Shown here one piece after another: positions 1 through 64,000 of a stretch of 64,000 nucleotides of DNA. The notes beneath the pieces are model-generated. The model had not been told where the DNA came from, searched no databases, and saw only the letters and a list, made by a program, of their open reading frames with translations. Location of the stretch: IMG/VR virus record IMGVR_UViG_3300030329_004481; one strand, written 5' to 3'. Positions within the stretch are counted from its first letter, which is position 1. Every line of letters begins with the position of its first letter. The position numbers were made by a program, and so were the translations under genes. This stretch comes from a virus.

Positions 1-345
1 TAAAGTATCTTCATCTAATATTGAATTAACCCTACCACCTGTTTTTAATTTTAAACCAGATTCAGAAACACTTAATTCTTCTGTTCCAGCAACTGCTACT
101 GCAATATTAGCATTTGTTCCAGTGTCATTAATATTCACATTGGAACTCAATTTTTCAATTTTTTCTAAGTATACTGTTACTGTAGGATCATGGATATAAT
201 CTATTGAATTATATGAAGTTGTTCCATCTCCAATTTTTAATCTTTTATGATCTGTTTCATATGCTAATTCACCAGAAGCTAAAACAGTATTATTACCATA
301 CCAATTACCTCCAGTGTCACGTCTTATTTGTATTTGAGTAGCCAT
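1..345 (-). CDS. Fibre-like virion protein with Mtd-N/hyaluronidase-N-type N-terminal domain (runs off left edge)
   Basis: Not in the ORF track. ATG at 345 with GGAG upstream; translates MATQIQIRRDTGGNWYGNNTVLASGELAYETDHKRLKIGDGTTSYNSIDY..., the typical IQ.RR...W...N.VL..GE..YETD....KIGDG signature; open to position 1. Confidence 0.8.
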   Translation of the reverse strand, partial: MATQIQIRRDTGGNWYGNNTVLASGELAYETDHKRLKIGDGTTSYNSIDYIHDPTVTVYLEKIEKLSSNVNINDTGTNANIAVAVAGTEELSVSESGLKLKTGGRVNSILDEDTL

Positions 346-361
346 TTTTCTCCGTTAAAAA

Positions 362-925
362 TTATGATGCGTTTCCACCATCTATTGTATATGTTGTTGG
401 TAAACTTGAAGAAGGTAAAAGTCCAGAAACATCTGTTGATAAGTCTATTAAATTTCTTGTAATTGCTTGACCAGAAATTGTAATATAATCTAAAGTCCCT
501 GCTAAAGTAACATCTGTTGAGTTATCAGTTCCAGAAGCGTCAACTCCTAAACTAGTTCTTGCTCCTGCGGCATCAGTTGCTCCTGTTCCTCCTGATGCGA
601 CTGGTAATGTTCCTGTTACATCTGTAGTAACATCAACTTGTCCTCTAACAATATCTTGTCCACTTAAAGAAATATAATCATAACTTCCAGATACAGTAAC
701 ATCTGTTGAGTTATCAGTTCCAGAAGCATCAACCCCTAAACTAACTCTGGCAGTTGCTGCAGTTTCATTTACTATTGTTGATGAATTTGCATAAACTAAA
801 AAATCACCATCTGCTGCTCCACTTACATTGATACCTTGCATTGTTGTAACATTTTGTCCAGTAACATCTGTAAGATAACCACCACCAGCGGTATATGCAT
901 TTCTATAACTATTTAAATTTGCCAT
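362..925 (-). CDS. Small fibre/structural protein with a 63-aa internal duplication
   Basis: G/T/S/D-rich; LPVASGGTGATDAAGARTSLG fibre motif; duplicated SLGVDASGTDNSTDVT; ends IDGG. Confidence 0.65.
   Translation of the reverse strand: MANLNSYRNAYTAGGGYLTDVTGQNVTTMQGINVSGAADGDFLVYANSSTIVNETAATARVSLGVDASGTDNSTDVTVSGSYDYISLSGQDIVRGQVDVTTDVTGTLPVASGGTGATDAAGARTSLGVDASGTDNSTDVTLAGTLDYITISGQAITRNLIDLSTDVSGLLPSSSLPTTYTIDGGNAS
506..727. repeat. 33-nt perfect direct repeat (506-538 and 695-727), period 189 nt
   Basis: agtaacatctgttgagttatcagttccagaagc occurs twice; encodes ASGTDNSTDVT on the minus strand. Confidence 0.9.
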
Positions 926-926
926 A

Positions 927-2336
927 TTAGTTCTCTGTTAATACCCATCCGTTATTTGAATCTGCGTAGACTAATTCAAATCCTGCTCTATTTGTTGATA
1001 CTGCAAGATTTTCTGTGACTCCCATTATTTTATGATTTCCTCTTTCTACTGTTATATTATTTGTAGAAGAACTTCCAGTTATATCAACAATTCTTACTGT
1101 ATCACCAGCTGTAACTGATACAGGTAGAGTTACAATAATTGCAGAACCAGAACAATCAACTAAAAGTTTATCACCTTTTGTTGCAGTTCTACTACCATTA
1201 ATTGGTATCCAACCATCTTTGTCTGTTGTATAAATTGGTGTTCTTTGATCATCAGATGATCCACCCGCACTTCCGCCATATCCTGTTGCACTTGTTCCAC
1301 CAGAATAAATGTATAAAATATCTGGTGCGTCTTGTGCTATTTTAATTTCTGTATATGCGTGGGCACTTCCAGGAGTTCCATTGTAATTTACTCCTGTTGT
1401 ATATTCTGTACCCCCTTGATGTGTTCCATCAATGGTTGTAGAAAATTTTAAAAGTTGATTTGCATTAGAAGCATCAGATTGATCAAATCTATAATTAAAT
1501 CCTTTTTGTAAATGTAAAGGAAATCTTTCATGTAAATTTGTTTTTAATTTATTACCATCAATAACAAATACATTTTGGGAAGAACTTCCATCATCAGCAA
1601 TAGTAACAGTGAATGTTTGATTATATTTTGATTCAATAAATGCTTTTACAGATTGTTGTGTGACTAGAGCAGTTGCTGAATTACTTGTTAAATTATCTTC
1701 ATCTAAAATGTGTGTTATATGTGGTCCAGTGACTGCGGATGCAGTTCCAGAATCATAAGAAATCATTCCTGTTGTGGCTGAAAAATCTTGTCCAGTTCCA
1801 CCATATTGTGAAGATATTGCAGAAGCTTGCCAAGTACCATTAGTTATAATTCCAACCGTGGATAAAGCAACTGAACCTGAAACTGGTGTTAATCCTGCAT
1901 CAACTGCTGTTTGATCTGTCCATTGAGATGTTGCTGAATCATAAGCTAATATTCTATTATCAGCAGGTGTGGTAGAAACTGTTACATTATTTAAGTTTCC
2001 TAGTAATACACCATTAACATGAGATCTTGTTGCTAATACATCGGAATTAGCAAGAATTTGTACTGTGTCACCTGTTCCAATAACAGTATGAATAGCACCG
2101 CCAGCACCCCCATGAATTGTTACAGTTGAACTTTGTGTAACTGTTTCTGGTGAACCACCGTCTCCCCTAACATCCCAGGAAAATGTTCCTGTGCCTGTCA
2201 TCAATCCAGATAGTTCTTCAATTGTAGTTCTTTTTATTCTATTTTCATCAGATGCATCATTTACTACAATTGAATCAGAAGTTGAAAGATTATTTTGGCT
2301 AATTAAATCTAATTCACTAATTACTTTATTTGACAT
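927..2336 (-). CDS. Mosaic virion fibre/baseplate-associated protein (degenerate cupredoxin-like domain; C-terminal gp10/gp34-like beta domain)
   Basis: ILDEDNLTSNSATALVTQQSVKAF motif; YRFDQSDASN...FSTT.DGTH.GG.EYTTGV module; C-terminal VDCSGSAIIVTLP...GDTVRIVD...NNITV...LVY....GW. Confidence 0.7.
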   Translation of the reverse strand: MSNKVISELDLISQNNLSTSDSIVVNDASDENRIKRTTIEELSGLMTGTGTFSWDVRGDGGSPETVTQSSTVTIHGGAGGAIHTVIGTGDTVQILANSDVLATRSHVNGVLLGNLNNVTVSTTPADNRILAYDSATSQWTDQTAVDAGLTPVSGSVALSTVGIITNGTWQASAISSQYGGTGQDFSATTGMISYDSGTASAVTGPHITHILDEDNLTSNSATALVTQQSVKAFIESKYNQTFTVTIADDGSSSQNVFVIDGNKLKTNLHERFPLHLQKGFNYRFDQSDASNANQLLKFSTTIDGTHQGGTEYTTGVNYNGTPGSAHAYTEIKIAQDAPDILYIYSGGTSATGYGGSAGGSSDDQRTPIYTTDKDGWIPINGSRTATKGDKLLVDCSGSAIIVTLPVSVTAGDTVRIVDITGSSSTNNITVERGNHKIMGVTENLAVSTNRAGFELVYADSNNGWVLTEN

Positions 2337-2911
2337 TAAATATCCTTCTCGGAGTAAAAAATATGTCTATCTATTTTTACTGTCTTATTAACATTTTTAG
2401 CCCATCTAGGATCTGGTATATAATCTGCATGATAAAAAGTAGCACCATCAGTTATATCAAATATATCATTTGGTTTCAATAAAAATCTTGCAACATCAAC
2501 TGATTTATTCCAAAGTTGTCCTTTAAATGGTACATCATGTTTACCATCGCAGTACCAGCTAAACTGGCAACGATCTCTAACTGGAAAACCATTTGTGTAA
2601 TGTTTTCCTTGCTTTATAACTCCACAAACAGTATTTGGGAATTTTTTACTATTCATTCTATTTAGTACCACTTGACCGACAGCAATCTTTCCTGCGGTGG
2701 ATTCTATTGCTGCTTCAAAGTAAATGTTTTTAGACATACAATCCAAATCAACAGGATCAACAATTGAAATTGTTTTCTTTGCTTCTTCTTTATAAATTGT
2801 TGGTTGAATTGTAGGTGCTGGTGGAACCCAAACAGTTTGGGTCATATTACTATTAATAGATTGTGAAAATATAATTAAAAATATAATTGTGGATATAAGT
2901 ATGCGTAACAT
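2336..2911 (-). CDS. Cell wall hydrolase, SleB/Hydrolase_2 family, with N-terminal signal/TM segment
   Basis: CMSKNIYFEA, AVGQVVLNR, FPNTVCGVIKQ, CQFSWYCDG, DITDGATFYHA, IDRHIFY. Confidence 0.92.
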   Translation of the reverse strand: MLRILISTIIFLIIFSQSINSNMTQTVWVPPAPTIQPTIYKEEAKKTISIVDPVDLDCMSKNIYFEAAIESTAGKIAVGQVVLNRMNSKKFPNTVCGVIKQGKHYTNGFPVRDRCQFSWYCDGKHDVPFKGQLWNKSVDVARFLLKPNDIFDITDGATFYHADYIPDPRWAKNVNKTVKIDRHIFYSEKDI

Positions 2912-2916
2912 ATTAC

Positions 2917-2939
2917 CTCTTATAATGGGTTATTAAGAG
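2917..2939 (-). promoter_or_regulatory. Putative hairpin overlapping the Shine-Dalgarno of the cell wall hydrolase
   Basis: Minus-strand RNA CUCUU-A-AUAA-CCCA-UUAU-AAGAG; the 3' arm covers the AGAGG SD ahead of the AUG at 2911. Confidence 0.4.
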
Positions 2940-3035
2940 CCTATCTGATTTGTTTTTTAAATATTTGATGAAGTGAAATACTTCTTTTGATTTTTTATGA
3001 TAGGCATTTGAAACCTTTTTCTAGAGTTGTAGTAT

Positions 3036-3043
3036 TATTTATA
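3036..3043 (-). promoter_or_regulatory. T4-type late promoter (TATAAATA)
   Basis: Exact TATAAATA on the minus strand, intergenic, directly after the stop of 3044..3430 and upstream of the hydrolase/fibre genes. Confidence 0.7.
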
Positions 3044-3430
3044 CTACTTAACCTCTGTACTCCTAGTGATTTCAAGGATCTTATCTATTTGTTTCTGAAT
3101 TTTATCAGTTCTATTCGGCCAATAGATATATTCCTTTTCTGGGTTTTTCATCAAGTTTTTAAGTAATGGAATTATCATTTTTTCCAAACCCTTGAAAACT
3201 TGTTTGTTTTCTTCTTTATATTTTTCTTCTAGTTCTTTCTTTCTAGCATCAACCTCCAATGTCAACATAGTTTGAATTGTATCTAGTCTTTCTAAAACAT
3301 GATTGCTCTGTACTTCAACTTTTCCAACAGCTTCTGCTGTTTTAGAAGGACTAACTATTTCTCCAAGTTCATCTGCATCAACTGCAGAAAAACCAAAATC
3401 AAAATCTAAATCTTCCCAATCGTCAGCCAT
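3044..3430 (-). CDS. Conserved hypothetical protein of T4-like phages
   Basis: DFDFGFSAVD N-terminus and IIPLLKNLMKNPEKEYIYWPNR motif; co-oriented and abutting the upstream gene. Confidence 0.7.
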   Translation of the reverse strand: MADDWEDLDFDFGFSAVDADELGEIVSPSKTAEAVGKVEVQSNHVLERLDTIQTMLTLEVDARKKELEEKYKEENKQVFKGLEKMIIPLLKNLMKNPEKEYIYWPNRTDKIQKQIDKILEITRSTEVK

Positions 3431-4611
3431 TATTTAAATCCTATTTTTCTTAACTGTTTAATTGTATCATCAGCACTAGTGTGATGAATTCCTATTCCAC
3501 CCTTTGCTCTAAATTCTTTTATATTACCTTCATGATCATCTATTAAAACATTTGGTCTTCCATCTCTACCATCTTTGGCAAACTGTTGTTTGTCTTGTCT
3601 AGAAACTGCTCTCATATCACTTTGATCTAAATTAAAATGTCTTTTCATCCATTTAGTTTTATCACCTGCTGCTTGTTGTGATATTTTCCCTCTACTACTT
3701 CTTGGAATAGCAGTTAACATAATTGGTTTATATTTTCCAATAAATCCCCAAAGTTTTTTAGCATCTGGCATTAGTGGAAGTTTAGCAAAAGTGTTAGAAG
3801 GTAGATCAGGCCAAAACTTATCTTTAAACTTTGTACCTAAATGTTTACCAGTAAATGCATGAAAATCTGCAACCACTCCATCCATATCACAATAGATTTG
3901 TGGTGCATCAAATTCTTTCAATTCAATTTCTTCTTTAAATCTTTTCAATTTCTTTTCTTTGTCTATCCATTTTTTAGCAATGTGATTATCTAAAGGTTTT
4001 TGAACTATTGATCTTATTTTAACAAAAACTTTTCTTAGAACATCCTCATCCGCATCATTATTATCAACAATAATAAAATTTTTATTACCAAAATATCCTT
4101 GAAACTTTCCAAGATTTTTTTGAACATCTTCCCAACTTGATTTTACAATATTATCTGGTAATGTTCTAGATCTCATTTGATTTCTTTGTAATGCAACATC
4201 TAGAGATGTATTTACAAATATCATTAATGTATCATAACCAAGACCACGCAATCCCTCTGAAGCTGATTTAATTCTATCATAATCTTTACCAGTACCATCA
4301 ATAATTAAACCAAGTCTACCATCAACCCATTGCCTCATTCTCATCTTTGTAAGTTTCTTTGCTCTATCTCTTATAACTTGCGATCTTTCAAAATCTTTAT
4401 CATCAAATTTTGTAAAGTCCATTCCCAATCCAGATGATTTTAATTTAAGTTCATATATATCATCTGAATTAACAATCTTCATTCCCAATCCACCTGTAGC
4501 TTTATCAGCAACATATGACTTACCAGAACCTGGCCCACCCGCTAGAAATATTGCTTTGAATATTGAAGGGTCATACATCCCTTCAGTCAAAAATTGATCA
4601 AAAGATCTCAT
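3430..4611 (-). CDS. P-loop (PNK/AAA_33/zeta-like) kinase fused to HAD 5'(3')-nucleotidase-like phosphatase; N-terminal capsid-targeting-like leader
   Basis: Likely start MRSFDQFLTE at 4611; Walker A GGPGSGKS, VNSDD, IIDGTG, lid ALQRNQMRSR; HAD motifs YCDMDGVVADF, LTA, K, LIDD. Confidence 0.8.
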   Translation of the reverse strand: MRSFDQFLTEGMYDPSIFKAIFLAGGPGSGKSYVADKATGGLGMKIVNSDDIYELKLKSSGLGMDFTKFDDKDFERSQVIRDRAKKLTKMRMRQWVDGRLGLIIDGTGKDYDRIKSASEGLRGLGYDTLMIFVNTSLDVALQRNQMRSRTLPDNIVKSSWEDVQKNLGKFQGYFGNKNFIIVDNNDADEDVLRKVFVKIRSIVQKPLDNHIAKKWIDKEKKLKRFKEEIELKEFDAPQIYCDMDGVVADFHAFTGKHLGTKFKDKFWPDLPSNTFAKLPLMPDAKKLWGFIGKYKPIMLTAIPRSSRGKISQQAAGDKTKWMKRHFNLDQSDMRAVSRQDKQQFAKDGRDGRPNVLIDDHEGNIKEFRAKGGIGIHHTSADDTIKQLRKIGFK

Positions 4612-5182
4612 GCCATTGATCTCCATGTTTTTTTGTATAGTACATACTTGTTTCTAGTTTTTCCTCAACTGTAAATTGTTCATCTTTCATTTTCAATAGA
4701 AATTTTTGATCTCTTTGTTTCCCCTTATGTAATTTGGAAAACAAATCTTGAAATTGATTTCCTCTACTATCTACAGAAATACTTTTTCCACCATGATCAA
4801 ACCGAGCATGTACTTTACCATGATCATTTCCTGGTGACTTGTTTGTACCTAAAAGTGAAAAATCTTCACCATCTTTATGAATAACAGAATGTTGATCATA
4901 TTTTTTTCCTAATTCTAACATATGTTTTCTTTCAATATTAGGAATCATTAAAGATTTTTCTTTTACAAATCCACCTTCTTCTTTATATCCACCTCTCATT
5001 TCAACATACCCATGACCCAACTTTCTGACATGCTTTTTTAATTCAGAAAATCTTCTCTCATTTTCTTCATCAGAATGTTCTTGTCTATGTGGAGACAATA
5101 TACCCATCTTTGGTGTATGATTGACGTGATGCATTACTCTAGATAAACTAGACTCATCAATTGATTGTTTGAAACTTTTCAT
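4598..5182 (-). CDS. Putative SAM lyase (T3 SAMase-like) with capsid-targeting-like leader
   Basis: ILSPHR...DEENERR, GGYKE, KEKSLMI, LGKKYDQHSVI follow the order of the T3 SAMase motifs as recalled (LVSAFR...DEVNMSR, GCYRE, EEKTV, EWEQDCVL); starts MKSFKQSIDE. Confidence 0.6.
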   Translation of the reverse strand: MKSFKQSIDESSLSRVMHHVNHTPKMGILSPHRQEHSDEENERRFSELKKHVRKLGHGYVEMRGGYKEEGGFVKEKSLMIPNIERKHMLELGKKYDQHSVIHKDGEDFSLLGTNKSPGNDHGKVHARFDHGGKSISVDSRGNQFQDLFSKLHKGKQRDQKFLLKMKDEQFTVEEKLETSMYYTKKHGDQWHEIF

Positions 5183-5184
5183 TT

Positions 5185-5331
5185 TTAATCCTGTGAATCA
5201 ATAAAATCTTGTTTTGTTGGCGCACCTTTTGAACCAGGTTTGCGCATAGGTCTTCCTTCTTTTCTTTTTTTATGGATATTATGCCATAACCCTTTATTTT
5301 TTTCTTCTAAAAATTGCTTAAATGTTACCAT
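5185..5331 (-). CDS. Small basic protein (48 aa), putative internal head protein
   Basis: Not in the ORF track. MVTFKQFLEEKNKGLWHNIHKKRKEGRPMRKPGSKGAPTKQDFIDSQD*; overlaps the upstream stop (ATGGTAA) and fills the gap exactly. Confidence 0.75.
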   Translation of the reverse strand: MVTFKQFLEEKNKGLWHNIHKKRKEGRPMRKPGSKGAPTKQDFIDSQD

Positions 5332-5594
5332 GCTTTACAACTCCAATATCTTGCTTTAGTTCTTGGTCCAGGATTATCACAATTATGCCTCGCTCTAAAA
5401 GATTTTCTTCTAGCTGGGTTTGATTTTTTAATCCTCATGTTAGGATCACCGAATTCAACTTTTTTAACATTACCAGTTGATGGATCTTTAACATATACTT
5501 TTGACTTTTTAACATCACCTTTCATTTTTTTACCAAGAGGAACGTCTCTACCTTGATACTCTGCTTCCGTTACAAACTCTCTATATGTCTTCAT
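5325..5594 (-). CDS. Small basic protein (DUF6321-like), putative internal head protein
   Basis: MKTYREFVTE leader; VKKVEFGDPNMRIKKSNPARRKSFRARHNC...ARYWSCKAW. Confidence 0.8.
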   Translation of the reverse strand: MKTYREFVTEAEYQGRDVPLGKKMKGDVKKSKVYVKDPSTGNVKKVEFGDPNMRIKKSNPARRKSFRARHNCDNPGPRTKARYWSCKAW

Positions 5595-5598
5595 TTTC

Positions 5599-7239
5599 TT
5601 ACTTTCTTACGTTAGCTACTGAATCTCCAGGGTTTCCTGTTTTGTTTAATATTGATACATGATATATTCTATTTGGATCAGGATTTGATTGAATCAAATC
5701 TGTAACATAATCCCTCATCTCACTTTGTTGACGTATAGTAGTATACCATGAGATTCTACCATTGTCAACTATTTTCTGTGGCTTATTAAAATGTATTGGA
5801 AAATCAACATCAGAAAAGGTTGCTCCTTTAAATTCTGCTCTCATTTTTTTCCATTCACTTCCAGAAGCCAACGTTATATGCAAATCTTTGTCTACTAATG
5901 GTTTTAACTCTGGTTCTCTTTTCAAAACCATTTTTTGCATTTGCTTTATTATATTTATTTCTTTTGGTTTTAACTTATACTTGAGAACACTTTCAACTTT
6001 TATTTCTTCATTTATTCCAATTTGATTCATTAAAGATTTCTTGTCATTCTTTCCTGTCTCTACTGCATATTTAAATAACATATTTAATGCATCACCAATT
6101 GCTCTACCCCTAAGACCTGCTTGTGAAAGATCTCTACCATTGACTCCTAACTCTTTGAGAGAAGTTGGTTTTCCTTTTCTTTTCATATCTGCTAATATCA
6201 TTGATACTGTTTTTTGTTTTTTTGCTTTCAAATATTCATCAATATTTTTTATAGCAGATGGGTGACTTGAAGTATATTGAACCAATTCTAATTCATTGTT
6301 AAGTATAGAAGGATTGTGAATTACCATAACTACACCTTCTATTGATTTTTTTGTTTCATTTGATATTTTCATTGTTCTCTGTGCATTTTCTCCTGCTAAC
6401 CATTTATAATCTTTTAATAGTATAGCTAAAAATGCAGGAAACGCAGACTTTTCAAGTTTATCCATTGTATCATAATCAATGTCTCTTATACCTTTAAACA
6501 AATTGCTCATTAATCCAGTTTTAAACATCAACTTAACACCTTTACTTGGTACAGTTGATTTTGTAAACATCTTTGCAAATTCTTCTTGGAATCTATCTGG
6601 TGATACTGTTTTAATTTTTTCAGATTGTTTTTTAATTTCTCTTTCTGTTTTTGGTTCTAAATTAAAATCAAATCTGGCTGCAAATTGCATTGCTCTCATC
6701 ATTCTCAACGGATCTTCTTCAAATGCGTTTGGACTAATTACAGATATCTGTTTGTTCTCAATGTCAAACTGTCCTCTACCCTCTATGTCGTGTGTTTCAC
6801 CAGTTTCAACATCTTTAGCGATAGCATTCATCCAAAAGTCTCTACGCATTTGATCTTGTTGTAAAGTGATACCTTTACCTAACTTGACTTCAAAATCTTT
6901 ATGTCCAGACCCTGTGCTTTTCTCATCAACTCTTGGAACAGAAATATCAATAGGTTCATCACCTTTTTCAAAATGAGTTGGAGTAAATTTTAATATACCA
7001 AAAGATTTTCCAACAGCATCAACCCTACCAAATTTAGATATCAATTTTGATAACTCATCAAGTTCTAAACCAACCACAAGTAGATCTAAATCTTTTGATA
7101 TTTTACCCAACATTTCATCACGCACCGCTCCACCAATTTGATATATTTTTCCACCAGCAGTTTTAATTGCGGACTTAACCTCTGGTTTAAGTGCGTGGGA
7201 CACATTTGATTCTATTATGTAATTTTTAAATTTTCTCAT
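5599..7239 (-). CDS. Class II tRNA nucleotidyltransferase (CCA-adding/poly(A) polymerase family) fused to a C-terminal 2H phosphoesterase; capsid-targeting-like leader
   Basis: GGAVRD..KDLDL, D..RRDFWMNAIA, FEEDPLRMMRAMQFAARF, SPDRFQEEF; C-terminal LHITLA and YHVSI; starts MRKFKNYIIE. Confidence 0.88.
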   Translation of the reverse strand: MRKFKNYIIESNVSHALKPEVKSAIKTAGGKIYQIGGAVRDEMLGKISKDLDLLVVGLELDELSKLISKFGRVDAVGKSFGILKFTPTHFEKGDEPIDISVPRVDEKSTGSGHKDFEVKLGKGITLQQDQMRRDFWMNAIAKDVETGETHDIEGRGQFDIENKQISVISPNAFEEDPLRMMRAMQFAARFDFNLEPKTEREIKKQSEKIKTVSPDRFQEEFAKMFTKSTVPSKGVKLMFKTGLMSNLFKGIRDIDYDTMDKLEKSAFPAFLAILLKDYKWLAGENAQRTMKISNETKKSIEGVVMVIHNPSILNNELELVQYTSSHPSAIKNIDEYLKAKKQKTVSMILADMKRKGKPTSLKELGVNGRDLSQAGLRGRAIGDALNMLFKYAVETGKNDKKSLMNQIGINEEIKVESVLKYKLKPKEINIIKQMQKMVLKREPELKPLVDKDLHITLASGSEWKKMRAEFKGATFSDVDFPIHFNKPQKIVDNGRISWYTTIRQQSEMRDYVTDLIQSNPDPNRIYHVSILNKTGNPGDSVANVRK

Positions 7240-7244
7240 ACTAT

Positions 7245-7252
7245 TATTTATT
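7245..7252 (-). promoter_or_regulatory. Late-promoter variant (AATAAATA) 5 nt before the ATG, possibly a leaderless transcript
   Basis: TAG-AATAAATA-ATAGT-ATG; no SD in the 13-nt gap. Confidence 0.5.
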
Positions 7253-7936
7253 CTAACACCTATTTGATAATAAACATATTAATTCATTAAATCCCATAAC
7301 TGTAAATGCCCATTCACCTTGAATTGTCACATAAAGAGATTTAATTCCATCTAAAAATATGTAAGAAGTTATAGCACCAATAATACCACAAAGAAATGAT
7401 TGAAAACTATACCTTAGCCATTTAAATTTATTTGTTGCTAACACTCTACCTAGTCCATATATATCACCAACTATAGCATCGTAAGTTCTTGAATCTCTTT
7501 CTAATCTTTGTGCATACTCTTGTTTAAATTCTTCTAATGGTATGTATGAAAAATGCCCAAAAAACAACGGATTAAAAAATGGTGATGATCTGTCTATTTC
7601 TTTTGATCCTGGTTTTTTAGGATATCCTGTTCTTGGCATAATTACAGCAATAGCACATAATAGTGCGATAGTAGAAAAAAATCCTAGTATAGATAATGGT
7701 ACTGCAACTTGTTCATGTTCCATGTTAGCAACTGTTACAGAAAAAACAATTGAAGAAACTGTTATCATTATATTAGCTTTTGTATCAGCCATTAATGACA
7801 TCTGTACTATGTTTGTAAGATTAAGACGAAGAATATTATCTACCGCAGTAGAAGATTTTCCTTCATTAGTTTTATCTAATTCTTCAAATAAAGTATCTGG
7901 TGCTTCAAAGTTTTGAATATCCCATTGATCTCTCAT
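7253..7936 (-). CDS. Pycsar effector family (DUF5706/PycTM-like) membrane protein
   Basis: MSLMADTKANIMITVSSI, TM-TM-PR, NPLFFGHFS, DIYGLGRVLATNKFKWLRYSF, third TM. Confidence 0.85.
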   Translation of the reverse strand: MRDQWDIQNFEAPDTLFEELDKTNEGKSSTAVDNILRLNLTNIVQMSLMADTKANIMITVSSIVFSVTVANMEHEQVAVPLSILGFFSTIALLCAIAVIMPRTGYPKKPGSKEIDRSSPFFNPLFFGHFSYIPLEEFKQEYAQRLERDSRTYDAIVGDIYGLGRVLATNKFKWLRYSFQSFLCGIIGAITSYIFLDGIKSLYVTIQGEWAFTVMGFNELICLLSNRC

Positions 7937-8814
7937 TATCTCTCCAATAATACTTTTAATGTTTGACTTGGAGCACTACAACTTTTTCCAACTCCACCCC
8001 AATTTTTATTAGATATTAATGGTCTTATAACATATCCATCTGTCCTACATTGACAATCCTTTACAGATGCAGGAAACGCTGAAATTTCATTACCAATTCC
8101 ACATCTACCCATAGTCCAATACCAACCATTACACAATTTACCTCTAAATTCATAAGTTAAATTATCAATGTTTGAAACTATATCATTAATTAAAGAATTG
8201 TTATCACATACTATCATATTATCTGGATTACCTATTGATATATTATCCCAAACATAATTAGAAGCATTATCCCAAAAGTCTATATAGGTCTGTCTCTGTG
8301 TTTGGGTAGAAGTTTGGTTGTATGTAAAATTATCTGACCATGAAAACGTATGAGTGGTTATTGTAACTACTGTTTCATTGTCAATCGTTTCAGTCTCTTG
8401 AACAGGATAATCAGGATTGATAGAAACAGGAATAGTAACAACGAAGGGACTTGGGCTATTAAAATAGACCTTAAAAGGATCTGATGTTCCTGTTTGATAA
8501 GCAATGGTAGGAACATCACTAGTAAAATTGGAATAATTAACTTCAATTTGAATGTCAATTGGAACATTTACAACACCAGATAAATTTTCATTTAAATCTG
8601 TTTCATCATATATGTTCTTCTGAATAAAATCTTTGATATTGATATGATGACGTTGAGGTAGTACTGGCCTTGAAAAATAATATCTATAATTTGCTTCTGG
8701 GTATTCGTGTTGATATTTTAGTTTTACATTTATAATTTCTTTTTTATCTGCTTCACAACTAATTATACTTAAAAGTCCTATCAACAATCCTAATTTTACT
8801 ATCTTCTTGATCAT
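7936..8814 (-). CDS. Putative lipoprotein with Cys-rich C-terminal domain
   Basis: Basic N-terminus plus hydrophobic stretch ending IISC; C-terminal CNG..W..G.CG.G.EISA...CQC...YVIRP...NWGG...SC..PSQT. Confidence 0.65.
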   Translation of the reverse strand: MIKKIVKLGLLIGLLSIISCEADKKEIINVKLKYQHEYPEANYRYYFSRPVLPQRHHINIKDFIQKNIYDETDLNENLSGVVNVPIDIQIEVNYSNFTSDVPTIAYQTGTSDPFKVYFNSPSPFVVTIPVSINPDYPVQETETIDNETVVTITTHTFSWSDNFTYNQTSTQTQRQTYIDFWDNASNYVWDNISIGNPDNMIVCDNNSLINDIVSNIDNLTYEFRGKLCNGWYWTMGRCGIGNEISAFPASVKDCQCRTDGYVIRPLISNKNWGGVGKSCSAPSQTLKVLLER

Positions 8815-9004
8815 GTATGTATACCTCTTTTATTGGTCCATCTATATTTTTGTCCCAATAATCTAAAAATTGATTTATCCTTGGATAATCTGGTTGTTGA
8901 TCTTCTGTTTGCCATATAAATTCATTTACCAAATGTAAATAATCTGGAATATAATAGACAACTTGCACAGATGCCTTAGTCCATTTTTTTATAATATATG
9001 CCAT
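8759..9004 (-). CDS. usg: Usg family protein
   Basis: YYIPDY..L.NEFIWQ.ED..PDYPRI..FLDYW..NIDGPI..V. Confidence 0.75.
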   Translation of the reverse strand: MAYIIKKWTKASVQVVYYIPDYLHLVNEFIWQTEDQQPDYPRINQFLDYWDKNIDGPIKEVYIHDQEDSKIRIVDRTFKYN

Positions 9005-9010
9005 TAAATA

Positions 9011-10420
9011 TTATCTTAGTGGTGGAGCGTAAAGTAAACCCCCTTGAGTATACAACTTATTGTAACCTCTTTTTAAATTTATAGGAGTTTCTGTCCCAAG
9101 ATATTTTTCGTAAATTTCTTCATAATTACCTATTTGTTTTATAATTTGATATGCCCAATCTGCATTCAATCCTAACTTTGCACCAAGATGTGGAAACTTA
9201 TCACCATCTCTCTCACCCATAAATCTTTGTATTTTAGGATCTTTATTTTCTTTAAACATATCAATATTTTGAGAAGTAATTCCCAATTCTTCTGCAATAA
9301 AAAATACATAAACTGACCATCTTGTAATATCTGACCATAATTGATCACCATATCTTATTGCTGGACCAAGTGGTTCTTTTGAAATTACTTCTGGCAAAAT
9401 CATATGTTTTTCTGGTTCTGGATATTTTGTTCTGTCTCCCGCCAATGCTGATCTATCAATACCATACATATCGCACTCACCCTGTAAATATAATTCAACA
9501 ATATCTTCATCAGGATAAACACCAACTGGTAAATATTTCATATTCCATAGTTCAAAGAAATCTTTGATGTTTTGTTCTGCAGTAGTGTCAATACTGTAAC
9601 AAACTGTGGCTCCGGAAAGGTCTTTAGCACTTTTTGCACCAAGTGTTTTTCTAACCATAAAACCTTGACCATCATAAAATGTTGTTGGTAAAAATTCTAT
9701 ACCATGAATAACATCTCTTGTATATGTCCATGTGGTTGTTGCAGACAATGCATCAATAGTACCATCTTTCAATCTTTCAAATCTAGTTCTACCAGTGATA
9801 GGAATGAATCTAATTTTTTCTTTATCTCCAAATATTGCAACTGCAAATGATTTACAAATATCTGCATCAAAGCCTTCCCAAATATGATACATTGGACCTT
9901 CAGACGGATTTATTGTTTTTCCTGACCTTTCACTAAATCCCCATTGATTATCATAAACACCACATTTTACATATCCACGTTCTTTTATTTTTTGTACTGT
10001 AGTTCCATATTGTGGATTGTATTCATTGCCCCCTTGATACTCATCTTCTGGCCCTTGTACCATTGAAATGTGTTCACTCTCAACTGACTTTAATCTTATA
10101 ATTTCTTGTTGTAAATTATCATATTCTTTTTTAGGAACTACCTCAACACTAGGAATCATACCTGAAAACATTGCTTCTCTTTGTTTTGCCAGATCATCAA
10201 TCTTTGCTTGTAATGATAATCTATCTCCTATATCAGTAGCAGGATCATCTCTCCTTTCCACTAACATATTAATTTCATCTTGAAGTGTGCGTATTGAACC
10301 CTCTAAAGTTTCATCAACAACTTTTATATTTCCCTTGGGATCTGCGAATACTTTTTGCCCTATTGTTTCTGTTGGGATTAATAATAAAGTAAAAAGTAAA
10401 ATAACAAATAGTGATTTCAT
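9011..10420 (-). CDS. General L-amino-acid ABC transporter substrate-binding protein (AapJ/BztA-like) with extra N-terminal coiled coil
   Basis: Signal peptide; GFDADICK, TTTWTYTRD, TTFYDGQGFMV, ILPEVISKEPLGP, IGNYEEIYE, RGYNKLYTQGGLLYAPPLR. Confidence 0.92.
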   Translation of the reverse strand: MKSLFVILLFTLLLIPTETIGQKVFADPKGNIKVVDETLEGSIRTLQDEINMLVERRDDPATDIGDRLSLQAKIDDLAKQREAMFSGMIPSVEVVPKKEYDNLQQEIIRLKSVESEHISMVQGPEDEYQGGNEYNPQYGTTVQKIKERGYVKCGVYDNQWGFSERSGKTINPSEGPMYHIWEGFDADICKSFAVAIFGDKEKIRFIPITGRTRFERLKDGTIDALSATTTWTYTRDVIHGIEFLPTTFYDGQGFMVRKTLGAKSAKDLSGATVCYSIDTTAEQNIKDFFELWNMKYLPVGVYPDEDIVELYLQGECDMYGIDRSALAGDRTKYPEPEKHMILPEVISKEPLGPAIRYGDQLWSDITRWSVYVFFIAEELGITSQNIDMFKENKDPKIQRFMGERDGDKFPHLGAKLGLNADWAYQIIKQIGNYEEIYEKYLGTETPINLKRGYNKLYTQGGLLYAPPLR

Positions 10421-10881
10421 TTTAGTGTTCTGTAGATTTCCATTAATTCAGCATCAGGCATTTCTTGTGCCATAGTATAATATCTCTGATGCCCAACTTT
10501 CATAAAACCTTTGAGATCTGCAAAACTTGGATAAGTTGCATGAAGGCCAGATATTAAATGATCTGGATCTAAATGACATTCTGCACAAGCATTTCCTTTT
10601 GCAAAAACTCTTGTACCTAATTTATATCTTTCACTTTGTACCAATACTGTATTTAAATCTTTTTCTACCCATCTTATTTTTTCATCTAAATCTGGTATGA
10701 CCATAAAAATAAGATATGCAACAAGTCCCAGAATAACTAAAATAAAAGTTTTTTGTCCTTTTATAGATGCAAGAGTTTCTTCCTCAATTGCTTTAACAGG
10801 TTCAAACTCTACTTTTTCATCTCCATTTGTAGTTACTGTTGCTTTTATTGATCCTTCAGATTGCTTCTTTGCTTGTGCCAT
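10417..10881 (-). CDS. Membrane-anchored mono-haem c-type cytochrome
   Basis: Single TM, then G.RVF...CAECH and a distal MP (QEMPDAEL). Confidence 0.7.
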   Translation of the reverse strand: MAQAKKQSEGSIKATVTTNGDEKVEFEPVKAIEEETLASIKGQKTFILVILGLVAYLIFMVIPDLDEKIRWVEKDLNTVLVQSERYKLGTRVFAKGNACAECHLDPDHLISGLHATYPSFADLKGFMKVGHQRYYTMAQEMPDAELMEIYRTLK

Positions 10882-11234
10882 TATTTACCTTTCGACGCAC
10901 TCTTTAATTTAGATTGTAATTGCTCGGCAAACATTTTGAGAATTATAGGAATACTCACATTTGACGTTAATCCAAATAAGAATCCAACAGGATATTTGTA
11001 TGTGGCATAAGCTGCTACTTGGGGTACATTATCAAACACTAAAACAATAAGAATATATCCTGTAACGGACATACCCATATTGATAAACAAATCAAGACTA
11101 ATAAGCCACCAGTTTCCTTGATACTTATCTTTGTTATCGTGTCTATAATTAAACAAAAATACAAAAAATGACGAAAATAATATGATGGCAAACATTGATA
11201 AATTTGCCGTGCTAAAAAGGTCATTCATTACCAT
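10881..11234 (-). CDS. Small three-TM membrane protein (holin-like size and topology; function unproven)
   Basis: Three hydrophobic segments and a basic C-terminal tail (KLKSASKGK). Confidence 0.55.
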   Translation of the reverse strand: MVMNDLFSTANLSMFAIILFSSFFVFLFNYRHDNKDKYQGNWWLISLDLFINMGMSVTGYILIVLVFDNVPQVAAYATYKYPVGFLFGLTSNVSIPIILKMFAEQLQSKLKSASKGK

Positions 11235-11634
11235 TCTCCTTGTTTTTGAGCATTTTTAACAAATCAGCTGTAGAACCAACATAAAGATTATTATTTACAG
11301 ACGATGGTCCTTGAACATTTTTGTCTCTTAATACTTCTTTTTTTGTTTTTTGGAGATTCATTAACTTTTCATTAGTGTCTCCTAAGTTTTTAATCAATTG
11401 AGAAGCAACTTCAAAATGCCTTGCATGCTCAGTTGATTTAGCTATCTCCAATAGCTCATCAAGGGCTTCATGTCCTTTTTCCATTAAATTATAATAATTT
11501 TCTCTCGCATAAGTATAATCTGTATTTATATCTTGATCATCTGATATAACATTTAATCTGGTTTCTTTTTTATTAACAATATCTTTAATTGGATCATCAT
11601 TTAATACTTCTTCTACCATACTTTTTATCTCCAT
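11221..11634 (-). CDS. 16: Terminase small subunit (T4 gp16-like)
   Basis: DYTYARENYYNLMEKG.EAL...A..TEHARHFEVASQLIK; VNNNLYVGSTADL; follows gp15. Confidence 0.92.
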   Translation of the reverse strand: MEIKSMVEEVLNDDPIKDIVNKKETRLNVISDDQDINTDYTYARENYYNLMEKGHEALDELLEIAKSTEHARHFEVASQLIKNLGDTNEKLMNLQKTKKEVLRDKNVQGPSSVNNNLYVGSTADLLKMLKNKENGNE

Positions 11635-12524
11635 GGCACTTCCTCATTATCTATAGATACGCTGAATCCAAAATCATTTCTTGTTCCATCCGCATCTTCT
11701 GGTGTAGGTTTAATTTTAATTATTGCGGTATTTGCTGCTCCTATCATATTAGAATCACTAGTTTCCATAAAAATTATACCTGATGAATCTTGTGATCTTA
11801 TATAATTTGTAGAACGCCTATTACTATCTTCCAATTTAATTCTATCAAATGCTCCTATTTCATCTGAAATATATTCTTGTTCTGGTATTGTAATTGGTAT
11901 TTGCACTTCTTTGATAATTTTTCCTTCTGTTGACAATTCTGGATACATAAAACTTTTCATTGTAAATTGCATATCCCAAGAGATTGCTCTCCTAGTTTCA
12001 AAATCACCATCATATGCGTCAAGATAATTGACAGAGTTTAAAACTATAGGAACATCAACTTTAATATTCATTTTAGGAATCATGTTCAAAGTAACAGTAA
12101 AGTCTGGTGTAAAATTTGGTAATATCTGTTCAATTATTTGCGCACCATCTTCCGCATTTTTGACAAGAACATTTAGGTCAAAAATAAAATTATAAGGAAC
12201 TGGATTGTGTTGAGTTGTATAGTTTCCAGAAACAGATGATGCATTCTTGTTAACAGAAATTAATTTTCTTGTACCATCATACATCACTTGACTCATTTGA
12301 AAACCAATCCTTGGAAGTATTATAGCAGGTCTACCATCATTCAAATTTGGTTGATTTATCCTCACCATAAATTTTTGTTTTGGTCCATAAGCCACTGGAA
12401 CCATTATTGTTTCAATTACAGCACCAGAAGAATTTGTCCTTTTAACAGAAATATTATTAAATAGTGATCCAAAAGCGACCACCATCTTTCTAATTGTTTG
12501 ATGGTATGTTGTTGTTCCAAACAT
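11625..12524 (-). CDS. 15: Tail sheath stabiliser / tail terminator (T4 gp15-like)
   Basis: TIRKMVVAFGSLFNNI, VPVAYGPKQKF, LPRIGF, PVPYN, QIIEQILPNFTP, D.YDGDF..RR. Confidence 0.93.
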   Translation of the reverse strand: MFGTTTYHQTIRKMVVAFGSLFNNISVKRTNSSGAVIETIMVPVAYGPKQKFMVRINQPNLNDGRPAIILPRIGFQMSQVMYDGTRKLISVNKNASSVSGNYTTQHNPVPYNFIFDLNVLVKNAEDGAQIIEQILPNFTPDFTVTLNMIPKMNIKVDVPIVLNSVNYLDAYDGDFETRRAISWDMQFTMKSFMYPELSTEGKIIKEVQIPITIPEQEYISDEIGAFDRIKLEDSNRRSTNYIRSQDSSGIIFMETSDSNMIGAANTAIIKIKPTPEDADGTRNDFGFSVSIDNEEVPWR

Positions 12525-13366
12525 TAATATTGTCCTTCAGAAAATGGATCTCTATCTGAAAAATCAAATATAGAATCACTTTCACTTTGAATTGTATAAT
12601 TATTTGCTTGTGTGTCAGTTACTATGATCTGTGTATTTGGAGTTGCAGTCATATTCCATGAAGCACCACTAGTTCCACCAACGACTGCAGAAGTTGTTAT
12701 TATAGTACCTACAATATTTCCAACTCTTAATGTTTTAGTTGAATAATTCCAATTTAATACTTTTGCTGTTGTAGTTCCGTTTGTAATAGTTTCATCTACT
12801 TGAAAATTTCCAGAACCGGAAGCAAAAACAAGATCCATAGCATAACCATAATCTTTTTCTATATCATCGATTGCCGCAATACCAGTATCAATATCTTCAT
12901 GACTATATTCAAACAATTCACAAGTAAGTGTGTATAATGGTAAATTTCCTAACTGATAAAATACCTTTTCGTGTTCAACAAATCTAATTTCAAATAATCT
13001 ATCATTCAATGGAAAATAAATTAAATCACCTTCAAATGGTCTTTGTCTACCTTCAATATCCAAATCTGTCCATCTTCTTTGTGATACTGTAAGTATTAAT
13101 TGATCTCTTATTTCAACACCAAATTGTCCTATTATATCTCCTTCACCACCAAACCCATCAATTGATTCCACATACATCTCAACAGAATGAGCACTTGTAA
13201 ATTTGGATGCAACATCTTCCGCATAAAGATTATCTGTTGCAACTAAGGTTCTGGGCATATAACTAACATCTATGCCATGTATTTGAATAGATTCTTCAAC
13301 TAAATCATTAACTAATTCTTGTTCTAATATTGAATCTGTTTGCTGAAAGTAAGTAGATACTGCCAT
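12524..13366 (-). CDS. 14: Neck protein (T4 gp14-like)
   Basis: EQ.LV.DLVEESIQIHG.DV.YMPR, RPFEGDLIYFP, FEIRFVEHE..FYQLG, YTLTCELFEYS, FDFSDRDPF. Confidence 0.93.
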   Translation of the reverse strand: MAVSTYFQQTDSILEQELVNDLVEESIQIHGIDVSYMPRTLVATDNLYAEDVASKFTSAHSVEMYVESIDGFGGEGDIIGQFGVEIRDQLILTVSQRRWTDLDIEGRQRPFEGDLIYFPLNDRLFEIRFVEHEKVFYQLGNLPLYTLTCELFEYSHEDIDTGIAAIDDIEKDYGYAMDLVFASGSGNFQVDETITNGTTTAKVLNWNYSTKTLRVGNIVGTIITTSAVVGGTSGASWNMTATPNTQIIVTDTQANNYTIQSESDSIFDFSDRDPFSEGQY

Positions 13367-13367
13367 A

Positions 13368-14114
13368 TTATCCTACTGCAAAATCAACTGGATATTGATA
13401 TTTGTTTTCTAATTCATCCTTGAGAACTTCAATATTTGTTTTTGCTTCATCGAGTATAGTTCTACCATCAAGTGTTGTTCCTCCAGGTAATTGAACTCCT
13501 TGATATTTGATTAAATTATATCCCCATTGTTGTCTAAACAGCTCTGTAGTGTATTTTTTTAACCACATATCATTATAAACATCCGTATATGTTGTTGGTT
13601 CAACCAATTGAAAAGCTTCAGCAACTAGATATTCATCTACTGCAAATTCTTTAGACCAATCTACATCAACATACAATCTATCTTGATGTCTAGAAAATCT
13701 CATTCCTGGTTTACCACTAAATAATTCTTGTAGTACACCCAAATGTTGTTGTGTCATATAATATGGTACTACTGACGTTTTAGCTAGATCATAAACATCA
13801 TTTAAGTACATTTGATATCTAACGTCAAACATATTCTTGACTGAGCCTGAACCTAATGGAAAAACTCTAATAATACCAATTGTACCTTCTGACACTGTGA
13901 TATATTCATTGTCTATGTCTGTTTGAGTTATTTGATGTTTTAAATATGTTTTTACTGTTGCATCTGCGTGAAACTCTTGAAACATTTGAAGACTTTCTTC
14001 TACTCTGTCTTCAAGTTGATCATCGTCAACATTTATTTGTATAACTGGTTTCCCCAATGCTCTCAAACAATATTCTTTTAATTCTGTTCTTGATGCGGGT
14101 TGTGTCATTGACAT
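13368..14114 (-). CDS. 13: Neck protein (T4 gp13-like)
   Basis: LKEYCLRALGKPVIQINVDDDQLEDR, YNDMWLKKY, QWG.NL.KY.GVQLPGG.TLDG. Confidence 0.95.
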   Translation of the reverse strand: MSMTQPASRTELKEYCLRALGKPVIQINVDDDQLEDRVEESLQMFQEFHADATVKTYLKHQITQTDIDNEYITVSEGTIGIIRVFPLGSGSVKNMFDVRYQMYLNDVYDLAKTSVVPYYMTQQHLGVLQELFSGKPGMRFSRHQDRLYVDVDWSKEFAVDEYLVAEAFQLVEPTTYTDVYNDMWLKKYTTELFRQQWGYNLIKYQGVQLPGGTTLDGRTILDEAKTNIEVLKDELENKYQYPVDFAVG

Positions 14115-14156
14115 ACAATATCCTATTTTTAAGGCGTTAATATATATACTATAATC

Positions 14157-14164
14157 TATTTATA
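14157..14164 (-). promoter_or_regulatory. T4-type late promoter (TATAAATA) for the gp13 operon
   Basis: Exact consensus in the 58-nt divergent gap, ~40 nt upstream of the gp13 ATG. Confidence 0.75.
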
Positions 14165-14172
14165 AGGAAGGA

Positions 14173-14874
14173 TTGATGACAACTGAGATTGATGAAAACA
14201 AGATAAACATTGATTATTCTTTGTTTTCTTGGGATGATTATGAAGAATTTATGACGCAAGTACAATATGTTCTTATGAATCCATTTTGGTGTGTTTCAAA
14301 TCAACATATTAATATGATGTGTGAGATAATTGATCATGACAATGATAAACTTTTAGAACATTCTCTAAAATCATTTGATGAAAAATATACCCAAATTCAA
14401 CAAATACATTTGCACAACTTCTATTTGCAACAAGTTGATACATTTTTTAATATATTTTTACTTTACAATAATCACAATTTTAATTATCAAAATAATATAA
14501 AAGAATTAACAAAAAAATATGGAAGGTATGATGATCAAATAGAAAAATATGTTATTGTGACAAATGTAGAAGAATATGAACTATTTATTAAAGAAAAACA
14601 AAAATTAGACAGTACTCTTGCGTTAACTGAATATGATAAAATAAATCCTAATTTATACCTACAAGAAATAAATTTAATTTTATTTAAAACTGAACGAACA
14701 AAATACAACAGTTATTTATCAATAATTGATGAAAATGCGGACAACGCTCCGCCAAAATATAAACGCAAACCACTATTAATGTACAAACTTATTTCAGATA
14801 TCTTTGATATCAAAAAAATTCAAAATTTAAAAATAAATTATGAACTAATCAATAAGCATTTTACAAATTACTAA
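14173..14874 (+). CDS. Hypothetical protein, paralogue of 15536..16177
   Basis: SD AAGGAAGG; shares INxxYSxFxW, YxKIxP and DIFDxxxxxNLKINxxxIN with the downstream paralogue. Confidence 0.7.
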   Translation: MMTTEIDENKINIDYSLFSWDDYEEFMTQVQYVLMNPFWCVSNQHINMMCEIIDHDNDKLLEHSLKSFDEKYTQIQQIHLHNFYLQQVDTFFNIFLLYNNHNFNYQNNIKELTKKYGRYDDQIEKYVIVTNVEEYELFIKEKQKLDSTLALTEYDKINPNLYLQEINLILFKTERTKYNSYLSIIDENADNAPPKYKRKPLLMYKLISDIFDIKKIQNLKINYELINKHFTNY

Positions 14875-15542
14875 TGGAACTATTAATTACTGGTGATAAA
14901 GGTTTTATAGGATCAAATCTTGTAAACTATTTAAAAGATTATCATATCTATGGTATAGATTATCCCAATAACATTATGACTTGTGTTTTACCACCTGTTG
15001 ATTGTGTAATACATTTGGCGGCTTCAACAGGTGTAAGAGGATCACATAAACATCCAAAATCATATTTTGATAATAATGTAAAAGCAACAAAAAGAATATT
15101 TGATCATTATAAAGATACAAAAATTTTATTCGCATCAACATCATCTGTAAAACAATTACAAAGTCCATATTCAATGTCAAAATATGCTTGTGAACTTATG
15201 GCTCCTGATAATGTTGTGATCATGAGATTTTTTACTGTATGGGGAGAACAAAATTATAGGAGTGATATGTTATATGGTATGGCTATGAATGATAAATTAA
15301 AATATGTAACAGATCATAAAAGAGATTTTACTCACATCTATGATGTTTGTAGAGCAATTAAAATTCTGATTGAAAAGGGAGTTGGTGGAGAAACTTATGA
15401 AATAGGACATGGAACACCAATTACTAATTCTGCATTTTTAAAAAAGATAGGGTACAATAAATCGTTGAAAATAAAAGAAGTAGAAGGTGAATCTGATATT
15501 ACTTGTGCAGATCCAACCAAAATAAAAGAATTGGGATGGTAA
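14874..15542 (+). CDS. NAD-dependent epimerase/dehydratase (extended SDR)
   Basis: ITGDKGFIGS, VIHLAA, ASTSS, YSMSK (YxxxK), RFFTVWG, RDFTHIYD. Confidence 0.92.
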   Translation: MELLITGDKGFIGSNLVNYLKDYHIYGIDYPNNIMTCVLPPVDCVIHLAASTGVRGSHKHPKSYFDNNVKATKRIFDHYKDTKILFASTSSVKQLQSPYSMSKYACELMAPDNVVIMRFFTVWGEQNYRSDMLYGMAMNDKLKYVTDHKRDFTHIYDVCRAIKILIEKGVGGETYEIGHGTPITNSAFLKKIGYNKSLKIKEVEGESDITCADPTKIKELGW

Positions 15543-16177
15543 AAAAAGTTAAGATAAATTATAGTTATTTTGAATGGTCTTATTTTTCTGATATTTTAAA
15601 AATAATATCTAGAATATGTTTATATCCTGCTGAATTGACCGGGCCAAGGATAGGAAATAAAATGATGTCATTTTTTGATGAAAATACTCTTAAATTTTCA
15701 AAGGATAGAAAATTTCAAATATATTTAAATATTACAAAAAATATAAACACATTATATAAAATATTCAAAGAATATGAATTGCATTACAATATCTACAAAA
15801 ATGAAAAAAAGAATATAACAAATGATCAAAACTTATTACTTGAAAATAATAAAATTATTAAAAAAATTGATAAATTAAATAAAAAAGTGCACACATTATC
15901 ATACAATAAAATTGATCCAAAATATTTTATATTTACTTTTTATTATATGCATAAAGCTTTTGGAAAATATATGGTTGGTTCTAAAGGTTTTAATAATAGT
16001 GAGAATGGAAATGAACTACAAGATATATCAAATATAAAAATGATAATGAAAGAACCTTTTTTTACTGTACATATATTTGATGTTTTATATGATATTTTTG
16101 ATATGGACGAACTAGACAATTTAAAAATAAATGAAAAAATTATAAATGAGATGTATTCAGAGTTAATAAATGATTGA
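15536..16177 (+). CDS. Hypothetical protein, paralogue of 14173..14874
   Basis: Likely ATG at 15536 (MVKKVKINYSYFEW) overlapping the upstream stop; shared terminal motifs. Confidence 0.65.
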   Translation: MVKKVKINYSYFEWSYFSDILKIISRICLYPAELTGPRIGNKMMSFFDENTLKFSKDRKFQIYLNITKNINTLYKIFKEYELHYNIYKNEKKNITNDQNLLLENNKIIKKIDKLNKKVHTLSYNKIDPKYFIFTFYYMHKAFGKYMVGSKGFNNSENGNELQDISNIKMIMKEPFFTVHIFDVLYDIFDMDELDNLKINEKIINEMYSELIND

Positions 16178-16784
16178 TATTATAATAATATTTTTATGGT
16201 GGCACATCATAGCAACATTTGGATTATCAATAGGATATCATCGATATTTTTCTCACCAAACATTTAAAGTATCGTATACTTGGGAAATAATATTTTTAAT
16301 ATGTGGTTATATGTGTGGAGCAAGATCACCAATTACTTGGGCAGCAGTTCATAGATTACATCATGAATATTCAGATACTAAAAAAGATCCACATTCACCA
16401 AAATTTATAGGATTAAAATCTTTATTTTCATTGTGGACTATTGATTACATTCCAAAAAAATATTTCAAAGGATTATTAACTCCCCATTTAAGATTTGCTC
16501 ACAAATATGGAAAATATATATGGTTAGGAATAGGTTTGATACTATTGATAATTAATTTCAATTTCTTTGTAATTTTTTGGTTGTCACCATTTTTAATTAG
16601 TTATATTGGATTTGGAATATTAAATTATTTTGGTCACAATCCAACTCCAACTAATAGATTGTGGATTAATTTATTTGCTCCAAGTGAAGGTTGGCATGAA
16701 GAACATCACAATCATCCATCAAAATATAAAATGAACAAATATGATATCGCTGGATTCATTATTACAAAAATCAAAAGCAGTTAG
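16170..16784 (+). CDS. Membrane fatty acid desaturase (delta-9/acyl-CoA type)
   Basis: His boxes HRYFSH, HRLHH, HEEHH; SDT..DPHSP; TM segments. Confidence 0.92.
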   Translation: MIDIIIIFLWWHIIATFGLSIGYHRYFSHQTFKVSYTWEIIFLICGYMCGARSPITWAAVHRLHHEYSDTKKDPHSPKFIGLKSLFSLWTIDYIPKKYFKGLLTPHLRFAHKYGKYIWLGIGLILLIINFNFFVIFWLSPFLISYIGFGILNYFGHNPTPTNRLWINLFAPSEGWHEEHHNHPSKYKMNKYDIAGFIITKIKSS

Positions 16785-17532
16785 AACATTTCCATTATTT
16801 CCCTTACCGGAAATAGAATTAGATTTAACAGAAGTAAAACATTATAATTGGAATAGTACAAATATAAAAGAATGGTTAAGTCCAGTTATAGATTTGTCAG
16901 GGTTTGAATATGTTTATCCAATAAATGGTATTACAGAGGGATTAAATTATTGGATGTGGCAAGAAGATAGAATATGGATGCATAGTGGAGATTATCAATG
17001 GATAACACCTTCTGTACCACATCAAAATATGGGTATAACATATTTGACAACACCATCATCTATAGATGGAAACTTTAAAGAAGTACCTAATGTATATAAT
17101 TATGTTCTTGATATAGCATATGTAGGATCAACTAAAATTGAAAAAATTAATATACATAACAATGTACAAAAAATATTTTTCTCATTGTCAAAATGTTTCG
17201 GTTTGCGTAACATAAGAACAGGGTGGTATTTTAGTAAAACTCCTGATAAAAAATTAGAACTACTAATAGGATCTGCAAAATATTATAATTATTATGCACA
17301 AGCAGTAGCAGAACATTTTATCAATAAATATGATATAGATATTGTATATAAAACTCTTCGACCTATACAAGAAGAAGTATGTGAACAATTTAACTTAATA
17401 CCTTCTGATGTTGTATGGTTAGCAACAACCAATGATCCAAAATTTGAAAAATTTAAAAGAGGAAACATTTGCCGTGTCAGCATTGCGGAAGAAATATCAA
17501 CTGCCTACCATAGCAGAATTACCACAAATTAA
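16741..17532 (+). CDS. PLP-dependent enzyme (aminotransferase/decarboxylase fold type I, truncated form)
   Basis: GITEGL, TTPSSIDGN, LDIAY, FSLSKCFGL..RTG (Schiff-base Lys). Confidence 0.75.
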   Translation: MISLDSLLQKSKAVRTFPLFPLPEIELDLTEVKHYNWNSTNIKEWLSPVIDLSGFEYVYPINGITEGLNYWMWQEDRIWMHSGDYQWITPSVPHQNMGITYLTTPSSIDGNFKEVPNVYNYVLDIAYVGSTKIEKINIHNNVQKIFFSLSKCFGLRNIRTGWYFSKTPDKKLELLIGSAKYYNYYAQAVAEHFINKYDIDIVYKTLRPIQEEVCEQFNLIPSDVVWLATTNDPKFEKFKRGNICRVSIAEEISTAYHSRITTN

Positions 17533-18121
17533 AATAAATTTATCAAAATTAAAAACAGAATATCTAAAATTTTGCTCAAAATTTATAGATGTGGAAACTG
17601 CAAATCCTCATTTATGTATGAATCATAAAAAACTTGTAAGTGAAGTTTATGATAATTTTGAACAAATAAATCTTACAGAATTAAATGGCGAGCCCATGCC
17701 ATATACTGATAATATAAAAGAAAGAATAAAACGTAGAGAAGAAACATTATACAATAAAAAGACACAAGATTATATTGGTAGTTATTTTGAAAATATAGTA
17801 GAACAATTTATATCTCCTGCTATGAGGATAAGAATTACAAAACTTGCTCCTAAAAAAGAAATAACATGGCACACAGACTATGACCCAACATATGCTACAA
17901 GAATTATTATACCAATATATTCCAATAAAAAAGTTAAAAATTTATTTAAAGTCAGAAAAAATGTTGAAGAATATTTTTTAGAAGAAGGTAAAGCATATTT
18001 TATAAATGGGGGATTTGCTCATTCAGTTAAAAATGATAGTGAAAATTCAAGAATTGCATTAATGTTTAGTTTAGATGGACAAGATGATTTGGAAATTGTG
18101 CCCAATAGAATTACATATTGA
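17432..18121 (+). CDS. Asp/Asn beta-hydroxylase-like Fe(II)/2OG oxygenase
   Basis: RIRITKL.P, WHTD, RIIIP, G..HSV.N...SR. Confidence 0.85.
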   Translation: MIQNLKNLKEETFAVSALRKKYQLPTIAELPQIKINLSKLKTEYLKFCSKFIDVETANPHLCMNHKKLVSEVYDNFEQINLTELNGEPMPYTDNIKERIKRREETLYNKKTQDYIGSYFENIVEQFISPAMRIRITKLAPKKEITWHTDYDPTYATRIIIPIYSNKKVKNLFKVRKNVEEYFLEEGKAYFINGGFAHSVKNDSENSRIALMFSLDGQDDLEIVPNRITY

Positions 18122-18542
18122 AGAAATAAAAAAATTATTTAACAAAACAAAAGGACATAAACATCAAGACAATTATATTAAATGGCCTTTATTTGAATAC
18201 ACAAAATTTGCAAGAATGGGGTGGGACAAACATCTTATATATTATTCTGCTGGTATTGAAAGACCTGAATACAATGGATCAATTAGAATAATGAGTAGAC
18301 ATACTAGAGACAGATCATATAATTTTGGAACATATAATGATGATTTAAAAAGAGGTTTGGAAACTTTAGAACAAAGTACATACTATGCAAAAAAATTAGG
18401 ATATAAAAATATATGGGTTAGTAGAGAAGAAAGTCCAAAACTTTTAGAATATTTTTCCAAACATTCACAATATGATTGGAAATTAAATTATGAAAAATTA
18501 CATTATGGTGGTAAACAATATATTTTAAGAATCAATGACTAG
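18075..18542 (+). CDS. Hypothetical protein, possibly a degenerate GNAT-like fold
   Basis: IRIMSRH...R, AKKLGY..IWVSRE pattern; coupled to neighbours. Confidence 0.5.
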   Translation: MDKMIWKLCPIELHIEEIKKLFNKTKGHKHQDNYIKWPLFEYTKFARMGWDKHLIYYSAGIERPEYNGSIRIMSRHTRDRSYNFGTYNDDLKRGLETLEQSTYYAKKLGYKNIWVSREESPKLLEYFSKHSQYDWKLNYEKLHYGGKQYILRIND

Positions 18543-19161
18543 TATAGTTTTTCCTCCTGGTAAATTTTTTTGTTACTTGAGACAACCAAAAAGTGCAAGT
18601 CTAAGTATGACAAAATGGATTATAGATTTTGCAAAACAAAATAAAAAACCATACTTAACTAGTTTGCCTTATCAACAAAAAAATTTTAATGTTGATTATG
18701 AAAAAAATACAATAATCACCCACCACATGACCGCACAAAGATTAAAAAATACTATTCCTCAATGGTGGAATGATATGGAAAAAATGGTAACAGTTAGAAA
18801 TCCATGGAATATTTTAGCAAGTAAATTCTATCATATGAAAAAATTGGGTGTTAATCAAGTTGCAACAAATACCTTTAAAGAATTTTGTTATGAATTAAAA
18901 AATTTAAGGGGAACTTTAAATCCAGGAGAGAACTACTATAAAATTGATGGTGATATGATCGCAGATCATATTATTCCTGTAGAAAATTTACAAGAATATT
19001 TAAATGAAATTTTTAAAGATTTTATTGTTCCAAAAGTTCAACACACAAATATAGGAACAGTAACACAAGAAAAATATAAAAACCTTTATACTGATGAAAT
19101 AAACAATATGATAGAAATTGATTTCAAATATGAAATAAAATTATTTGATTATAAATTTTGA
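18535..19161 (+). CDS. Sulfotransferase family 2-like protein
   Basis: RQPKSASLSM (5'-PSB-like), HMTA, VRNPW...S.FY (3'-PB-like), Y..LY....I...F..E...F.Y.F C-terminus. Confidence 0.8.
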   Translation: MTSIVFPPGKFFCYLRQPKSASLSMTKWIIDFAKQNKKPYLTSLPYQQKNFNVDYEKNTIITHHMTAQRLKNTIPQWWNDMEKMVTVRNPWNILASKFYHMKKLGVNQVATNTFKEFCYELKNLRGTLNPGENYYKIDGDMIADHIIPVENLQEYLNEIFKDFIVPKVQHTNIGTVTQEKYKNLYTDEINNMIEIDFKYEIKLFDYKF

Positions 19162-20711
19162 TGTAATGGCCTAGATGGGTCACTTTCCCAACCAATCATA
19201 TCATTCTCAAAATTTAATTCATTGATATTTGACAAAGGAACAAGATTATCTTGAGGACGTTTATAATCTGCAGCATTTCCTTTTTCATGATCACCCAAAA
19301 CTATTCCCCCTTCACCATAAACACTTCCTGTTTTAAATTTCAATTCAATACATAAATTTTCTATTTCTTCTCTGCGTCTCACTCTAACATCCATAGTATT
19401 ATATTCTTTTCCATTCTTTGTAACCCATTCATTTTCTTCATCAACATAATAATCAAACATATTATTTTTAAATACTGGTGCACCAGGTAAAATTATCATT
19501 GTTCCACCAATTTCTATTCTACTGATAGGATTTCCATTGATCATATGTTTATGATTTTTTATCCACTCTAAATTTTCTTTATGGTGTTTTTCTTTTTCAT
19601 TAGGATATCCAACAACCATTAATAAAACAACATTAACATTATATTTACTATATAATTCTAAATTTTTTTCCATTATATCATTACTAAATTTTTTTCTCAT
19701 GTGAGTGCGAATTTCTTCTGAAAAACTTTCTACACCAATACTAAGTTGTTTAATATTTGCTCTTTCCATTTTTTCATATATTCTTTCAGGCTGATTTTTA
19801 AAAATAGCCAATCCTTTGATGGATTTAAATAATGATCCATCTTTTATTATTAAATCTAATAATTTTTCAAATTCTTTTTGATTGCCATTAATCAAACTAT
19901 CATAAAAATATATTTCATTAATTCCAATATTTAATAAGTTTTTCATTTCATCATAAATATTTTTCGCACTTCTCCATCTAAACTTTGGCCAATAATGCTC
20001 TACATCACAAAATGTGCATCTCCTAACACACCCACGACTTCCCATTATTCCTGCTTCAAGTTTTTCATATTTCCAATTTGGATTATAATGAACTCTCAAT
20101 CCTCCTGGATCACCAGAAACGTAATTAGCAAAATCAATTCCTGTATAATCAGCTATAGGCAATTGGTCTAAATTTTCTATTTGTGGTGATTTGACAATTC
20201 TATCTTTTATTTCACCTTTAATAATTTTAGGTAAAACCAAATCTCCCTCATTTGATACAGCATGATCTGCTAAATCATTTTCAATGATCCATTCAGCATA
20301 AGTTGATATTGGTGATCCACCAACTATTATTTTTTTATTAGAATTGTATTGTTTAATTTTAGGACTTAACATTTTCAAAGTGGGCAAACTTCTATAACTA
20401 AAACAACTTATTCCTGCCCATTCAGCATCATTGTTTGCAATTTCTTTTGCCCATTTTTCAATGTAATCATTATAAACTTCTTTAACAAATTGTTTGAATT
20501 TCTTTCCCTTATACAAATCTGTATTGGATTCTTTCCATATTTCCCACCATTTACTATTAATTGTATCTTTCCATAATTCATAATTAAAATCTCTCAATTC
20601 AACATCAATACCTTCTTGTTTACAAGAAGCCTGTAAATACCCTAAAGCAAGACTAGGAGTATTAACTCCATTTTTAGGAATAGTACATAGGAGTAATTTA
20701 TTTTTCATCAA
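19149..20711 (-). CDS. Cobalamin-binding (class B-type) radical SAM protein
   Basis: PSLALGYL, GISCFS, IIVGG, SRGCVRRCTFCD, FYDSLING, IGVESFS, VVGYP.E. Confidence 0.9.
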   Translation of the reverse strand: MMKNKLLLCTIPKNGVNTPSLALGYLQASCKQEGIDVELRDFNYELWKDTINSKWWEIWKESNTDLYKGKKFKQFVKEVYNDYIEKWAKEIANNDAEWAGISCFSYRSLPTLKMLSPKIKQYNSNKKIIVGGSPISTYAEWIIENDLADHAVSNEGDLVLPKIIKGEIKDRIVKSPQIENLDQLPIADYTGIDFANYVSGDPGGLRVHYNPNWKYEKLEAGIMGSRGCVRRCTFCDVEHYWPKFRWRSAKNIYDEMKNLLNIGINEIYFYDSLINGNQKEFEKLLDLIIKDGSLFKSIKGLAIFKNQPERIYEKMERANIKQLSIGVESFSEEIRTHMRKKFSNDIMEKNLELYSKYNVNVVLLMVVGYPNEKEKHHKENLEWIKNHKHMINGNPISRIEIGGTMIILPGAPVFKNNMFDYYVDEENEWVTKNGKEYNTMDVRVRRREEIENLCIELKFKTGSVYGEGGIVLGDHEKGNAADYKRPQDNLVPLSNINELNFENDMIGWESDPSRPLHQNL

Positions 20712-21309
20712 TGATCATATATCGCACAGGATTGTCTCCTAAATTTTTTACCTCATGGGATTTAGTGACATCTAGTTGCCATATTTCTCCTGGTTCTAGA
20801 TTGTGCGTAATTCCTTTACAATCTTTAAAGCAATTACCCCCATTAGTACTTATTATCAAATGATAACGATTTGTTTCATTATCACCATCTATATGAGGTT
20901 TAAGAACAAAATTTTTATATCTTTGTCCAACAATAGCTTCACTTTTACTTAAATCACAACCAACTTCATTCTCTATTGATTTTTTAATATAGTCTACTAC
21001 TGTACTTGTATCTTTTAAATATTTAGCAGAAAGTGTGGTGGTATGCGTTTGATGGTTAAACAACCTCAAACTCATAGCATCATATAATTCAAAATTATCT
21101 ATTCTTTGTTGTTTCAGTCCTTGCTTTCTATTAGCATACCAACTTTTTTGAGTTGTTCCTCCAGGATATATTATCATAGTTCTACGAGGAAGATCTTTAT
21201 CAGCATATTTTTCATAGTCATTAACTAAATCATAGTAGGGTGATAATTCTTTATTTAACATATCTAACTTGTCAAAAAAGTTATATTTTAATTTTACTAT
21301 GTTACTCAT
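20698..21309 (-). CDS. AspH-like Fe(II)/2OG oxygenase
   Basis: PHIDGD..RYHL, GEIWQLD..SHEV.N...R. Confidence 0.8.
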   Translation of the reverse strand: MSNIVKLKYNFFDKLDMLNKELSPYYDLVNDYEKYADKDLPRRTMIIYPGGTTQKSWYANRKQGLKQQRIDNFELYDAMSLRLFNHQTHTTTLSAKYLKDTSTVVDYIKKSIENEVGCDLSKSEAIVGQRYKNFVLKPHIDGDNETNRYHLIISTNGGNCFKDCKGITHNLEPGEIWQLDVTKSHEVKNLGDNPVRYMIIDEK

Positions 21310-21883
21310 CTAAAAAATCCACTATCAAATGTATGCGACTATGTGTCAAACTATCATTATTTGCTGCATGCTCTTTACTTGTATCCAATTTCCATATCTC
21401 ACCTGGCTTAGGATAAAATTTTTTTTCTGATTCAAATATTTCAAAATAACTATCTTTGTTAGATGTTAAGGGTATGTGATATCTTGTTAATCCCATAGTA
21501 TCAATATGTTTTTCTAATCTAAATTTTGATCCAGCATATACTATAGCGACTTGTACTTTACCATTTACTCCCAATGTTTTTATTAATTTTTTCACATAAG
21601 GACTTATGGTATCTTCTTTTTTTAAGTAAGCACTCACCATCCTAGTACCAAATTTTGTGTATCTTGTATATAACTTGACATGATTATTTTCTATAATATC
21701 CCATTTTTCTCCTTTACGTTTATGACTAGTATAGTGAGATGTACCAGAAGGATAATTGCACATAACTCTAATTATATCATCAGGCCATTTGTCAGCGATT
21801 TTAGTAACTTCTTGTATGTAATACTGCAAATCAATAAGTAATTGTTCACTATCAACATTAATGTTTAATTTTTCACACTGCAT
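21302..21883 (-). CDS. AspH-like Fe(II)/2OG oxygenase
   Basis: KHIDT..RYHIPLTSN, GEIWKLDT.KEHAA.N...SRIHLIVD. Confidence 0.85.
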   Translation of the reverse strand: MQCEKLNINVDSEQLLIDLQYYIQEVTKIADKWPDDIIRVMCNYPSGTSHYTSHKRKGEKWDIIENNHVKLYTRYTKFGTRMVSAYLKKEDTISPYVKKLIKTLGVNGKVQVAIVYAGSKFRLEKHIDTMGLTRYHIPLTSNKDSYFEIFESEKKFYPKPGEIWKLDTSKEHAANNDSLTHSRIHLIVDFLDE

Positions 21884-22376
21884 TTACATCTCCAATCAAA
21901 TGTAATCTATTTGTTTTTCCAAAATTGTACGCCGTGTGTTTTTTACTAGTATCTAATTCATATACTTGGTTAGGTAAATAATTAATTTTAATATCTTCTG
22001 TTTCAATGAAACAATTTTCATTTGTAGTTATTGGAATGTGTATTCTAGTCCCTTCAAAATAATCAGTATGCCAATTCATTTCAAACCCTGGACTCATACA
22101 AGCAACTACAAAATTGTCAATATTATATTGCTGTTTTATATCTTGTAAGAAATTTAAATCATATTTTTGTTTATATTTACAATGATATATCTCAATATTA
22201 GGTTTAGGACCAATGCATTTGTATATATTATTCTCAACAAATGTAGGCAATTTCATTTGTTCCCAACTACGATGTTCACTTATATAAAAAGTTATCCTAC
22301 ATGGTTTTTTTATAGAATTTGTTAATTCTTCAGCATTGTCAATAATGAATTTAAAATTGTTGGTTAAGTTGACCAT
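21873..22376 (-). CDS. AspH-like Fe(II)/2OG oxygenase
   Basis: WHTD..RIHIPITTN, LDTSKKHTAYN.G..NRLHLI. Confidence 0.88.
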   Translation of the reverse strand: MVNLTNNFKFIIDNAEELTNSIKKPCRITFYISEHRSWEQMKLPTFVENNIYKCIGPKPNIEIYHCKYKQKYDLNFLQDIKQQYNIDNFVVACMSPGFEMNWHTDYFEGTRIHIPITTNENCFIETEDIKINYLPNQVYELDTSKKHTAYNFGKTNRLHLIGDVNAV

Positions 22377-23253
22377 CTAAAGATCTTTCTACAAGTCTAC
22401 AAAACTTTTTGTCTGTTAATGGTACATAAAATATTATATGACAACGGAATACATCTGTAGGATTATCAACTGCGTGATCATAAACATAATTAAATACCCA
22501 AGCTTCACCAGGACTATAATGTTCACCATAAATTATATCATTTTTACGCACAAGCATATTTACTTTAGGATCAGTATATAGTGGTAAATGTACAATAGCT
22601 TTATCATTTACAATAATATCATTATGCCAAGGAAGTCTTGCATGGTTATGCCAATTTAAATATCCTCCATCTTTAATTTTCCATATGTGCATACGATATT
22701 TGTTGTCAGCAATATGTTTATCAATAAAATTTGTAACAGTAGGTAGTTGATCATAAATTTCAGTTTTATAAAATTTCATATCTTCGCTATTTAAACGAGG
22801 AACATTATCTACAATACTTGCAGCATACTTTTGATATTCAGGATACGCCCATGCTGATTCTTCTTTTGCTTGTTTACCTTGTCCTGTCCAACTATGAGGT
22901 GTGTAGTTAATCATTGTTTTACTATACCAATGAGGATGCAACAAAGGCCCCCTTTCTTGTGTTTCTTTATAATTACGCAGATTACATCTGCTATATGACT
23001 CTTCGTCTAACTTTTGAACCTCTTGCCATGCTTGTTCATAATCAAATACAGGTAAATCAAGTTTAAGATGAGGAATTTCTTTTATCTTAGCACTGACAGG
23101 ATTTTCATATTCATATTGTTTAATTTTTTCTACATATTTTTGTTTTTCCTCATGATCAACTTGTTTATCAAAATCAGGAACAAACTTATCTTCTTTACTT
23201 TTCCAAGGTACTTGAAGATTAGGATGAATATCTTTTTCATTTATAATTTTCAT
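22351..23253 (-). CDS. AspH-like cupin oxygenase with HxH instead of HxD
   Basis: GGYLNWHNH, VHLPL, GEAWVFN..DHAVDN...RCHI. Confidence 0.75.
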   Translation of the reverse strand: MKIINEKDIHPNLQVPWKSKEDKFVPDFDKQVDHEEKQKYVEKIKQYEYENPVSAKIKEIPHLKLDLPVFDYEQAWQEVQKLDEESYSRCNLRNYKETQERGPLLHPHWYSKTMINYTPHSWTGQGKQAKEESAWAYPEYQKYAASIVDNVPRLNSEDMKFYKTEIYDQLPTVTNFIDKHIADNKYRMHIWKIKDGGYLNWHNHARLPWHNDIIVNDKAIVHLPLYTDPKVNMLVRKNDIIYGEHYSPGEAWVFNYVYDHAVDNPTDVFRCHIIFYVPLTDKKFCRLVERSLDGQLNQQF

Positions 23254-23966
23254 GGTGTGTACCCTTCTTCATAGTGTGGTTTCCAATCTAAAAAATCAAC
23301 CATAAAAAATATACGCCCAGCACAACCTGGCCGACTGTTGTCAAATATATGTATATTTTGTGTATTTACTTTGTACAGCACTGCTTTGTCCATACTTAAC
23401 CAAACTTCTTCAACTTCACCATCTTCGTGTGTATACTGCCAACCAAATTGTCCTTTTAGTGTAGTAGTAATAGGAAATTGAAATCTATGATGCGTATAAA
23501 GATCCTGATGCCATTGCATGCAAAAATCAGGACCTTTGTACATCACCAACATTACTTTGTATTTGTCTTGCAATTCTTCTTTTTCAGCAATAGTATCAAT
23601 TAACTTTTGTACATATTTTCCTACTTCATAGTTTGGTTTCTTAGTGAGTATACCATGCACAATGTATTCCTCATCTGTACCTTTTCTAAAATAATTACAA
23701 TTAAGAACATAATTATTAAACTCCACTTCTTCATAGAGTCCTTGTTCAGTTCTTTCACGTTTTTGTTCTGGTGATGTATAAGGTGTGTGTCCCATCGGCC
23801 AACTTAAATTAAAGTAATCTCCGCCTGGATTATTATATCCACTATTAAGATGTTGTTTTATTAAGTTAATAGCAGGTTGTATATCAGAAACTATACCATT
23901 ATACCATTCTTCTGTCATTTTAACATCTAATACTTTACTAAGGCCAAGTTGTTCGCTTCGGTGCAT
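23250..23966 (-). CDS. AspH-like Fe(II)/2OG oxygenase
   Basis: WHQD..HRFQFPI.T, VNT..IHIFDN...R. Confidence 0.75.
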   Translation of the reverse strand: MHRSEQLGLSKVLDVKMTEEWYNGIVSDIQPAINLIKQHLNSGYNNPGGDYFNLSWPMGHTPYTSPEQKRERTEQGLYEEVEFNNYVLNCNYFRKGTDEEYIVHGILTKKPNYEVGKYVQKLIDTIAEKEELQDKYKVMLVMYKGPDFCMQWHQDLYTHHRFQFPITTTLKGQFGWQYTHEDGEVEEVWLSMDKAVLYKVNTQNIHIFDNSRPGCAGRIFFMVDFLDWKPHYEEGYTP

Positions 23967-24597
23967 TCCGACCTCCTAACGCTTTGTCCCATAACCAATA
24001 ACAAGCATCTGGTGTGGGTTCAACATTTAAAAGCAAAAGCAAACAACCATCAATAAAACTTACAACCCAATGATTTTTTAAAGTATTCAAAAAATATGAT
24101 TTTCCTTCTTGTAATGGTAAAATTTTATCTTCATACCCCCACTTAAAATCATTTGTTCCTGTGTTCCAAATTGGTATAACAATGCGAAATGAATCCAATC
24201 CATCGTGGTGAGGGGGAAATATACCACCTTTATTTAAATTTATAAAGTGACTTCTACAAAGATAAGGTTTTGCATCTTGAATAAGTGGAATATCATCTGA
24301 TACTAAATCATACAATTCTGTTTTAGTTTTAAAATCAGTCTCTAAAAAATTAGTACCATTTTCTTTATTATAACTTCTGATACTATCTACACTTGGACTG
24401 ACAGGATTACCATCTTTATTTACAATAGCCAATCCCTTCACACCTGGATTTACTCTCTCAAACCATCCATTTTTATCTCCATATTCAAAAACTTTCTTTG
24501 CTATTTTCACATAATCAATTTTAGGATATAGAGTTTCTAAAAAATCGCCGGCACTAACTATAGCACTATAGTTAAGTTGTCTGTCTAGCATACTCAT
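23938..24597 (-). CDS. AspH-like Fe(II)/2OG oxygenase
   Basis: RSHF..L..GG.FPPHHD..FRI, G..YFLNT.K.H. Confidence 0.8.
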   Translation of the reverse strand: MSMLDRQLNYSAIVSAGDFLETLYPKIDYVKIAKKVFEYGDKNGWFERVNPGVKGLAIVNKDGNPVSPSVDSIRSYNKENGTNFLETDFKTKTELYDLVSDDIPLIQDAKPYLCRSHFINLNKGGIFPPHHDGLDSFRIVIPIWNTGTNDFKWGYEDKILPLQEGKSYFLNTLKNHWVVSFIDGCLLLLLNVEPTPDACYWLWDKALGGRNAPKRTTWP

Positions 24598-25204
24598 TAA
24601 AATGCTCCTTTATTTTTTCAAAAGTATAATCATATTTAAAATTCAATTGAAATAAAAAACGTTTTTTATTTGTTTTATTTTCTACACTATGTTTTATTTC
24701 AGTATTAATTAAGGTAGTTTGATCATATATTGTTTCAAATCTTTTTGGTGTTAACCAATAAGTTGTGCTACCTTCAAGACTTAAAGGAAAACTCAAATTA
24801 CATTTTCTAAAACTATCAATATGTGGAATAAATGTGCTATGTTCTGGAATAACAATAATACTAGAACAATGAAAAAATAAATTTAAATCAATATCTAAAT
24901 TACTTATTACATCAGATATTAATTCTCTTGAGTGATTTAATAAATTAAAATAATGTTTTTGATCTGATACTGGAACTAATTCAGGACTTTCAATATATGC
25001 ACCTTGATTAAATGAATTAGCTATTGTTAAATATTTACACTTTTTATCCTCAACAGCATCGTATGAAATTACTTTGTCATTAGTTACAGTAAAAAAATAT
25101 CCATTCTTTTCTAATTTTTTTACTTCATCATATATTAAAGAACGTAAAAAATTATCTAATTTATAATCAATATTAATCCAAAGGTTTTTTGAATCCAAAT
25201 TCAT
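24572..25204 (-). CDS. Fe(II)/2OG oxygenase-like cupin
   Basis: PHIDS.R.CNLSFPL, LINT...HSVEN...RFLFQL. Confidence 0.8.
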   Translation of the reverse strand: MNLDSKNLWINIDYKLDNFLRSLIYDEVKKLEKNGYFFTVTNDKVISYDAVEDKKCKYLTIANSFNQGAYIESPELVPVSDQKHYFNLLNHSRELISDVISNLDIDLNLFFHCSSIIVIPEHSTFIPHIDSFRKCNLSFPLSLEGSTTYWLTPKRFETIYDQTTLINTEIKHSVENKTNKKRFLFQLNFKYDYTFEKIKEHFNEYARQTT

Positions 25205-25790
25205 CTATTTCCCATGCATAATCTCTATGTATAAAACTATCAATTTTTTCTGAAACTTTAATATCTTCTTGATCATAATTTTGTACTAATATTTTAGGAA
25301 CAGTACTTATATTAAAAAATTTTTTCATAATTTTATTAATATCCTTTACATCATAAACATCACAAATAACATTATTATCAATAGTATAAATTTCACGATT
25401 AAAATTACAAGTTCCTTTAATATCAATTAAACTTTTTGTAAAATCTTCAATATTATTGAGACAGTAATTATTTAAGTTTTTCCAATTATATTTAGAACCT
25501 GTATATTTGTTAAAGTAATAATAACTAATTAAACATATCCAAGGGTTTCTTATAAAAGTAAATTTTTTTGAAATGTTCCACACGTCCAATCTTTTTTTCA
25601 AAACTTTAGCGGACATATGACTAATAAATTTATAATCATCAAGAGTGTCCGTATCTTTACTTCTAACTTCTAAAATACTTACAGAATTTTCTTCAGCATA
25701 CTGTCTCATACATTGTTTGACTGCATGACTACCTGTTTTTTTACTACGCAGGTATACTAATGGGGGATTCTGATATAGGATTGTTGGCAT
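25173..25790 (-). CDS. Sulfotransferase family 2-like protein
   Basis: Likely ATG at 25790; RSKKTGSHAV, HMSA, FIRNPW..LISYY. Confidence 0.75.
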   Translation of the reverse strand: MPTILYQNPPLVYLRSKKTGSHAVKQCMRQYAEENSVSILEVRSKDTDTLDDYKFISHMSAKVLKKRLDVWNISKKFTFIRNPWICLISYYYFNKYTGSKYNWKNLNNYCLNNIEDFTKSLIDIKGTCNFNREIYTIDNNVICDVYDVKDINKIMKKFFNISTVPKILVQNYDQEDIKVSEKIDSFIHRDYAWEIDEFGFKKPLD

Positions 25791-27561
25791 GCTTTTTTTC
25801 CATACTTCCATCTGAAGAATATAATTTAAAATACTTTTTTTTAGTTTCAAAAATGTCAATATGATCTATTGTAAAATTTTTATATACTAATCGTATTTCA
25901 TTTGCTGCTATATCTAAATTATCATATATATCAACAGCTTCTCTTAATCTCATATGACTTTTAATTATATATTGAACACTTAATAAATCAGTAAGCCACA
26001 CTTTATCTGAATTAGTAGTAAGATTTTTTCTAAAAGCATACTGGTGGTCTAATAAAAATGATTTAAATAATGGCATATTATCTATATTGTCAAAAAAATC
26101 ATATGCTTGTTCTCTAATATGTTTTTTACTATTCAACATATATTTTCTAGCAAAACCAGTATTAAATAATGTACCAAACCACCACCAATACATATACATT
26201 TGTTCCAAATCTTCAGTAGAATAACTATAGCATCTATTAAACATAGTAATACTTCGCCATTCTAATTTATTATTTTTATTATTTTTAGTTTTATAATTTT
26301 TTGCATTAAGTCTATTTTTATGATAATCTGTCAATTTTAAATCTAATAAATCTTTTGGTGCATAAATCTTAATCAAATTAGCATTATATTTTTTCCTAAA
26401 TTCTTGACTATAATATGTTGTGTTTGGCATAACAGTAAGAGGATAAGCTCTATTGAAATAACATCCATTGTCTATATCTTTTTGTAAAACATCTAACCAA
26501 GTTTCTGATGTTTCACCAGGCATTCCTATTATTAATTCACTATTAATTTCATAACCTTGTTTTTTTACTTCATTATAAATTTCAATCATTTTTTCATTTC
26601 TAATATTACTTCTTTCAGCAACTTTTAATGCTTCCTCTGTATGGGTTTGGATACTCAATTTCATAGTATTATTATTTTCTTCAAATTCTTTTTGAATTGT
26701 AGACATAATTTCTGGTAAGAACCTACTACCATTTTTAGCTAAACCACAAAAGGTCACTTTCATGTCTTTATTGTATTCATATTTCTTTACAACAAGTTCT
26801 CTAATATATTCAAGATCTTCTTTAAATATTCCATAATTAGCATCAATAAATTCAATTCTACTAATATTTCCTTTAAAGGCATATTCTATAACTTTTTTAA
26901 TTTCATCTTTATCAAATTTTGTTATCTTACTTCTAATAACACTTCCCCAATCACAAAAAGCACAAGAATAAGGACATCCCCTATTAGTTTCCATAGGAAT
27001 AACCACATTATCTCCATCCATTTCAAAAAGATGAGTTAATGTCCCATCAGTATATGGTGTTGGAGTCCATTCAACCTTATAAAGTTTTCTATCGACATTT
27101 ACATTATTCCAACCAATTCCAACTGTACCTTCATGAGTATTAAAAGGTTTGTCAATATTCAACAAAAATTGTTTAAAGTTTTCTTCAGCTGGGCCGACAA
27201 AATGTAAATCAGAATACGGCCTTTCAATACAAAATTCTTGTGAATCTTTATTATTTTCTGGAATCTGAGGTCCACCATAAACAACAATTCCATTTGGATT
27301 TATTTCTTTAAATCTTTTAGCTATTCTATCATTAATTTCTTGATTCCATATATAACAAGTCAAACCCAAAATGTCAGTCTTTTCTAATTTTTCTTGAAAT
27401 TTTTTACTACTTTCATTTCTTTGTAAAAATTCTGGTTCAAGAAAATTAAATTTTTTTAATATTTTTTTATCTTGCTTGCAATAAGATATCAAACACCCAG
27501 CTGGATATGGAAGCCAATCTTGAAACTGTATACTAAAAGTGCATATTAGTATATTTTTCAT
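25744..27561 (-). CDS. Cobalamin-binding (class B-type) radical SAM protein
   Basis: WLPYPAGCL, GLTCYIWN, YGGPQ, ETNRGCPYSCAFCDWG, DANYG, ELIIGMPGET. Confidence 0.9.
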   Translation of the reverse strand: MKNILICTFSIQFQDWLPYPAGCLISYCKQDKKILKKFNFLEPEFLQRNESSKKFQEKLEKTDILGLTCYIWNQEINDRIAKRFKEINPNGIVVYGGPQIPENNKDSQEFCIERPYSDLHFVGPAEENFKQFLLNIDKPFNTHEGTVGIGWNNVNVDRKLYKVEWTPTPYTDGTLTHLFEMDGDNVVIPMETNRGCPYSCAFCDWGSVIRSKITKFDKDEIKKVIEYAFKGNISRIEFIDANYGIFKEDLEYIRELVVKKYEYNKDMKVTFCGLAKNGSRFLPEIMSTIQKEFEENNNTMKLSIQTHTEEALKVAERSNIRNEKMIEIYNEVKKQGYEINSELIIGMPGETSETWLDVLQKDIDNGCYFNRAYPLTVMPNTTYYSQEFRKKYNANLIKIYAPKDLLDLKLTDYHKNRLNAKNYKTKNNKNNKLEWRSITMFNRCYSYSTEDLEQMYMYWWWFGTLFNTGFARKYMLNSKKHIREQAYDFFDNIDNMPLFKSFLLDHQYAFRKNLTTNSDKVWLTDLLSVQYIIKSHMRLREAVDIYDNLDIAANEIRLVYKNFTIDHIDIFETKKKYFKLYSSDGSMEKKHANNPISESPISIPA

Positions 27562-27980
27562 GATGTTACTGTTATTTCTTTTATTTTATAAGGTTGTTGT
27601 AAGATCCAATCAATTATGCTAACCGCATAATCAACTGGCATTTTAGATACATTTTTATTTTTTTGACTTTCAGTATCTATATAACCAAAATTTACACAAG
27701 TTGTATGTATACCTTCAGTAAACAAATGGTGGTTTGCTTCTCTAAGAGATTTTTTTTCTATTGCGTATCTATAACGAAATGTATAATCACTAGCGTGTGA
27801 TCCTATATTAATTATACGTTTATTTAACTCTGCGGCTTGGTATAATAATTCTACTTGTTCAAAACCATTGTGTTTACAATTAATAAAAATATCACAAGAT
27901 TTTAAATTTTCACAATTTCCATACTTTTCAACAAGAGATTTTCCCAAACCCCTTCTTGTTCCTGTAATAAAATATTTCAT
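27558..27980 (-). CDS. Minimal short-chain dehydrogenase/reductase
   Basis: Likely ATG at 27980; ITGTRRGLG, FINC, IINIGS, YAIEK (YxxxK), FGYIDT. Confidence 0.8.
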   Translation of the reverse strand: MKYFITGTRRGLGKSLVEKYGNCENLKSCDIFINCKHNGFEQVELLYQAAELNKRIINIGSHASDYTFRYRYAIEKKSLREANHHLFTEGIHTTCVNFGYIDTESQKNKNVSKMPVDYAVSIIDWILQQPYKIKEITVTS

Positions 27981-29008
27981 AAAAAGGTTTTGTCTCCCGG
28001 CCATAATGGTAATTTGACTCCAGGTTTACGTTTGGGTATTTTACTATCAGCAGAACTTACACAAGCATCTGACAAACAAGGTTGCGGACTATCAAATAAT
28101 TTAAATCCTGTTTCTATATTACCTAAAGGTAAATCTCTGCAAGAATAAGACCGCTTAATGCTCCCATCAGGCTCGCGGATAATGATACTGCGATGGCCAG
28201 ACGAACAATCCCACCCCCTGAAATTATTAAAATTAAACGCATTGAATCTTTCTGCTTGATCCATTTCATAAGTTTCACCTTTTGAGTCTATTAATTCTAT
28301 TTCCATAGTTGGAGTTTTTGATTCATTATATAATATGTCTAATTGACTATCTGTGTATCCTTCTACTACTTTTGTGGCAGTTGGATTAGATTGTGGTTTC
28401 AATGTTGTATGTATCCCCCTCTCTTTGAAATACAAAACATGATCACATAATTTAAAAAATCTTTCCGGAACCATAACCATATTTATTGTAATGCGAATAC
28501 CATTGTCTTGACAGAAAACTAATTTGTCAGCAAATTCTTCTATTTTCTTTTCTGTATTTAAATGTTCAAAATGTGCAGACGCAGTAATAGAAGCTCTGTC
28601 AAATTGTTTTGCGTATTTTACATATGTCTCAAACCAACTCATTTTACGTGAGCAGTTTGATGTCATGTGAATTCTTTGTCTCTTACAATTAATATTATCA
28701 TCAGCTAAATGTTGCAAAATATTTAAATATCCAGGATGAAAAGTGGGTTCTCCACCAGACAAAGACCAATTAAAACTATTAAACCCATTGTTTCTTGCTT
28801 GACGTTTTATTTCATCTATGGTAGATAAACATAGTTCCGTAGGTCTATGATCTTTTTTATCTGACCTAGCATAAGGCCAACAGTATGTACATTTGTAATT
28901 ACAGAACCTGCCAAGTAACCATGACACAGTGAATGTATCATGATAAAGCATAGTTTTTGTTCCTACAAGTTCTATATCATTAAAAGGTATTTTTGTAAAG
29001 TCTAACAT
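27977..29008 (-). CDS. Radical SAM protein with C-terminal Cys cluster (twitch/SPASM-like)
   Basis: CNYKCTYC, SGGEPT, TSN; C-terminal CSSG...DG...C...C...C. Confidence 0.9.
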   Translation of the reverse strand: MLDFTKIPFNDIELVGTKTMLYHDTFTVSWLLGRFCNYKCTYCWPYARSDKKDHRPTELCLSTIDEIKRQARNNGFNSFNWSLSGGEPTFHPGYLNILQHLADDNINCKRQRIHMTSNCSRKMSWFETYVKYAKQFDRASITASAHFEHLNTEKKIEEFADKLVFCQDNGIRITINMVMVPERFFKLCDHVLYFKERGIHTTLKPQSNPTATKVVEGYTDSQLDILYNESKTPTMEIELIDSKGETYEMDQAERFNAFNFNNFRGWDCSSGHRSIIIREPDGSIKRSYSCRDLPLGNIETGFKLFDSPQPCLSDACVSSADSKIPKRKPGVKLPLWPGDKTFL

Positions 29009-30819
29009 ATTCTTTTTATTTTTAATAAATTTTTATGTGAATATTTTTCAATATCTATAACATTTGCAAATTTATTAAAAAAATTAACATAATAAGTTGG
29101 ATCACCTGAAAACCAATTCCTTTCACCTTCTGCAATACAGAATATAAATGTGCCATTTATTTTTAATAAATTTTTAAAAATTCTTTTTACTGTTTCTTCT
29201 ATATAAAAAAAATCTTTAACTTCTTCATTTAAACCATTGAATAAATTTAATCCAACCGCATACATACTATCAAATTTTTCCAAAGGAGAATATGTATAAA
29301 GATTTTCAACTAAAAAATTAGCTCCTTTAGAATTATTTCTAGCATACTCAATTGCTTTATCTGATAAATCTATTCCTGTCACATCTTTATATTTGTAATT
29401 ATCATATAAAAAATTAGTATGAATTCCCATGCCACAACCAAAATCTAAAAGTTTATCAGAACAATTCCATCCAGAAAATTTTTCAATTTTTGGAATATAA
29501 TCTTTTGAATATTGTTTTAAACCTTCTATTTTGTTTTCTTTTGATAAATTTAAATCTGAACTTGGTCCCATATCACTTTTAAAAAACATTTCTTCATTTG
29601 CATAATACTTGGTTTGATGAACATTGTATAAAGTAGATGGACAAACATGAGACAAATATCGATATTCTTTTCGATTTATCAACCAAGGACAAGCCGTTAC
29701 CAAGTCTTCAGCATTAGGTTTAACAAAATCCGCTAATTTAGTAAAAGATAAAAAATCATAATAACTATCTTTATCTTGTTCCGCTTGTTTAAAACCTTCA
29801 GCTAATTTTAAAATTCCACTTTTTGTTGACCTTTTGTTTACAGGAATATTTTTTATTATTAAATCATGTGCTTTTTCTAAATGCTCTTTTGGTAAAACAG
29901 AATAAGATAAGTATTTTGGAAAAGCAACTATATTTTTAAAATAACTATCTATACCTTGTTCTTCAAAATATTTAAATATTTTAACTGGTTCAAAAATATT
30001 ATAAGCCATCCATAAAGTAGTTATACTTAAATATATATTAAATACTTTTTTAAATTTTTTTATATTATCTAATACGTGTTCAATTGTAAAATTTTGTCCA
30101 CCTCTAATATATTGATATAATACATGATCTAATGCTTCTAAACTAATTGATAAATTAACTTTTTTAAAACATTGAAATAAATTAATAAATTTTTCATTAT
30201 ATATTGTTCCATTTGTATGAATATCTAATATAACATTTTGTGTGTTTATATTTTTAATAATATAATTTAACAATTCAATATTTGCTGGTTCAGCAAAAGG
30301 TTCTCCACCTTTTATCGCAATAAATTCTATATTTGGGCATTTATTAATAATATCTTTTACTGTTTCTAAGTTATTAGCATTTTTTTTAAAAACATTTCCC
30401 TTATCTTCATATTGTCTTGGAAACCCTCTATAATCTTTCCAGTTAAATTTTTCAAATATTTTTTCAGTTGGTATCCATGAAGTGCTGTAACTTCCACTAC
30501 ACATTTTACATTTTAAATTACAAATATTACTCATATCAATCTCCAACATACGAATATCCATTACATCATGAAATTCAATATGTTCAAAGGATTGATTGAG
30601 AAATTTTCTACGACTCCATCCTACTTTATCTTCTTTTGTTTTACAACTTATACAATTATTATGAAATTTTCCATCTAATAAAGATTTCCTCAGAGATTCT
30701 GTCTGTTTCCAATATTCATCTAAATTTTTTGTAGGATTTGAATTCTTATACACAGGATCAGGTAATAAAGAACCATCCATATGAACAACTAAACTATTCC
30801 AAGGAGCTTTACAAAACAT
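29002..30819 (-). CDS. N-terminal twitch radical SAM protein fused to a class I SAM methyltransferase
   Basis: FCKAPW, CISC, CNLKCKMC, GGEPF, TNGT; C-terminal LLDFGCGMG, GIDLS..AIEYA. Confidence 0.88.
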   Translation of the reverse strand: MFCKAPWNSLVVHMDGSLLPDPVYKNSNPTKNLDEYWKQTESLRKSLLDGKFHNNCISCKTKEDKVGWSRRKFLNQSFEHIEFHDVMDIRMLEIDMSNICNLKCKMCSGSYSTSWIPTEKIFEKFNWKDYRGFPRQYEDKGNVFKKNANNLETVKDIINKCPNIEFIAIKGGEPFAEPANIELLNYIIKNINTQNVILDIHTNGTIYNEKFINLFQCFKKVNLSISLEALDHVLYQYIRGGQNFTIEHVLDNIKKFKKVFNIYLSITTLWMAYNIFEPVKIFKYFEEQGIDSYFKNIVAFPKYLSYSVLPKEHLEKAHDLIIKNIPVNKRSTKSGILKLAEGFKQAEQDKDSYYDFLSFTKLADFVKPNAEDLVTACPWLINRKEYRYLSHVCPSTLYNVHQTKYYANEEMFFKSDMGPSSDLNLSKENKIEGLKQYSKDYIPKIEKFSGWNCSDKLLDFGCGMGIHTNFLYDNYKYKDVTGIDLSDKAIEYARNNSKGANFLVENLYTYSPLEKFDSMYAVGLNLFNGLNEEVKDFFYIEETVKRIFKNLLKINGTFIFCIAEGERNWFSGDPTYYVNFFNKFANVIDIEKYSHKNLLKIKRIC

Positions 30820-32017
30820 TTTTTAATTCTATAAATTTGTCTAAATTGAAAGAAGAATCTATAGCTAAATTAAACTCATTAAAATCTACCATTGATGCTT
30901 TTTTATGATAAGATCCTTGACTCTCTCCATAATCTAAACTCAAATATTGTATTAGTGTTTTTCTTAATCTAGGATATCTTGTTTTGATATCATTTTTTTT
31001 ATATTTTTTAATAAGATTATCTTTATACCTTTTTGGTAAAACATAAATTGTTAAAGGTTCTGGTGTAAGTACTCTATTTGATCCAATCCACGGCCATTCT
31101 TCACAATCAGATTTAATATGACTAAATTGCTGAACATAATCAATATATTCCTCAAAAAAATGAATGTTCAACGCTTGCCAACATGGAGCAAAATGAATAT
31201 CCCAATTTTTATTTTCTGTTATGAAAGAAAACCAAAGTCTGATAACATTATCAATTTTTTCCCAAGATACTCCTGGTCTTATGTATTCATTTAATTCACC
31301 AATACCATCTATACTAAGTTTTATTACACCACCATTTGCTAACTTTAATTTTTCTATTATTTGATCATCTGGAAATATTGTTCCATTAGTATTATATTCA
31401 AAAAATATATTTTGAATCATATTTTTAGGCATTAATTGAATAAAAGAATTATGTTCTTTACTTATAAATGGTTCTCCTCCCATAATTTTTATATATTCCA
31501 AATTAGTAAACATGGAAGGATCTTCAATTTCCATTTTCCATAAACCTTTATCTCCTGTATCTAAGGACCATTTTTTATTATATAAAGATGAAAATTTTCC
31601 CCAAACACTATTCCATTTTGTACTATAACTTGGACCACACATTCTGCAAGTTAAATTGCATTCATTTGAAAAAGATATATCAAGAGCTTTAATTTCAGAT
31701 AAACTTTGATTTATATTATAATTTTTTAATTCAAATTTATCATTCATAAAAATTCTATAACTATTAACACCCATCTTTTCTTTGTTTAAACAACGTTCAC
31801 ATCCAGCTGGAATTTTCCCTTCTATCATTTCTTTTCTAATTTCTTTAAAATAATCAGAATTAAAACTATCAATTATAGAAGAATCTTCAACTCTAGGAAC
31901 TTTTACATTATTTGATCTATTTTGTATTTTATTTTCAAATTCACAACATGGACCAAATACATGATTTTGAAACTGCTTTACATGAATAAATGGCATAACA
32001 CAATAAGGTTTAGTCAT
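30809..32017 (-). CDS. N-terminal twitch-domain radical SAM protein
   Basis: YCVMPF..PCC, CERC, CNLTCRMC..YST.W, GGEPF, TNGT, SIDG..EYIR. Confidence 0.9.
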   Translation of the reverse strand: MTKPYCVMPFIHVKQFQNHVFGPCCEFENKIQNRSNNVKVPRVEDSSIIDSFNSDYFKEIRKEMIEGKIPAGCERCLNKEKMGVNSYRIFMNDKFELKNYNINQSLSEIKALDISFSNECNLTCRMCGPSYSTKWNSVWGKFSSLYNKKWSLDTGDKGLWKMEIEDPSMFTNLEYIKIMGGEPFISKEHNSFIQLMPKNMIQNIFFEYNTNGTIFPDDQIIEKLKLANGGVIKLSIDGIGELNEYIRPGVSWEKIDNVIRLWFSFITENKNWDIHFAPCWQALNIHFFEEYIDYVQQFSHIKSDCEEWPWIGSNRVLTPEPLTIYVLPKRYKDNLIKKYKKNDIKTRYPRLRKTLIQYLSLDYGESQGSYHKKASMVDFNEFNLAIDSSFNLDKFIELKNVL

Positions 32018-32727
32018 ACTAAACTCCTATAACTATTGATAACCACTTTTTTAAAGATATTTATTTTTTTCTTAGACCATCCATGAATGATCATATGTAT
32101 TCTATTTTCATTACTTTTGTTCCAAACTGCATGAGGAATTGAAATATTCATCATTCTTATTTGTCCTTCTTTCCAAGGAACAATACCATAATCTTCCATC
32201 CCCATAATACACCCTTCAGGATTATTTAATGATATATTAAAAGTTTGTAATCTATTTTCATCATCATCTTTATGTGGAAGAATATATCCATTAGGTTCTA
32301 ATAACATAAATCTAATTCTTAAAAAATCATCTAAGAATATTTTATTTTTTAAAAAATTTGTTGTTACAGGACATTGATCGCATATTTCTGTCCAATGATA
32401 TTCTGGTAGATTATTTTCATATTGATCATCACCCAATGTATAATGTTTTCCTCTACCATGAATTGTTAAACTTTTCCATCCCTTATGTTTTTCATTATAA
32501 GAATCTCTATGATAAACAAATTCATGCAATAAAGAATTTGCTTCATCATACATTTTTTTGTATGGTATATCAAAATGAAGATGTAATGTAGCAAGATTTG
32601 ATTTATGAATTATCCATGAAAATTTATCACTTGATTCTAAATTTCTATAATGATTTTCAAGATTCCTATACGCAAAGAAGTTTGAGAGAATTTTTTGAGT
32701 GTTCATAATAATCCTTTCTCCATTCAA
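32014..32727 (-). CDS. AspH-like Fe(II)/2OG oxygenase
   Basis: GWKSLTIHG, RIRFMLLEP.GYILPHKD, HAVWN.S...RIHMIIHG. Confidence 0.88.
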   Translation of the reverse strand: MNGERIIMNTQKILSNFFAYRNLENHYRNLESSDKFSWIIHKSNLATLHLHFDIPYKKMYDEANSLLHEFVYHRDSYNEKHKGWKSLTIHGRGKHYTLGDDQYENNLPEYHWTEICDQCPVTTNFLKNKIFLDDFLRIRFMLLEPNGYILPHKDDDENRLQTFNISLNNPEGCIMGMEDYGIVPWKEGQIRMMNISIPHAVWNKSNENRIHMIIHGWSKKKINIFKKVVINSYRSLV

Positions 32728-34009
32728 AATTAAAATCTTTATCTAAATTGGTATCAATATCATTCATAGAAATTAAATACGAACCAGTTCCATATTTTCG
32801 ACTTAAAGAAAGTTCTCCATAAAAATAACTATTATTTTTTTTGAATTGCTGTTGATCAAATACAATTTTTTTAAGTAAAACATTATAATCAATTTGACTA
32901 TAAAAATATGATGTATCAACATAATGAAAAATATTACTAAAATAAATTAAAATATTTTTAGTTGTTTGTGTATATTTTTTTAAAAGATTATAATTTGTCA
33001 AACTACTAAGGGAATAATTAACATGACTTAACTTTCTTATTTTATTTTTTAAATTATCCCATTTCATAGTTTTATTAAAAAAATCTAATGCATATTCATT
33101 CATAATATCTTCATCATTTTCTATTAATTCTATACTATTATTTAAAGATTTAAATATATTACAAAAATCTGAATACTTTTGTTTTTCAGGATTAAAATCA
33201 CTAATTAATAATTTTGTAAATTCAATAGCACGTTGTTGAATATCAACAAATCGCACGGTTTTTAAATTTTTACATTTATCTATAATAGCCAATGCTTGCA
33301 ATCCATTTGCAGGAGTAATTAAATGTTCAACGTGTGAAAGATCAAAAGAAAATAATGGTTCTGTCGCAACATTATATATCATTTGTGTTTCAGACAAAAA
33401 ATGAACCAAGTTCCAAAATGGTACAATATCAGAATTCAATATTATTGGTTCTCTAATAGATTTTTTCCTTGAAATACTGCTCTCAAAATTATTCCATGGT
33501 CTTTTTTTAGAATTATTACTTTTTAAATTATAAATAAAAAATTTTGATTTTTTGTCTCCAATTATCCTATAATTTAATTCATTTTGTTCTTGTTCTGAAA
33601 ACCTCCTTAAAAAATTTTGAATATCTAATAAACATCCTAAAGGAATAAAAACAACAAAATCAACTTCTTTTAAATTTAATGAATATTTTTCATCATTATA
33701 TCCTTGTAAATAACCATGTGATTCATCAGAAAAATTTGAAGAAAGATTATCATATTCATTATTAAAAAAATTTAAACTATTCCACGCATCTTCAAAATTT
33801 AAAAAATATCTATAATCTAAATTTTCAAAAGTTAAATAATCAAAAATATTATATGAAAAATTTTTATAATAAGTGTTTTGTTTATCATTGTCTATTAAAT
33901 ATATTAAAAACTTTATATTTGACTTAATGCCATGTGTGTTTTTAAACAATGTCCTATGATGATTTTCCCAAAGCTTTCTTTCTTTTATGGGTATATTCCA
34001 ACTATTCAT
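32666..34009 (-). CDS. Hypothetical protein, possibly with a Rossmann/methyltransferase-like C-terminal half
   Basis: TPANGL, VRFVDI..RAIEF, YFSNIFHY; no decisive motif. Confidence 0.5.
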   Translation of the reverse strand: MNSWNIPIKERKLWENHHRTLFKNTHGIKSNIKFLIYLIDNDKQNTYYKNFSYNIFDYLTFENLDYRYFLNFEDAWNSLNFFNNEYDNLSSNFSDESHGYLQGYNDEKYSLNLKEVDFVVFIPLGCLLDIQNFLRRFSEQEQNELNYRIIGDKKSKFFIYNLKSNNSKKRPWNNFESSISRKKSIREPIILNSDIVPFWNLVHFLSETQMIYNVATEPLFSFDLSHVEHLITPANGLQALAIIDKCKNLKTVRFVDIQQRAIEFTKLLISDFNPEKQKYSDFCNIFKSLNNSIELIENDEDIMNEYALDFFNKTMKWDNLKNKIRKLSHVNYSLSSLTNYNLLKKYTQTTKNILIYFSNIFHYVDTSYFYSQIDYNVLLKKIVFDQQQFKKNNSYFYGELSLSRKYGTGSYLISMNDIDTNLDKDFNFEWRKDYYEHSKNSLKLLCV

Positions 34010-34015
34010 ATAATC

Positions 34016-35170
34016 TTAATTTCTATGATATATTGGTTTAGAAATATTAATCATTAATCCTGCTTTAGATTTTACCTTATCTAAATTGCTACTTATGTGT
34101 ATTTGATTTGAATCTTGACAAATAATATCACCACCTCTCCATCTAAAGGTTTCATCTTCTCTAAATCCAAACAAAGTTCCTAATGTAATATGTCTCCATC
34201 TTTGCTTATTAATATCTTCACAAAAATGAAATTTATTTAAACTGTCTTCAAGATTATCATTGTCTAAATCATAAAAAAACTCCTTTGGCCGTGATGCTAA
34301 TTTTTTATATCTGCCAGTTATAATATTACCATAAATTGAAACATTGGTTTCTTTAATTGAAGAAAATTTCGATATCACTTTATCATTTTCTAAACAAGAC
34401 TTACATAATTTATAATTTATATTTCCTTGAGCATTTACTAATTTAGTTTTTTTATTTTTACAATAAACACAAAATCCTTCAGAATCTTCTGTTAATATAT
34501 CTTCTTGTTTTTCTTTTAGTAATTCAAACATAACATCTCCCATGGTTTGACCAAAACCATATACCCGCTCTTTCATTGTAGTATAATATAAATTATAGGG
34601 TGGTTGCTTTAAACCCATTGAAAATAAAGGAATAATTAATGATTTATAAGGAATTATGTATTTTATTTTTGGATTATTTTTTAACTTTTTCATATAATCT
34701 TGATGATAATAATAGTCATGATGTAAATCATACCCTCTTATTGTCCAATAAAAATTTCCGCTTACAAAATCATTTTCAGAATCATAAAAAGGAATTACGT
34801 CTTTTAAATTGTTCCAAAAATGAGAAACAAAGTTTTTATAGTCATGAGTAAGAAAAAATACTATATCCTTTTCACTAAAATGTGCATTTCCTCCATGCTT
34901 ATTGGGTCTTCTTGAATGATAATTTTTTAACAACCAATCAATCATATTATCTACAGTATCTTCAGATAATATATTTTCATATATTTTGGGGGGAGAATTA
35001 TGCAAACAAAAAATATCGAAAGGTGCAAGAAATTTTCTATCTGCATACATTTCTTTTGTGCTTACATCATCTGAAACAAAATAACCACGATTTTTTTCTT
35101 TTTTTGAATATGGAGAATTTTCAATAATCATAATAACCTTTCCACATTGGAAATACCTTTTCAAAATCAT
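34016..35170 (-). CDS. Fe(II)/2OG oxygenase-like protein with an inserted CxxC..CxxC motif
   Basis: YDLHHD, KSLIIPL, W..GD.I..DS.QIH.S...K; CVYC...CKSC. Confidence 0.6.
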   Translation of the reverse strand: MILKRYFQCGKVIMIIENSPYSKKEKNRGYFVSDDVSTKEMYADRKFLAPFDIFCLHNSPPKIYENILSEDTVDNMIDWLLKNYHSRRPNKHGGNAHFSEKDIVFFLTHDYKNFVSHFWNNLKDVIPFYDSENDFVSGNFYWTIRGYDLHHDYYYHQDYMKKLKNNPKIKYIIPYKSLIIPLFSMGLKQPPYNLYYTTMKERVYGFGQTMGDVMFELLKEKQEDILTEDSEGFCVYCKNKKTKLVNAQGNINYKLCKSCLENDKVISKFSSIKETNVSIYGNIITGRYKKLASRPKEFFYDLDNDNLEDSLNKFHFCEDINKQRWRHITLGTLFGFREDETFRWRGGDIICQDSNQIHISSNLDKVKSKAGLMINISKPIYHRN

Positions 35171-36368
35171 GTGATCTTAAATTATCAAGTTGTTTACCAT
35201 AATCAACAAAATCTTTAAAAAGTTTTATGTAATTTGGATCATCAACATTCATAAGATTGATCATTTGCCTTAACCTATCTTTTATTTGATCACTATAATT
35301 ATATATTAACAAATAATTATTTAATTTTTCTGTAATTATTTTTTTAAGATTATTTGGTATAATGCTTGGATTAAAATAATGAGGAACGTGTACAGGATCA
35401 AGATGAACAAAAATTTTTTCAGTTTTACACCATTCTAGTAATTCAGGAAGATAACCAATGTTTTGATTACTCACCGCAGTATTTAAAGCAAAATGAACTG
35501 ATGGATGATCATAAAATATTTCATTTATTTTAATCGCATTTGAACTTGTTAATTTCCATTTACTAGGTGGTCGTAAAAATTCATTTTGTTTTCCATAACC
35601 ATCAATACTTCCTAATAATGATACATGCTTAAATTTAGAAATTAAATATAAAAAATCATCTCTAACATTTTTTAAATTAGTATTAATTCTTAAAGAAACG
35701 TTTTTAGCATGATCTTTATCAACAAAAAATTTCAAAATATCAAAATATTCTTGTAATATCATTGGTTCACCGCCACTAACTTCCATATGTTCTATTACAG
35801 AATAATTTTTTTTAATTAAATGAATAATTTCAGGATTTGATTTTACCCATTGAAATTTTAACTCATCATATCCATCATATTCCATTTGTAAATAATCAGT
35901 TAATGTTTCTCCATTTTCAACTAGTTTAAAAATGTCTTTAGCTAACTGATTACTTGCACCAATCCAACACGTCCTACATTTTAAATTACATAAATTTCCA
36001 AAATGTAAATCAAAACTTATAGGAAAATGATCAACTCTGCCATTTTGTTCAATAGCTTTATCAACTATATGTTTATAATTTTCATAAGGATATTTTTCAT
36101 TCTCAGAAATTCTTTTTGATCTACCTCCCGCATTTTCTTCATCATAACATCTTTTGCAAGCTGGTACAAATTTCCCATTGAATAAATCTATTCTAGTTTG
36201 TTTAATATATGGATTGTTCCATACATTTTCAAATGTATCATTGTAAAATCCTTTTGTATATAGTCTATGGTCTTCTAATTTAGTAGTGCTTTTACAACAA
36301 TTTCTTATTTGACCTTTGTTCTGTGTTGCTAATATTAAAAAAGGTGCAATACAAAATTTATTTTTCAT
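35121..36368 (-). CDS. N-terminal twitch-domain radical SAM protein
   Basis: FCIAPF..CC, CKRC, GNLCNLKCRTC, GGEPM, NTN, SIDG..EFLR.PSKW. Confidence 0.9.
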   Translation of the reverse strand: MKNKFCIAPFLILATQNKGQIRNCCKSTTKLEDHRLYTKGFYNDTFENVWNNPYIKQTRIDLFNGKFVPACKRCYDEENAGGRSKRISENEKYPYENYKHIVDKAIEQNGRVDHFPISFDLHFGNLCNLKCRTCWIGASNQLAKDIFKLVENGETLTDYLQMEYDGYDELKFQWVKSNPEIIHLIKKNYSVIEHMEVSGGEPMILQEYFDILKFFVDKDHAKNVSLRINTNLKNVRDDFLYLISKFKHVSLLGSIDGYGKQNEFLRPPSKWKLTSSNAIKINEIFYDHPSVHFALNTAVSNQNIGYLPELLEWCKTEKIFVHLDPVHVPHYFNPSIIPNNLKKIITEKLNNYLLIYNYSDQIKDRLRQMINLMNVDDPNYIKLFKDFVDYGKQLDNLRSHDFEKVFPMWKGYYDY

Positions 36369-37239
36369 TATATAATTCTTTGATTGGTTTTCTTATATTA
36401 ATTCTATAATAATTAGATTTATCTCTCCTATATGCTTTCCAATCATTTTCATTACCCAAACCAATATGCATTGTATTTGTAGGATTTATTTTTATCTTTT
36501 CACAAACTTCCAATTGCATAAATTTATAAGTCAAAGGAATTGTATCTGGACTAAAATTTTTCATTAACTCTAACCCTATGAATGTATTCAAATGTATTCC
36601 ATGTTTCCAATCAGTTTGTAATCCCAAACCACATTCTTTTGAATTGGTAAATAAAATACCATTTCTATAATTGCCACAATTCAATCCTTTAGTTGTACTA
36701 AAGGTTGCACCTATTATACAATCATGATTAAAATCAAATTCCAATCTTTCACAAGTCCCAAACCAAGCACAATCAATCAATACTTCCACATTTCTTCTAT
36801 CACAAATATTTAATAAATTAAATAAATCTTCAGGGTAAGATCCATTTCCGCTAAAAGGAATACTTATTATTAAAGTATCTTGATCTGTAAGATCATTATA
36901 ATCTACAATGAAATCATTATTATAATCAAAATCTGTGACGTCCCTATTATATGGATATTCGCCATGCAACAATCTTAATTTTTTATTTTTTAATTTTGTA
37001 TAATAATGAAACCAATCTAATGCTTGTGTTGTTCCTAAACTTATAAATCTTCTTTTAAATTTTTTCAATCCAAAAAAGTTATTTAATTTACTTGATCTGA
37101 CCCAATCAATAAAAAAATTTAAATATTCATCTTGTACAATTGGTTGTTCTTTTAACCATTTTGATACACATTCAGATTCCTCCAAATATCCATAAAATTC
37201 ACTGTGTGAAATTGAATTACCTGACTTTTCTAATTTCAT
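36358..37239 (-). CDS. PLP-dependent enzyme (fold type I, truncated form)
   Basis: GTTQALD, GEY.Y, ISIPFS..G, IDCAWFG, FSTTKG...R.G. Confidence 0.75.
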   Translation of the reverse strand: MKLEKSGNSISHSEFYGYLEESECVSKWLKEQPIVQDEYLNFFIDWVRSSKLNNFFGLKKFKRRFISLGTTQALDWFHYYTKLKNKKLRLLHGEYPYNRDVTDFDYNNDFIVDYNDLTDQDTLIISIPFSGNGSYPEDLFNLLNICDRRNVEVLIDCAWFGTCERLEFDFNHDCIIGATFSTTKGLNCGNYRNGILFTNSKECGLGLQTDWKHGIHLNTFIGLELMKNFSPDTIPLTYKFMQLEVCEKIKINPTNTMHIGLGNENDWKAYRRDKSNYYRINIRKPIKELYNEK

Positions 37240-38356
37240 CTAAAATCTTTGTTTTTTCTATAAATTTATCATACAAATGTGACCAATCTTCATCAATATA
37301 TTTTAACAATCCTTCAACCTTTGGTTTGTGTATATAAGGTTCTAATATTTTTTTAACTTTTAATTTTTGTTCATAAGGTAATACTCTTACATTCAAATAG
37401 TCTGGATGATTTAATATATTCAAATAAGGATCTATATTATATTGATCAAAATAATTAAATATTTCAGGTAGATGCATAATATTATGAATTTGTACTGTTG
37501 TGTGAACTTGTAAAGACACATTCATGTCAATAAATGATTTTAATTGTTTTTCAATATTTTTCCAATTTGAAGGATATCTAATATAATCATTAATTTTTCC
37601 TATACCATCTATTGAGGCATTCATTTTTATTTTTTTAAAATGTTTCCAATATTCAATCATCTTTCGAGGAATATTTGTCAGATTTGAATTATATTTCAAT
37701 GTTATATTTTTAGCCAATCCTTTATCTATACATATATCAAATAATTTATATTGTTCAACTGCTAATGTTGGTTCTCCACCAGTAAGATAAATCATTTTAA
37801 CTGTATTTAAAATTGGAATTAAATTTTTCCATGTTGAAGGATCATTTGGCCAATCCATTTTTGATAAACGTATTTTTTCATTTGGATCGTTCCAATTTTC
37901 AATCAATTCCCAATCTTTCACCCATTGATTACTTGCATAAGGATTGCACATAATACATTTAAGGTTACATAGATTACCTAATCTCAAATCCACATATGTT
38001 ATATTTAAATCAGGACTAACAGTTTTTTGATATTCAAACATCCATTGCTCATTCCACGCATTTCTCGCACTTCTTAATCCTGAATCTTCTTCCCTAAAAC
38101 ACCTCTCACACATTTCTGGACGTTCATTATTTAAAAATTGTTTTCTTATTTTTTGATATGTTTCTGAATTCCAAACTTCTTTTATATCATCTTTATACAC
38201 TTTATACGGAGTGCCGTCATGTTTTAAAATGAAATTTTTTCCTGGAGTGCTATTACAACACACTCTATAATTTCCTGATGAATTTGTTGCCAAATGCATC
38301 CAAGGCAATATACAAAAATTATTTGGATATATTTTTTTCAACATCCACAAATCCAT
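37217..38356 (-). CDS. N-terminal twitch-domain radical SAM protein
   Basis: FCILPWMHL..RVCC, CERC, DLRLGNLCNLKCIMC, GGEPT, SIDG..DYIRYPS.W. Confidence 0.92.
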   Translation of the reverse strand: MDLWMLKKIYPNNFCILPWMHLATNSSGNYRVCCNSTPGKNFILKHDGTPYKVYKDDIKEVWNSETYQKIRKQFLNNERPEMCERCFREEDSGLRSARNAWNEQWMFEYQKTVSPDLNITYVDLRLGNLCNLKCIMCNPYASNQWVKDWELIENWNDPNEKIRLSKMDWPNDPSTWKNLIPILNTVKMIYLTGGEPTLAVEQYKLFDICIDKGLAKNITLKYNSNLTNIPRKMIEYWKHFKKIKMNASIDGIGKINDYIRYPSNWKNIEKQLKSFIDMNVSLQVHTTVQIHNIMHLPEIFNYFDQYNIDPYLNILNHPDYLNVRVLPYEQKLKVKKILEPYIHKPKVEGLLKYIDEDWSHLYDKFIEKTKILDEIRKVR

Positions 38357-39044
38357 ATTCTAATATTGATTGTATAGATTTATTATAACAACTAAAAAAA
38401 TGAGGTGCTTTTCTCCACGCAAATGATTCTGGATCAATTAACAACAATTTATCATTATCTAAACAAAGAACATTTTGTTCTGCAATATCATTATGAAAAA
38501 AATAAAATGTTTCTAAATTATCATGAAACTGGTCAATTGGTTCTTGATTAATAAAAACTAATCTTTCATATGTACCTAGATATGGATATTTAAAATATTT
38601 AAACATATCAACATACCAACTTGTAAATTCATTCATTACGTAAAGAAAAAATTCTTTATGTTCTTTTTCATTATCCAACATTGATACTAATTTATCATCC
38701 AATTGCATAAAATTATCATGTTTTTCTAAAACTATTAAAAAAAGATCTGGATCTTTAAAAAGAGGAAAATGACCGTGAACTTTCACCAAAAAATTAAATT
38801 TTTCAGATACTTCTTTATATTCATTATATTCTTCAGATGGAAAATCTTTAACAATTTTTAAAAAATAATTATCATATTGAGTTACATCAACAACTTGATT
38901 CACTTTATTGAAAATATCTTCAATTGAATATTTACTTGTATTTTGAATATTATCATGAAAAATAGTTGCAGAATAAATGATATCTTTTTGTGCTTTATTC
39001 ATTTCAACATAATAATCCATAATATTCTTTCGGCAATATATCAA
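38319..39044 (-). CDS. Kinase-like (APH/choline kinase superfamily) protein
   Basis: FLKI, FHNDIAEQNVL (HxDxxxxN catalytic loop), LLIDPES. Confidence 0.6.
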   Translation of the reverse strand: MIYCRKNIMDYYVEMNKAQKDIIYSATIFHDNIQNTSKYSIEDIFNKVNQVVDVTQYDNYFLKIVKDFPSEEYNEYKEVSEKFNFLVKVHGHFPLFKDPDLFLIVLEKHDNFMQLDDKLVSMLDNEKEHKEFFLYVMNEFTSWYVDMFKYFKYPYLGTYERLVFINQEPIDQFHDNLETFYFFHNDIAEQNVLCLDNDKLLLIDPESFAWRKAPHFFSCYNKSIQSILEYGFVDVEKNISK

Positions 39045-40413
39045 TAATTTTAATTCCTGTATGATTTTCTCTAACTTTTATGTAATTCCAAAATTGTTGT
39101 TTATATTTCCACTCCACATATTTTTTTGAATTTTTTAATAAAGTTATAATATCTAAGTATTCTTGCATACATAGATTTTTAAAACTAACAGATTCAACTT
39201 TATTAAAAATATCAAACGCTTTTGATTCAAGAAAATCAATTAAAAATTCTTTAGTTTGTTTATCTAAATATTCAACATTTAAAAATTCATTATCACCAAT
39301 ACATTGATTTAATGATATTCCAGGAGCTGAGTCCTTATATTTTTCATTATATTTTTCAATAAGTTTTATTATCCATTTTACAAAATCTGGTAAGGTCATT
39401 ATGTTTATTGTTGAATATGCTGAATTAAAATGTAAATTAAAATTTCTCCATTTTCCGAATTCATAATCATTACCATTAAATTGATAATTTTCAATTATGT
39501 AATTAACATTTCTATCAATCAGGTTCCAATTTCCCGGCCATCTTGTAAAATTATAAGTTCCGCCATACCCATCAAGACTAGCTGAAATTTCTGCAGTTTC
39601 AAATTTTGAAAGTATGTTAAGTTTTTTTCTTGAAATTTTTGTCAAATTACTACAAAAAGATAATTTAATATTTTTGGACAATTTTTTTTCAATAAGGTCT
39701 TCAAATTTTTTCCATAAAGAATTGATTATAAATGGTTCTCCGCCTGTTGAATATAAGTGTCTTATATTTGAATCCATTGAATCTAAACTTTTTAAAAAAA
39801 CATCGCTATCAGTCCAAGAAATTTCTTTTGATTTTGAATTTAATTTATTAACAGTATTTAATTTTTTAAGTGACTCATCACTAAAAACTGACTCATTTCC
39901 CAATTCAATTTGTTTATTCATATAATTTTGTAAACTAGTACTATTGAGAGGATGACACATAATGCATGATAAATTACATTTTGCACTCAATTTTATATCC
40001 AAATAATATGGCAAATCACTTACATTATAATTTTCCATTGATTCCACACGTCGTTTTACAAGATTGCCATTACCATCATCAATAATTTGAATTAAATTTT
40101 GATTTTGTCTATAACTTACAGTTTTTCCATTTTTTTCTTCTCTATAGCATTCACTACAATTAATTACCTTTTTACCATTCATCATATCTTTTCTAATGCT
40201 TTTCATATGATCACTATTCCATACTTCTTCTACACTATGAATTGAGGTATGTGTTTCTTGACCATCATTTGAAAAAATTGGATGTTCTGCTTTACAACAC
40301 AATTTATAAAATCCACTAGTATCAGTAGATATGTGTATCCAAGGAAAAACACAAAATGTATCAGTATTTTTAATAAATTTTTTCAAAAATTTTTCTGTTT
40401 TCTCTACTTTCAT
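39004..40413 (-). CDS. N-terminal twitch-domain radical SAM protein
   Basis: FCVFPWIH..LCC, CSEC, CNLSCIMC, GGEPF, SLDG..R.PG.W. Confidence 0.9.
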   Translation of the reverse strand: MKVEKTEKFLKKFIKNTDTFCVFPWIHISTDTSGFYKLCCKAEHPIFSNDGQETHTSIHSVEEVWNSDHMKSIRKDMMNGKKVINCSECYREEKNGKTVSYRQNQNLIQIIDDGNGNLVKRRVESMENYNVSDLPYYLDIKLSAKCNLSCIMCHPLNSTSLQNYMNKQIELGNESVFSDESLKKLNTVNKLNSKSKEISWTDSDVFLKSLDSMDSNIRHLYSTGGEPFIINSLWKKFEDLIEKKLSKNIKLSFCSNLTKISRKKLNILSKFETAEISASLDGYGGTYNFTRWPGNWNLIDRNVNYIIENYQFNGNDYEFGKWRNFNLHFNSAYSTINIMTLPDFVKWIIKLIEKYNEKYKDSAPGISLNQCIGDNEFLNVEYLDKQTKEFLIDFLESKAFDIFNKVESVSFKNLCMQEYLDIITLLKNSKKYVEWKYKQQFWNYIKVRENHTGIKIIDILPKEYYGLLC

Positions 40414-41811
40414 CTATAACAAACCTTTCATTTCAGGAAAAGTCTCTTTAAAATTAGTACCACGAATTCTATCCATAATTGTAATATATTCTACAAATTC
40501 GACCATTCTATTTGACCAATTTTCTGATTTCATAAATGTTATCAATCCTTTAAGTCCTTTTAATCCATAGTTTGCATTTTTCCATTCATCAAAAGATACC
40601 TTACCTTTATACCAAGATGGAATGCCTTTTTCCCAATTATTCTTCCACCACCCATAAAAATCAACATATTTTAAATGACAATCATCTTTAAACCATTGAG
40701 GTAAAATTTTTACATTTAATTGTGGTGGATGATATACAAAATGATAATTAATAGCACCAGCTCCAAATGGCCACATATTGATTTTTTTAAATCCTTCATC
40801 TAATTTCCATTTTATAAAATCTGGTATATAATATATGTTCAATGCTTGAACTGCACACGCAAGAGTAACTTCAACATTATCATCTGTATTATCAAGTAGA
40901 TGCATTTGTTTTACTTGATGATCCCATTTACTAGGATATCTTATATAATCATTCATAACACCAATAGAATCAATACTGTAATGAAATCTTACACGTTTAA
41001 ATTTATCCCATAATTTAAACAATCTGTCTGGCATTTCAACGCCATTACTATTGTATCTCAATTCAATTTGTTCAGCATATCCCATTTCAATTACTTTTTC
41101 AAGTAAAGTATAATGTTCTTCTATTATAGTACTTTCACCACCAGCAAAGTATAATTGATAAATGTTGGGTATCTGGCCATATAAATCATCCCAAAACTTA
41201 GGATTATTTTTATACCAATTATATGAAGCACCATGTTCATCTTTACCACCACCATGCCATTGTGCTGTATATTTTAATGATTCACTTTTTACTTGTGGAT
41301 AATATTCTTTCCAATCTGAAACCCATGCTGAAGAATCATGTGGACTGCACATAATACATTTTAAATTACATTTAGAACCTAAACGTAAATCAATATATCT
41401 AATTTTTGGTGGAATTTCACCATCCTCTTTTGTTTCACTTAAAATATCATCTAAACTAAATCTTTCTAACCAATATCTAGTTTCCCATGTTCTTTTTGAT
41501 AAATGTCCCGCATCTTCTTCTTTAAAACATTTCATACAACTATTGGGTCTTTCTCCCGCAAGCATTTGTTTTCTTACATTCTTCATATAAGAATTATTCC
41601 AAGATTCATTTAATCCTGCTACATTTAAATTAGCAGGTTTACCATCTTCTGTACGAAGTTCACCAACCTTGCCTCCATGTTGTTTATAATCAGTCTTTCC
41701 TACAGAAGATGCGTTTGCGGTACAACAAACCCTCATTGCTCCATCAGGCCTTGTACTAAGGTGCATCCATGGCAATGCACAAAAAGTTTCACTTGGTAAT
41801 TTTATTGCCAT
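40414..41811 (-). CDS. N-terminal twitch-domain radical SAM protein
   Basis: FCALPWMHL..RVCC, CMKC, DLRLGSKCNLKCIMC, AGGE, SIDS..DYIRYPSKW. Confidence 0.92.
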   Translation of the reverse strand: MAIKLPSETFCALPWMHLSTRPDGAMRVCCTANASSVGKTDYKQHGGKVGELRTEDGKPANLNVAGLNESWNNSYMKNVRKQMLAGERPNSCMKCFKEEDAGHLSKRTWETRYWLERFSLDDILSETKEDGEIPPKIRYIDLRLGSKCNLKCIMCSPHDSSAWVSDWKEYYPQVKSESLKYTAQWHGGGKDEHGASYNWYKNNPKFWDDLYGQIPNIYQLYFAGGESTIIEEHYTLLEKVIEMGYAEQIELRYNSNGVEMPDRLFKLWDKFKRVRFHYSIDSIGVMNDYIRYPSKWDHQVKQMHLLDNTDDNVEVTLACAVQALNIYYIPDFIKWKLDEGFKKINMWPFGAGAINYHFVYHPPQLNVKILPQWFKDDCHLKYVDFYGWWKNNWEKGIPSWYKGKVSFDEWKNANYGLKGLKGLITFMKSENWSNRMVEFVEYITIMDRIRGTNFKETFPEMKGLL

Positions 41812-42872
41812 TGCGCTTTATACGCATCAAACCCTGTACCACATTTGTTAGCACAGACTTTTAGTTTACCTTCCTTTACACTGGAACATGACCAAGAATT
41901 TTCAATCATATTAAAAAAATCTCCTTCAATTATATCTTTCAGTTCATTATATATAGCATTTATATTGTTGGCGTCTTTGATCATATTCCATATTGGTGCT
42001 TCTTTTGGTTTCCAATACCATTTATATTGCTGTCCACCCAACCAACAACAAGGGAAAATATGACCTTCAGCAGTGACAAATATTTCTGATTTTTCAATAG
42101 ATTTACAATTAATATCAGTAACATCATAATAATGATCCATACTTCCATACTTATTAACTAGATCCTTTTCTTGCTTTAACGCACTATTGATATACTCATC
42201 TTTTGGTTTTTCTAATTTTTGTGTTTCTTGTCCTTTTCTATTCATTCCTTGGTGAGATTCTTTTCCTTCATGTTTAACAGTAGAAAAAAATCTTCCTGTT
42301 TTCTTTGTTCTAAAATCATCAAACCTCATCTTTTTCGCTAACTCTCTTGCTTCTTCTATCTGATGTTGATTGTGGTCAAATATGATGAATTCCCAACGTG
42401 CTCTACCACCTTTAGAAATAAATGCAGCAGAATTTTTCATACAGTTTTCCCAATTAACACCTTGTCTATATAAATGATTTGTATCACCCAAACCGTCAAA
42501 AGAAAAAGTAACATGACCTTTTCTTCCCATGATAATTGCTAACTCTTTCCACCATTCAACATCTTGTGCACCACCATTTGTATTCATTGAAAGATGCATA
42601 TTGTTATTTTCAATTCTAAAATATTCTAAGCCATAAATACTATCATGTGAAATACATGGATCACCAAGATTACCACACATATACATATGATCCAATTGTT
42701 TAATAAATTCTTTTCTAAATATTATATGATAATCTAAAGTACTTAATTCTGCACCTGTGAGATATGGATTATCTTTACCGCCATTTATATTGCGATCGCA
42801 TTGAAGACATGCTGCTTGACATTTTTGTGTGGGTTCAATATGAACACTTTTAATATCAGAATATTTTAACAT
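41802..42872 (-). CDS. Radical SAM protein with C-terminal twitch/SPASM domain
   Basis: CQAACLQC, CGNLGDP, TNG, FSFDG...HLYR; C-terminal C...FVTAEG..FPCCW...CANKC. Confidence 0.9.
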   Translation of the reverse strand: MLKYSDIKSVHIEPTQKCQAACLQCDRNINGGKDNPYLTGAELSTLDYHIIFRKEFIKQLDHMYMCGNLGDPCISHDSIYGLEYFRIENNNMHLSMNTNGGAQDVEWWKELAIIMGRKGHVTFSFDGLGDTNHLYRQGVNWENCMKNSAAFISKGGRARWEFIIFDHNQHQIEEARELAKKMRFDDFRTKKTGRFFSTVKHEGKESHQGMNRKGQETQKLEKPKDEYINSALKQEKDLVNKYGSMDHYYDVTDINCKSIEKSEIFVTAEGHIFPCCWLGGQQYKWYWKPKEAPIWNMIKDANNINAIYNELKDIIEGDFFNMIENSWSCSSVKEGKLKVCANKCGTGFDAYKAQWQ

Positions 42873-43614
42873 GACAAATTTTTTCTGTTTAAAATGGGGA
42901 ACAAAATATTCACCAACATATGTGAATAGATTATTTAATTCACTTAAAGTAAATTATAACCATTCTTTTAATTTTCATTGTCTTACAGATAATTCTGATG
43001 GATTGAATAAAAATATTGAAATAAAACCAATACCCAAAACATTTTCAGAATATCCAAGAACACAAATTTTTACTTCTGAAAAAATGTGCTACTTCCATGA
43101 CTATGCTTATTTATCTGGAAAGAAAGCATGGTTTGATTTAGATATACTAATACATGGTAACATAACAAATCTAATTAATCAAGAACACAAAAAAATAAAA
43201 TTTATATGGAATTATTGGAGAGATCCATGGTCTTCAATAAAAAATTATGGATTCTTAACAACACCAATCAATTCATCTTTTGTTGCATGGCAAGATGATG
43301 TTGGACAAGATATATATGAAGAACTAATAAAAAATAAAGAAAAAGCATTTTTTACTTATCCATCATTTGACAAATACCTGTTTTATCAACCACATAGAAA
43401 AAATAAAATAAATTTCTGGCATGAAGGAATTGTTTATAATTACAATGTAGGTGCAAAATATCCACACAACTTATTCCCAAAACAATATATGAAAGATTAT
43501 AAAATATGCCTTTTTAATACTTCTCATAAAGCATGGGCTAGATCAAATGAAACACACTTTGAGTTACATGAAACTGATGATTGGGCAAAAGAAATTTGGG
43601 AAAGTTATGTTTGA
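42871..43614 (+). CDS. GT-A fold glycosyltransferase-like protein
   Basis: CLKWGTKYS..YVNRL, FHCLTD, FDLD (DxD), INSS, ICLFN. Confidence 0.85.
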   Translation: MTNFFCLKWGTKYSPTYVNRLFNSLKVNYNHSFNFHCLTDNSDGLNKNIEIKPIPKTFSEYPRTQIFTSEKMCYFHDYAYLSGKKAWFDLDILIHGNITNLINQEHKKIKFIWNYWRDPWSSIKNYGFLTTPINSSFVAWQDDVGQDIYEELIKNKEKAFFTYPSFDKYLFYQPHRKNKINFWHEGIVYNYNVGAKYPHNLFPKQYMKDYKICLFNTSHKAWARSNETHFELHETDDWAKEIWESYV

Positions 43615-44128
43615 ATTAAAATACAATACACCAAAAGAAATACATTATCTTATTGATTGGTCATGCAATGATAACAACAGATTGATAACAAAAAACTTAT
43701 ATGAAACAATAATAAATTTTTATAATGATGAAAGAATTAATTTTTTATGTAGTTGGTTTTGTGGATTAGAATATGAACATTTTGATAAGATGGGATTCGA
43801 TTGCCATTATTATGATGTTGATGAATATGTTTGTAAAGCTAATAAAGAATTAACAAATAAAGTCTATAATGTTGATGTAATTTTTGATGAAGTTAAAATT
43901 GAAGAAGGATTATATGTAAACAAATTTTGTGAAGACACATATCCTATCGGAAAAATTTATAAAGGTGAATTTGTCTTAATAGGATCAGACAATGATCATT
44001 TAGCATGTATAAATCAAATACATAATATAGATACATTAATAGAACAAAATGAATTGACCAAAATTTATTCTACAAAAACATTTAAAGGTTTATTTAACTA
44101 TTACATGGTGGCAGGATGCAATTTATAA
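43607..44128 (+). CDS. Degenerate methyltransferase-like protein, related to 44116..44844
   Basis: Likely ATG at 43607; LCSWFCG, YDVD, VNKFCE, DHLACIN, YMVAG parallel IGGWFG, YEID, INTSCE, DHINCV, YMAIG of the next gene. Confidence 0.55.
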   Translation: MFELKYNTPKEIHYLIDWSCNDNNRLITKNLYETIINFYNDERINFLCSWFCGLEYEHFDKMGFDCHYYDVDEYVCKANKELTNKVYNVDVIFDEVKIEEGLYVNKFCEDTYPIGKIYKGEFVLIGSDNDHLACINQIHNIDTLIEQNELTKIYSTKTFKGLFNYYMVAGCNL

Positions 44129-44844
44129 ACATAGTAAAAGACATTGAAAAGATTGATAAAGAAGATTTAGATCTTAATTATGAAATAGGACAATTACAAA
44201 AGAAAAAGGGCAAATTACTTCATGAAAGAAATAAAATATCTAAAGATTATAAAAAAAGTCCATATTATTTTATTAAAAAATGGATTACCAAATTTCATCC
44301 ACATTTACTAGAAAGTTACAATGATTCCATCTCAGATGGGCAATATAAATCAAAAATGTGGTTAAGAAGTGCTCTTAAAAATATACAACAACCACAACAT
44401 CCATTACATATAGAAATAATTGGTGGATGGTTTGGATTTCCTTTGATTGAAATGCTTGATTTTTTAAAAATAAAACAAATAGACTTTTATGAAATTGATG
44501 AGGATTGTAAAAAAGTTTTAGTCCAATATAGAAACAAATTTAAATATGATTTTAAAATTGTTGAATTTGAAAATTATTTTGAGAGAGAAGAATTGAGAAG
44601 ACGTGATATCATAATAAACACATCATGTGAACATATGGATGATATATCAAAAATGAAAAAGTATTATAAAAATAAACCCCTTTTAGTTCTACAATCAAAT
44701 AATTATTCTGAAATTGATGATCATATCAATTGTGTACAATCTTCAAATGAATTAAAAAGTAAAAATGAAATAAACATAAGTTATTATGCACAAGCATTAC
44801 AATTGGAAAAATATACAAGATACATGGCAATAGGTCAATGGTAA
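44116..44844 (+). CDS. Class I SAM-dependent methyltransferase-like protein
   Basis: GQ..SK.WL, IIGGWFG, YEID, INTSCEHM, LQSNNY..I.DHINC, RYMAIG. Confidence 0.75.
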   Translation: MQFINIVKDIEKIDKEDLDLNYEIGQLQKKKGKLLHERNKISKDYKKSPYYFIKKWITKFHPHLLESYNDSISDGQYKSKMWLRSALKNIQQPQHPLHIEIIGGWFGFPLIEMLDFLKIKQIDFYEIDEDCKKVLVQYRNKFKYDFKIVEFENYFEREELRRRDIIINTSCEHMDDISKMKKYYKNKPLLVLQSNNYSEIDDHINCVQSSNELKSKNEINISYYAQALQLEKYTRYMAIGQW

Positions 44845-45392
44845 CTATCATATTAGTTTGTACAGGGACAAAATATGATGAATGGTATGTAAACAACATA
44901 ATACATATGATTAAAAATTATGGTAATTTAATTTATGATGAAATACAAATAATAAGAAAAGGTGAAGGTAGTGTATATGACAAACTCCAAATGTTTAGAG
45001 ATTTTACAGAAGAAAGATATTACCTTTATTTTGATTTAGATGTTGTGATTAAAGGTGACATAAATCATTTAGTAAGAAAAGAATTTACAACTCTTTTTGC
45101 TTGGTGGCGACCCAAATTACATACACCAATTAACTCATCAATTATGTCATGGTCTGGTGATAATTCATATATTTACTATGATTTCCATGAAGATGAAAAC
45201 TACAGTAAAGTAAAATATTGGAGAGGAATTGATGAATATATTTACAAAGAAACATATTGTCAATTATATGAAAAAGTTTGCTGGTCATGTGCGTATGATG
45301 CAAAGGAATTGAATTATCCTGTATGTCTTTTTAATCATGGTAAAGATATGAAAAAAATTGAATGGACACAAAAATATTTGCTCTCAGAATAG
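44838..45392 (+). CDS. GT-A fold glycosyltransferase-like protein
   Basis: VCTGTKY..WYV, YDKLQMF, LYFDLDVVI, INSSIMSW. Confidence 0.85.
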   Translation: MVTIILVCTGTKYDEWYVNNIIHMIKNYGNLIYDEIQIIRKGEGSVYDKLQMFRDFTEERYYLYFDLDVVIKGDINHLVRKEFTTLFAWWRPKLHTPINSSIMSWSGDNSYIYYDFHEDENYSKVKYWRGIDEYIYKETYCQLYEKVCWSCAYDAKELNYPVCLFNHGKDMKKIEWTQKYLLSE

Positions 45393-46009
45393 GAAACAGA
45401 TATGGTATTGAATATGAAGATTATCTAAATTCTAAACTAGATAATATAACATGGATTCATGAACCATATAGAGATAATGTACTATTTCAATGGAATAAAT
45501 TATTTTTAATGAATCTTGAGATAGATGAACCAATTGTTGTCATAGACATTGACATATTACTAATCAATGATTATATGAAATTGATAGACTATCCTATTAA
45601 AGAAGATGAATTTGTATCTATTCATTCTTGGTGGAGAGATACAGACAATCCAAATTACACAATGAATGGTGGGTTTCAAAAATACTATCCAAAATCATGT
45701 AAATACATTTATGAAAAATTTATGAGCGATCCAATACATTGGCAAAGTTATTATATAAAAAATGGAACAACTATTGGACCAGTAAATGGAGAACAATATT
45801 TTGTAGAAGATTCAGTCAAAGAAAAATTAAAATTAAAATTAGTACCCTCTGAATGGGTATGTAGATTTAAAGAAACATATACAATGGATTGGCTATATAA
45901 CATTAATAAAAAATATCCAGGTGACTATATGTACATGGGTGATTTTAATCCAGATATAAAACTTATTCACTTTAATCAATATGGAAATACTAAAAGAATT
46001 TTTGACTGA
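45362..46009 (+). CDS. GT-A fold glycosyltransferase-like protein
   Basis: RIGNRYG..YE, QWNKL, VIDIDI (DxD), NGGF.K, GEQYFV, LIHF. Confidence 0.8.
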   Translation: MDTKIFALRIGNRYGIEYEDYLNSKLDNITWIHEPYRDNVLFQWNKLFLMNLEIDEPIVVIDIDILLINDYMKLIDYPIKEDEFVSIHSWWRDTDNPNYTMNGGFQKYYPKSCKYIYEKFMSDPIHWQSYYIKNGTTIGPVNGEQYFVEDSVKEKLKLKLVPSEWVCRFKETYTMDWLYNINKKYPGDYMYMGDFNPDIKLIHFNQYGNTKRIFD

Positions 46010-46433
46010 AGAACAATGTTTTGATATAATTGTTCAAAGAAAAAATGATTTAAGAAAATCACACATTTTTGGTGGGTTTACTAATAAAATAAGAAATTCA
46101 AGATCTTCATATTGGAAGAAAGATTCTTTATTAGATAAAAAATTTAATTATCAATCAGTCGAATATCAATTAGTTGAATATGTGAAAGATTGCCATTACA
46201 CATGGCATGATGATGATAGTTTCAGAAGAATAGAAACAAATATAATTTTATTAAATGATAATTTTGAAGGTGGGGAATTTGAGTTAAAAGATTATGGAAT
46301 TATTAAATTAAATATTGGCGATTGTTTAAACTTTAAATCAACCTTAGATCACAGGGTAAAACCAGTGACCAAAGGTATTAGATACTCTTTGGTCACATGG
46401 TTATATGATCAATCAGAAAAACCTATAATTTGA
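45981..46433 (+). CDS. Prolyl-4-hydroxylase-like Fe(II)/2OG oxygenase
   Basis: FLT.EQC, IRNS, YTWHDD, LLND.FEGGEF, F.S...HRVKPVTKG.RYSLVTW. Confidence 0.9.
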   Translation: MEILKEFLTEEQCFDIIVQRKNDLRKSHIFGGFTNKIRNSRSSYWKKDSLLDKKFNYQSVEYQLVEYVKDCHYTWHDDDSFRRIETNIILLNDNFEGGEFELKDYGIIKLNIGDCLNFKSTLDHRVKPVTKGIRYSLVTWLYDQSEKPII

Positions 46434-46927
46434 CAATAAAAATAAAAAATTTCATGAATCTTTTCAGCTTTTCTTAATCTTGCTTTCATTTCAGTATTTT
46501 CACTATCTTGAACTTCTTCTTGCTCAAACAAAGCTAATTTTAATTTAAATAAAAGTTCTTCACTTATATCTGAATTTGCAATCTTTTCAATTGTTAAATC
46601 ACCACCGCTTCCTTCAGCAGTAACTGTATCATAATCTGAATTAACAATTTTAACCAATTGTTCTTTTGTATATCCACTTGATTTCACGAAAGCTTGAGTT
46701 TGCAATTCCAGAGTTGCTTGTTCATCTACATACTCATCATTAGATTTTTGAATTTCTTCAAGTGACATAATACTAAGTATTTTATTCCAAGTAATGCCCT
46801 CTGGATGACAGTCTGTATAGTATTGTTCAGTTTCACCAGTATCTTTATTTTGTAAAAAATATAACAATTCTGTTTTTTCCTGATTCATGTATACAGTTCT
46901 AGTCAATGTATCTTTTGTAATTTCCAT
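46409..46927 (-). CDS. Hypothetical protein, possible fibre assembly/chaperone factor
   Basis: Abuts the upstream virion-like gene; LFKLKLALFE..EV..S.N...KARLRKA C-terminus. Confidence 0.55.
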   Translation of the reverse strand: MEITKDTLTRTVYMNQEKTELLYFLQNKDTGETEQYYTDCHPEGITWNKILSIMSLEEIQKSNDEYVDEQATLELQTQAFVKSSGYTKEQLVKIVNSDYDTVTAEGSGGDLTIEKIANSDISEELLFKLKLALFEQEEVQDSENTEMKARLRKAEKIHEIFYFYCQIIGFSD

Positions 46928-47986
46928 CTAAACTCCTCTAAACAATTTTAAATAATATGTTGTATACGCAGTTATACTTCCAGATGGTGTTGAATATGTT
47001 CTGTAATTATCACCGCCCCATGTTCCTGGGCCTTGGTAACTAGTTGCAGAATCTCCATAATAATGGTCTGTAGCTGTCCCATTATTTGAATACCCGGCAG
47101 GAAATGAACTATCAGATGTTAATTCATACTGACATTCTAAATTTCTAGTTAAGTATTTAAGTAAAACCTTATTCATTAAATCTGAACCTATTCCTATGGG
47201 ATTGTGTACAATTTGTCCATTGTCTTCTTTTAATAAGTGATATTCTGTTCCTGGTCCATCACCATCATTACCACTACTCACATAATTGTGTTGTGCTTTC
47301 ATATATAGTTTATATGTTGCATAATTACTATTGCCATAAACACGATCAATCATTACTATACTGTCAGACATCGTCCACCATAAATAGTTGGCATCAGGAA
47401 CACTAGAACTTGTCAGAAAATATGTACCAACTTCATCACCTGTTGATGATCCTACGGAATTTCCATGCATTTCAGCAATACAATCATCTAAAATAGTATC
47501 ATATATATTTGTTTCATTGGTTTCCATAACTATACCATCAGTGGAATCATAAACAAGATATGAATGTTCCAGATCACTTGAGCTTGGTAAATCTGGATAA
47601 GAAGGATTCCCGGAATTGCTACTTTTCCAACTCTGCTCTTGATATAAATTTACTGTTGTAGAAGTTGTGCCTGTACCTGGTATACTAGGATAATCTGCTC
47701 CAGGTCCATAACCATAATTAGATCCAGGAGTGGGCCAATAATGCCACCGTCCCGTACCTGCATTATATTGGACTGTTTTATAATTATCTATTGTCTGACC
47801 AACTTGAGTTCCAATAGAACTTGCCGTTCCTATTTTTCCAGTTGTGCGTCCTACACCATATGTATCTCCACCTTCCAACATTTGTGCATAGGCTCTCCTA
47901 AGATTATACCTCAATCTAATCATATCATCATCAGAACAAGCTATTAATTCTGTACCATTCCTTCTCAGAGGTCTTCTTATTGCCAT
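46928..47986 (-). CDS. Putative virion surface/fibre-tip protein rich in Tyr/Gly/Ser/Thr
   Basis: MAIRRPL N-terminus; loops GTGRWHYWPTPGSNYGYGPG and YQGPGTWGGDNY; C-terminal PSG....TTYYLK; last gene of the fibre block before the island. Confidence 0.6.
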   Translation of the reverse strand: MAIRRPLRRNGTELIACSDDDMIRLRYNLRRAYAQMLEGGDTYGVGRTTGKIGTASSIGTQVGQTIDNYKTVQYNAGTGRWHYWPTPGSNYGYGPGADYPSIPGTGTTSTTVNLYQEQSWKSSNSGNPSYPDLPSSSDLEHSYLVYDSTDGIVMETNETNIYDTILDDCIAEMHGNSVGSSTGDEVGTYFLTSSSVPDANYLWWTMSDSIVMIDRVYGNSNYATYKLYMKAQHNYVSSGNDGDGPGTEYHLLKEDNGQIVHNPIGIGSDLMNKVLLKYLTRNLECQYELTSDSSFPAGYSNNGTATDHYYGDSATSYQGPGTWGGDNYRTYSTPSGSITAYTTYYLKLFRGV

Positions 47987-47999
47987 AATTACATTTCCA

Positions 48000-49478
48000 T
48001 TAAGTTGTTAACAAATATCCAGAAAGAACCGCGGTGCCGCCAGAATCTTTAATTTGAAATAAAGCTGATCCTGTAAAAGTTTGTCCACCAAAAGTAAAAT
48101 TTTCAGTAGCCGGAATAGTCAATCCTTTGTTTGCTGTAACATTACTATCTGATAATGATAAAACTGAAACATCCCCAGAACTATAAATATCGTTTCCATC
48201 AACTTTTAAATCACCTTTAACGGTTGTTTTAGTAGCATCAGTAGCAAGTTCAATTGCATCCTGCCCACCTGATGATTGTATCATATTACCACTAAGTTTT
48301 AAATTACCTGCAACAGTAACATTGGATGATGAAGTAGTTATTGCCGTAGCACTATCACTTGCTTTAATTGTATCACTATCAAGTTCCAGATTTCCCTTAA
48401 CTGTAACATCTGTTCCAGACATTGTTATTGCTTCACCAGAACTTGAACTTATACTATTTCCTTCAACTTCTAAAGTGCCCTTAGTGATAACATTTGTTCC
48501 ACTTAAAGAAATTGCATGTCCAGTGCTAGAACTAATATCATTTCCAGTAACAGTTAAAGTTCCACCAACTGTAACATTTGTCCCACTTAAAGAAATTGCA
48601 TCCCCAGTGCTTGATTTAATAGTATTCCCGCCAACTGTTAAATTACCTGCAACTGTTAACATTTCATTAGCATCAAGTGTTAATGTATCAGTGCCCTCAC
48701 TATTTAAAATTTTATTACCACTTAAAATAACTCCATCAGCCGCATTAAATTGCAATTTACCATTAGTATTATTGTCAACGCTTTCACCATTTCCAAAACT
48801 TAAATCATTTCCACCAACTTCTAAATCACCAGCAACTTTTGCGTTGTTTGAAATATCCCATCTTGTTCCTGAATTGTTCCATAATATATTATGATTTGCC
48901 GCGCCGTCATTTACTTGTATACCAGATCCATCAGCGGTTGATGTGGATTTAGTTTCCGCATTTGACAATTCAATCACTTTATCAGTAACTGCAACAGTTG
49001 TAGATTCAATAACTGTTTGAGTACCTTGTACAGTTAAGTTTCCAGTAATAACAGTATGTGCTGCCGCGATTTCAACGTGTGAAGCGGTCATTGTATGGTT
49101 AGTTGTTGTACTGTTAATTGACGTAGTATTAATTATTTGTCTTTGTACACCTTGAGTAAAAAATTTTAATTCATCTTCATCATTGCCCCAAGATTCATGG
49201 ACTGTAATTTTTGTATCACCATCTTTGTCTCTTACATCACTAAAATTTATCCATTCAGCTTCATGATATCCTTCATACTTATTTAAATCTGTATTATATC
49301 TAATCATACCATTAACTGCTGGTGATATAGCACTTTTAGCAGTATTATCTCCTGCTGGTATTTTTAAATATCCAGTTCCATCAAATGAAAGATCGCCAAG
49401 GATCGATGTATTACCAGTAATGGTTACGTCACCATCATGGTCAAAACTTTGTGACATTTCATATGCTCTTGATGTCAT
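48000..49478 (-). CDS. Fibre protein with ~28-aa beta repeats
   Basis: GMIRYNT...YEGY, D.DGDTKIT, ITGNLTVQG, repeated VTV.G.L.V.GN.I.SS.G.AI.LSGT. Confidence 0.8.
   Translation of the reverse strand: MTSRAYEMSQSFDHDGDVTITGNTSILGDLSFDGTGYLKIPAGDNTAKSAISPAVNGMIRYNTDLNKYEGYHEAEWINFSDVRDKDGDTKITVHESWGNDEDELKFFTQGVQRQIINTTSINSTTTNHTMTASHVEIAAAHTVITGNLTVQGTQTVIESTTVAVTDKVIELSNAETKSTSTADGSGIQVNDGAANHNILWNNSGTRWDISNNAKVAGDLEVGGNDLSFGNGESVDNNTNGKLQFNAADGVILSGNKILNSEGTDTLTLDANEMLTVAGNLTVGGNTIKSSTGDAISLSGTNVTVGGTLTVTGNDISSSTGHAISLSGTNVITKGTLEVEGNSISSSSGEAITMSGTDVTVKGNLELDSDTIKASDSATAITTSSSNVTVAGNLKLSGNMIQSSGGQDAIELATDATKTTVKGDLKVDGNDIYSSGDVSVLSLSDSNVTANKGLTIPATENFTFGGQTFTGSALFQIKDSGGTAVLSGYLLTT
48145..48660 (-). 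repeat. About six degenerate 28-31-aa tandem repeats in the fibre (approximate limits)
   Basis: LTVAGNLTVGGNTIKSSTGDAISLSGTN / VTVGGTLTVTGNDISSSTGHAISLSGTN / VITKGTLEVEGNSISSSSGEAITMSGTD ... Confidence 0.8.
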
Positions 49479-49493
49479 TTTTCCCTTTGTTTG

Positions 49494-49952
49494 TTAATTG
49501 TCCCAATTAATTATTCTATGACTCTCTCGTAATTCTTCCATACTTAAATTAGGAAACTCTTTGAGTTTAAGTAAAACATTTCCCAAAACTCTTTCAATAT
49601 CAAGTTCAACTAAAACATCATTTACTTTTTCAAGTTCATCATTTAATTTATCCTGATTTTCATCAGGTATTTTCCAATTACCATCATCCATGAGTTCACC
49701 ATATTTTTCACCCAATTTAGTTCTCAATTCAGTCCACTTTTCAAAATGGATGTATATAGATTCTAAACATCTATAAAGTGGCCAGATTGAATTAATACTT
49801 TCTCTTTGCCATTCAATTACCCATAACTTATTTATTAATTTGGTCCATATTTGATTTTGATAATCTTTATAAGATATTATAAATTTTTTTGGACCTTCAT
49901 CTTGTATAACTGTTTCTTTTGGTTTTTTCGCTCTAGCCATAATAAACTCCAA
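49494..49952 (-). CDS. Hypothetical protein (helical) between fibre genes
   Basis: Co-oriented, with GGAG before the second Met; R.KL.EKYGE...DG pattern. Confidence 0.6.
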   Translation of the reverse strand: MEFIMARAKKPKETVIQDEGPKKFIISYKDYQNQIWTKLINKLWVIEWQRESINSIWPLYRCLESIYIHFEKWTELRTKLGEKYGELMDDGNWKIPDENQDKLNDELEKVNDVLVELDIERVLGNVLLKLKEFPNLSMEELRESHRIINWDN

Positions 49953-49957
49953 ATTAA

Positions 49958-52414
49958 TTATTCATCGAGTTCTTCCATTACAAGTTTGTAATATTTTCCA
50001 TTTCTATGATTGTATACTCTTATATATTCTGCTTGTTCATCTAATGTAAATTTACCATTTTCATTTTCCATGTTTATATCACCAGTATTTAATGCAGCAG
50101 AATGTAATGTTGAAAATCTTTTAGTTGATGAACCCAATGTCCGTGTATTATCACCATCTGGTACAAAGTCAGAACCAATCTGTCCATTGAATGTAGTTGT
50201 TCCAGATATTGAAAGTGTGCTGTTAAAAACAGATGGATCTTCAGCTTCAAATCCACCAACATGAACTTTTTCATAATCAACTATTGTTACATTTCCAGCC
50301 GTATCACCATCATCTGTAGTTTCACCAAAAACAAATTCGTCAGCTGATTCATCCCATATAAACATAGAATGTGCTACACCACTTCCGCCACCAGCTTGTG
50401 TTTCTGCGGTTCCTCTTTTAAATATAAAACCAGTATCAGAGGTATTTGTTGCGGGATTGGTTGAAAAATTATTTAACAAAATCAAAGGATCTTCTTGTTG
50501 TATTTTTGAAGTTTCTAGTATTGTTTGATCACCTTGAACTTGTAAATTACCAGTAATCACAACATTGTTAGAATCAATAGTTGTTGTTGCTCCTGAATGT
50601 GCAACTGTTACATCACCTGACGCATCAACACCAATTGTTGCATTTGCAGCAAATGTATGACTAATTTTAACTTGTGCTGAATTTTCATTATGAACGTGTA
50701 ATGCATTTCCTGGAGATTTGATGCCAACACCAACTCTATTATTTGTGACATCAACCGCAAGAACAGAATTAGCATGTGAGTATGGATCTACACCAACATA
50801 TGTATTAGCTTGGATAGAATTTGTTCCACCAGTATTTGCCCATTGTGATTTAGTATAAAGATCAGTAGTGTAAAATTGTGTATAAGCTTTTATCTCAATA
50901 ACATCACCAACTGTACATGCAGCAATTGTAAAAGTACTTCCGTCTGAAGCTGTTACATCATTACTGTCTATCTTTGTTCCATTTTTAAATACATCCAACA
51001 TTCCAACAGTATAACCTTTATTTGTTGTAAATGAAGTCTGACTCGCAGTTGCAACAAACCTTTCTTGTTCAAAAGCGGCCTTTGATAAATCCGCTGCCGC
51101 TAAAGATAAAACATCCACAATATCATTTGGTCCAATTGTAAAATTATTAAATCCAATTGTTACACCATTTTTGGTAAAGTCAGTATCATCTAACTTAACA
51201 CCATTTAAAAATACATTAACATAGTTTGGATTGTGTGTTGCATTAACAGAAGAAGTTCCTGCTGTTTGTCCAGTAATTCTTGCTTTATAAGTTGCAGCAG
51301 AAGTTGACATTTGATACCATTGACCTGAAGTAGAAGAATAATATTCTATTGCTCCTTTTCCACCATCAAGTTCAGTATTAAATCTTACCATTCCAGGTTG
51401 TAAAGTTGTTGTGGGTCTTTGTCCTGTTGTTCCTGCTGGTAAGGATAATGATGATGTGGCATCTCTACCAATAACAGATGTTGCAAACATATTATTTGCA
51501 TAAACACTTCTTACTCTTGTCGCAGTTAATCCAATATCGTAAAGATCATTCTGATCTGGAACAAAATGTCCACCAGCTGAAGTATTTCCCATGTTCCATC
51601 TGTCAACACCCTCAGTACTAAATGTAATAGTATCTTCATCAGATCCTGATGTAGTTTCTAATGTAATTCTTGTATCTTGATCAGCGTCAACCGCACCACC
51701 TAATCCAACAAAAGTATTAGCAGTATGATTATAACCTTCAAATCTAGATAATGTAGAATTATATCTTATTGCACCATGTAAATGTAATTCTCTATTTGCT
51801 CCAGAACTATTTGTATCAATAGTTGGACTTTCTGATGTTGTTCCTGATGGAATAATTAAATGAGATGAACTATTAGCACCAACAGATCTCCAAAAATGTC
51901 CCTGCTTCCATCTCTTACCATCTGCTCCAATATTTCTTTCAGTATTAGCAACAGAACCTTCAGGTTCAATATCAGTAGAAATGTCTGCATTTAATTCTAA
52001 AGTATCATCATCTAATCCACCCAATGCGCTACTAGGTGAAGTTCCCAACTTAATATTACCTTTGGCTTCAATATTTCCACCAACATGAAGATCAACACCA
52101 ATGTTTAAATCTTTTGCTATAGAAGCACCACCTGCCACAACAAGTGCTCCACTATCAGCTTGAAAGTTAATATCAATGTCTTTTGTAGAACTTAATTCTA
52201 GTGCGGTTCCTGTTCCTAATGTGGAATTGATTTTTCCAGAAACATTCAATGCTCCCATTGAAAACCCGCCGTCACCCGCATCATCTCTCCTTACAACAGT
52301 ATTCGCGATTGCGGAGGCGGTTGATGTATTAATATCTGTGATAATTTGATTGGTTCTAACCCTCCAAGTATCAAAACTATCAGTTAAAGCTACGTTTGCG
52401 AAATTTGCTGCCAT
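49958..52414 (-). CDS. Long fibre/whisker-like virion protein
   Basis: N-terminal VALTDSFDTWRVRTNQ; GALVVAGG, G.IRYNS...FEGY, LPAGTTGQRP, VFLNGVKL modules; LGSSTKRFSTLH C-terminus. Confidence 0.8.
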   Translation of the reverse strand: MAANFANVALTDSFDTWRVRTNQIITDINTSTASAIANTVVRRDDAGDGGFSMGALNVSGKINSTLGTGTALELSSTKDIDINFQADSGALVVAGGASIAKDLNIGVDLHVGGNIEAKGNIKLGTSPSSALGGLDDDTLELNADISTDIEPEGSVANTERNIGADGKRWKQGHFWRSVGANSSSHLIIPSGTTSESPTIDTNSSGANRELHLHGAIRYNSTLSRFEGYNHTANTFVGLGGAVDADQDTRITLETTSGSDEDTITFSTEGVDRWNMGNTSAGGHFVPDQNDLYDIGLTATRVRSVYANNMFATSVIGRDATSSLSLPAGTTGQRPTTTLQPGMVRFNTELDGGKGAIEYYSSTSGQWYQMSTSAATYKARITGQTAGTSSVNATHNPNYVNVFLNGVKLDDTDFTKNGVTIGFNNFTIGPNDIVDVLSLAAADLSKAAFEQERFVATASQTSFTTNKGYTVGMLDVFKNGTKIDSNDVTASDGSTFTIAACTVGDVIEIKAYTQFYTTDLYTKSQWANTGGTNSIQANTYVGVDPYSHANSVLAVDVTNNRVGVGIKSPGNALHVHNENSAQVKISHTFAANATIGVDASGDVTVAHSGATTTIDSNNVVITGNLQVQGDQTILETSKIQQEDPLILLNNFSTNPATNTSDTGFIFKRGTAETQAGGGSGVAHSMFIWDESADEFVFGETTDDGDTAGNVTIVDYEKVHVGGFEAEDPSVFNSTLSISGTTTFNGQIGSDFVPDGDNTRTLGSSTKRFSTLHSAALNTGDINMENENGKFTLDEQAEYIRVYNHRNGKYYKLVMEELDE

Positions 52415-52421
52415 GTCTTAC

Positions 52422-52643
52422 CTATATTTTATTAAGTAGTAGTTCATTTAATTTTTCTTTTAATTCATCAACATCATTTTCCAAATTGGAAACTTTATCA
52501 TTTAATATATTTATCTCTTGTTCTTTATTCTCTATCGATTTTCTCATTCTCCTATGAGCCTTTAAAGAACTAATATCATTCCTTAAAACTGCTTTACTAG
52601 AGGTATCTTTAACATACCCTGGAACATCAGTTTGTACAATCAT
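52422..52643 (-). CDS. Small coiled-coil virion-module protein
   Basis: VPGYVKD..SKAVL then heptad repeats; directly follows the VrlC-like gene. Confidence 0.75.
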   Translation of the reverse strand: MIVQTDVPGYVKDTSSKAVLRNDISSLKAHRRMRKSIENKEQEINILNDKVSNLENDVDELKEKLNELLLNKI

Positions 52644-55600
52644 GTGTCTAACGCTATCACTCTTAAATCTTTAACTTTTGGAATATCAACAAAACTTGAT
52701 GATGCAAGAACAATTTTAATTGCAAAAGTTCTAAAATTATTATAAGTATTATTTCCTGCTGTATATTCTGCGGTATCATTAACAGTTCTAAACTCAAATG
52801 TTTGAAAATCATTATCATTTGATGAAAATAAATTTGAATCTGTCACTTGACTCATCTTTATCCAATATTTATCATCAAATGATTCACTATCACCAGCACT
52901 CAATACTTTATAATAAGCAATAATATTTGATGTACTTGGTTTATATGCTCTCAAATAAACTTTCAAATCTTCAGCATCGAATCCTGAAGCCAATGATACC
53001 CTTCTAGTAATATATCTTGCGATGTTATTACCACCATTTTGATTTGTTTCAGATGATATTTTAATTTCACCACCTGAACCACCAGAAAGTGTGACACTAG
53101 CATCATCAAAATATCCAGAACCTGCTGAACTAACTGTTGCTCCTGTTATAACACCTGATCCATCTACAGCCAATGTTACTTGACCAGAAGAACCTGTTGA
53201 TCCATTAATTGCCAAAGTTCCTGCAGAATAACCAGTTCCAGGACTTATAATTGAAACATCATCATTTGTAAATCCGCCATTCTGGATATTATTTTTTACT
53301 GTAATTAAATTTAGTCTTGATAAATCAATTATTGGTGAAACATTTGGATCTGTAGTTGACATACCAACTCTCAATAAGAAGTCTGGTCTAGATGTTCCAT
53401 CAAAATTATCAGTTCTTATCCATTTTCTTTCAGAAAAATTTTCATTCTTTCCAGCCAAAATTGATGTATAAGAAGTTTCTCTTGTTCCTGCGTCTGCAGT
53501 TGTTGTTTGATATTCATAATCAAGAACACTAGATGAAAATCTTAAATCTGAAGAATTTAGTTTCATTAGATCAAAATATGTATGTGATGTTGATCCAGAT
53601 AATGATTTTGGTACAACATTCAATGCTATTTGATTAGCGACTGAAGATGTTGTTTGAAATGCACATTTTTCTATCTTAAACATCAAAGTTCTATTGTAAA
53701 TTGGATTCCACAAACTTGCGTTTTGTGCAATGAATAATTTACCAACTTCTGTTGATTTGCCAGCTTTAGTATTCAAAACTGTCGTATTTGTAACAATGTT
53801 TCCTTCAACTGAATTATGAACTTTATAGTTTGAACTATTTGTTTGAACAGTAAAACAATGTTCTCCTGGTGGTAAATATACAGGTGATGAAAATGTAAAT
53901 TTTGTTCCACTAGTTGCTGAAGTTGAATCAGGAGAATTTTCTATTGAAACTTGTCCTGGTAATAATGATTTTTCTGAAAAAGGTAATACGACTGATGAAC
54001 TAGGAACACCATTTACCATTGGCCTGATTTGTAATGTAATTGGTAATTCAGTATCTTTATTGTTGAAATATAAAGAAATACTACTAATAAATGTTCCATT
54101 TGGATATCTTGCCTCATCAACATAAAATGTTTGAGCCATAGGATTAGTAAAATTACTTGATGGATTTTTTCTTGTGACAGAATCTTTTGTTAAAATATTT
54201 GACGTAATATCATCACGTCTAACTAACGCAGATCTTGTAGAAATTACATCACCATCTGAAACAGATTCCAATCCTTTTATATGAAACACCTTTTCAGAAA
54301 CAGAAGTTGTTTCAGAAACAATATTATCAGATTGATCTGTTATTCTAATAACTCTTTCACCTGCTCTAAATTGTCCACTATTAATTTTTATACTTCCACA
54401 CAAAACCCCAGTCGCGTCAGGCACAAAACCAGTATTAGCAACATCTGCGGTCAGAGTTGCTTCTTTAGTTGTTGATCCTGAAGAATCAATATAAGTTGCT
54501 TGAATTTCTGTTCCAGATCCAGCTATACCAGAATCTAACCAATTATTACTTGTATTTGCTATTAAAAATGTAGTATTACCATTCACATCTGTAGCAACTA
54601 AAGTACCAAAAACATCTGTAGCACCTGTTTTATGTATTCTAACAAGTTCACCTTCATTTGCTTCAAATGGAGTTTGTGTTGATGTTGTCAATTTAACTGC
54701 TGATTCTGATTGTGAAGTAACATTAACATCATCTATATAAACATAATGTAATGCTTTTGGTTTTAATCCTTCAGCTTTAAAAATTACTGTCTGTTCTCTT
54801 GAATATGGAATGATAGTATCATTAACTATTTTATTATTTACAGTTTTCTTAATTGTTTCTGGTTGATTTTTTGATAAAATACCTTCTCTAGAAATACTTT
54901 CTTCTATAGTTTTTGCTGATCTATCTACTTGAGTTGTTATTGATTTTTTCTTTCTTGTCTTTGTCAAATCATCTGTATTAATTTCTTCACCTGTCCAATT
55001 TTTGGACCATGAATCCCATTGAGTACCAAACCCAAAATTATATCTTGACGCAGACCAATTATCATTTTGTCCTTCTAGATTCATTAATACATCAACATAT
55101 TTGCTTTGTGAAAACCATGTATCACTTGGGGGAGTTAATAACATAGTTCCACTAAATGGTGTGGAACCAAAAGGATTTACAACTTCTGTTCCTGTTGTTA
55201 CTGGTTGAACCACAAAATCTGAATTAGTATAAGCAACTGATACTAAGTCACCAGTTTTAATAACATTTGTTCCATTTTGACTTGGATTAAATTCAAACTT
55301 AAAATTTTCAGATGTATATGAAGGCCTTAAAATTGATTTATCATAATCTATAGAAATTTTATAATCATCATCTACAACGTCTCCAACACTATGTCCTGTG
55401 AATTGATCAACTAAAATTCCATTTTTAAATCTTTCAACACCGGAATCTGTAAAAATTGGTTGATCCTTTGCATCCTTTTCTAAAAAAGTCAATGACGTAT
55501 AATATTCTAATTGCTCAATTCTTTTCTCCAAAGAACCAATATCTCTCATTGTAAATCTTTTATTTTCAATATATTGAAGATCTATGTCATTTAAATTAAA

Positions 55601-58600
55601 AGTATATTCTGGAATATCAGCAATATAGAGCGTCATTGAATCTTCTTCATCTGCTGGAGCAATCGGATCAACTGAAGAAATTCCTTCAATAATTTTAAAA
55701 TTTCTATCTTTCGAAACTACTATCTTGTCTTTTCTTGGAAGATAATATTCAACATCCGTTGTAAACACAACATCTGAATCAGGTATTCTAGGATAAGTAT
55801 AACTCGCACCTTCAATTGATACACTATCAAAACTATAATCTGAAGACGCATCTCCATCAACTCTCCTTGGTCGAAAATCAACACAATTTCTCAAGTTTAC
55901 TTGTTTACCAGTTTTTGGACTTACAAATTCTGGAATACTTGAATAAGCAATGGTACTGTAAGAATCTACAGTAAATGGTCCATCAGTTGTTCCATGTGTG
56001 AAAAAATCAAATATTGCTAAAATTGGTGTTGTTGCTGCTGATTTTCCTGGTTTCAATGATATTGAACCATGATCATATATGTTATCTTTTTGCCCTGTAT
56101 TTAAATTATAATTATCTGTAATATTATTTGAATCAGAAGTTGAAGCAATTGCTGAACTTAAAACACCAGATGTAATTCCTGAAATATCAGATGTTGGTGA
56201 TTTAACAACAGCCAACAATGTACTAACATCAGAAGTTTTTAAACTAATCGTAGTATTAGAATAATCAGCTACAGAAGTTGCTTTATATTGCCCCAACCCT
56301 CTCAAGATAGTTTCATTACTTCCAGAAGTAAATGATGTTGTATTTCCTTGAACTAATGTTTTTGTGTTAAATGCCGCAGAAGCAACTGTAGAAAGATTAA
56401 TTGTTACATAAACATCAGCTTGGAAGGTATCTGAAGCACTTCCTGTATTAAGAGTTAACCCTGTTCCTGCTCCATTTAAATCTGCCGCTTGAGTACCAGT
56501 TCCAGGAATTATATTAATTATTTCTCCTGCTGATTTACCAGAACTCAATGGATCAGTAACAGTTACTATGATATTATTTAAAAATCCTGTGGTTCCTAAA
56601 GATTGTCCAGGAGTACCAGCAAAAGTTCCAGAGGTTATACTTTTAGTAAAAACACCCGCACTAAAACTTTGATTTTTAAATAAATGTTTTACAGAATAAA
56701 CATAATTACTAGAATTTGTTGGTTTTAAAGTTTTTACAACATTTTGTGGTAAATCATAAACCAATGAACTTTTGTCTGTTTCAAAAAATTTAGTTCCACT
56801 AGTATTATCCAAATTATCAACTCTACCATAAATTGAAATGTCTCCACTACTAACTACCTTAAAAGTGGAATTGGATGTTATTATTGAATCTAATTGTTTA
56901 GCTGTAAAATCTATTCGACAAGTATTACTTGAGACAATGTTAGTTAAAAATGCTTTATCAACCGTAACAGTGTTACCACTATGTACTGTTATTGTTCTTG
57001 TTTGACCAATAGCATCACCACTTGTCATTGTTATTTTTGCACCAACATAAGCTGAAGTAACTGCTGAAGATGTAGTTGAATCTAAATCAATAGTAAGATC
57101 ACCCGCAGTAGTTGTTCCAGAAGCAGATGAAGTAATACTAGTAATATCAGTATCATAGACATATAAATCATAAACTCCATCAGTTCCAGGAGTTCCAGTA
57201 AAATAATCAATTTGTCTTGGACGTGCCGTACCTATTTTAGTTAATTCATATGTAGATTGGGTTGTTGTAACAATATCTGTAGCAGCAACACAATGTAAAT
57301 CAATTTTTGATTGTGTACTAATATCAAAAGATTTTGATAAATTTGTTATTCTAAAATAATTGCCAAAATTTGGGTTTACTACCGCATTGAGTGCACTAGC
57401 TGTATCTCTACCTTTGCGCATATCAATAAAATTAGTTCCCATACTTTCATATTCATAACCTCTTATATACGCTTTTCCAGATTCTAATCCAACAGAAACT
57501 TTATCATTATTGACTATTCTTTGTGTTTCACCAGAACCAAGTGCATCAGTAACCGTCATTACAGTATTGCTTGTTATTCCTGTAATTGTTGTTGATGTTG
57601 AATTTACTGAACCATTTGTTAAATAAATTGAATCACCAACTCTAAAATCTATTTCAAATTTAGACGCAGATGAACCATTAATTGTTGTTGTAGAACTTGC
57701 AGTTGTTGTATAAACCGTGCCTTTATGATCATTAACATTTGATAAAAATGGTCTTACTGTGTAATTACCAGATTCATCAAAAGTTCTTCTTGACATTATA
57801 TTTTCAAGTTCTCCATACAATGGATAATTTACAATCTTTTCAATTTGTCCAGATCTAACTCTTAACAATTCAACAAAATTAGTATGAGATATTGTTGCTA
57901 ATGCATTTTTAGATAATATTAAAGATATTTTATATCTATCTGCTCCTGGAGCATTAACATTATATGAACCAGATGCATTATCTAATAATGTCAAATCATC
58001 ATCACTTGAAACAATTGATTCTGAAATGGTCAATCCAACTTTATAACTAGGAGTGTTATTATATTTTTCTAAAATTAAAGCTTGAGCATCAACCAAAACA
58101 AAAAATCCATTTACATAATAAACACCATCATTAATTGTTGCAACTGATGACAATCCACTAATTGTTCCTGATGCCGCAGTTACACAAGTTGTATCAGAAT
58201 CCGTAGCTATTTGAATATTTACACCTGTTGCTGTAATTTTATCACTTGCCATATATCTGACAACTAATGTTGGGGGATCAGTACCTTCTGAATCAGCAAC
58301 CGCAATACATTCTGCCAGAGTATTATTGTCAGTATCACCAACCAATTTTATTTTTTGATTTAAAAAGGATGATTGATTTGTAGTAGAATCTGCTAATCTT
58401 ATATAATAAACATTATTATCAAAACTAATTTCACCACCAGTTACTAAACTACCATCTTTATATAAAGAATCACCAAATCTTGAAATTTGATTTTGTAAAA
58501 ATGTTTGTATCTGTGTGAGTTCTCTAACTTGTAAAGAAACACCCGGTTGAAACAACAATCTAAGGAATTTTTTTGCTTCAGCGTAATCATCAAAATAAGG

Positions 58601-58639
58601 TGATTGCTGTAATGTAGAAAGTAAACTTAATGTAGCCAT
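52640..58639 (-). CDS. Large virion structural protein, VrlC/DUF4815-like
   Basis: SPYFDDY....F.R.LF.PG..LQ.RELTQ.Q, NAPGADRYK, RRTFDESGNY.V, RFTMRDIG.LEKRI..LEYYTSL, RFKNG..VD.F, P.AQTF, F..FAIKIVL...P.VKDLRVIAL. Confidence 0.9.
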   Translation of the reverse strand: MATLSLLSTLQQSPYFDDYAEAKKFLRLLFQPGVSLQVRELTQIQTFLQNQISRFGDSLYKDGSLVTGGEISFDNNVYYIRLADSTTNQSSFLNQKIKLVGDTDNNTLAECIAVADSEGTDPPTLVVRYMASDKITATGVNIQIATDSDTTCVTAASGTISGLSSVATINDGVYYVNGFFVLVDAQALILEKYNNTPSYKVGLTISESIVSSDDDLTLLDNASGSYNVNAPGADRYKISLILSKNALATISHTNFVELLRVRSGQIEKIVNYPLYGELENIMSRRTFDESGNYTVRPFLSNVNDHKGTVYTTTASSTTTINGSSASKFEIDFRVGDSIYLTNGSVNSTSTTITGITSNTVMTVTDALGSGETQRIVNNDKVSVGLESGKAYIRGYEYESMGTNFIDMRKGRDTASALNAVVNPNFGNYFRITNLSKSFDISTQSKIDLHCVAATDIVTTTQSTYELTKIGTARPRQIDYFTGTPGTDGVYDLYVYDTDITSITSSASGTTTAGDLTIDLDSTTSSAVTSAYVGAKITMTSGDAIGQTRTITVHSGNTVTVDKAFLTNIVSSNTCRIDFTAKQLDSIITSNSTFKVVSSGDISIYGRVDNLDNTSGTKFFETDKSSLVYDLPQNVVKTLKPTNSSNYVYSVKHLFKNQSFSAGVFTKSITSGTFAGTPGQSLGTTGFLNNIIVTVTDPLSSGKSAGEIINIIPGTGTQAADLNGAGTGLTLNTGSASDTFQADVYVTINLSTVASAAFNTKTLVQGNTTSFTSGSNETILRGLGQYKATSVADYSNTTISLKTSDVSTLLAVVKSPTSDISGITSGVLSSAIASTSDSNNITDNYNLNTGQKDNIYDHGSISLKPGKSAATTPILAIFDFFTHGTTDGPFTVDSYSTIAYSSIPEFVSPKTGKQVNLRNCVDFRPRRVDGDASSDYSFDSVSIEGASYTYPRIPDSDVVFTTDVEYYLPRKDKIVVSKDRNFKIIEGISSVDPIAPADEEDSMTLYIADIPEYTFNLNDIDLQYIENKRFTMRDIGSLEKRIEQLEYYTSLTFLEKDAKDQPIFTDSGVERFKNGILVDQFTGHSVGDVVDDDYKISIDYDKSILRPSYTSENFKFEFNPSQNGTNVIKTGDLVSVAYTNSDFVVQPVTTGTEVVNPFGSTPFSGTMLLTPPSDTWFSQSKYVDVLMNLEGQNDNWSASRYNFGFGTQWDSWSKNWTGEEINTDDLTKTRKKKSITTQVDRSAKTIEESISREGILSKNQPETIKKTVNNKIVNDTIIPYSREQTVIFKAEGLKPKALHYVYIDDVNVTSQSESAVKLTTSTQTPFEANEGELVRIHKTGATDVFGTLVATDVNGNTTFLIANTSNNWLDSGIAGSGTEIQATYIDSSGSTTKEATLTADVANTGFVPDATGVLCGSIKINSGQFRAGERVIRITDQSDNIVSETTSVSEKVFHIKGLESVSDGDVISTRSALVRRDDITSNILTKDSVTRKNPSSNFTNPMAQTFYVDEARYPNGTFISSISLYFNNKDTELPITLQIRPMVNGVPSSSVVLPFSEKSLLPGQVSIENSPDSTSATSGTKFTFSSPVYLPPGEHCFTVQTNSSNYKVHNSVEGNIVTNTTVLNTKAGKSTEVGKLFIAQNASLWNPIYNRTLMFKIEKCAFQTTSSVANQIALNVVPKSLSGSTSHTYFDLMKLNSSDLRFSSSVLDYEYQTTTADAGTRETSYTSILAGKNENFSERKWIRTDNFDGTSRPDFLLRVGMSTTDPNVSPIIDLSRLNLITVKNNIQNGGFTNDDVSIISPGTGYSAGTLAINGSTGSSGQVTLAVDGSGVITGATVSSAGSGYFDDASVTLSGGSGGEIKISSETNQNGGNNIARYITRRVSLASGFDAEDLKVYLRAYKPSTSNIIAYYKVLSAGDSESFDDKYWIKMSQVTDSNLFSSNDNDFQTFEFRTVNDTAEYTAGNNTYNNFRTFAIKIVLASSSFVDIPKVKDLRVIALDT

Positions 58640-58643
58640 ATTT

Positions 58644-60398
58644 TTAGAATTCTATGATTAGTTTGATATCTTCTGTTTGGTCAGCCGCTCTTGCGATTGG
58701 TGATCTGTTTTCAACATAAAGTAATGAACCACTGTATGGTTTCATTTCACCAGCAGTGATTGAAGTAATTACCGCAGTACTTCCTGAACAACTAACATTT
58801 TCTTGTTGAAATCCGCCTGGAAGACCAGAAACAGTTCCGCCCGCGGGATTTGTCATGTCAACACCATTGGTTTCAGCATTACCTAATATTTTATTAGTAT
58901 CAGATGGTCCAAGATCAACATTAATACATCTTAAATCTTTGAAGGCAATACCACCAACTGTAACATCTGTAACATCAACAATTTTTGCTTGAGCTCCTGA
59001 AGATGCACCAACAATAACGTTATCAGCTATGAAATTAGAACCATTAATTGTTCCAATTCTTACTGTTATTGCTTGAGTTCCTGCTGTAGCAACAAATCTG
59101 TGAGTAGCATTTGCAGCAATAGGACTTTGAACAACACCTATTTGTCTAAAATCATTAGATGTTGTAAATTTTCCGCCCTCACTTTGTTCCAATCTTGTAT
59201 TGATCATTAAAAAATTTCCACCACATTCTTCAACTAAATTATAACCATGGCCACCTTTTGGTGAAATAATTGGTTTAATAACTGCTCCAGCACCTGATGA
59301 TTGAGGTTGAATAACTTTTGCTTCCGCTTGACCATAGTTTGAACCAACATCACCAGAAAAAACTGCACCAATTGTTCCACCAGTAGCACCCTCTACGCAT
59401 CTTGCTGATGCCCCAGTACCATCTCCGTAAATTTTAACTTGTGGAAAAATACTAAATGCACCAGTGGCCGCAGTTGATAAAGCTGAATCTAATGTAAATG
59501 TTCCTTTTCCAGACCCAACATCATATGAGTAATCTGTAACTTTTCTAATAACATTATTAACATAAACACCGGAATTATTATAAACATCATTTGTTTCATT
59601 AATTCCAGTTGTCGTTGTTACAATTTGTGTTGTGGATGAGTCATTAGATCCATCTAAACAAGTACCATTAAAAAATTGATAGTTCGCACCAGCATTTTGG
59701 ATTTCATAAACATCAATAGATCCGTTAACTGTATTTTTTTCAATATCAAATTGAGCAGAACCATCATCTGTTGGCATTCCAGTAGTTCCTGTCATTCCAA
59801 TAGCGTTAGCATTTCTTATTGTTTTTACTGGAATATAATTTGGAGTCACAAATTTAAGTGCCTCTGCCGCAGTAATTGTATATAAGTATTTCCACTTATA
59901 ATTATCTTGACCATACTTATCATCAATTGCACCAGCTTCAGAACTAACAGAAATTGGCTGTGATGTTGACGTTGCATTATTTGCATTATCCATACACTTA
60001 TACACATTAAAATCTTGTGTCATAACAATCAACGGACTTGTTGTGTTTGTGTGCAATTCATGATCATTATCATTGTATTGTGTATATACTGTTCCAGAAG
60101 TCCAATTATATCTTGGTATAACGTGTGAAACATCAGCGGAAGTAATTTTCTTTGCCGCTATCATTGTATCCCAAGGTTCATAAGTATTTTGTTTAGTTGT
60201 ATCTGTTGGATCAGGTGGTGCATTATCATCGTCCCAAACAGTTGTTCTTCCAATAAAAGTATAATAGTGTTCATCTAATGTTGTTGCATCTTCTGATCCT
60301 GTTACACCAGAACCGCCCCAAGCAGCAGATTCATCGATACTCTCTTTGAATTGTTTGGCGTTGTGCACTCTAAATTTTCGTGTGACTAAAGCAGGCAT
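58644..60398 (-). CDS. 8: Baseplate wedge subunit (T4 gp8-like)
   Basis: FR.HNA..F, MIAAKKI...D...VIPRYNW.SG, FNVYKC..N, YKWKYLYTI, ISPKGGHG, NDFRQIG, SG.LLYVENR.PI.RA.DQTEDIKLIIEF. Confidence 0.9.
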   Translation of the reverse strand: MPALVTRKFRVHNAKQFKESIDESAAWGGSGVTGSEDATTLDEHYYTFIGRTTVWDDDNAPPDPTDTTKQNTYEPWDTMIAAKKITSADVSHVIPRYNWTSGTVYTQYNDNDHELHTNTTSPLIVMTQDFNVYKCMDNANNATSTSQPISVSSEAGAIDDKYGQDNYKWKYLYTITAAEALKFVTPNYIPVKTIRNANAIGMTGTTGMPTDDGSAQFDIEKNTVNGSIDVYEIQNAGANYQFFNGTCLDGSNDSSTTQIVTTTTGINETNDVYNNSGVYVNNVIRKVTDYSYDVGSGKGTFTLDSALSTAATGAFSIFPQVKIYGDGTGASARCVEGATGGTIGAVFSGDVGSNYGQAEAKVIQPQSSGAGAVIKPIISPKGGHGYNLVEECGGNFLMINTRLEQSEGGKFTTSNDFRQIGVVQSPIAANATHRFVATAGTQAITVRIGTINGSNFIADNVIVGASSGAQAKIVDVTDVTVGGIAFKDLRCINVDLGPSDTNKILGNAETNGVDMTNPAGGTVSGLPGGFQQENVSCSGSTAVITSITAGEMKPYSGSLLYVENRSPIARAADQTEDIKLIIEF

Positions 60399-60431
60399 TA
60401 ATTACTCCTAATTATAATAAATCTTTATGTT

Positions 60432-60439
60432 TATTTATG
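60432..60439 (-). promoter_or_regulatory. Late-promoter variant (CATAAATA) upstream of gp8
   Basis: Overlaps the gp7 stop, ~35 nt before the gp8 ATG (GGAG SD present). Confidence 0.45.
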
Positions 60440-63400
60440 TTCTTTTCATAATTGTTTGATTTTCTAAAGTAAATAAAGCTGGAATACTTGAAGCACTGTT
60501 ATCCCAACCATAATTTTCTCTATACCTTACAGGTTGATGTAATGTTACTTTATACGGATCTACAGATTTTATGGTATGAAATTGATAATCTGATATTAGA
60601 AATGGCCAGTCCGTAGCATTAGGTCCACCAACAATAACACCCTCCATTCGTATTGTAAAATTATTTAGTTCTGAAACAATGCTATCACCATCTTCCAAAA
60701 TAATACTATCCAATGATTCCAATTTTCTTCTATCAACAAAGAATTCATCATCAGAACTAAAAATATTTGTCATATCATTTGTTGGACTATGCCAATTATA
60801 AGTATAAATCTTTTCATTTGAATAATAACCAATTCTTTCACTTTGTAAAACTTCTATTGTGCTTTTTGTCCATAATTCATCACTTACTTTATAAATTCTT
60901 GGCCAATCTGCTCCATCAAAAATTGTTGTCAAATTTGTATAATCATCAAAATAATATCCATCACTCCTAATTAATGTTACAGTTGAATCTTTAATACTAA
61001 CATTTTTTGTTAACAATTTTTGATTTCTTAAAACATCACCAAGAGTTCCTTTTGAACTTATCATGACAGTTTCATCATCACTTAAATATAATCCAGCACC
61101 AGTTGTTTCAAGAACAGCACTTCCTCCGTCAACAGAAGAATTAAATATGGTATTCCAATAAGCATCTCCACCATCTGTAGTTGTTTCATGTGAAACTGTA
61201 CTTGTAGCTCCACCATCAGTTGCATTTTGAGGCCTTTGTTTTACTTTTATATAACTACTAATAATTGTCAATGGTGCATTGTGTGTTGAACCACTACCTT
61301 GTATATCTGCTCCTGAAAATTTTAAAGTAAAAGAAGTTCCAGATGTTTGTGTTATATCACTTTGTTTTACTAATCTATCACCAATGAATATTTGCAAAGT
61401 ATTTGGTTCATAAGTATGAGTAAATGTAAATTCTGTTGTAGAAGAAGCAATATTGAAATCTGACATATCAATATATTTTTTGCTGTAATGTGGAAAAATT
61501 TGTCCTAACTCATAACTTTGTATTTTAGACCAAAATCTAACATCATCCCAAATTTTTTCAAATCCAGATTCTTTATCAACTTTATGAGTTTCCATTCTAT
61601 TTGCTGCTACAGTAGCGGTTGTTCCATTTTTTAATGGAATACCATCAATATAAATAATTCCTTGTTCTTCAACTTCCATGTAGAAATCCCAATTCCTATC
61701 ACTCTTAATTGTTTTTTCTGGAATTTGAGCATCTATCAATGGTGCCTCAATAATCAACATTAAATCTCTATACTGTGTCAATCCTCTAGAATCTAAAGTA
61801 TTAATACTATTTTTACCTTGATCAAACATTGCCGCTTCAATTTCGGATCTAACAATAACTTCACCAAACAATTCAGTTCCTGCGGGGTGGACCGTGTTTA
61901 AAACTAAATCTCTATAATTGTTAATGTCTTGGTCAGCTAATATGACATAAGAAAAATCTTGATAATATTTACTATCTTGTAATTTTTTCTGTGAACTTAA
62001 CTGTCCATCAGTTCCAACATAATAACCATCATAATATCTTACTGAATCTAAAAGTAATGTAGCATTAGCTGTTCCATCACCAAATCCTGTAAAGTCTATT
62101 TGAGGGACAGTAGTTGTAAAGGCGGCACCAGGATTTCTAACAATAACATCTTGAATTTGTCCTCCCATAGTAGCTACCTCTAGAGAACCATTATTTCCAA
62201 AAGGACCGATGCCAGTATCAGGCAATCCATTTACTTCTTGGAAATCATCATTTACTTTTATAGAAACCGTTGGTGTACCCTTATATAATCTACCAAAATC
62301 TGTTATTTCAATTGTTCCTATTTGACCAATAGTCTTATCTGAATAATCCAATATTCCTGATAAACTTGTTGAAAAACTTGTTATTGGTCTAAAAAGTTCT
62401 GATATTAATTGATCACCATCTTCTGTTATTAGATTACTAGGGTTTTCCGTTGTAAAGTTTTCTAGTCTTTGTCCAAAAATTCCAGAATATGTTGTATTAG
62501 AACTATTATCATTGTAATTACTTTGATTAATATAAACATCATTTGAATATTCAAAATTTGATTCAACCGCAGAAAAAAGATGTGGTGTGTATGCAAATTC
62601 ATCTTCTCTAAAAGCATTACAATAATCAGTTGTTGTAAATGGTGTACCATCAAGGACTGAATATCTAAAAACTGTATTAGAAAAGGTTTCTAATACAACA
62701 CCCCTTTTAGTTGAAGAAGCATGATCATAAACAGAATGGTTTGATAACAAAAATCCCTTTCTTATGGGAATATCTGTTTCTGTTGATAATGTTATTATAT
62801 GAGTGTTTGTTAATTCATAAACTTTTTGATCATTAACGGAAACAATTGATGTTGTTCCTTCTAACAAAGAAGATATTTTTGCTTGTGCACTAGATTGTGG
62901 ATCTTTTCCTGTATTATCAAAATCTACAATATCATTATTTGAATAACCAAAACCACGTCCAGTTAAAGAAATGTTTGTAACTTGGTCATTACTAGTTTTT
63001 CCAACAACAATTTCTTGTCCTACTCCCGCACCACCAACTAATGGAACTTTATTTTCAAAAAATACATTACCATCACCAGTATAACCATTTCCAGGATTAA
63101 TTACAGAAATAGCATTAATTGTGGGATCAGTTGCAACCATTCCTAATAATACTGTATTTGCATAAGTACCATCAGAATTAGGACTTGTAGCTTGAATAGT
63201 TTCTCCAAGAGAAAATTTTCCAATCATATTTTTTAAATACAACTCAATAACATTTACTGTTGAAATTTTCTTTAACGCCAATTCTGTAATGAACCCTTTA
63301 GCACCAGAAGTTTGTCCTACTACATCTTTTGCTAAAAAATCATAATTGGTTGAAACCTGAGAAACTTGTAAAGTCGTACTTTGGACCCATTGTCCGTCTG

Positions 63401-64000
63401 ATAGTTTAAGTAAATCATTTTTTGGATAATAGAATTCTAAATGTTCTTTAAGCCTTCCTCTAACTTGACCAAAAGCTAATCTAAATAACGCTTTATAAGA
63501 ACGTTCATTTCCTTTATCAAGATACAATTCCTTAACATGCTTTGCAAATAATTTTTTGTCAATTAAAATATTTTCTGGGAAATTTTCAAACAATTCGTGT
63601 CTATAGTTGTAAATATATTCATTATTTGGTGAATTTACATCTGACCAATCCCATGTAGTATCTCTTGCATTTAAAGGATTTCTTCTATAATGACTTAATA
63701 TTGCTGATCCTGTAGAAGTAGATATTGTTTCACCATCATCAAAATGTGAACCATTAGTTGGATGAACATAAATGTAAACACCTTCCCCCAAATTTTTTGA
63801 GGTATCTACTGATAATATTTTTCCTGTTGCTTTACTTGTTGTTCCCGTAAGCACAGTTCCTTCAACAAAAGTTCCTGTAACATCAGTTGAACATAATTGT
63901 ATTGATTCTAAAAATTGATAATAACTTTTTAGAAACTTTACAAATTGCGGATTTTCATCCCTTAGTGCTTCAGGAACATGAAAATCAATTACTGAAGATA
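60435..64000 (-). CDS. 7: Baseplate wedge initiator (T4 gp7-like), 5' end beyond the window
   Basis: Frame stays open from 63854 to the edge (SSVIDFHVPEALRDENPQFVKFLKSYYQFLE); LY..KG...SY..LFR, LQDSKYYQDFSYVI, VHPAG..LFGE. Confidence 0.88.
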   Translation of the reverse strand, partial: SSVIDFHVPEALRDENPQFVKFLKSYYQFLESIQLCSTDVTGTFVEGTVLTGTTSKATGKILSVDTSKNLGEGVYIYVHPTNGSHFDDGETISTSTGSAILSHYRRNPLNARDTTWDWSDVNSPNNEYIYNYRHELFENFPENILIDKKLFAKHVKELYLDKGNERSYKALFRLAFGQVRGRLKEHLEFYYPKNDLLKLSDGQWVQSTTLQVSQVSTNYDFLAKDVVGQTSGAKGFITELALKKISTVNVIELYLKNMIGKFSLGETIQATSPNSDGTYANTVLLGMVATDPTINAISVINPGNGYTGDGNVFFENKVPLVGGAGVGQEIVVGKTSNDQVTNISLTGRGFGYSNNDIVDFDNTGKDPQSSAQAKISSLLEGTTSIVSVNDQKVYELTNTHIITLSTETDIPIRKGFLLSNHSVYDHASSTKRGVVLETFSNTVFRYSVLDGTPFTTTDYCNAFREDEFAYTPHLFSAVESNFEYSNDVYINQSNYNDNSSNTTYSGIFGQRLENFTTENPSNLITEDGDQLISELFRPITSFSTSLSGILDYSDKTIGQIGTIEITDFGRLYKGTPTVSIKVNDDFQEVNGLPDTGIGPFGNNGSLEVATMGGQIQDVIVRNPGAAFTTTVPQIDFTGFGDGTANATLLLDSVRYYDGYYVGTDGQLSSQKKLQDSKYYQDFSYVILADQDINNYRDLVLNTVHPAGTELFGEVIVRSEIEAAMFDQGKNSINTLDSRGLTQYRDLMLIIEAPLIDAQIPEKTIKSDRNWDFYMEVEEQGIIYIDGIPLKNGTTATVAANRMETHKVDKESGFEKIWDDVRFWSKIQSYELGQIFPHYSKKYIDMSDFNIASSTTEFTFTHTYEPNTLQIFIGDRLVKQSDITQTSGTSFTLKFSGADIQGSGSTHNAPLTIISSYIKVKQRPQNATDGGATSTVSHETTTDGGDAYWNTIFNSSVDGGSAVLETTGAGLYLSDDETVMISSKGTLGDVLRNQKLLTKNVSIKDSTVTLIRSDGYYFDDYTNLTTIFDGADWPRIYKVSDELWTKSTIEVLQSERIGYYSNEKIYTYNWHSPTNDMTNIFSSDDEFFVDRRKLESLDSIILEDGDSIVSELNNFTIRMEGVIVGGPNATDWPFLISDYQFHTIKSVDPYKVTLHQPVRYRENYGWDNSASSIPALFTLENQTIMKRT

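What the first reader, a model, noticed from the sequence alone, without database searches (positions are those of the whole stretch)
3430..7252. Five consecutive genes carry a T4 internal-protein capsid-targeting-like leader: candidate packaged, injected anti-defence kit
Seen: the N-termini are MRKFKNYIIE|S (7239), MKTYREFVTE|A (5594), MVTFKQFLEE|K (5331), MKSFKQSIDE|S (5182) and MRSFDQFLTE|G (4611). All are M-x-x-F/Y-x-x-x-hydrophobic-x-E with Glu at exactly position 10, and I saw this on no other gene in the window. A late-promoter-like AATAAATA heads the run. Known: T4 IPII/IPIII start MKTYQEFIAE; this 10-mer routes cargo into the prohead, is removed by gp21 protease after (I/L)xE, and IPI* is injected to block the GmrSD nuclease. 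Inference: here the tag is attached to enzymes (CCA-type nucleotidyltransferase-2H, SAM lyase-like, kinase-phosphatase) and two small basic proteins. They would be made late, packaged, and act at entry in the next host before any phage gene expression.
Basis: partly seen in the sequence, partly recalled or inferred. Interest (0 to 1): 0.92.

Follow-up and report, generated by a model that had tools for sequence, protein, structure and literature searches.

The report
T4-type capsid-loading tags, marine phage
Five neighbouring genes of an uncultured marine T4-like phage start with the ten-residue tag that phage T4 uses to load proteins into its head, and tagged relatives of two of them have been found in purified phage particles, so these enzymes are probably carried in the particle and may enter the host with the DNA.

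Summary
Five consecutive minus-strand genes (7239 to 3430) start with M-x-x-[F/Y]-x-x-[F/Y/S]-[I/L/V]-x-E. No other gene start in the window does (about 0.1 expected by chance).

The tag matches the T4 capsid targeting sequence at the four positions mutagenesis showed to matter: 4 and 7 for targeting, 8 and 10 for cleavage. It is an add-on. Homologues in non-T4-like viruses lack it, and a 98%-identical contig keeps the tag but swaps the cargo behind it.

Published virion proteomes of relatives support packaging:
- In cyanophage S-CREM2 (same family), 4 of 5 tagged proteins are in purified virions, including a homologue of the 194-aa protein here.
- The Atu_ph07 kinase homologue and RsoM2USA ORF89 are also virion proteins.

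The cargo is a CCA-adding enzyme fused to a 2H phosphoesterase, a SAM-lyase-fold protein, a kinase fused to a nucleotidase, and two small proteins. All five are basic.

Nothing has been measured for this phage. Cleavage, injection and an anti-defence role are inferred. The AATAAATA "late promoter" is weak evidence; the position in the neck-gene operon is better.

The mechanism is known from T-even phages. Its use in marine Kyanoviridae on these enzymes is not mentioned in the papers I searched. This scan has noted the same tag on other marine phage DNA.

The parts
5599..7239 (-). 546-aa tagged cargo 1. Leader MRKFKNYIIE (7210-7239), then a class II CCA-adding tRNA nucleotidyltransferase (residues about 9-411), a short linker, and a C-terminal 2H phosphoesterase-fold domain (about 413-536). 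pI 9.4.
   Evidence: Pfam PolyA_pol and PolyA_pol_RNAbd. PHROG tRNA nucleotidyltransferase, E 4e-56. PDB CCA-adding enzymes by sequence. AF2 model pLDDT 82, with residues 1-10 at pLDDT 34. VIA-align: 1miv Z 28.1 over 9-411; 2H family over 413-536 (1vgj Z 8.7, MHV ns2 8.3, phage Acb1 7t27 8.3, CPDase 8.0). Two H-x-T/S motifs are kept in 51 of 52 long homologues.
5325..5594 (-). 89-aa tagged cargo 2. Leader MKTYREFVTE (5565-5594), 7 of 10 residues identical to T4 MKTYQEFIAE. Small basic protein (pI 10.2) of a family spread across marine phages and archaeal viruses.
   Evidence: phrog_7595. Homologues in Kolga, HTVC026P and a Nitrosopumilaceae spindle virus start directly at the conserved core with no leader. 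Kyanoviridae phage C48C1 has MKKFKQYIDE plus a linker.
5185..5331 (-). 48-aa tagged cargo 3. Leader MVTFKQFLEE (5302-5331), then a basic GLW...KRK...KPG..KG peptide (pI 10.1). This is the swappable cassette position.
   Evidence: phrog_16028 and phrog_11180. The HTVC008M homologue gp128 starts MAKKGLW with no leader. In the 98%-identical contig L004 the leader is kept but the body is replaced.
4598..5182 (-). 194-aa tagged cargo 4. Leader MKSFKQSIDE (5153-5182), then a DUF3293 / SAM-lyase-family domain that begins SSLSR. pI 9.2.
   Evidence: Pfam DUF3293 (40.7 bits) and S-AdoMet_lyase (30.5 bits, cut-off 28). AF2 model, then Foldseek: the top 7 PDB hits are phage SAM lyases 6zm9, 6znb, 7ock and 8bb1. 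The homologue S-CREM2 ORF6 (MKDFDSFLEE) is in the virion proteome with 19 peptides. In the family, [LIV]-x-E precedes SSLSR in nearly all listed members.
3430..4611 (-). 393-aa tagged cargo 5. Leader MRSFDQFLTE (4582-4611), a P-loop kinase domain (about 11-230), and an NT5C-type HAD nucleotidase domain (about 235-392). pI 9.6.
   Evidence: Pfam Zeta_toxin, AAA_33 and NT5C. PHROGs ATPase, 5'-3' deoxyribonucleotidase and a weaker polynucleotide kinase hit. Best PDB sequence hits are adenylate kinases, E 2e-5. Nearly all of the top 120 homologues (114 of 120 could be read) carry a leader ending E|G[LM]YDP. The Atu_ph07 gp53 homologue is in the virion proteome with 31 peptides.
7245..7252 (-). AATAAATA motif in the 13-nt spacer ahead of the first tagged gene.
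   Evidence: Present. It is only 5 nt from the ATG and one of 21 NATAAATA in the window, so it is weak evidence for a late promoter.
11221..14164 (-). Head of the same co-directional gene train: TATAAATA (14157-14164) 50 nt upstream of a gp13-like adaptor, then gp14-like head closure, gp15-like sheath stabiliser and small terminase.
   Evidence: PHROGs phrog_211, phrog_460, phrog_227 and phrog_445. Gaps between genes run from -56 to +13 nt all the way from 14114 to 3044. No convincing terminator lies between.

Best explanation
The ten N-terminal residues are a T4-type capsid targeting sequence.

Proposed mechanism:
1. The five genes are transcribed with the neck and terminase genes.
2. The tag, through its aromatic residues at positions 4 and 7, binds the scaffolding core of the assembling prohead.
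3. The T4-type prohead protease (Peptidase_S77) cuts after [I/L/V]-x-E at residue 10 and frees the mature basic protein inside the head.
4. The proteins stay in the head with the DNA and probably leave with it at infection.

The locus behaves as a cassette site: the tag is kept and the cargo behind it is exchanged.

The cargo would supply ready-made activities at entry. These are a CCA-adding enzyme joined to a 2H phosphoesterase (tRNA 3'-end healing and rebuilding, or cyclic-nucleotide hydrolysis), a SAM-lyase-fold protein (removing the SAM that SAM-dependent restriction needs), a nucleotide kinase joined to a nucleotidase, and two small basic proteins.

Status of each step:
- Shown here: the motif, its modularity, the folds and the gene context.
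- Shown by others for relatives: presence in virions.
- Inferred: cleavage, injection, timing and an anti-defence role.
For: 1. Match to the T4 determinants. T4 ipII and ipIII read MKTYQEFIAE. Mutagenesis puts targeting at residues 4 and 7 and processing at residues 8 and 10 (PMC9026906). Here all five genes have F/Y at 4, an aliphatic residue at 8 and E at 10, and four have F/Y at 7.

2. Beyond chance: 4-5 observed against 0.11 expected, and all adjacent.

3. Add-on behaviour.
- The 89-aa family lacks the tag in a siphophage, a podophage and an archaeal virus, but has it in Kyanoviridae.
- Phage CCA enzymes of SunLIRen, W70 and Aeromonas AS-sw start at the catalytic core with no tag. Of the 120 closest marine homologues, all but a few with truncated or extended predicted starts carry it.
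- Window and L004 are homologous through the 48-aa gene's leader to 5293. Homology then breaks and resumes exactly at the next ATG, 5182.

4. Virion proteomes.
- S-CREM2 (Kyanoviridae, CsCl-purified): ORF6 SAM hydrolase (MKDFDSFLEE), ORF14 kinase (MKRFDAFLTE), ORF154 cytidylyltransferase (MKNFSSFLTE), ORF136 (MQTFSMFFSE) and ORF13 (MKDLHSFLTE) are all detected.
- Strict tag: 4 of 5 tagged proteins are in the S-CREM2 virion against 46 of 217 others, Fisher p = 0.0097.
- S-SZBM1: the only enzyme found in the virion, its cytidylyltransferase, starts MRFRQFIIE.
- RsoM2USA ORF89 (MKTFKQFLSE) is one of ten abundant virion bands.
- Atu_ph07 gp53, a homologue of the kinase here, has 31 peptides.

5. 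All five relatives tested encode Peptidase_S77.

6. All five tagged proteins have pI 9.2-10.4, against 4 of 62 other window proteins above 9 (p = 1.3e-5). T4 internal proteins are also basic (own knowledge).

7. Residues 1-10 are the least confident part of both AF2 models (pLDDT 34-35), as expected for a detachable peptide.

8. The genes sit in a tight train with the gp13-gp16 homologues.
Against: - Nothing has been measured for this phage. Its head genes and protease lie outside the 64-kb window and no genome is held.
- The S-CREM2 authors themselves caution that abundant non-structural proteins could co-purify with virions.
- In S-SZBM1 the two strictly tagged small proteins, ORF191 and ORF192, are not among the 30 proteins reported. 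That proteome is shallow.
- T4 gp61.1 carries MKTFKEFIKE in an early-gene region, so the motif alone does not prove late expression or packaging.
- In the kinase, CCA-enzyme and DUF3293 families the tag is near-universal among the marine homologues retrieved. Within those families it could be read as an inherited family N-terminus rather than a mobile signal.
- One leader has Ser at position 7 and one has Val at position 8.
- HTVC008M, the closest cultured phage by DNA search, has no strict-tag gene.
Confidence: 0.72

Rival explanations
1. The proteins are packaged through the tag, but their role is inside the particle (neutralising DNA charge, packing, or helping assembly and ejection). They are not a counter-defence kit that acts in the next host.
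For: All five are strongly basic, like the DNA-associated internal proteins of T4. Two are very small basic peptides with no enzyme fold. No host target is identified.
Against: Three cargos are full-size enzymes whose motifs are conserved in homologues: invariant catalytic-core columns in the CCA domain, 2H motifs in 51 of 52 long homologues, and the SAM-lyase fold. Selection for mere charge would not keep these. T4 Ip1-3 all act on host restriction enzymes (PMC12373910).
Confidence: 0.13
2. The shared N-terminus is not a capsid signal. It would serve another purpose, such as high translation initiation in an AT-rich genome, a common docking helix for a cytoplasmic enzyme complex, or a degradation or sorting tag. 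On this reading the virion detections in relatives are carry-over of abundant proteins.
For: The S-CREM2 authors raise co-purification as a possibility. T4 gp61.1 has the motif in an early region. Lys or Arg at position 2 and A-rich codons are common in well-expressed genes (own knowledge).
Against: Tagged proteins were detected in four separate virion proteome studies: S-CREM2, S-SZBM1, Atu_ph07 and RsoM2USA. The match covers exactly the four positions that T4 mutagenesis defined. The other 62 genes of the window, including highly expressed structural ones, lack it.
Confidence: 0.12
3. Chance resemblance, or a leftover of local gene duplication with no function.
For: Short motifs recur by chance in AT-rich genomes, and the pattern was defined after seeing the genes.
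Against: Expected 0.11 against 4-5 observed, and all adjacent. The leader DNA is only 47-67% identical while the key residues are fixed. The cargos are unrelated in fold. The same tag heads thousands of metagenomic homologues.
Confidence: 0.02

Closest known systems
Capsid targeting sequence (CTS) of phage T4 internal proteins IPI, IPII and IPIII (Mullaney and Black 1996; Repoila et al. 1994; review PMC9026906)
   Same: A ten-residue N-terminal tag with the same key positions (aromatic 4, aromatic 7, aliphatic 8, Glu 10); one leader here is 7 of 10 identical to MKTYQEFIAE. It sits on otherwise unrelated, basic proteins. The genes are clustered at a locus where cargo is exchanged between close relatives while the tag is kept. 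The phage is T4-like, and its relatives encode the gp21-type protease.
   Different: The phage family is marine Kyanoviridae-like, not Tequatrovirus. Three of the five cargos are 22-62 kDa enzymes rather than small inhibitor proteins. The locus lies inside the neck/terminase operon rather than near gene e. No packaging, cleavage or injection has been measured.
T4 Alt, the ADP-ribosyltransferase packaged in the head and injected (own knowledge; processing described in PMC9026906)
   Same: An enzyme loaded into a T4-type head through a cleaved N-terminal propeptide and delivered at infection.
   Different: The chemistry differs, and Alt's propeptide is not the decapeptide seen here. In Atu_ph07 a homologue of the kinase here follows an N-terminal region carrying a YRGM motif, which I take to be Alt-like from that motif alone. 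That fusion protein is a virion protein.
Virion-associated 'regulatory' proteins of cyanophage S-CREM2: SAM hydrolase ORF6, kinase ORF14, cytidylyltransferase ORF154 (PMC10665884)
   Same: Same virus family. ORF6 is a homologue of the 194-aa protein here. All carry the same tag and were found in CsCl-purified virions.
   Different: The passages of that paper that I read do not mention the tag, and the paper did not come up in my full-text search for 'capsid targeting sequence' plus 'cyanophage'. Its cargo set differs: no CCA enzyme is reported there.
E. coli-type multifunctional CCA-adding enzyme with an HD phosphohydrolase domain (own knowledge)
   Same: A class II CCA-adding core joined to a phosphoesterase domain that could heal damaged tRNA 3' ends before CCA is rebuilt.
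   Different: The phosphoesterase here has the 2H fold, not HD, and the protein carries a capsid tag. The 2H fold also includes anti-CBASS Acb1 (Z 8.3), so the substrate could be a cyclic nucleotide signal instead of tRNA.
Phage T3 / Svi3-3 SAM lyases (PDB 6zm9, 7ock, 8bb1)
   Same: Pfam family hit above the curated cut-off, and the top seven fold matches.
   Different: T3 SAM lyase is an early cytoplasmic protein (own knowledge). This one has a capsid tag and about 60 extra C-terminal residues modelled at low confidence. Catalysis is untested.

Membership tests
T4-type CTS-bearing internal (head-packaged) proteins | N-terminal decapeptide with targeting determinants at positions 4 and 7 (aromatic in T4) | tested here: met
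   F/Y at position 4 in 5 of 5 genes; F/Y at position 7 in 4 of 5 (Ser in the 194-aa protein). The determinants are taken from PMC9026906.
T4-type CTS-bearing internal (head-packaged) proteins | Prohead-protease site (L/I)-x-E ending the tag at residue 10 | tested here: met
   IIE, LEE, IDE and LTE in four genes and VTE in one. Across the DUF3293 family, [LIV]-x-E precedes the conserved SSLSR in nearly all listed members even when tag length varies.
T4-type CTS-bearing internal (head-packaged) proteins | Tag is independent of cargo: found on unrelated proteins and absent from homologues in phages without a T4-type head | tested here: met
   Five unrelated cargos. Homologues without the tag in Kolga, HTVC026P, a Nitrosopumilaceae virus, SunLIRen and W70. 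Cargo swapped behind a retained tag in L004.
T4-type CTS-bearing internal (head-packaged) proteins | Phage encodes the gp21-type prohead protease (Peptidase_S77) and a scaffolding core | tested here: inconclusive
   Peptidase_S77 is present in all five relatives tested: HTVC008M, Melnitz, S-CREM2, RsoM2USA and Atu_ph07. The window holds gp13-16 and baseplate homologues but not the head genes.
T4-type CTS-bearing internal (head-packaged) proteins | Protein physically present in purified virions | not testable with these tools
   Not measured for this phage. Published proteomes find tagged homologues or tagged proteins in S-CREM2, S-SZBM1, Atu_ph07 and RsoM2USA. S-CREM2 2x2 test: p = 0.0097.
T4-type CTS-bearing internal (head-packaged) proteins | Tag removed during head maturation; protein ejected into the host | not testable with these tools
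   No peptide-level or infection data were available.
T4-type CTS-bearing internal (head-packaged) proteins | Late expression with the morphogenetic genes | tested here: inconclusive
   The genes are co-directional with the gp13-gp16 homologues, with gaps of -56 to +13 nt and no convincing terminator, and TATAAATA lies 50 nt ahead of the gp13-like gene. The AATAAATA at 7245 is not informative.
Class II CCA-adding tRNA nucleotidyltransferase | PolyA_pol head domain with the GG-VRD and DxD core, plus neck and body helices | tested here: met
   Pfam PF01743 and PF12627. 1miv Z 28.1 over 366 residues. Invariant G36, R40, D41, D50 and D52 columns. Specificity (CCA, CC, A or poly(A)) was not tested.
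2H phosphoesterase superfamily (LigT / CPDase / Acb1) | Two H-x-T/S-x motifs on the 2H fold | tested here: met
   HITL and HVSI are in the C-terminal domain and are kept in 51 of 52 long homologues. Fold matches are a consistent run of 2H enzymes at Z 8.7 down to 5.7 over residues 413-536; Z in this range alone can be a common arrangement. No Pfam model detects the domain.
Phage SAM lyase (S-AdoMet_lyase, PF23780) | Family profile match and the SAM-lyase fold | tested here: met
   30.5 bits against a cut-off of 28. The top 7 Foldseek hits are SAM lyases, probability about 1.0, but TM is only 0.25-0.53 and model pLDDT is 67.6. Active-site residues and activity were not tested.
T4 polynucleotide kinase-phosphatase (Pnkp) | N-terminal P-loop polynucleotide 5'-kinase plus C-terminal HAD 3'-phosphatase acting on nucleic acid ends | tested here: inconclusive
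   The domain order is the same, kinase then HAD. The best matches are adenylate kinases, a PHROG ATPase family and 5'-3' deoxyribonucleotidase; the PHROG polynucleotide kinase hit is much weaker at E 1.4e-8. A nucleotide-metabolism reading is at least as likely.

The most novel reading that the evidence does not exclude
Abundant ocean T4-like phages carry a cargo of ready-made enzymes that can be read from sequence and is probably injected. Each enzyme is addressed by the T4 capsid tag at a cassette site where cargo is swapped behind a fixed tag. In this phage the set would pre-empt host immunity at the moment of entry: a CCA-adding enzyme joined to a 2H esterase to mend cleaved tRNA 3' ends or destroy cyclic-nucleotide alarm signals, a SAM lyase to starve SAM-dependent restriction, and a nucleotide kinase joined to a nucleotidase. 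If so, the tag would let the packaged, and probably injected, protein set of uncultured phages be listed directly from metagenomes.
Probability: 0.35. Interest if true: 0.8.

Novelty: new member of a known kind. Interest (0 to 1): 0.6.

Why it matters
Proteins that a phage carries in with its DNA act before any phage gene is expressed, so they are well placed to disarm host defences. Very few are known outside T4, P1, N4 and the giant phages.

If the T4 tag works the same way here, a ten-residue motif would be enough to list the packaged proteins of some of the ocean's most abundant phages from sequence alone. It would also explain why 'non-structural' enzymes (SAM hydrolase, kinases, cytidylyltransferases) keep turning up in cyanophage virion proteomes.

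Finally, it points to testable enzyme functions at entry: tRNA-end repair or signal degradation, SAM removal, and nucleotide conversion.

Tried and rejected
- Late promoter. The AATAAATA at 7245-7252 is 5 nt from the ATG and is one of 21 NATAAATA in the window, of which only 4 are near same-strand gene starts. I rejected it as evidence. A pelagimyophage study also failed to define late promoters in this group (PMC7029224).
- Strict-pattern scans of whole genomes. HTVC008M has none and Aeromonas phage 65 has none at the N-termini of picked genes, so the exact decapeptide is lineage-specific. Shorter and longer variants exist, for example MKTFxELQE on most kinases and MKKFSEFIKLEE in phage 65.
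- S-SZBM1 as a second proteome test. Its two strict-tag proteins, ORF191 and ORF192, were not among the 30 reported proteins; only the tagged cytidylyltransferase was.
- Pfam on the C-terminal 147 residues of the CCA enzyme, and on the two small proteins without their tags, gave nothing useful. PDB sequence search for the 194-aa protein gave nothing. The protein-atlas search for the 89-aa protein gave only unnamed viral clusters.
- Reading the kinase-phosphatase as T4 Pnkp: not supported over an NMP-kinase plus nucleotidase reading.
I therefore could not look for this phage's own head genes or for transcripts.
- One paper search failed on a two-letter term. Petrov 2010 holds no text on internal proteins.

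Full report
**What is there**

The window comes from a T4-like marine myovirus with about 30% G+C. Its closest cultured relative by DNA search is Pelagibacter phage HTVC008M, family Kyanoviridae. No whole genome is held.

On the minus strand a tight gene train runs from a gp13-like adaptor at 14114 through gp14-like, gp15-like and small-terminase genes down to 3044. Gaps between genes range from -56 to +13 nt, and no convincing terminator lies between.

| Start | N-terminus | Length |
|---|---|---|
| 7239 | MRKFKNYIIE | 546 aa |
| 5594 | MKTYREFVTE | 89 aa |
| 5331 | MVTFKQFLEE | 48 aa |
| 5182 | MKSFKQSIDE | 194 aa |
| 4611 | MRSFDQFLTE | 393 aa |

For the last gene, the internal ATG at 4611 has a GGAG 11 nt upstream and agrees with the starts of homologues.

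**Is it more than chance?**

The window has 516 ATGs followed by at least 40 open codons in six frames. A stricter pattern fits four of the five and nothing else. From the frequency of the core motif inside proteins, 0.11 N-terminal matches are expected among the 67 genes.

The leader DNA is only 47-67% identical between genes, while the key residues are fixed. Selection is therefore acting on the peptide.

**Match to the T4 signal**

The T4 record gives MKTYQEFIAE for ipII and ipIII. According to the review of Black's work (PMC9026906), amber-suppressor mutagenesis placed capsid targeting at residues 4 and 7 and processing at residues 8 and 10. The leaders here conserve exactly those four positions. 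Four of the five end in (I/L)-x-E, the gp21 cleavage motif; the fifth ends in V-x-E.

**The tag is a module**

- *89-aa family.* Homologues in the siphophage Kolga, the podophage HTVC026P and a Nitrosopumilaceae spindle-shaped virus start directly at the conserved core. The Kyanoviridae phage C48C1 has MKKFKQYIDE plus a linker.
- *CCA enzymes.* Those of SunLIRen, W70 and Aeromonas phage AS-sw begin at the catalytic core with no tag. Of the 120 closest marine homologues of the enzyme here, all but a few with truncated or extended predicted starts carry the tag.
- *Kinase family.* Nearly all of the top 120 homologues end their leader with E just before G[LM]YDP; 114 of the 120 could be read.
- *DUF3293 family.* Almost all of 61 homologues end their leader with [LIV]-x-E just before SSLSR, although leader length varies from 7 to 19 residues.
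- *Cassette swap.* A 98%-identical IMG/VR contig (L004) is homologous to the window through the 48-aa gene's leader as far as 5293. It then diverges completely and resumes exactly at the next start codon, 5182. The cargo body was exchanged and the tag kept. In L004 the inserted genes again start MVTFKQYITE and MKTYRVYKED. This mirrors the polymorphic ip loci of T-even phages, where many ip genes were recognised by their signal sequence (PMC12373910 citing Repoila 1994).

**Experimental support from relatives**

This evidence comes from published virion proteomes; the link to the tag is my own observation.

- *S-CREM2.* This cyanophage belongs to the same family, and its virions were CsCl-purified (PMC10665884). 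I translated all 52 virion proteins. The 'regulatory' and several hypothetical ones start with the tag:

  | ORF | Annotation | N-terminus |
  |---|---|---|
  | ORF6 | SAM hydrolase, a homologue of the 194-aa protein here | MKDFDSFLEE |
  | ORF14 | kinase | (GTG)KRFDAFLTE |
  | ORF154 | cytidylyltransferase | MKNFSSFLTE |
  | ORF136 | hypothetical | MQTFSMFFSE |
  | ORF13 | hypothetical | MKDLHSFLTE |
  | ORF12 | annotated CRISPR-Cas9 nuclease | RFASFMAE at residues 18-25 |

  With a strict rule, 4 of 5 tagged ORFs are in the virion against 46 of 217 others (Fisher p = 0.0097). The passages of the paper I read do not mention the tag, and the paper did not come up in a full-text search for the CTS term with 'cyanophage'.
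- *S-SZBM1.* The only enzyme found in the virion, its cytidylyltransferase, starts MRFRQFIIE. Two small strict-tag proteins were not among the 30 proteins reported.
- *RsoM2USA.* ORF89 (MKTFKQFLSE) is one of ten abundant virion bands. The kinase homologue ORF254 sits in a run of tagged genes.
- *Atu_ph07.* The kinase homologue gp53 follows an N-terminal region with a YRGM motif that I take to be Alt-like, behind a related leader (MKWNDLNE). It gave 31 peptides in virions, and gp54-65 were also detected.

All of these phages, plus HTVC008M and Melnitz, encode the gp21-type protease Peptidase_S77.

**Further consistent features**

All five tagged proteins are basic (pI 9.2-10.4), against 4 of 62 other window proteins above 9 (p = 1.3e-5). 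In both AlphaFold models, residues 1-10 are the least confident segment.

**Cargo**

- *546-aa protein.* It is a class II CCA-adding enzyme (1miv Z 28.1 over residues 9-411). A short linker joins it to a 2H phosphoesterase-fold domain (residues 413-536). That domain matches LigT (Z 8.7), coronavirus ns2 and phage Acb1 (8.3), CPDase (8.0), and further 2H enzymes down to Z 5.7. Its two H-x-T/S motifs are kept in 51 of 52 long homologues. It could heal and rebuild tRNA 3' ends, or hydrolyse cyclic-nucleotide signals. I cannot tell which.
- *194-aa protein.* It passes the Pfam SAM-lyase cut-off, and its model's seven best PDB matches are phage SAM lyases.
- *393-aa protein.* It is a P-loop kinase whose closest PDB matches by sequence are adenylate kinases, fused to an NT5C-type nucleotidase. 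In HTVC008M, Melnitz and a Morganella phage these are two adjacent genes. A Pnkp-like RNA-end role is possible but not favoured.
- *Two small proteins.* They have no assignable function.

**What remains inferred**

Removal of the tag, ejection into the host, timing and any anti-defence effect are all inferred. Caveats:
- The window lacks this phage's own head genes.
- The S-CREM2 authors note possible co-purification.
- T4 gp61.1 carries MKTFKEFIKE in an early region.
- HTVC008M has no strict tag.
- The AATAAATA motif is not meaningful.

**Novelty**

CTS-directed loading of diverse internal proteins is established for T-even phages, and the review already suggests it is a general way for T4-like phages to load proteins. 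Its presence in marine Kyanoviridae-like phages on a CCA/2H enzyme, a SAM-lyase-fold protein and a kinase-nucleotidase is not mentioned in the papers I searched.

This scan has reported the same tag on other marine and giant phage DNA. I did not use those notes as evidence.

I file this as a new member of a known kind. The added value is that published virion proteomes, read with the tag in mind, support the packaging reading.

Noticed in passing
window 7253-7936 (-): The gene just upstream of the tagged array encodes a 227-aa protein with a clear Pycsar effector transmembrane domain (Pfam PycTM, E 3.7e-20). That is a bacterial anti-phage effector module inside a phage. It sits next to a 2H esterase whose fold relatives include cyclic-nucleotide-degrading Acb1. 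It is conserved in contigs L004-L006.
   Followed up: no
T4 record NC_000866, 18966-19130 (-), locus L026: T4 gp61.1 (54 aa, function unknown) starts MKTFKEFIKE, a near-perfect capsid targeting sequence, yet it lies in the early primase region. It is either an unrecognised packaged protein or a warning that the motif alone is not proof.
   Followed up: partly
L083 (Atu_ph07 gp053-057), 190-5590: Four consecutive Atu_ph07 genes start MRWEQLTE, MRWEQLNE or MKWNDLNE, each followed by a region with a YRGM motif that I take to be Alt-like (not tested). All are in the published virion proteome. This is a second, shorter leader type (W3, L6, E8) in a jumbo phage with a T4-type protease.
   Followed up: partly
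L011 (RsoM2USA ORF254-258) and the RsoM2USA genome: RsoM2USA has 11 strict-tag genes, including the run ORF254-256 and ORF258. The untagged ORF257 inside that run is also an abundant virion band.
   Followed up: partly
L088 (Campylobacter phage CP220), 1920-3171: The DUF3293 homologue and its neighbour both start MKF(K/I)DY(I/L)K, with no Glu at position 10. This may be another leader variant in Eucampyvirinae.
   Followed up: no
window 27000-42900 (-): A run of about eight large paralogous genes in a 23-26% G+C stretch. Their products begin with a similar Cys-containing N-terminus (FCxxPW / CVMPF / FCALPWMHL), which looks like radical-SAM/SPASM-type enzymes. On the plus strand they are flanked by further genes that I did not annotate.
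   Followed up: no
window 3044-3430 (-): The first untagged gene after the array encodes a 128-aa acidic protein (pI 4.8) with a DDWEDLDFDFGF start. It is conserved in L004 and L006, and no family was found.
   Followed up: no
window 45981-46433 (+): One gene on the other strand starts MEILKEFLTE. This is a near miss to the tag (Leu instead of an aromatic at position 4) and may be chance.
   Followed up: no
L007 975-2219; Melnitz 13272-14528; HTVC008M gp127: A family of about 414 aa with a conserved NLHLEHLED motif carries the tag in L007 (MYSFNQYLTE) and Melnitz (MINFSKYITE) but not in HTVC008M (MYNDLLVED). It is not present in this window.
   Followed up: no

Follow-up and report, generated by a model that had tools for sequence, protein, structure and literature searches.

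Why should a phage encode a tRNA nucleotidyltransferase (NTase) of the CCA-adding type and a 2H phosphoesterase in a single polypeptide? The question is raised by a gene in a 64-kb window (the whole stretch of viral DNA analysed, 64,000 nucleotides), and the phage source of this gene is marine and T4-like. CCA enzymes occur in large phages, and T4, with Pnkp and Rnl1, is known to repair tRNAs that host defences have cut. A first reading of the locus, hereafter the original prediction, described a gene at 5599-7239 that joins the two enzymes; the minus-strand reading frame is present and translates to 546 aa without a stop, and the domain call is backed by sequence, profile and fold evidence. 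The original prediction left two alternatives, a one-chain enzyme that heals and rebuilds tRNA 3' ends or a CCA enzyme carrying an Acb1-type nuclease. The reading we prefer, with a probability of about one half, is that the fusion is an injected enzyme for healing and rebuilding tRNA 3' ends, possibly cut into two enzymes in the phage head. The features of the gene are as follows.

5599..7239, minus strand: NTase-2H fusion gene (protein P0001), 546 aa, from the open reading frame list and its translation
7210..7239, minus strand: N-terminal leader MRKFKNYIIE (residues 1-10), resembling the T4 capsid-targeting sequence (CTS) and ending in I-I-E
6019..7173, minus strand: class II tRNA nucleotidyltransferase, residues ~23-407 (head, neck, body and tail), from profiles and fold
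7084..7134, minus strand: motif A, comprising GGAVRD (7117-7134) and the catalytic DLD (7084-7092), from the translation
6838..6858, minus strand: motif D, QDQMRRD, residues 128-134 (canonical EDxxRRD), from alignment to EDLRRRD of 6ibp
5992..6018, minus strand: junction GINEEIKVE, residues 408-416, predicted to be disordered, with an I-N-E site of the gp21 type, from pLDDT and homologs
5602..5991, minus strand: minimal 2H phosphoesterase domain, residues 417-546, from the AF2 model and fold matches
5869..5880, minus strand: first catalytic motif, H454-I-T-L, from conservation and alignment to Acb1 (7t26) and T4 57B
5650..5670, minus strand: second catalytic motif, R524-I-Y-H527-V-S-I (H527-V-S-I at 5650-5661), from conservation

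A complete class II nucleotidyltransferase core

Residues 23-407 constitute an entire class II tRNA nucleotidyltransferase, in which no catalytic motif is missing, as had been claimed from the letters of the gene. Pfam PolyA_pol matches residues 33-165 (3.9e-15) and PolyA_pol_RNAbd residues 191-251 (3.7e-14); PHROG 2244 (tRNA nucleotidyltransferase) is matched at 4e-56, and the NCBIfam CCA enzyme model PRK13299 is covered from position 14 to position 390 of 396 (3.8e-35). GGAVRD (residues 36-41), DLD (residues 50-52), RRD and EDPLR are all present and are invariant across the 12 distinct fused homologs. The best Foldseek matches are the CCA-adding enzymes 6qxn, 1miv and 3h37 (E 5e-14 to 3e-12), and whole CCA enzymes align over ~405-440 columns with a TM by target of ~0.7. 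Among the fold matches, full-length CCA-adding enzymes outrank A-adding enzymes and poly(A) polymerases, the latter fitting worse (TM ~0.5). The score against PRK13299 (121.7 bits) lies below the equivalog cut-off of 290, as do the scores against all other CCA and PcnB models of NCBIfam with respect to their own cut-offs, so that the NTase is a member of the superfamily and not an equivalog of any named enzyme. CCA-adding activity is predicted, the choice among CCA, CC, A or poly(A) not being readable from sequence.

The original prediction had also pointed to a motif D that reads QDQMRRD instead of EDxxRRD. In the alignment with PDB 6ibp, the first E is replaced by Q, and the D and R residues are retained. 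D129, R132, R133 and D134 are invariant in the 12 fused homologs, Q128 is present in all T4-like members, and a jumbo-phage homolog has N at the same position; the E-to-Q change is real.

It could be argued that the NTase is a tailing polymerase (for poly(A) or another tail) or has a housekeeping role for phage tRNAs, and that it was fused to the 2H domain without any joint function. The scores under every CCA equivalog cut-off would agree with this, as would a match to PcnB (7e-27), the Q in place of E in motif D and the fact that phage CCA-family genes are widespread, with untested roles. We nevertheless regard this explanation as quite improbable, because the best full-length matches, in sequence as in fold, are to CCA-adding enzymes, poly(A) polymerases align worse, and the templating D and R are retained. 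Moreover, all seven tRNA genes found in the relatives (7/7) already encode CCA, so that their maturation needs no CCA enzyme. On this ground, the maturation of phage tRNAs was rejected as the main role of the NTase, and repair is favored over maturation.

It had further been proposed that the 2H domain stands in place of an HD domain. A Pfam scan of the protein detected no HD domain, and the core is a complete Bacillus-type CCA enzyme that never had one. The 2H domain is a functional analogue of the HD domain, appended to a complete enzyme, and not its replacement.

As relatives exist with a split version, in which an NTase gene is followed by a 2H gene, the fusion might be an assembly or frameshift artefact joining two separate genes. 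This is almost certainly not the case, because the 12 distinct fused sequences, from independent metagenomes and with identities of 27-98%, are all in one frame. The protein encoded on a 302-kb jumbo-phage contig is collinear with the fusion along its full length at 27% identity.

The 2H domain, its clade and its possible substrates

Residues 417-546 are a 2H phosphoesterase in which both catalytic HxT/S motifs are conserved. The tail had been placed at about 5599-6010, which is correct; we assign 5602-5991 to the domain and 5992-6018 to the junction. The paired Hx(T/S) reported for the tail are exactly two, H454-I-T-L and H527-V-S-I, 73 residues apart. H454, H527 and R524 do not vary across 43 homologs of the tail, T456 being conserved in at least 90% of them, and the first HxT aligns with the first HxT of Acb1 (7t26) and of T4 57B. 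A structure prediction of the tail, suggested together with the original prediction, gave an AF2 model with a pLDDT of 92.4 and a 2H fold. When this model was compared with the PDB by VIA-align, the best 42 entries were all 2H enzymes (Z 8.8-4.7, rmsd 2.9-4.3 over 92-121 residues; unrelated chains reached at most 2.5), and the Foldseek matches in the PDB and BFVD were likewise 2H enzymes. The conservation in 43 homologs, the confidence of the model and the restriction of the fold matches to 2H enzymes together argue that the two motifs are not there by chance.

The tail alone matched no 2H family in Pfam (E up to 10), PHROGs or NCBIfam, and a TRI4_N match in the family scan was dismissed as spurious. 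After the second 2H motif, the sequence continues with N-K-T-G-x-x-G-D-S-V, in which N532, G535 and S540 are at least 90% conserved. The signature of the clade is R-x-x-H-x-S-x-x-N-x-T-G-x-x-x-D-S, and its C-terminal part, N-x-T-G-x-x-x-D-S, is absent from characterised 2H enzymes.

The clade, for which 72 representatives of the 2H domain were collected, is almost confined to viral contigs. The tail had no tblastn match at E 0.01 in 50,697 GenBank phage records, the NTase-2H region had no megablast match, and among ~185,000 species genomes the tail had one match, on a 15-kb MAG contig. There are 50 distinct 2H variants: 12/50 are fused to an NTase and 7/50 are encoded by a separate gene directly downstream of the NTase gene, which makes 19/50 fused or directly adjacent. 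No NTase lies within 6 kb of 28/50 variants, and a complete 191-kb relative has the 2H domain and lacks the PolyA_pol NTase; the 2H domain therefore does not depend on a phage NTase. On the 302-kb jumbo-phage contig, the second gene downstream of the fusion encodes an NT5C-type HAD and the fourth a HAD_SAK_1 protein (RNA-repair HAD), and a 2H-HAD fusion was also found (P0057).

What, then, is the substrate of the 2H domain? The highest Z scores (8.8-7.7) belong to the LigT/ThpR-type RNA 2',3'-cyclic phosphodiesterases (1vdx, 1iuh and 5ldi), which have the same fold and the same paired HxT/S, although the tail is ~50 residues shorter, is only 11-14% identical to them, matches neither LigT nor 2_5_RNA_ligase2 of Pfam even at E 10 and belongs to a clade with its own signature. 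Acb1 and LigT scores are tied, and fold scores cannot tell an RNA-end enzyme of the LigT type from a nuclease of the Acb1 type, a point that counts against healing and rebuilding.

The second alternative of the original prediction is to be weighed here: the 2H domain may be an Acb1-type nuclease directed against host cyclic (oligo)nucleotide signals (CBASS, Pycsar or similar), co-expressed and co-packaged with an unrelated tRNA NTase. The best fold matches, which are tied, include Acb1 (7t26 and 7t27) and the PDE of a Burkholderia phage (9q2g), at Z 8.0-8.1, and Acb1 is the top, non-significant match of the tail profile against PDB sequences (7t26, E 0.13). T4 Acb1 (57B; 7t26, Z 8.1), likewise a small 2H enzyme of a phage, is close to the domain in size and His spacing (152 aa, with aligned His motifs ~70 residues apart). 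Many members of the clade stand on their own, with no NTase, the gene directly upstream of the fusion is PycTM-like, and an injected signal nuclease would be biologically sensible. However, the sequence-profile relation is not significant: the hhalign profile-profile match to T4 57B has a probability of only 5.7%, though both His motifs align, and the GenBank phages that gave no match to the tail include Acb1 carriers. In addition, neither the 82%-identical relatives (L001 and L002) nor the ~55%-identical ones (L041-45 and L052) have the adjacent PycTM gene, and this explanation offers no rationale for the repeated fusion or adjacency to a tRNA enzyme, a HAD and RNA-repair-type genes; we know of no link between Acb1 and tRNA enzymes. 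An Acb1-type activity, while compatible with the fold, is weakened, and we consider it unlikely.

We assign a similarly low probability to other 2H substrates, namely free 2',3'-cNMP, ADP-ribose 1'',2''-cyclic phosphate (which would feed the NT5C-type HAD) or an aberrant tRNA tail trimmed at its 3' end in a Usb1-like manner before CCA re-addition. Usb1, plant CPDase and AKAP18 are also matched by the tail (Z 6.3-7.1), the linked HAD is NT5C-like and thus of a mononucleotidase family, ThyX lies near the kinase in some relatives, and the C-terminal motif of the clade is its own. Positive evidence for any of these substrates is lacking, the packaging of a nucleotide-salvage enzyme would be hard to rationalise, and the linkage to a tRNA NTase favors an RNA-end substrate.

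Between the two alternatives of the original prediction, healing and rebuilding of tRNA 3' ends is favored by the fusion or adjacency in 19 of the 50 variants, by the collinear jumbo-phage homolog and by the viral fold matches of the tail, of which the best, and the sole one at E<1e-3, is an RNA-repair "Swiss Army Knife" (SAK) 2H phosphoesterase.

Leaders, junction and neighboring genes

The neighbors of the fusion gene are as follows.

7253..7936, minus strand: upstream gene for a PycTM/2TM effector-like membrane protein without a leader (Pfam PycTM 3.7e-20, PADLOC PycTM 5.5e-15)
5325..5594, minus strand: downstream gene of 89 aa, which starts MKTYREFVTEAEY; 8/11 residues are identical to the T4 IPIII leader; phrog_7595
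4598..5182, minus strand: leader-bearing DUF3293/SAM-lyase-like gene (Pfam DUF3293 3.8e-10, S-AdoMet_lyase 4e-7)
3430..4626, minus strand: leader-bearing P-loop kinase fused to an NT5C-type HAD phosphatase (Pfam Zeta_toxin/AAA_33 and NT5C)

The N-terminus of the fusion protein resembles the T4 capsid-targeting sequence. The leaders are of the type MK-x-[FY]-x-x-[FY]-I-x-E, which reads MRKFKNYIIE here and MKTYQEFIAE in T4, the N-termini of T4 IPIII and IPII being MKTYQEFIAEA. In all six frames of the window, this pattern occurs in only four open reading frames, and these are consecutive: the fusion and the next three genes (3430-7239), including the SAM-lyase-like one, with the leader MKSFKQSIDES. 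The leader is conserved in the fusion homologs. NTase, 2H, kinase and HAD homologs with such leaders are found in two lineages, while the PycTM and SBP-like neighbors are without them. The CTS corresponds to the first 10 residues of IPIII, and gp21 cleaves after L/I-X-E (PMC9026906); the internal proteins of T-even phages are diverse anti-defence proteins that have only the CTS in common (PMC3012670). From the leader, we infer that the fusion protein would be packaged into the capsid.

In the model of the fusion, confidence is lowest in the leader and the junction, where residues 1-15 and 409-416 have pLDDT values below 50. All fused homologs retain [ILM]-x-E at the junction, and in stand-alone 2H proteins the N-terminal leader ends at the same point (for example, ...YNEE|IKVES). 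A CTS-type leader together with an I-x-E in a disordered junction suggests a packaged precursor that may be cut in two. Consequently, of the "one-chain heal-and-rebuild enzyme" first proposed, the repair function is favored and the single chain is doubtful. A gp21-type protease (Peptidase_S77) was found in 4/5 related viral records, and no protease gene was identified within the window.

The kinase-HAD protein, three genes downstream of the fusion, is a candidate phosphomonoesterase partner of the 2H domain. It matches the polynucleotide kinase (1.5e-8) and 5'-3' deoxyribonucleotidase (5e-22) families of PHROGs and PSTK of NCBIfam (2.6e-7), and the junction between its kinase and HAD halves, KRFKEEIELKEF, is similar to the leaders that stand-alone HAD genes carry. 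Since the HAD is NT5C-like, of the mononucleotidase type, and some relatives have ThyX close to the kinase, the kinase and the HAD may instead serve nucleotide metabolism. The link between the PycTM neighbor and the fusion is uncertain: the recurrence of PycTM near 2H or NTase genes is confined to a single phage lineage, and a conserved PycTM-NTase pair was rejected because of this restriction.

Pfam scans of recurrent unknown neighbors (proteins of 302, 343, 671, 312, 342, 368 and 362 aa) gave nothing, and the only match above the cut-off in the neighbor scans was ThyX, on a 279-aa gene adjoining the 343-aa one. In the relatives, a leader-bearing 411-aa neighbor belongs to DUF6267, the K-W-D-G and E-G-F-V motifs of which look ligase-like; as a possible ligase-like protein it is a lead. 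DUF6267 had no match among PDB sequences, either alone or as a profile, and an Atlas search gave DUF6267 clusters only. Rnl2 (PF09414) is absent from five related viral records, and the search for Rnl1 (PF09511) was uninformative, its controls likewise matching nothing. No RNA ligase was recognised in the relatives searched, an observation that speaks against a heal-and-rebuild role.

Proposed tRNA 3'-end repair and known systems

Here, I set out how healing and rebuilding might proceed. Metal-independent RNases of the host (defence or toxin nucleases) would leave tRNAs without part of their CCA and ending in a 2',3'-cyclic phosphate, which the 2H domain would open. Because 2H enzymes leave a phosphomonoester, a separate phosphatase is still needed; the remaining phosphate could be removed by a phosphomonoesterase, for which the HAD half of the kinase-HAD protein is the candidate, and the NTase would then rebuild the CCA. 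The fusion and the next three leader-bearing gene products would be loaded into the prohead, where a gp21-type protease would trim the fusion after I-I-E10 and possibly also at I-N-E411, giving separate NTase and 2H enzymes. Injected with the DNA, the protein could start repair before the translation of any phage gene. A phage in a host whose translation has been shut down by tRNA damage cannot translate its own repair enzymes, and injected enzymes would solve this chicken-and-egg problem.

A broader and more tentative view, which I hold to be possible but with the odds against it, is that of a kit carried in the capsid of marine T4-like phages and injected with the DNA, with a CTS-led CCA enzyme, a new 2H cyclic phosphodiesterase, a kinase, a HAD and, in relatives, possibly DUF6267, the NTase-2H protein being a polyprotein cut by the prohead protease. 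Such a kit would heal tRNAs after damage by host defence nucleases, at a time when the phage has yet to translate its first protein. If, on the other hand, the fusion were a mere polyprotein of neighboring capsid cargo genes, it would be weaker evidence for a joint chemistry.

What appears new is the physical joining of a 2H-type healing domain to a CCA enzyme, a 2H clade found almost only in viral contigs and unannotated by Pfam, PHROGs and NCBIfam, and leaders of the capsid-targeting type on a whole set of enzymes. No account of an NTase-2H fusion turned up in the literature searched, although a prior description in the RNA-repair survey of Burroughs and Aravind 2016 is possible. The gene also offers a compact 2H enzyme of 130 residues that can easily be assayed.

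Among known enzymes, the class II CCA-adding enzymes of Bacillus, Planococcus and Thermotoga (1miv, 6qxn and 3h37) are the best full-length matches in sequence and fold and have the catalytic motifs in common, whereas they are only 20-24% identical to the phage NTase, which begins its motif D with Q instead of E and is extended by a leader at the N-terminus and by a 2H domain at the C-terminus. E. coli Cca, a class II NTase with an HD domain, is likewise a CCA enzyme with its own phosphoesterase for clearing blocked 3' ends; the activities of this HD domain were reportedly described by Yakunin et al. in 2004. The NTase heads of the two are related (NCBIfam PRK10885 matches the phage head at 1e-31), but the healing module of E. 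coli Cca is a metal-dependent HD domain inside the body, and that of the phage protein is a metal-independent 2H domain after a complete Bacillus-type enzyme.

Phage combinations of a CCA-adding enzyme, 2H, kinase and HAD have been proposed to reverse host attack on tRNA (Iyer et al. 2017/2021; PMC5512222, PMC7824862). The enzyme combination is the same here, and the best viral fold match of the tail is the SAK 2H. The sets of Iyer et al. consist of separate genes or of giant multi-domain proteins of jumbo phages, unlike the two-domain NTase-2H protein, of which, as of the 2H clade, no description was found in these reviews.

For the leaders, the closest parallel is offered by T4 IPI, IPII and IPIII, the leader type of which recurs here, in a T4-like phage, along a series of diverse neighboring genes (PMC9026906, PMC3012670). 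The T4 internal proteins are small inhibitors, whereas the putative cargo here consists of enzymes of 20-60 kDa (NTase, 2H, kinase, HAD and SAM-lyase-like). If injection and cleavage hold true, the internal-protein concept of T4 would extend from small inhibitors to whole enzymes, and the fusion would be a natural example of protease-linked enzyme cargo.

The nucleotidyltransferase half and the 2H tail

The protein designated NTase-2H is the product of an uninterrupted ORF of 546 codons, which lies 13 nt past the upstream gene's stop, with the next start following 4 nt after it:

5599-7239, minus strand: NTase-2H, a nucleotidyltransferase (NTase; residues 23-407) with a 2H tail (residues 417-546)

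Residues 33-165 match Pfam PolyA_pol (3.9e-15) and residues 191-251 match PolyA_pol_RNAbd (3.7e-14), with a weak tRNA_NucTran2_2 match at residues 286-405. The protein also matches PHROG 2244 (tRNA nucleotidyltransferase, 4e-56) and, over model positions 14-390 of 396, NCBIfam PRK13299 (the Bacillus-type CCA enzyme), with a score of 121.7 bits, far below the equivalog cut-off of 290. Fold comparison of the full-length AF2 model (mean pLDDT 80.6) ranks whole CCA-adding enzymes first (6qxn, 1miv, and 3h37, with E from 5e-14 to 3e-12 and a TM by target of about 0.7), ahead of poly(A) polymerases and A-adding enzymes. Across 12 fused homologs there is no variation in motif A (GGAVRD, DLD), in the RRD part of motif D, or in the neck motif EDPLRxxRAxxF. 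These matches and motifs bear out the original prediction of a complete class II catalytic core. Its reading of the templating motif as QDQMRRD, not EDxxRRD, also holds: in the alignment with EDLRRRD of 6ibp, the first Glu is replaced by Gln, as in all T4-like members (Asn in the jumbo-phage homolog), with the Asp and Arg retained.

Searches of Pfam (up to E 10), NCBIfam, and PHROGs gave no match to residues 409-546. Among 1.84 billion representatives, an exhaustive phmmer search recovered 72 relatives of the tail; in an alignment of 43 of these, H454, R524, and H527 are invariant, and T456, S497, Q505, N532, G535, and S540 are conserved at 90% or more. In the tail model built with this alignment (pLDDT 92.4), 2H enzymes alone make up the first ~35 Foldseek matches in the PDB, with modest E values of about 1e-2. 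In VIA-align, 42 entries at Z 8.8-4.7 are each a 2H protein, including LigT-like 1vdx/1iuh/5ldi, Acb1 7t26, the phage BCSR5 PDE 9q2g, CPDase, MHV ns2, Usb1, AKAP18, and ASCC1, and the next unrelated chains score at most 2.5; a viral model library gives only one match below 1e-3, to a "Swiss Army Knife 2H phosphoesterase". Because of this conservation and these fold comparisons, the 2H fold and both catalytic motifs, the predicted paired Hx(T/S), are established. Comparison with Acb1, LigT, and CPDases thus confirmed the fold but did not single out a closest subfamily, as the LigT and Acb1 scores are tied. A role like that of Acb1 (T4 57B), the phage anti-CBASS nuclease, is compatible with the fold of the tail but less likely; Acb1 is the top hit of the tail profile among PDB sequences, with an E of 0.13 that is not significant, and hhalign with T4 57B gives a probability of 5.7%, with both His motifs aligned.

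Distribution and arrangement among relatives

The window belongs to a T4-like myovirus (gp15, gp14 neck, gp16-like, gp8 baseplate, and large tail-fibre-like proteins) of about 30% GC, with close relatives in IMG/VR viral contigs and marine metagenomes. A search of 50,697 GenBank phage records with the tail gave no match, and a search of ~185,000 species genomes gave a single one, on a short MAG contig. ORFs from 73 fetched loci, labelled by window proteins and a 2H profile, gave 50 distinct 2H domains.

Arrangement of the 50 distinct 2H domains
Fused to the NTase (537-556 aa): 12
Own gene immediately after a 404-434-aa NTase gene: 7
NTase at another place in the locus: 1
Fused to an NT5C-type HAD (protein P0057): 1
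No NTase within 6 kb: 28
Locus cut at contig end: 1

P0052, a homolog from a 302-kb contig, aligns collinearly with NTase-2H along its whole length at 27% identity; of the genes downstream of it, the second encodes an NT5C-like HAD and the fourth a HAD_SAK_1 protein. Both halves of the neighbouring kinase-HAD fusion recur as stand-alone homologs near 2H or NTase genes, in varied order. A complete 191-kb relative has the 2H domain and lacks the PolyA_pol NTase; therefore, the 2H domain can work without a phage NTase.

Capsid-targeting-type leaders and neighbouring genes

The pattern M-[KR]-x-[FY]-x-x-[hydrophobic]-[IVL]-x-E, sought at the start of ORFs of at least 60 aa in six frames of the whole window, occurs in only four ORFs, which are consecutive genes spanning 3430-7239 on the minus strand.

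Leader-bearing genes of the window (all minus strand)
3430-4626: kinase-HAD, leader counted from its second Met
4598-5182: DUF3293 protein that also matches, more weakly, the S-AdoMet lyase family (4e-7)
89-aa gene: leader start MKTYREFVTEAEY
5599-7239: NTase-2H, leader start MRKFKNYIIES

These starts resemble the capsid-targeting sequences (CTS) of T4, where MKTYQEFIAEA opens both IPIII and IPII, and MKTFKEF opens IPI. The first 10 residues of IPIII are enough for head targeting, and the prohead protease gp21 cleaves after L/I-X-E (PMC9026906); T-even internal proteins are varied anti-defence proteins with the CTS as their only common part (PMC3012670). A gp21-type protease gene is present in four of five related viral records. 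Among relatives, leaders stand on separate NTase, 2H, kinase, HAD, DUF3293, and small-protein homologs alike, and in one lineage these kinds of enzyme bear a second leader type, M-x-LLREYIR-x-LL-x-E; the acidic, PycTM, and SBP-like neighbours in relatives have none. If packaged, the DUF3293 protein could be an injected SAM-degrading anti-restriction enzyme.

The NTase/2H junction, GINEE/IKVES, keeps [ILM]-x-E in every fused homolog and coincides with the leader end of stand-alone 2H genes (e.g., MKTFEEYNEE/IKVES). It is one of three segments with pLDDT below 50 in the AF2 model, as are residues 1-15. The kinase/HAD junction likewise keeps a leader-like KRFKEEIELKEF. We infer that both fusions are merged adjacent cargo genes, whose products may be cut apart in the prohead.

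In the related loci, 110 of 912 ORFs bear a leader, including an unknown family of 278-330 aa (20 members), a family of 407-411 aa (DUF6267), and others of 68-70, 134, 173, and 234-263 aa; together, these suggest an extensive set of putative capsid cargo proteins. The DUF6267 proteins (411 aa, Pfam 5.7e-116; L048:3145-4377, L047:7505-8737, L041:8941-10182, L052/L053:2-1024) lie no more than a few kb from 2H or NTase-2H genes, and their K-W-D-G, E-G-F-V, and K-L-V are reminiscent of motifs I, IV, and V of covalent nucleotidyltransferases (ligases); a PDB sequence search gave no match.

Other genes of the window (all minus strand)
7253-7936: homolog of the Pycsar membrane effector PycTM (Pfam 3.7e-20; PADLOC 5.5e-15, near full length)
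9011-10420: 469-aa product resembling periplasmic amino-acid-binding proteins (NCBIfam Lys/Arg/Orn SBP, 2.8e-33), N-terminus signal-peptide-like
10417-10881: small protein with a cytochrome-c motif
52640-58639: 1999-aa protein with DUF4815 (2.3e-50)

No cyclase was seen near the PycTM homolog, which might serve as a decoy, in exclusion, or in lysis; its homologs adjoin an SBP_bac_3-like gene in contigs of related marine phages (L009, L025-27, L032, L036-40, L067). The SBP-like and cytochrome-c-motif genes, between packaging/neck genes and the putative cargo genes, look like auxiliary genes of host origin. The DUF4815 protein adjoins a gp8-like baseplate protein and a 1139-aa ORF, all probably giant baseplate or fibre components. 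Stretches at about 14000-19000 and 24000-46000 have 23-27% GC (about 31% elsewhere) and densely packed ORFs, mostly of ~150-600 aa, some on the opposite strand.

A possible tRNA 3'-end repair and its known counterparts

We give about even odds to the reading that NTase-2H repairs tRNA 3' ends. The 2H domain would open a 2',3'-cyclic phosphate on the tRNA 3' end, a phosphatase, for which the HAD of kinase-HAD is a candidate, would clear the monoester, and the NTase half would rebuild CCA; the proteins would arrive pre-made together with the phage DNA. CCA is encoded in all seven tRNA genes found in relatives, which argues for repair and not for maturation of phage tRNAs. The weak points of the repair reading are that the HAD is of the mononucleotidase type, that the kinase lies near ThyX in some relatives, and that no recognised ligase was found in the related viral records searched. 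If the fusion is a mere polyprotein link, it is also a weaker pointer to joint chemistry.

Surveyed phage RNA-repair sets include both CCA enzymes and 2H enzymes (PMC7824862). In our literature search, which lay outside the main RNA-repair survey, we found no account of the two-domain protein or of its 2H clade. In E. coli Cca, 3' ends are healed by the HD domain of the enzyme. The likeness of NTase-2H to this enzyme would be functional: its proposed healing domain comes from another superfamily and follows an enzyme of the Bacillus type, which lacks an HD domain. For this reason, the description of the 2H domain as standing "in place of" an HD domain holds as an analogy, not as a replacement.

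Follow-up and report, generated by a model that had tools for sequence, protein, structure and literature searches.

A 32-kb enzyme-rich island of an uncultured marine T4-like phage is a mosaic of cassettes within a hypervariable host recognition cluster

The DNA analyzed here (the window) is a stretch of 64,000 nucleotides, IMG/VR record IMGVR_UViG_3300030329_004481, from an abundant uncultured marine T4-like phage. Between positions 14173 and 46433 (32 kb) it carries 38 intact open reading frames (ORFs), named below by their lower coordinate, of which neighbors overlap or abut at 36 of 37 junctions, with a widest gap of 6 bp (longest-ORF starts). The island has a GC content of 26.5% versus 31.6% and 32.2% in its flanks, is transcribed in three directions, and combines at least five cassettes in a mosaic instead of forming one assembly line. 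Borders and cassettes are as follows:

13368-14114, minus strand: gp13-like neck protein (head-tail adaptor), left border (phrog_211, E = 3.6e-41)
14157-14164, minus strand: T4-type late promoter motif TATAAATA, 43 bp upstream of gp13
14173-19161: cassette A
19149-25859: cassette B
25744-29008: cassette C
29002-42872: cassette D
42871-46433: cassette E
46409-52414, minus strand: fibre and virion structural genes, right border (46409, 46928, 48000, 49494, and 49958)
52640-58639, minus strand: VrlC homolog, start of the host recognition cluster

PHROG virion-structural and baseplate-domain matches were obtained for 48000 and 49958, and the VrlC homolog was 34 to 36% identical (tblastn) to its counterparts in Pelagibacter phages HTVC008M and Mosig; the island is bracketed by VrlC and gp13/14/15. 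The late promoter motif occurred 6 times in the window versus 18 expected, and it stood upstream of no island gene. Family scans of the island detected no replication gene, transporter, or peptidase, Pfam scans no PqqD/RRE domain, peptidase, or exporter, and neither a sugar-activating nucleotidyltransferase nor a scaffold-forming enzyme was found there. No precursor peptide ORF was found either, and, the widest gap being 6 bp, there is no space for precursor genes between ORFs. Thus, the original prediction of 38 packed genes at exactly these coordinates, between gp13 and the last fibre gene and with no replication genes, transporters, peptidases, or visible precursor peptides, was borne out.

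The enzyme classes predicted for the island were likewise recovered, namely, 10 radical SAM enzymes (CX3CX2C motif and PF04055 match in all 10), three glycosyltransferases (GTs) forming one paralog family, two sulfotransferases (as sulfotransferase-like paralogs with weak Pfam matches and PKxxS and RNPW motifs), methyltransferase-like proteins (43547, 44116, and the fusion 29002), two pyridoxal phosphate (PLP) enzymes with fold support, a desaturase, an epimerase, an SDR-like protein, and an APH-like kinase. For the oxygenase-type cupins the class held and the predicted number, 11, did not; there are 10, nine of AspH type with an invariant HxD..H triad and one 2OG-FeII_Oxy_3 protein.

The PF04055 match exceeded the Pfam cut-off in 19149, 25744, 27977, 29002, 30809, and 37217 and was below it in 35121, 39004, 40414, and 41802; three of the latter four passed NCBIfam NF033640 (N-terminal twitch; cut-off, 170 bits), to which 6 of the 10 radical SAM enzymes belong:

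19149-20711, minus strand: B12-binding radical SAM enzyme, methyltransferase type, cassette B (PF02310 and PF04055 over cut-offs; CX3CX2C at residue 228; best NCBIfam matches below cut-offs)
25744-27561, minus strand: B12-type radical SAM enzyme, KedN5-like, cassette C (PF04055; PF02310 below cut-off; NF033712 at E = 4.5e-47, yet below cut-off)
27977-29008, minus strand: core radical SAM enzyme, 27977 type (PF04055)
29002-30819, minus strand: N-twitch radical SAM-class I methyltransferase fusion, cassette D (NF033640, 202.8 bits; Methyltransf_25/31; twitch CC pair absent in the alignment)
30809-32017, minus strand: N-twitch radical SAM enzyme, cassette D (NF033640, 254.8 bits)
35121-36368, minus strand: N-twitch radical SAM enzyme, cassette D (NF033640, 325.4 bits)
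37217-38356, minus strand: N-twitch radical SAM enzyme, cassette D (NF033640, 373.5 bits; residues 15-86 match Pfam SPASM; 1530 relatives in the database at E <= 1e-10)
39004-40413, minus strand: N-twitch radical SAM enzyme, cassette D (NF033640, 259.5 bits)
40414-41811, minus strand: core N-twitch radical SAM enzyme, 40414 type (NF033640, 422.3 bits)
41802-42872, minus strand: core radical SAM enzyme, 41802 type (CX3CX2C at residue 18; weak PF04055 and TIGR04317 matches)

No substrate is known for NF033640 enzymes or for those of the 41802 and 27977 types. PDB sequences matched by the N-twitch profile belong to peptide (SkfB, the top match), lipid (GDGT-MAS), nucleotide (viperin, a weak match), and sugar (BlsE and BtrN) enzymes. 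The oxygenases are the following:

17432-18121, plus strand: AspH-type Fe(II)/2OG cupin, cassette A (PF05118; 54% identity to Mosig_00072)
20698-25204, minus strand: seven AspH-type cupins in tandem, cassette B (20698, 21302, 21873, 22351, 23250, 23938, and 24572)
32014-32727, minus strand: AspH-type cupin, cassette D (PF05118, E = 2.3e-20; relatives at 10 bacterial-genome loci, up to 44%)
45981-46433, plus strand: P4H-type 2OG-Fe(II) oxygenase, cassette E (PF13640, E = 6.7e-12)

The cassette B cupins have N-terminal halves unrelated to one another; PF05118 was matched by four of the seven, the others being assigned by profile and paralogy, and 23938 is 32% identical to an Asp_Arg_Hydrox protein of Mosig. 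Transferases of cassettes A, B, and E are as follows:

18535-19161, plus strand: sulfotransferase-like protein, cassette A (PF00685, E = 0.007, below cut-off; PKSAS and RNPW motifs; paralogous to 25173, E = 5.5e-16)
25173-25859, minus strand: sulfotransferase-like protein, Sulfotransfer_2 type, cassette B (PF03567, 22.2 bits, cut-off 22; KKTGS and IRNPW motifs)
42871-43614, plus strand: GT8-like GT-A glycosyltransferase, cassette E (AF2 pTM, 0.73; phrog_1962)
43547-44128, plus strand: methyltransferase-like paralog of 44116, cassette E (jackhmmer link to the 44116 family)
44116-44844, plus strand: core protein resembling class I SAM methyltransferases (Atlas, 0.97 to class I methyltransferase clusters; the family alignment shows Rossmann motifs)
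44838-45392, plus strand: GT8-like paralog of 42871, cassette E (40% identity to Mosig_00094)
45362-46009, plus strand: distant member of the GT8-like family, cassette E (jackhmmer from 44838, E = 8.6e-33; 34% identity to Mosig_00092)

The DxD motif is invariant in the 42871 family, and the 42871 model has a GT-A/GT8 fold, for which Foldseek retrieved LgtC, glycogenin, and the catalytic domain of UGGT at E = 2e-7. The start codons of 42871 and 41802 overlap (CATG). The remaining island ORFs encode PLP enzymes, sugar and small-molecule enzymes, and proteins without a family:

14173-14874, plus strand: protein without Pfam or NCBIfam match, cassette A (paralog of 15503, blastp E = 5e-5)
14874-15542, plus strand: short NAD-dependent sugar epimerase/dehydratase, cassette A (PF01370, E = 2e-21; subthreshold dTDP-glucose 4,6-dehydratase, LegB, and GalE models; 35% identity to a Mosig "epimerase")
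15503-16177, plus strand: protein without family, paralog of 14173, cassette A
16170-16784, plus strand: fatty-acid-desaturase-family membrane protein, cassette A (PF00487, E = 5.5e-10; two TM-like segments; 40% identity to Mosig_00080)
16741-17532, plus strand: truncated class I/II PLP aminotransferase-like protein, cassette A (D.AY and SLSK..R.G motifs; 47% identity to a Mosig "aminotransferase"; alignable with the 36358 family)
18075-18542, plus strand: protein without library match, cassette A
27558-28004, minus strand: truncated SDR-like protein, cassette C (TGxxxGxG motif; 30% identity to viral SDR-like cluster 7)
32666-34009, minus strand: 447-aa protein, cassette D (no match in any library, no local relative)
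34016-35170, minus strand: 384-aa protein of a family recurring in viral arrays, cassette D (15 relatives among viral loci by jackhmmer; no library match)
36358-37239, minus strand: class I/II PLP enzyme with a predicted alpha-amino-acid-type substrate, cassette D (AF2 pLDDT, 92)
38319-39044, minus strand: APH/choline-kinase-like small-molecule kinase, cassette D (HNDIAEQN..IDPE motifs; closest Atlas clusters of APH type, score 0.96)

TM-like segments were confined to the desaturase, and all other island proteins are soluble. The 36358 model matched GntC, ACC synthase, C-S lyases, and CobD (Foldseek, E = 1e-9 to 1e-10); its family, with invariant D156, K184, and R192, was present at 17 viral and 12 bacterial-genome loci.

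The radical SAM core (40414, 41802, and 27977 types) and the methyltransferase occur again in over 570 IMG/VR stretches, 40414 having 571 relatives there. Among 80 viral N-twitch loci, the methyltransferase, the 41802 type, and the 40414 type were each present in 67 to 80 (44116-like in 67 to 68, 41802 type in 74) and the 27977 type in 53 to 54 (up to 71%). Of 73 bacterial-genome loci searched, mostly of Bdellovibrionota, 42 held the 27977 type and 39 the 41802 type. The core triad also occurs together in chromosomes of predatory Bdellovibrionota, with 59 to 66% identical copies of the 40414 type and sometimes amid glycan genes: radical SAM genes lay with five GT2 genes and an acetyltransferase at one locus, an eight-gene array adjoined AsnB, GT2, a UDP-sugar dehydrogenase, and GT-C at another, and a third held a methyltransferase and GT1. 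In five Bdellovibrionales genomes, about 3 to 4 of ~17 N-twitch clusters had GT2 within 10 kb, a weak enrichment since we estimate ~1.5 by chance. Selective constraint was evident in dN/dS values versus L001 of 0.07 for both 40414 and 41802; evolution is much faster in the accessory GT and methyltransferase genes than in the core. Metagenomes from several studies, dated 2014 to 2025, contained the island in colinear form at 95 to 99% identity.

At the same place, pelagimyophages have been described to carry a "host recognition cluster," which contains AspH, GT8, and LPS genes as well as radical SAM cassettes (PMC7029224). The virion-module position is thus a known hypervariable hot spot (PMC7029224) and by itself no evidence for virion decoration. 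In cultured Pelagibacter phage Mosig (EXVC030M), the VrlC-to-fibre island matched ~10 window genes at 26 to 54%, and its record also annotates an ArnB-type sugar aminotransferase, a carbamoyltransferase, and an N-acetyltransferase. Cassettes A and E have Mosig counterparts and are almost missing from the 80 N-twitch loci.

With a probability of about 0.5, we infer that soluble cytoplasmic enzymes of the island make a heavily edited, unusual sugar-based decoration, possibly with an amino-acid-derived group attached. Of the originally predicted RiPP-like or glycan-tailoring assembly line, the glycan-tailoring half fits the GT8 fold, the Sulfotransfer_2-type, carbohydrate-type sulfotransferase motifs, the PF01370 nucleotide-sugar epimerase/dehydratase, and the APH-like kinase, as well as the glycan-gene neighborhoods in Bdellovibrionota and the sugar-pathway genes of the Mosig island. 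A single line was too strong a claim, as the cassettes differ in distribution, A and E matching Mosig and the core being present in T4-like lineages that yielded no VrlC match. Counted against a sugar substrate are the conserved PLP partner, of the alpha-amino-acid and not the DegT sugar-aminotransferase class, the spread of N-twitch PDB matches, the weak GT2 enrichment, the missing nucleotidyltransferase and scaffold-forming enzyme, the lack of late promoter motifs before island genes, and the roles that enzymes of the AspH family and B12 radical SAM enzymes typically also have in peptide and lipid chemistry.

It is rather unlikely that the island instead remodels the host surface, altering envelope glycans or lipids (O-chain, capsule, lipid A, aminolipids) during infection and blocking superinfection by competing phages, as was proposed for the GT8 and LPS genes of pelagimyophage host recognition clusters (PMC7029224). 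The closest, weak NCBIfam models of the AspH cupins are the lipid hydroxylases LpxO and OlsC, the membrane desaturase is conserved with Mosig, and Bdellovibrionales arrays adjoin polysaccharide genes. However, the island cupins lack the membrane anchors of LpxO and OlsC, flippase, polymerase, and Gtr-type or acyltransferase membrane proteins are absent, all proteins but the desaturase are soluble, and this alternative differs from sugar-based decoration solely in its acceptor.

That the hot spot gathers independent lipid, sugar, amino-acid, and cofactor cassettes without a common product is unlikely. The three transcription directions, the differing distributions of the five cassettes, including that of A and E, the core in lineages without a VrlC match, and the faster evolution of accessory genes are consistent with such a collection, but the core partners stay together both in phages and in Bdellovibrionota, and PLP, SDR, cupin, and B12 radical SAM classes accompany the arrays in phages and bacteria alike.

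Direct, RiPP-like (proteusin-type) modification, in which radical SAM, B12 radical SAM, and AspH enzymes would act on fibre or other virion proteins by residue cross-linking, C-methylation, epimerization, and hydroxylation, is improbable. The best NCBIfam match of 19149 is the RiPP C-methyltransferase TIGR03975 (far below cut-off), SkfB tops the PDB matches, the PLP partner is of an amino-acid class, and fibre-like genes adjoin the arrays in the window, L159 (Mtd_N/PTL_trimer), and L156 (Peptidase_S74). Nevertheless, this half of the original prediction was not supported, because precursor peptide, peptidase, and transporter are lacking, as are PqqD/RRE and exporter; up to eight paralogous maturases in tandem and 18 to 23 radical SAM genes per phage record do not follow the RiPP pattern, S74 fibre genes in Bdellovibrionales are generally not close to arrays, and radical SAM genes are dispersed across the genome of a complete 328-kb relative.

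Nucleic-acid or nucleotide modification is very improbable: DNA modification is common in T4-like phages, the thymidine hypermodification toolkit likewise comprises kinase, PLP, radical SAM, and GT enzymes, related arrays often include PP-loop ATPases with weakly QueC-like ends, and viperin is among the PDB matches, but a search of five related phage records, including a complete one, gave no TGT/DpdA, QueC matches in such records were partial and at or below cut-off, the window has no PP-loop homolog, and the same modules are chromosomal and multicopy in Bdellovibrionota.

For sugar-based decoration, the epimerase/dehydratase and the SDR-like protein would first remodel a nucleotide sugar, which the radical SAM set (the 40414, 41802, and 27977 core types together with five other N-twitch paralogs and two methylases of B12 type) would then edit at unactivated carbons. 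AspH-type cupins may next hydroxylate the product, followed by O-methylation, phosphorylation, or sulfation, and GT8-like enzymes would pass it to an acceptor inside the infected cell. Virion fibre or neck proteins are our tentative candidates for that acceptor, host envelope precursors are less likely, and anything else has only a slight chance. The island itself corresponds to the enzyme-rich section of the host recognition cluster, a hypervariable region of pelagimyophage-type T4-like phages, and is hence a locus of a kind already known, an enlarged version of the hypervariable island of SAR11 phages.

The source of the window is an uncultured T4-like myophage, in which 38 ORFs (14173-46433, here called the island) lie in three blocks of alternating direction. 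Almost all of their junctions (36/37) overlap or abut, the largest gap being 6 bp, and the GC content of the island was 26.5%, compared to ~32% in the flanks. The island lies among the following features.

Features of the window (coordinates, strand for the island blocks, description)
11625-12524, gp15
12524-13366, gp14
13368-14114, gp13
14173-19161, plus strand, first island block: cassette A
19149-42872, minus strand, second island block: cassettes B (19149-25859), C (25744-29008) and D (29002-42872)
42871-46433, plus strand, third island block: cassette E
46409-64000, baseplate and fibre genes, with fibre-like genes at 46409-52414
52640-58639, 1999-amino-acid (aa) homolog of VrlC

The VrlC homolog was 34-36% identical (tblastn) to VrlC of the Pelagibacter phages HTVC008M and Mosig EXVC030M and to a protein of Methylophilales phage Melnitz. 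Megablast of the flank and of the island against phage records gave no DNA-level match. In the left flank, a P-loop ATPase/kinase-like protein fused to a 5'-3' deoxyribonucleotidase (3430-4626, minus strand) and a phage tRNA nucleotidyltransferase (5599-7239, minus strand) lie amid structural genes. An exact copy of one island protein was present on contigs as long as 252 kb (at least 24 contigs carry it), and island DNA was found in marine metagenomes produced by several studies (2014 to 2025), colinear at 95-99% identity in the four runs examined; short-sided joints of 21-22 letters in these runs (DNA contigs only) were ignored as probable paralog cross-matches. Because the island recurs colinearly at this identity across marine metagenomes, the phage is real, abundant and stable.

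Pelagimyophages carry a large non-syntenic host recognition cluster (HRC), always between VrlC and gp14 and with a mean length of 44.6 kb, and AspH is a core gene of this group (Zaragoza-Solas et al. 2020, PMC7029224); Nishimura et al. (PMC5332604) also described 12 radical SAM genes in one T4-like marine genome. Like the island, the HRC of pelagimyophages and cyanomyophages is large, non-syntenic and placed in the structural region from VrlC to the neck genes, and it contains tail fibres, GT8-type glycosyltransferases, radical SAM cassettes and AspH (PMC7029224). Correspondingly, the island has the VrlC homolog on one side and gp13, gp14 and gp15 on the other, and fibre-like genes and a GT8-like family are present. 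The content is also non-syntenic, with just ~10 of the 38 genes having a match in Mosig. The numbers of radical SAM enzymes (10) and cupins (10) in the island far exceed those described for the HRC, and the phage that carries it is larger (~245-252 kb, compared to 141-147 kb for Mosig and HTVC008M). The window thus fits the HRC architecture, and the island is a known kind of hot spot that is biochemically uncharacterised; PMC7029224 assigns it no biochemical function. Since its position inside the virion module is that of a known plasticity hot spot, location alone says little about the substrate.

In Mosig (MT647606.1), an enzyme island of roughly 20 kb (~54.7-74.4 kb) occupies the corresponding position, with VrlC on one side and the fibres on the other. 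The tblastn matches there (26-54% identity) were to the epimerase 14874, the desaturase 16170, the aminotransferase 16741, the AspH-type cupins 17432 and 23938, the radical SAM enzyme 41802, the methyltransferase 44116 and the glycosyltransferases 44838 and 45362 (genes are named by their start coordinate). Apart from 41802, the ~ten matching genes all belong to cassette A, cassette E or, in the case of 23938, cassette B. Cassettes A and E, shared with Mosig, were almost absent from the 80 IMG/VR viral loci described below. Mosig lacks a close relative of the radical SAM enzymes with an N-terminal twitch domain (N-twitch, NCBIfam NF033640), the seven-cupin array and the B12 radical SAM enzymes, all three of which are present in the island, whereas a DegT/ArnB-type aminotransferase, a carbamoyltransferase, nitroreductases and TauD are found in Mosig and not in the window.

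The enzyme inventory of the original prediction, made by eye, was largely borne out by family matches, motifs and folds across the 38 ORFs. Ten proteins have a CX3CX2C motif and a match to PF04055, as expected for the ten predicted radical SAM enzymes; the match was below the Pfam cut-off in 4/10, of which three pass NF033640. Six paralogs pass NF033640 (cut-off, 170 bits), namely 29002 (202.8), 30809 (254.8), 35121 (325.4), 37217 (373.5), 39004 (259.5) and 40414 (422.3), and 27977 and 41802, at only ~38 bits each, were rejected as members. In the NF033640 paralogs, a Cys-rich twitch (half-SPASM) region precedes the CX3CX2C core: Pfam SPASM was located at residues 15-86 of 37217 and 11-95 of 40414, ahead of the Radical_SAM domain, and C11, C92, C95 and the CX3CX2C cysteines are invariant in the paralog alignment. 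The protein 29002 carries a class I methyltransferase as a fusion partner, and the CC pair of its twitch is missing. The family comprises >1000 sequence clusters at E ≤ 1e-30; some database relatives (P0124, P0126, P0134 and P0142) are 800-1400 aa long and represent tandem-duplicated or fused forms. NF033640 (N_Twi_rSAM, twitch domain-containing radical SAM protein) is a family name with no assigned reaction, and to our knowledge no member has been characterised. Among the remaining radical SAM enzymes, 19149 is firmly a B12 radical SAM protein (PF02310, 39.6 bits with a cut-off of 32.1; PF04055, 76.2 bits), and 25744 is putatively of B12 type and KedN5-like, with PF04055 above and PF02310 (just 18.4 bits) below the cut-off. 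PDB sequence searches with 41802, 27977 and the 44116 family returned nothing decisive.

Eleven oxygenase-type cupins had been counted; nine AspH-type proteins and the P4H-type 45981 were recovered, so that the total is 10. The nine, seven of which stand in tandem, all have an invariant HxD..H motif; 17432, 20698, 21302, 21873, 22351 and 32014 match PF05118 above the cut-off, and 23250, 23938 and 24572 were assigned by profile, paralogy and Mosig evidence. NCBIfam gave solely sub-threshold matches to LpxO, OlsC and amino-acid hydroxylases, and the subtype was therefore not discriminated. The three predicted glycosyltransferases (42871, 44838 and 45362) form one family, in which the DxD residues D89 and D91 are invariant. 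The structure model of 42871 (pTM 0.73, confident in the N-terminal half) has a predicted GT-A, GT8-like fold, its best Foldseek matches being glycogenin, the UGGT catalytic domain, LgtC and a GT8 protein (E 2e-7 to 3e-6, TM ~0.5); Pfam GT models did not match these GT8-like proteins. Both PLP enzymes also stood: 36358 was modeled with a pLDDT of 92 as a predicted class I/II PLP enzyme, with GntC, ACC synthase, C-S lyases and CobD as the nearest folds, and its distant paralog 16741 is 47% identical to an annotated Mosig aminotransferase. In agreement with the predicted inventory, 18535 and 25173 are sulfotransferase-like (weak Pfam matches, clear motifs), 38319 is APH-like, 27558 is SDR-like, 43547 and 44116 are class I-like methyltransferases, 14874 is a short sugar epimerase/dehydratase, and 16170 is a desaturase-family membrane protein. 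No replication, transport or peptidase genes were seen in the island, as had been claimed, and 14173, 15503, 18075, 32666 and 34016 were left with no family assignment.

At 42870-42873, the start codons of the divergent genes 41802-42872 (minus strand) and 42871-43614 (plus strand) overlap in the palindrome CATG. The plus-strand gene truly starts at 42871, because its N terminus, MTNFFCLKWG, is conserved, and the overlap places both promoters inside the coding sequence of the neighbor. The T4 late-promoter motif TATAAATA was depleted in the window (6 copies, 18 expected) and was not found upstream of island genes; one copy marks gp13. Three minus-strand copies, at 3036-3043, 11523-11530 and 14157-14164, precede the endolysin-like gene, the gene downstream of gp15, and gp13, respectively, and since these are late-type genes, the motif suggests that the phage uses T4-like late transcription. 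Scans of the AT-rich window DNA for sigma-70 promoters and terminators gave counts equal to those of shuffled controls and therefore have no word on timing.

Among the 80 IMG/VR viral loci, which had been chosen for an N-twitch gene, a core was found that consists of radical SAM enzymes of the 40414 (80/80), 41802 (74/80) and 27977 (53-54/80) types and a 44116-type methyltransferase (67-68/80). Variable arrays trail this core, and of the 1448 ORFs that lie no more than 10 kb from it, 38% encode radical SAM proteins. Relative to a near-identical locus (L001), dN/dS was 0.07 for the core radical SAM genes 40414 and 41802 and 0.3-0.7 for glycosyltransferase and methyltransferase genes. Five large related phage records, one of them complete at 328 kb, have from 8 to 23 radical SAM genes apiece, spread over several clusters; gp23 was found in 4/5, and none of the five gave a match to VrlC, for which reason the core appears to move between T4-like lineages. 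Two further genes were observed at the loci of relatives. A conserved 74-aa protein (...NNNI..FNK.AHHNS.NWY...GPGK..), with no homolog in the window, is flanked by the methyltransferase and the 41802-type radical SAM gene in 34/80 viral loci (L012:7479-7706, L018:8693-8917 and 32 more) and may be a carrier, partner or substrate. PP-loop ATPases with SGGxDS and a C-terminal Cys cluster, remotely QueC-like, stand beside the arrays of relatives (55 copies in 37 viral loci, such as L008, L010 and L011, and in Bdellovibrionales loci L104 and L143) and may be acid-activating or amidating enzymes. Ralstonia phage RsoM2USA has an N-twitch relative (25% identity) among unannotated genes, in an uninformative context. 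For the viral "DADA" family (cluster 4), PDB searches gave nothing decisive and hhalign against the GT8-like family was negative; no claim is therefore made on cluster 4.

TM-like segments are absent from all island proteins but the desaturase, and no flippase, polymerase or exporter was found in the island, which argues for cytoplasmic chemistry. The toolkit would be one for tailoring deoxy- or amino-sugars: epimerase/dehydratase, SDR, GT8-like enzymes, carbohydrate-type sulfotransferases, kinase, methyltransferases, and twitch and B12 radical SAM enzymes. Because of this toolkit and of the ArnB-type aminotransferase, carbamoyltransferase and N-acetyltransferase that the annotations of the Mosig record add, we favor a sugar-based decoration as the product, with a probability of about one half. 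From the amino-acid class of the PLP enzymes and the presence of AspH-type hydroxylases we infer that the decoration may carry an amino-acid-derived group. Candidate acceptors would be fibre or neck proteins of the virion, precursors of the host envelope, or another target. A similar toolkit (radical SAM enzymes of twitch and B12 type, a PLP enzyme, an APH-like kinase, a glycosyltransferase and an SDR/epimerase) accompanies the twitch-domain radical SAM enzymes that tailor sugars and aminocyclitols (BtrN, BlsE) and the B12 radical SAM methylases of aminoglycoside-type pathways, and the BtrN twitch domain aligns weakly (E 0.04) with the N-terminal region of the N-twitch family. However, the twitch domain is at the opposite protein end in the latter, and the island lacks a scaffold synthase and a resistance or export gene; the resemblance is in toolkit, not membership.

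The RiPP-like assembly line of the original prediction has a counterpart in polytheonamide, a proteusin RiPP made with the B12 radical SAM enzymes PoyB/C, the radical SAM epimerase PoyD, the oxygenase PoyI and the methyltransferase PoyE, and proteusin-type clusters contain the same mix of enzyme classes as the island. Unlike them, the island has no leader-bearing precursor, protease or LanM-like enzyme, and its radical SAM genes form large paralog arrays. There was no precursor gene in the island, whose gaps are at most 6 bp, and scans of the island proteins, most of them through two or three of Pfam, NCBIfam and PHROG, found no PqqD-like RRE, leader peptidase or exporter, although distant forms may escape such scans. 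Without precursor, RRE, peptidase and exporter, the RiPP reading fails its defining tests. DNA modification by 7-deazaguanine or similar (DpdA/TGT with QueC, QueD and QueE) was not supported when tested in relatives, as the five related phage records contained no TGT and the QueC matches in related phage records were partial and did not exceed the cut-off.

When 185,579 species genomes were scanned from a pattern seed, nearly all bacterial N-twitch relatives fell in Bdellovibrionales and related MAGs; closed chromosomes and one isolate were among them. Bdellovibrionales genomes contained 4 to 16 full-length NF033640 genes each, often in tandem, and the family was present in 31/151 sampled Bdellovibrionota genomes compared to 0/14 controls. 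Phage and Bdellovibrionota have in common the triad of 40414 (59-66% identity), 41802 (43-49%) and 27977 (57-67%) types, as well as the methyltransferase, the 36358-type PLP enzyme, the AspH cupin and the B12 radical SAM enzyme. Three of four bacterial loci inspected had glycan-type neighborhoods, and the fourth did not: one had five GT2 genes and an acetyltransferase, another (L160, Bdellovibrionales chromosome OZ220490.1, ~783-804 kb) had AsnB, GT2, a UDP-sugar dehydrogenase and GT-C beside a head-to-tail array of eight, and the third had a methyltransferase and GT1. The 1.9-Mb genome of L160 contains 16 full-length N-twitch genes. Proximity of GT2 to N-twitch genes was weakly enriched (five genomes). 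Peptidase_S74 fibre genes were rejected as a general link to arrays in Bdellovibrionales, 1/10 being near one. Contigs L141, L151, L081 and L082, binned in Rickettsiales, Acidimicrobiaceae, Crocinitomicaceae and Gammaproteobacteria MAGs, encode proteins 54-96% identical to phage proteins and are probably mis-binned phage DNA.

The N-twitch family is multicopy in predatory Bdellovibrionota as well as in large aquatic phages. A speculative and rather improbable extension of the sugar-based decoration is that the arrays perform combinatorial radical editing of a sugar or sugar-linked amino acid on the prey-contact surface structures of predators. The array chemistry would then be C-methylation, epimerisation, dehydration or cross-linking, and the targets would be fibres in this phage and cell-surface glycoconjugates in Bdellovibrionota. 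We know of no described glycan-editing radical SAM system of this kind; if it is real, paralog number would set strain-specific surface chemistry.

The window newly contributes an architecture with VrlC and gp13 as its borders, an array of seven cupins flanked by pairs of B12 radical SAM and sulfotransferase genes, predicted folds that confirm the GT8-like and PLP families, and, through the match to a cultured phage, a laboratory system. Two cultured ways in are available: phage Mosig on Pelagibacter HTCC1062, with ~ten island genes in common, and Bdellovibrio sp. HCB2-146, in which the N-twitch family is located inside a glycosyltransferase-rich cluster. An abundant ocean phage devotes ~13% of a roughly 245-kb genome to 38 tailoring enzymes, and their product, once found, would show what the HRC enzymes of marine myophages do and would probably reveal new radical chemistry.
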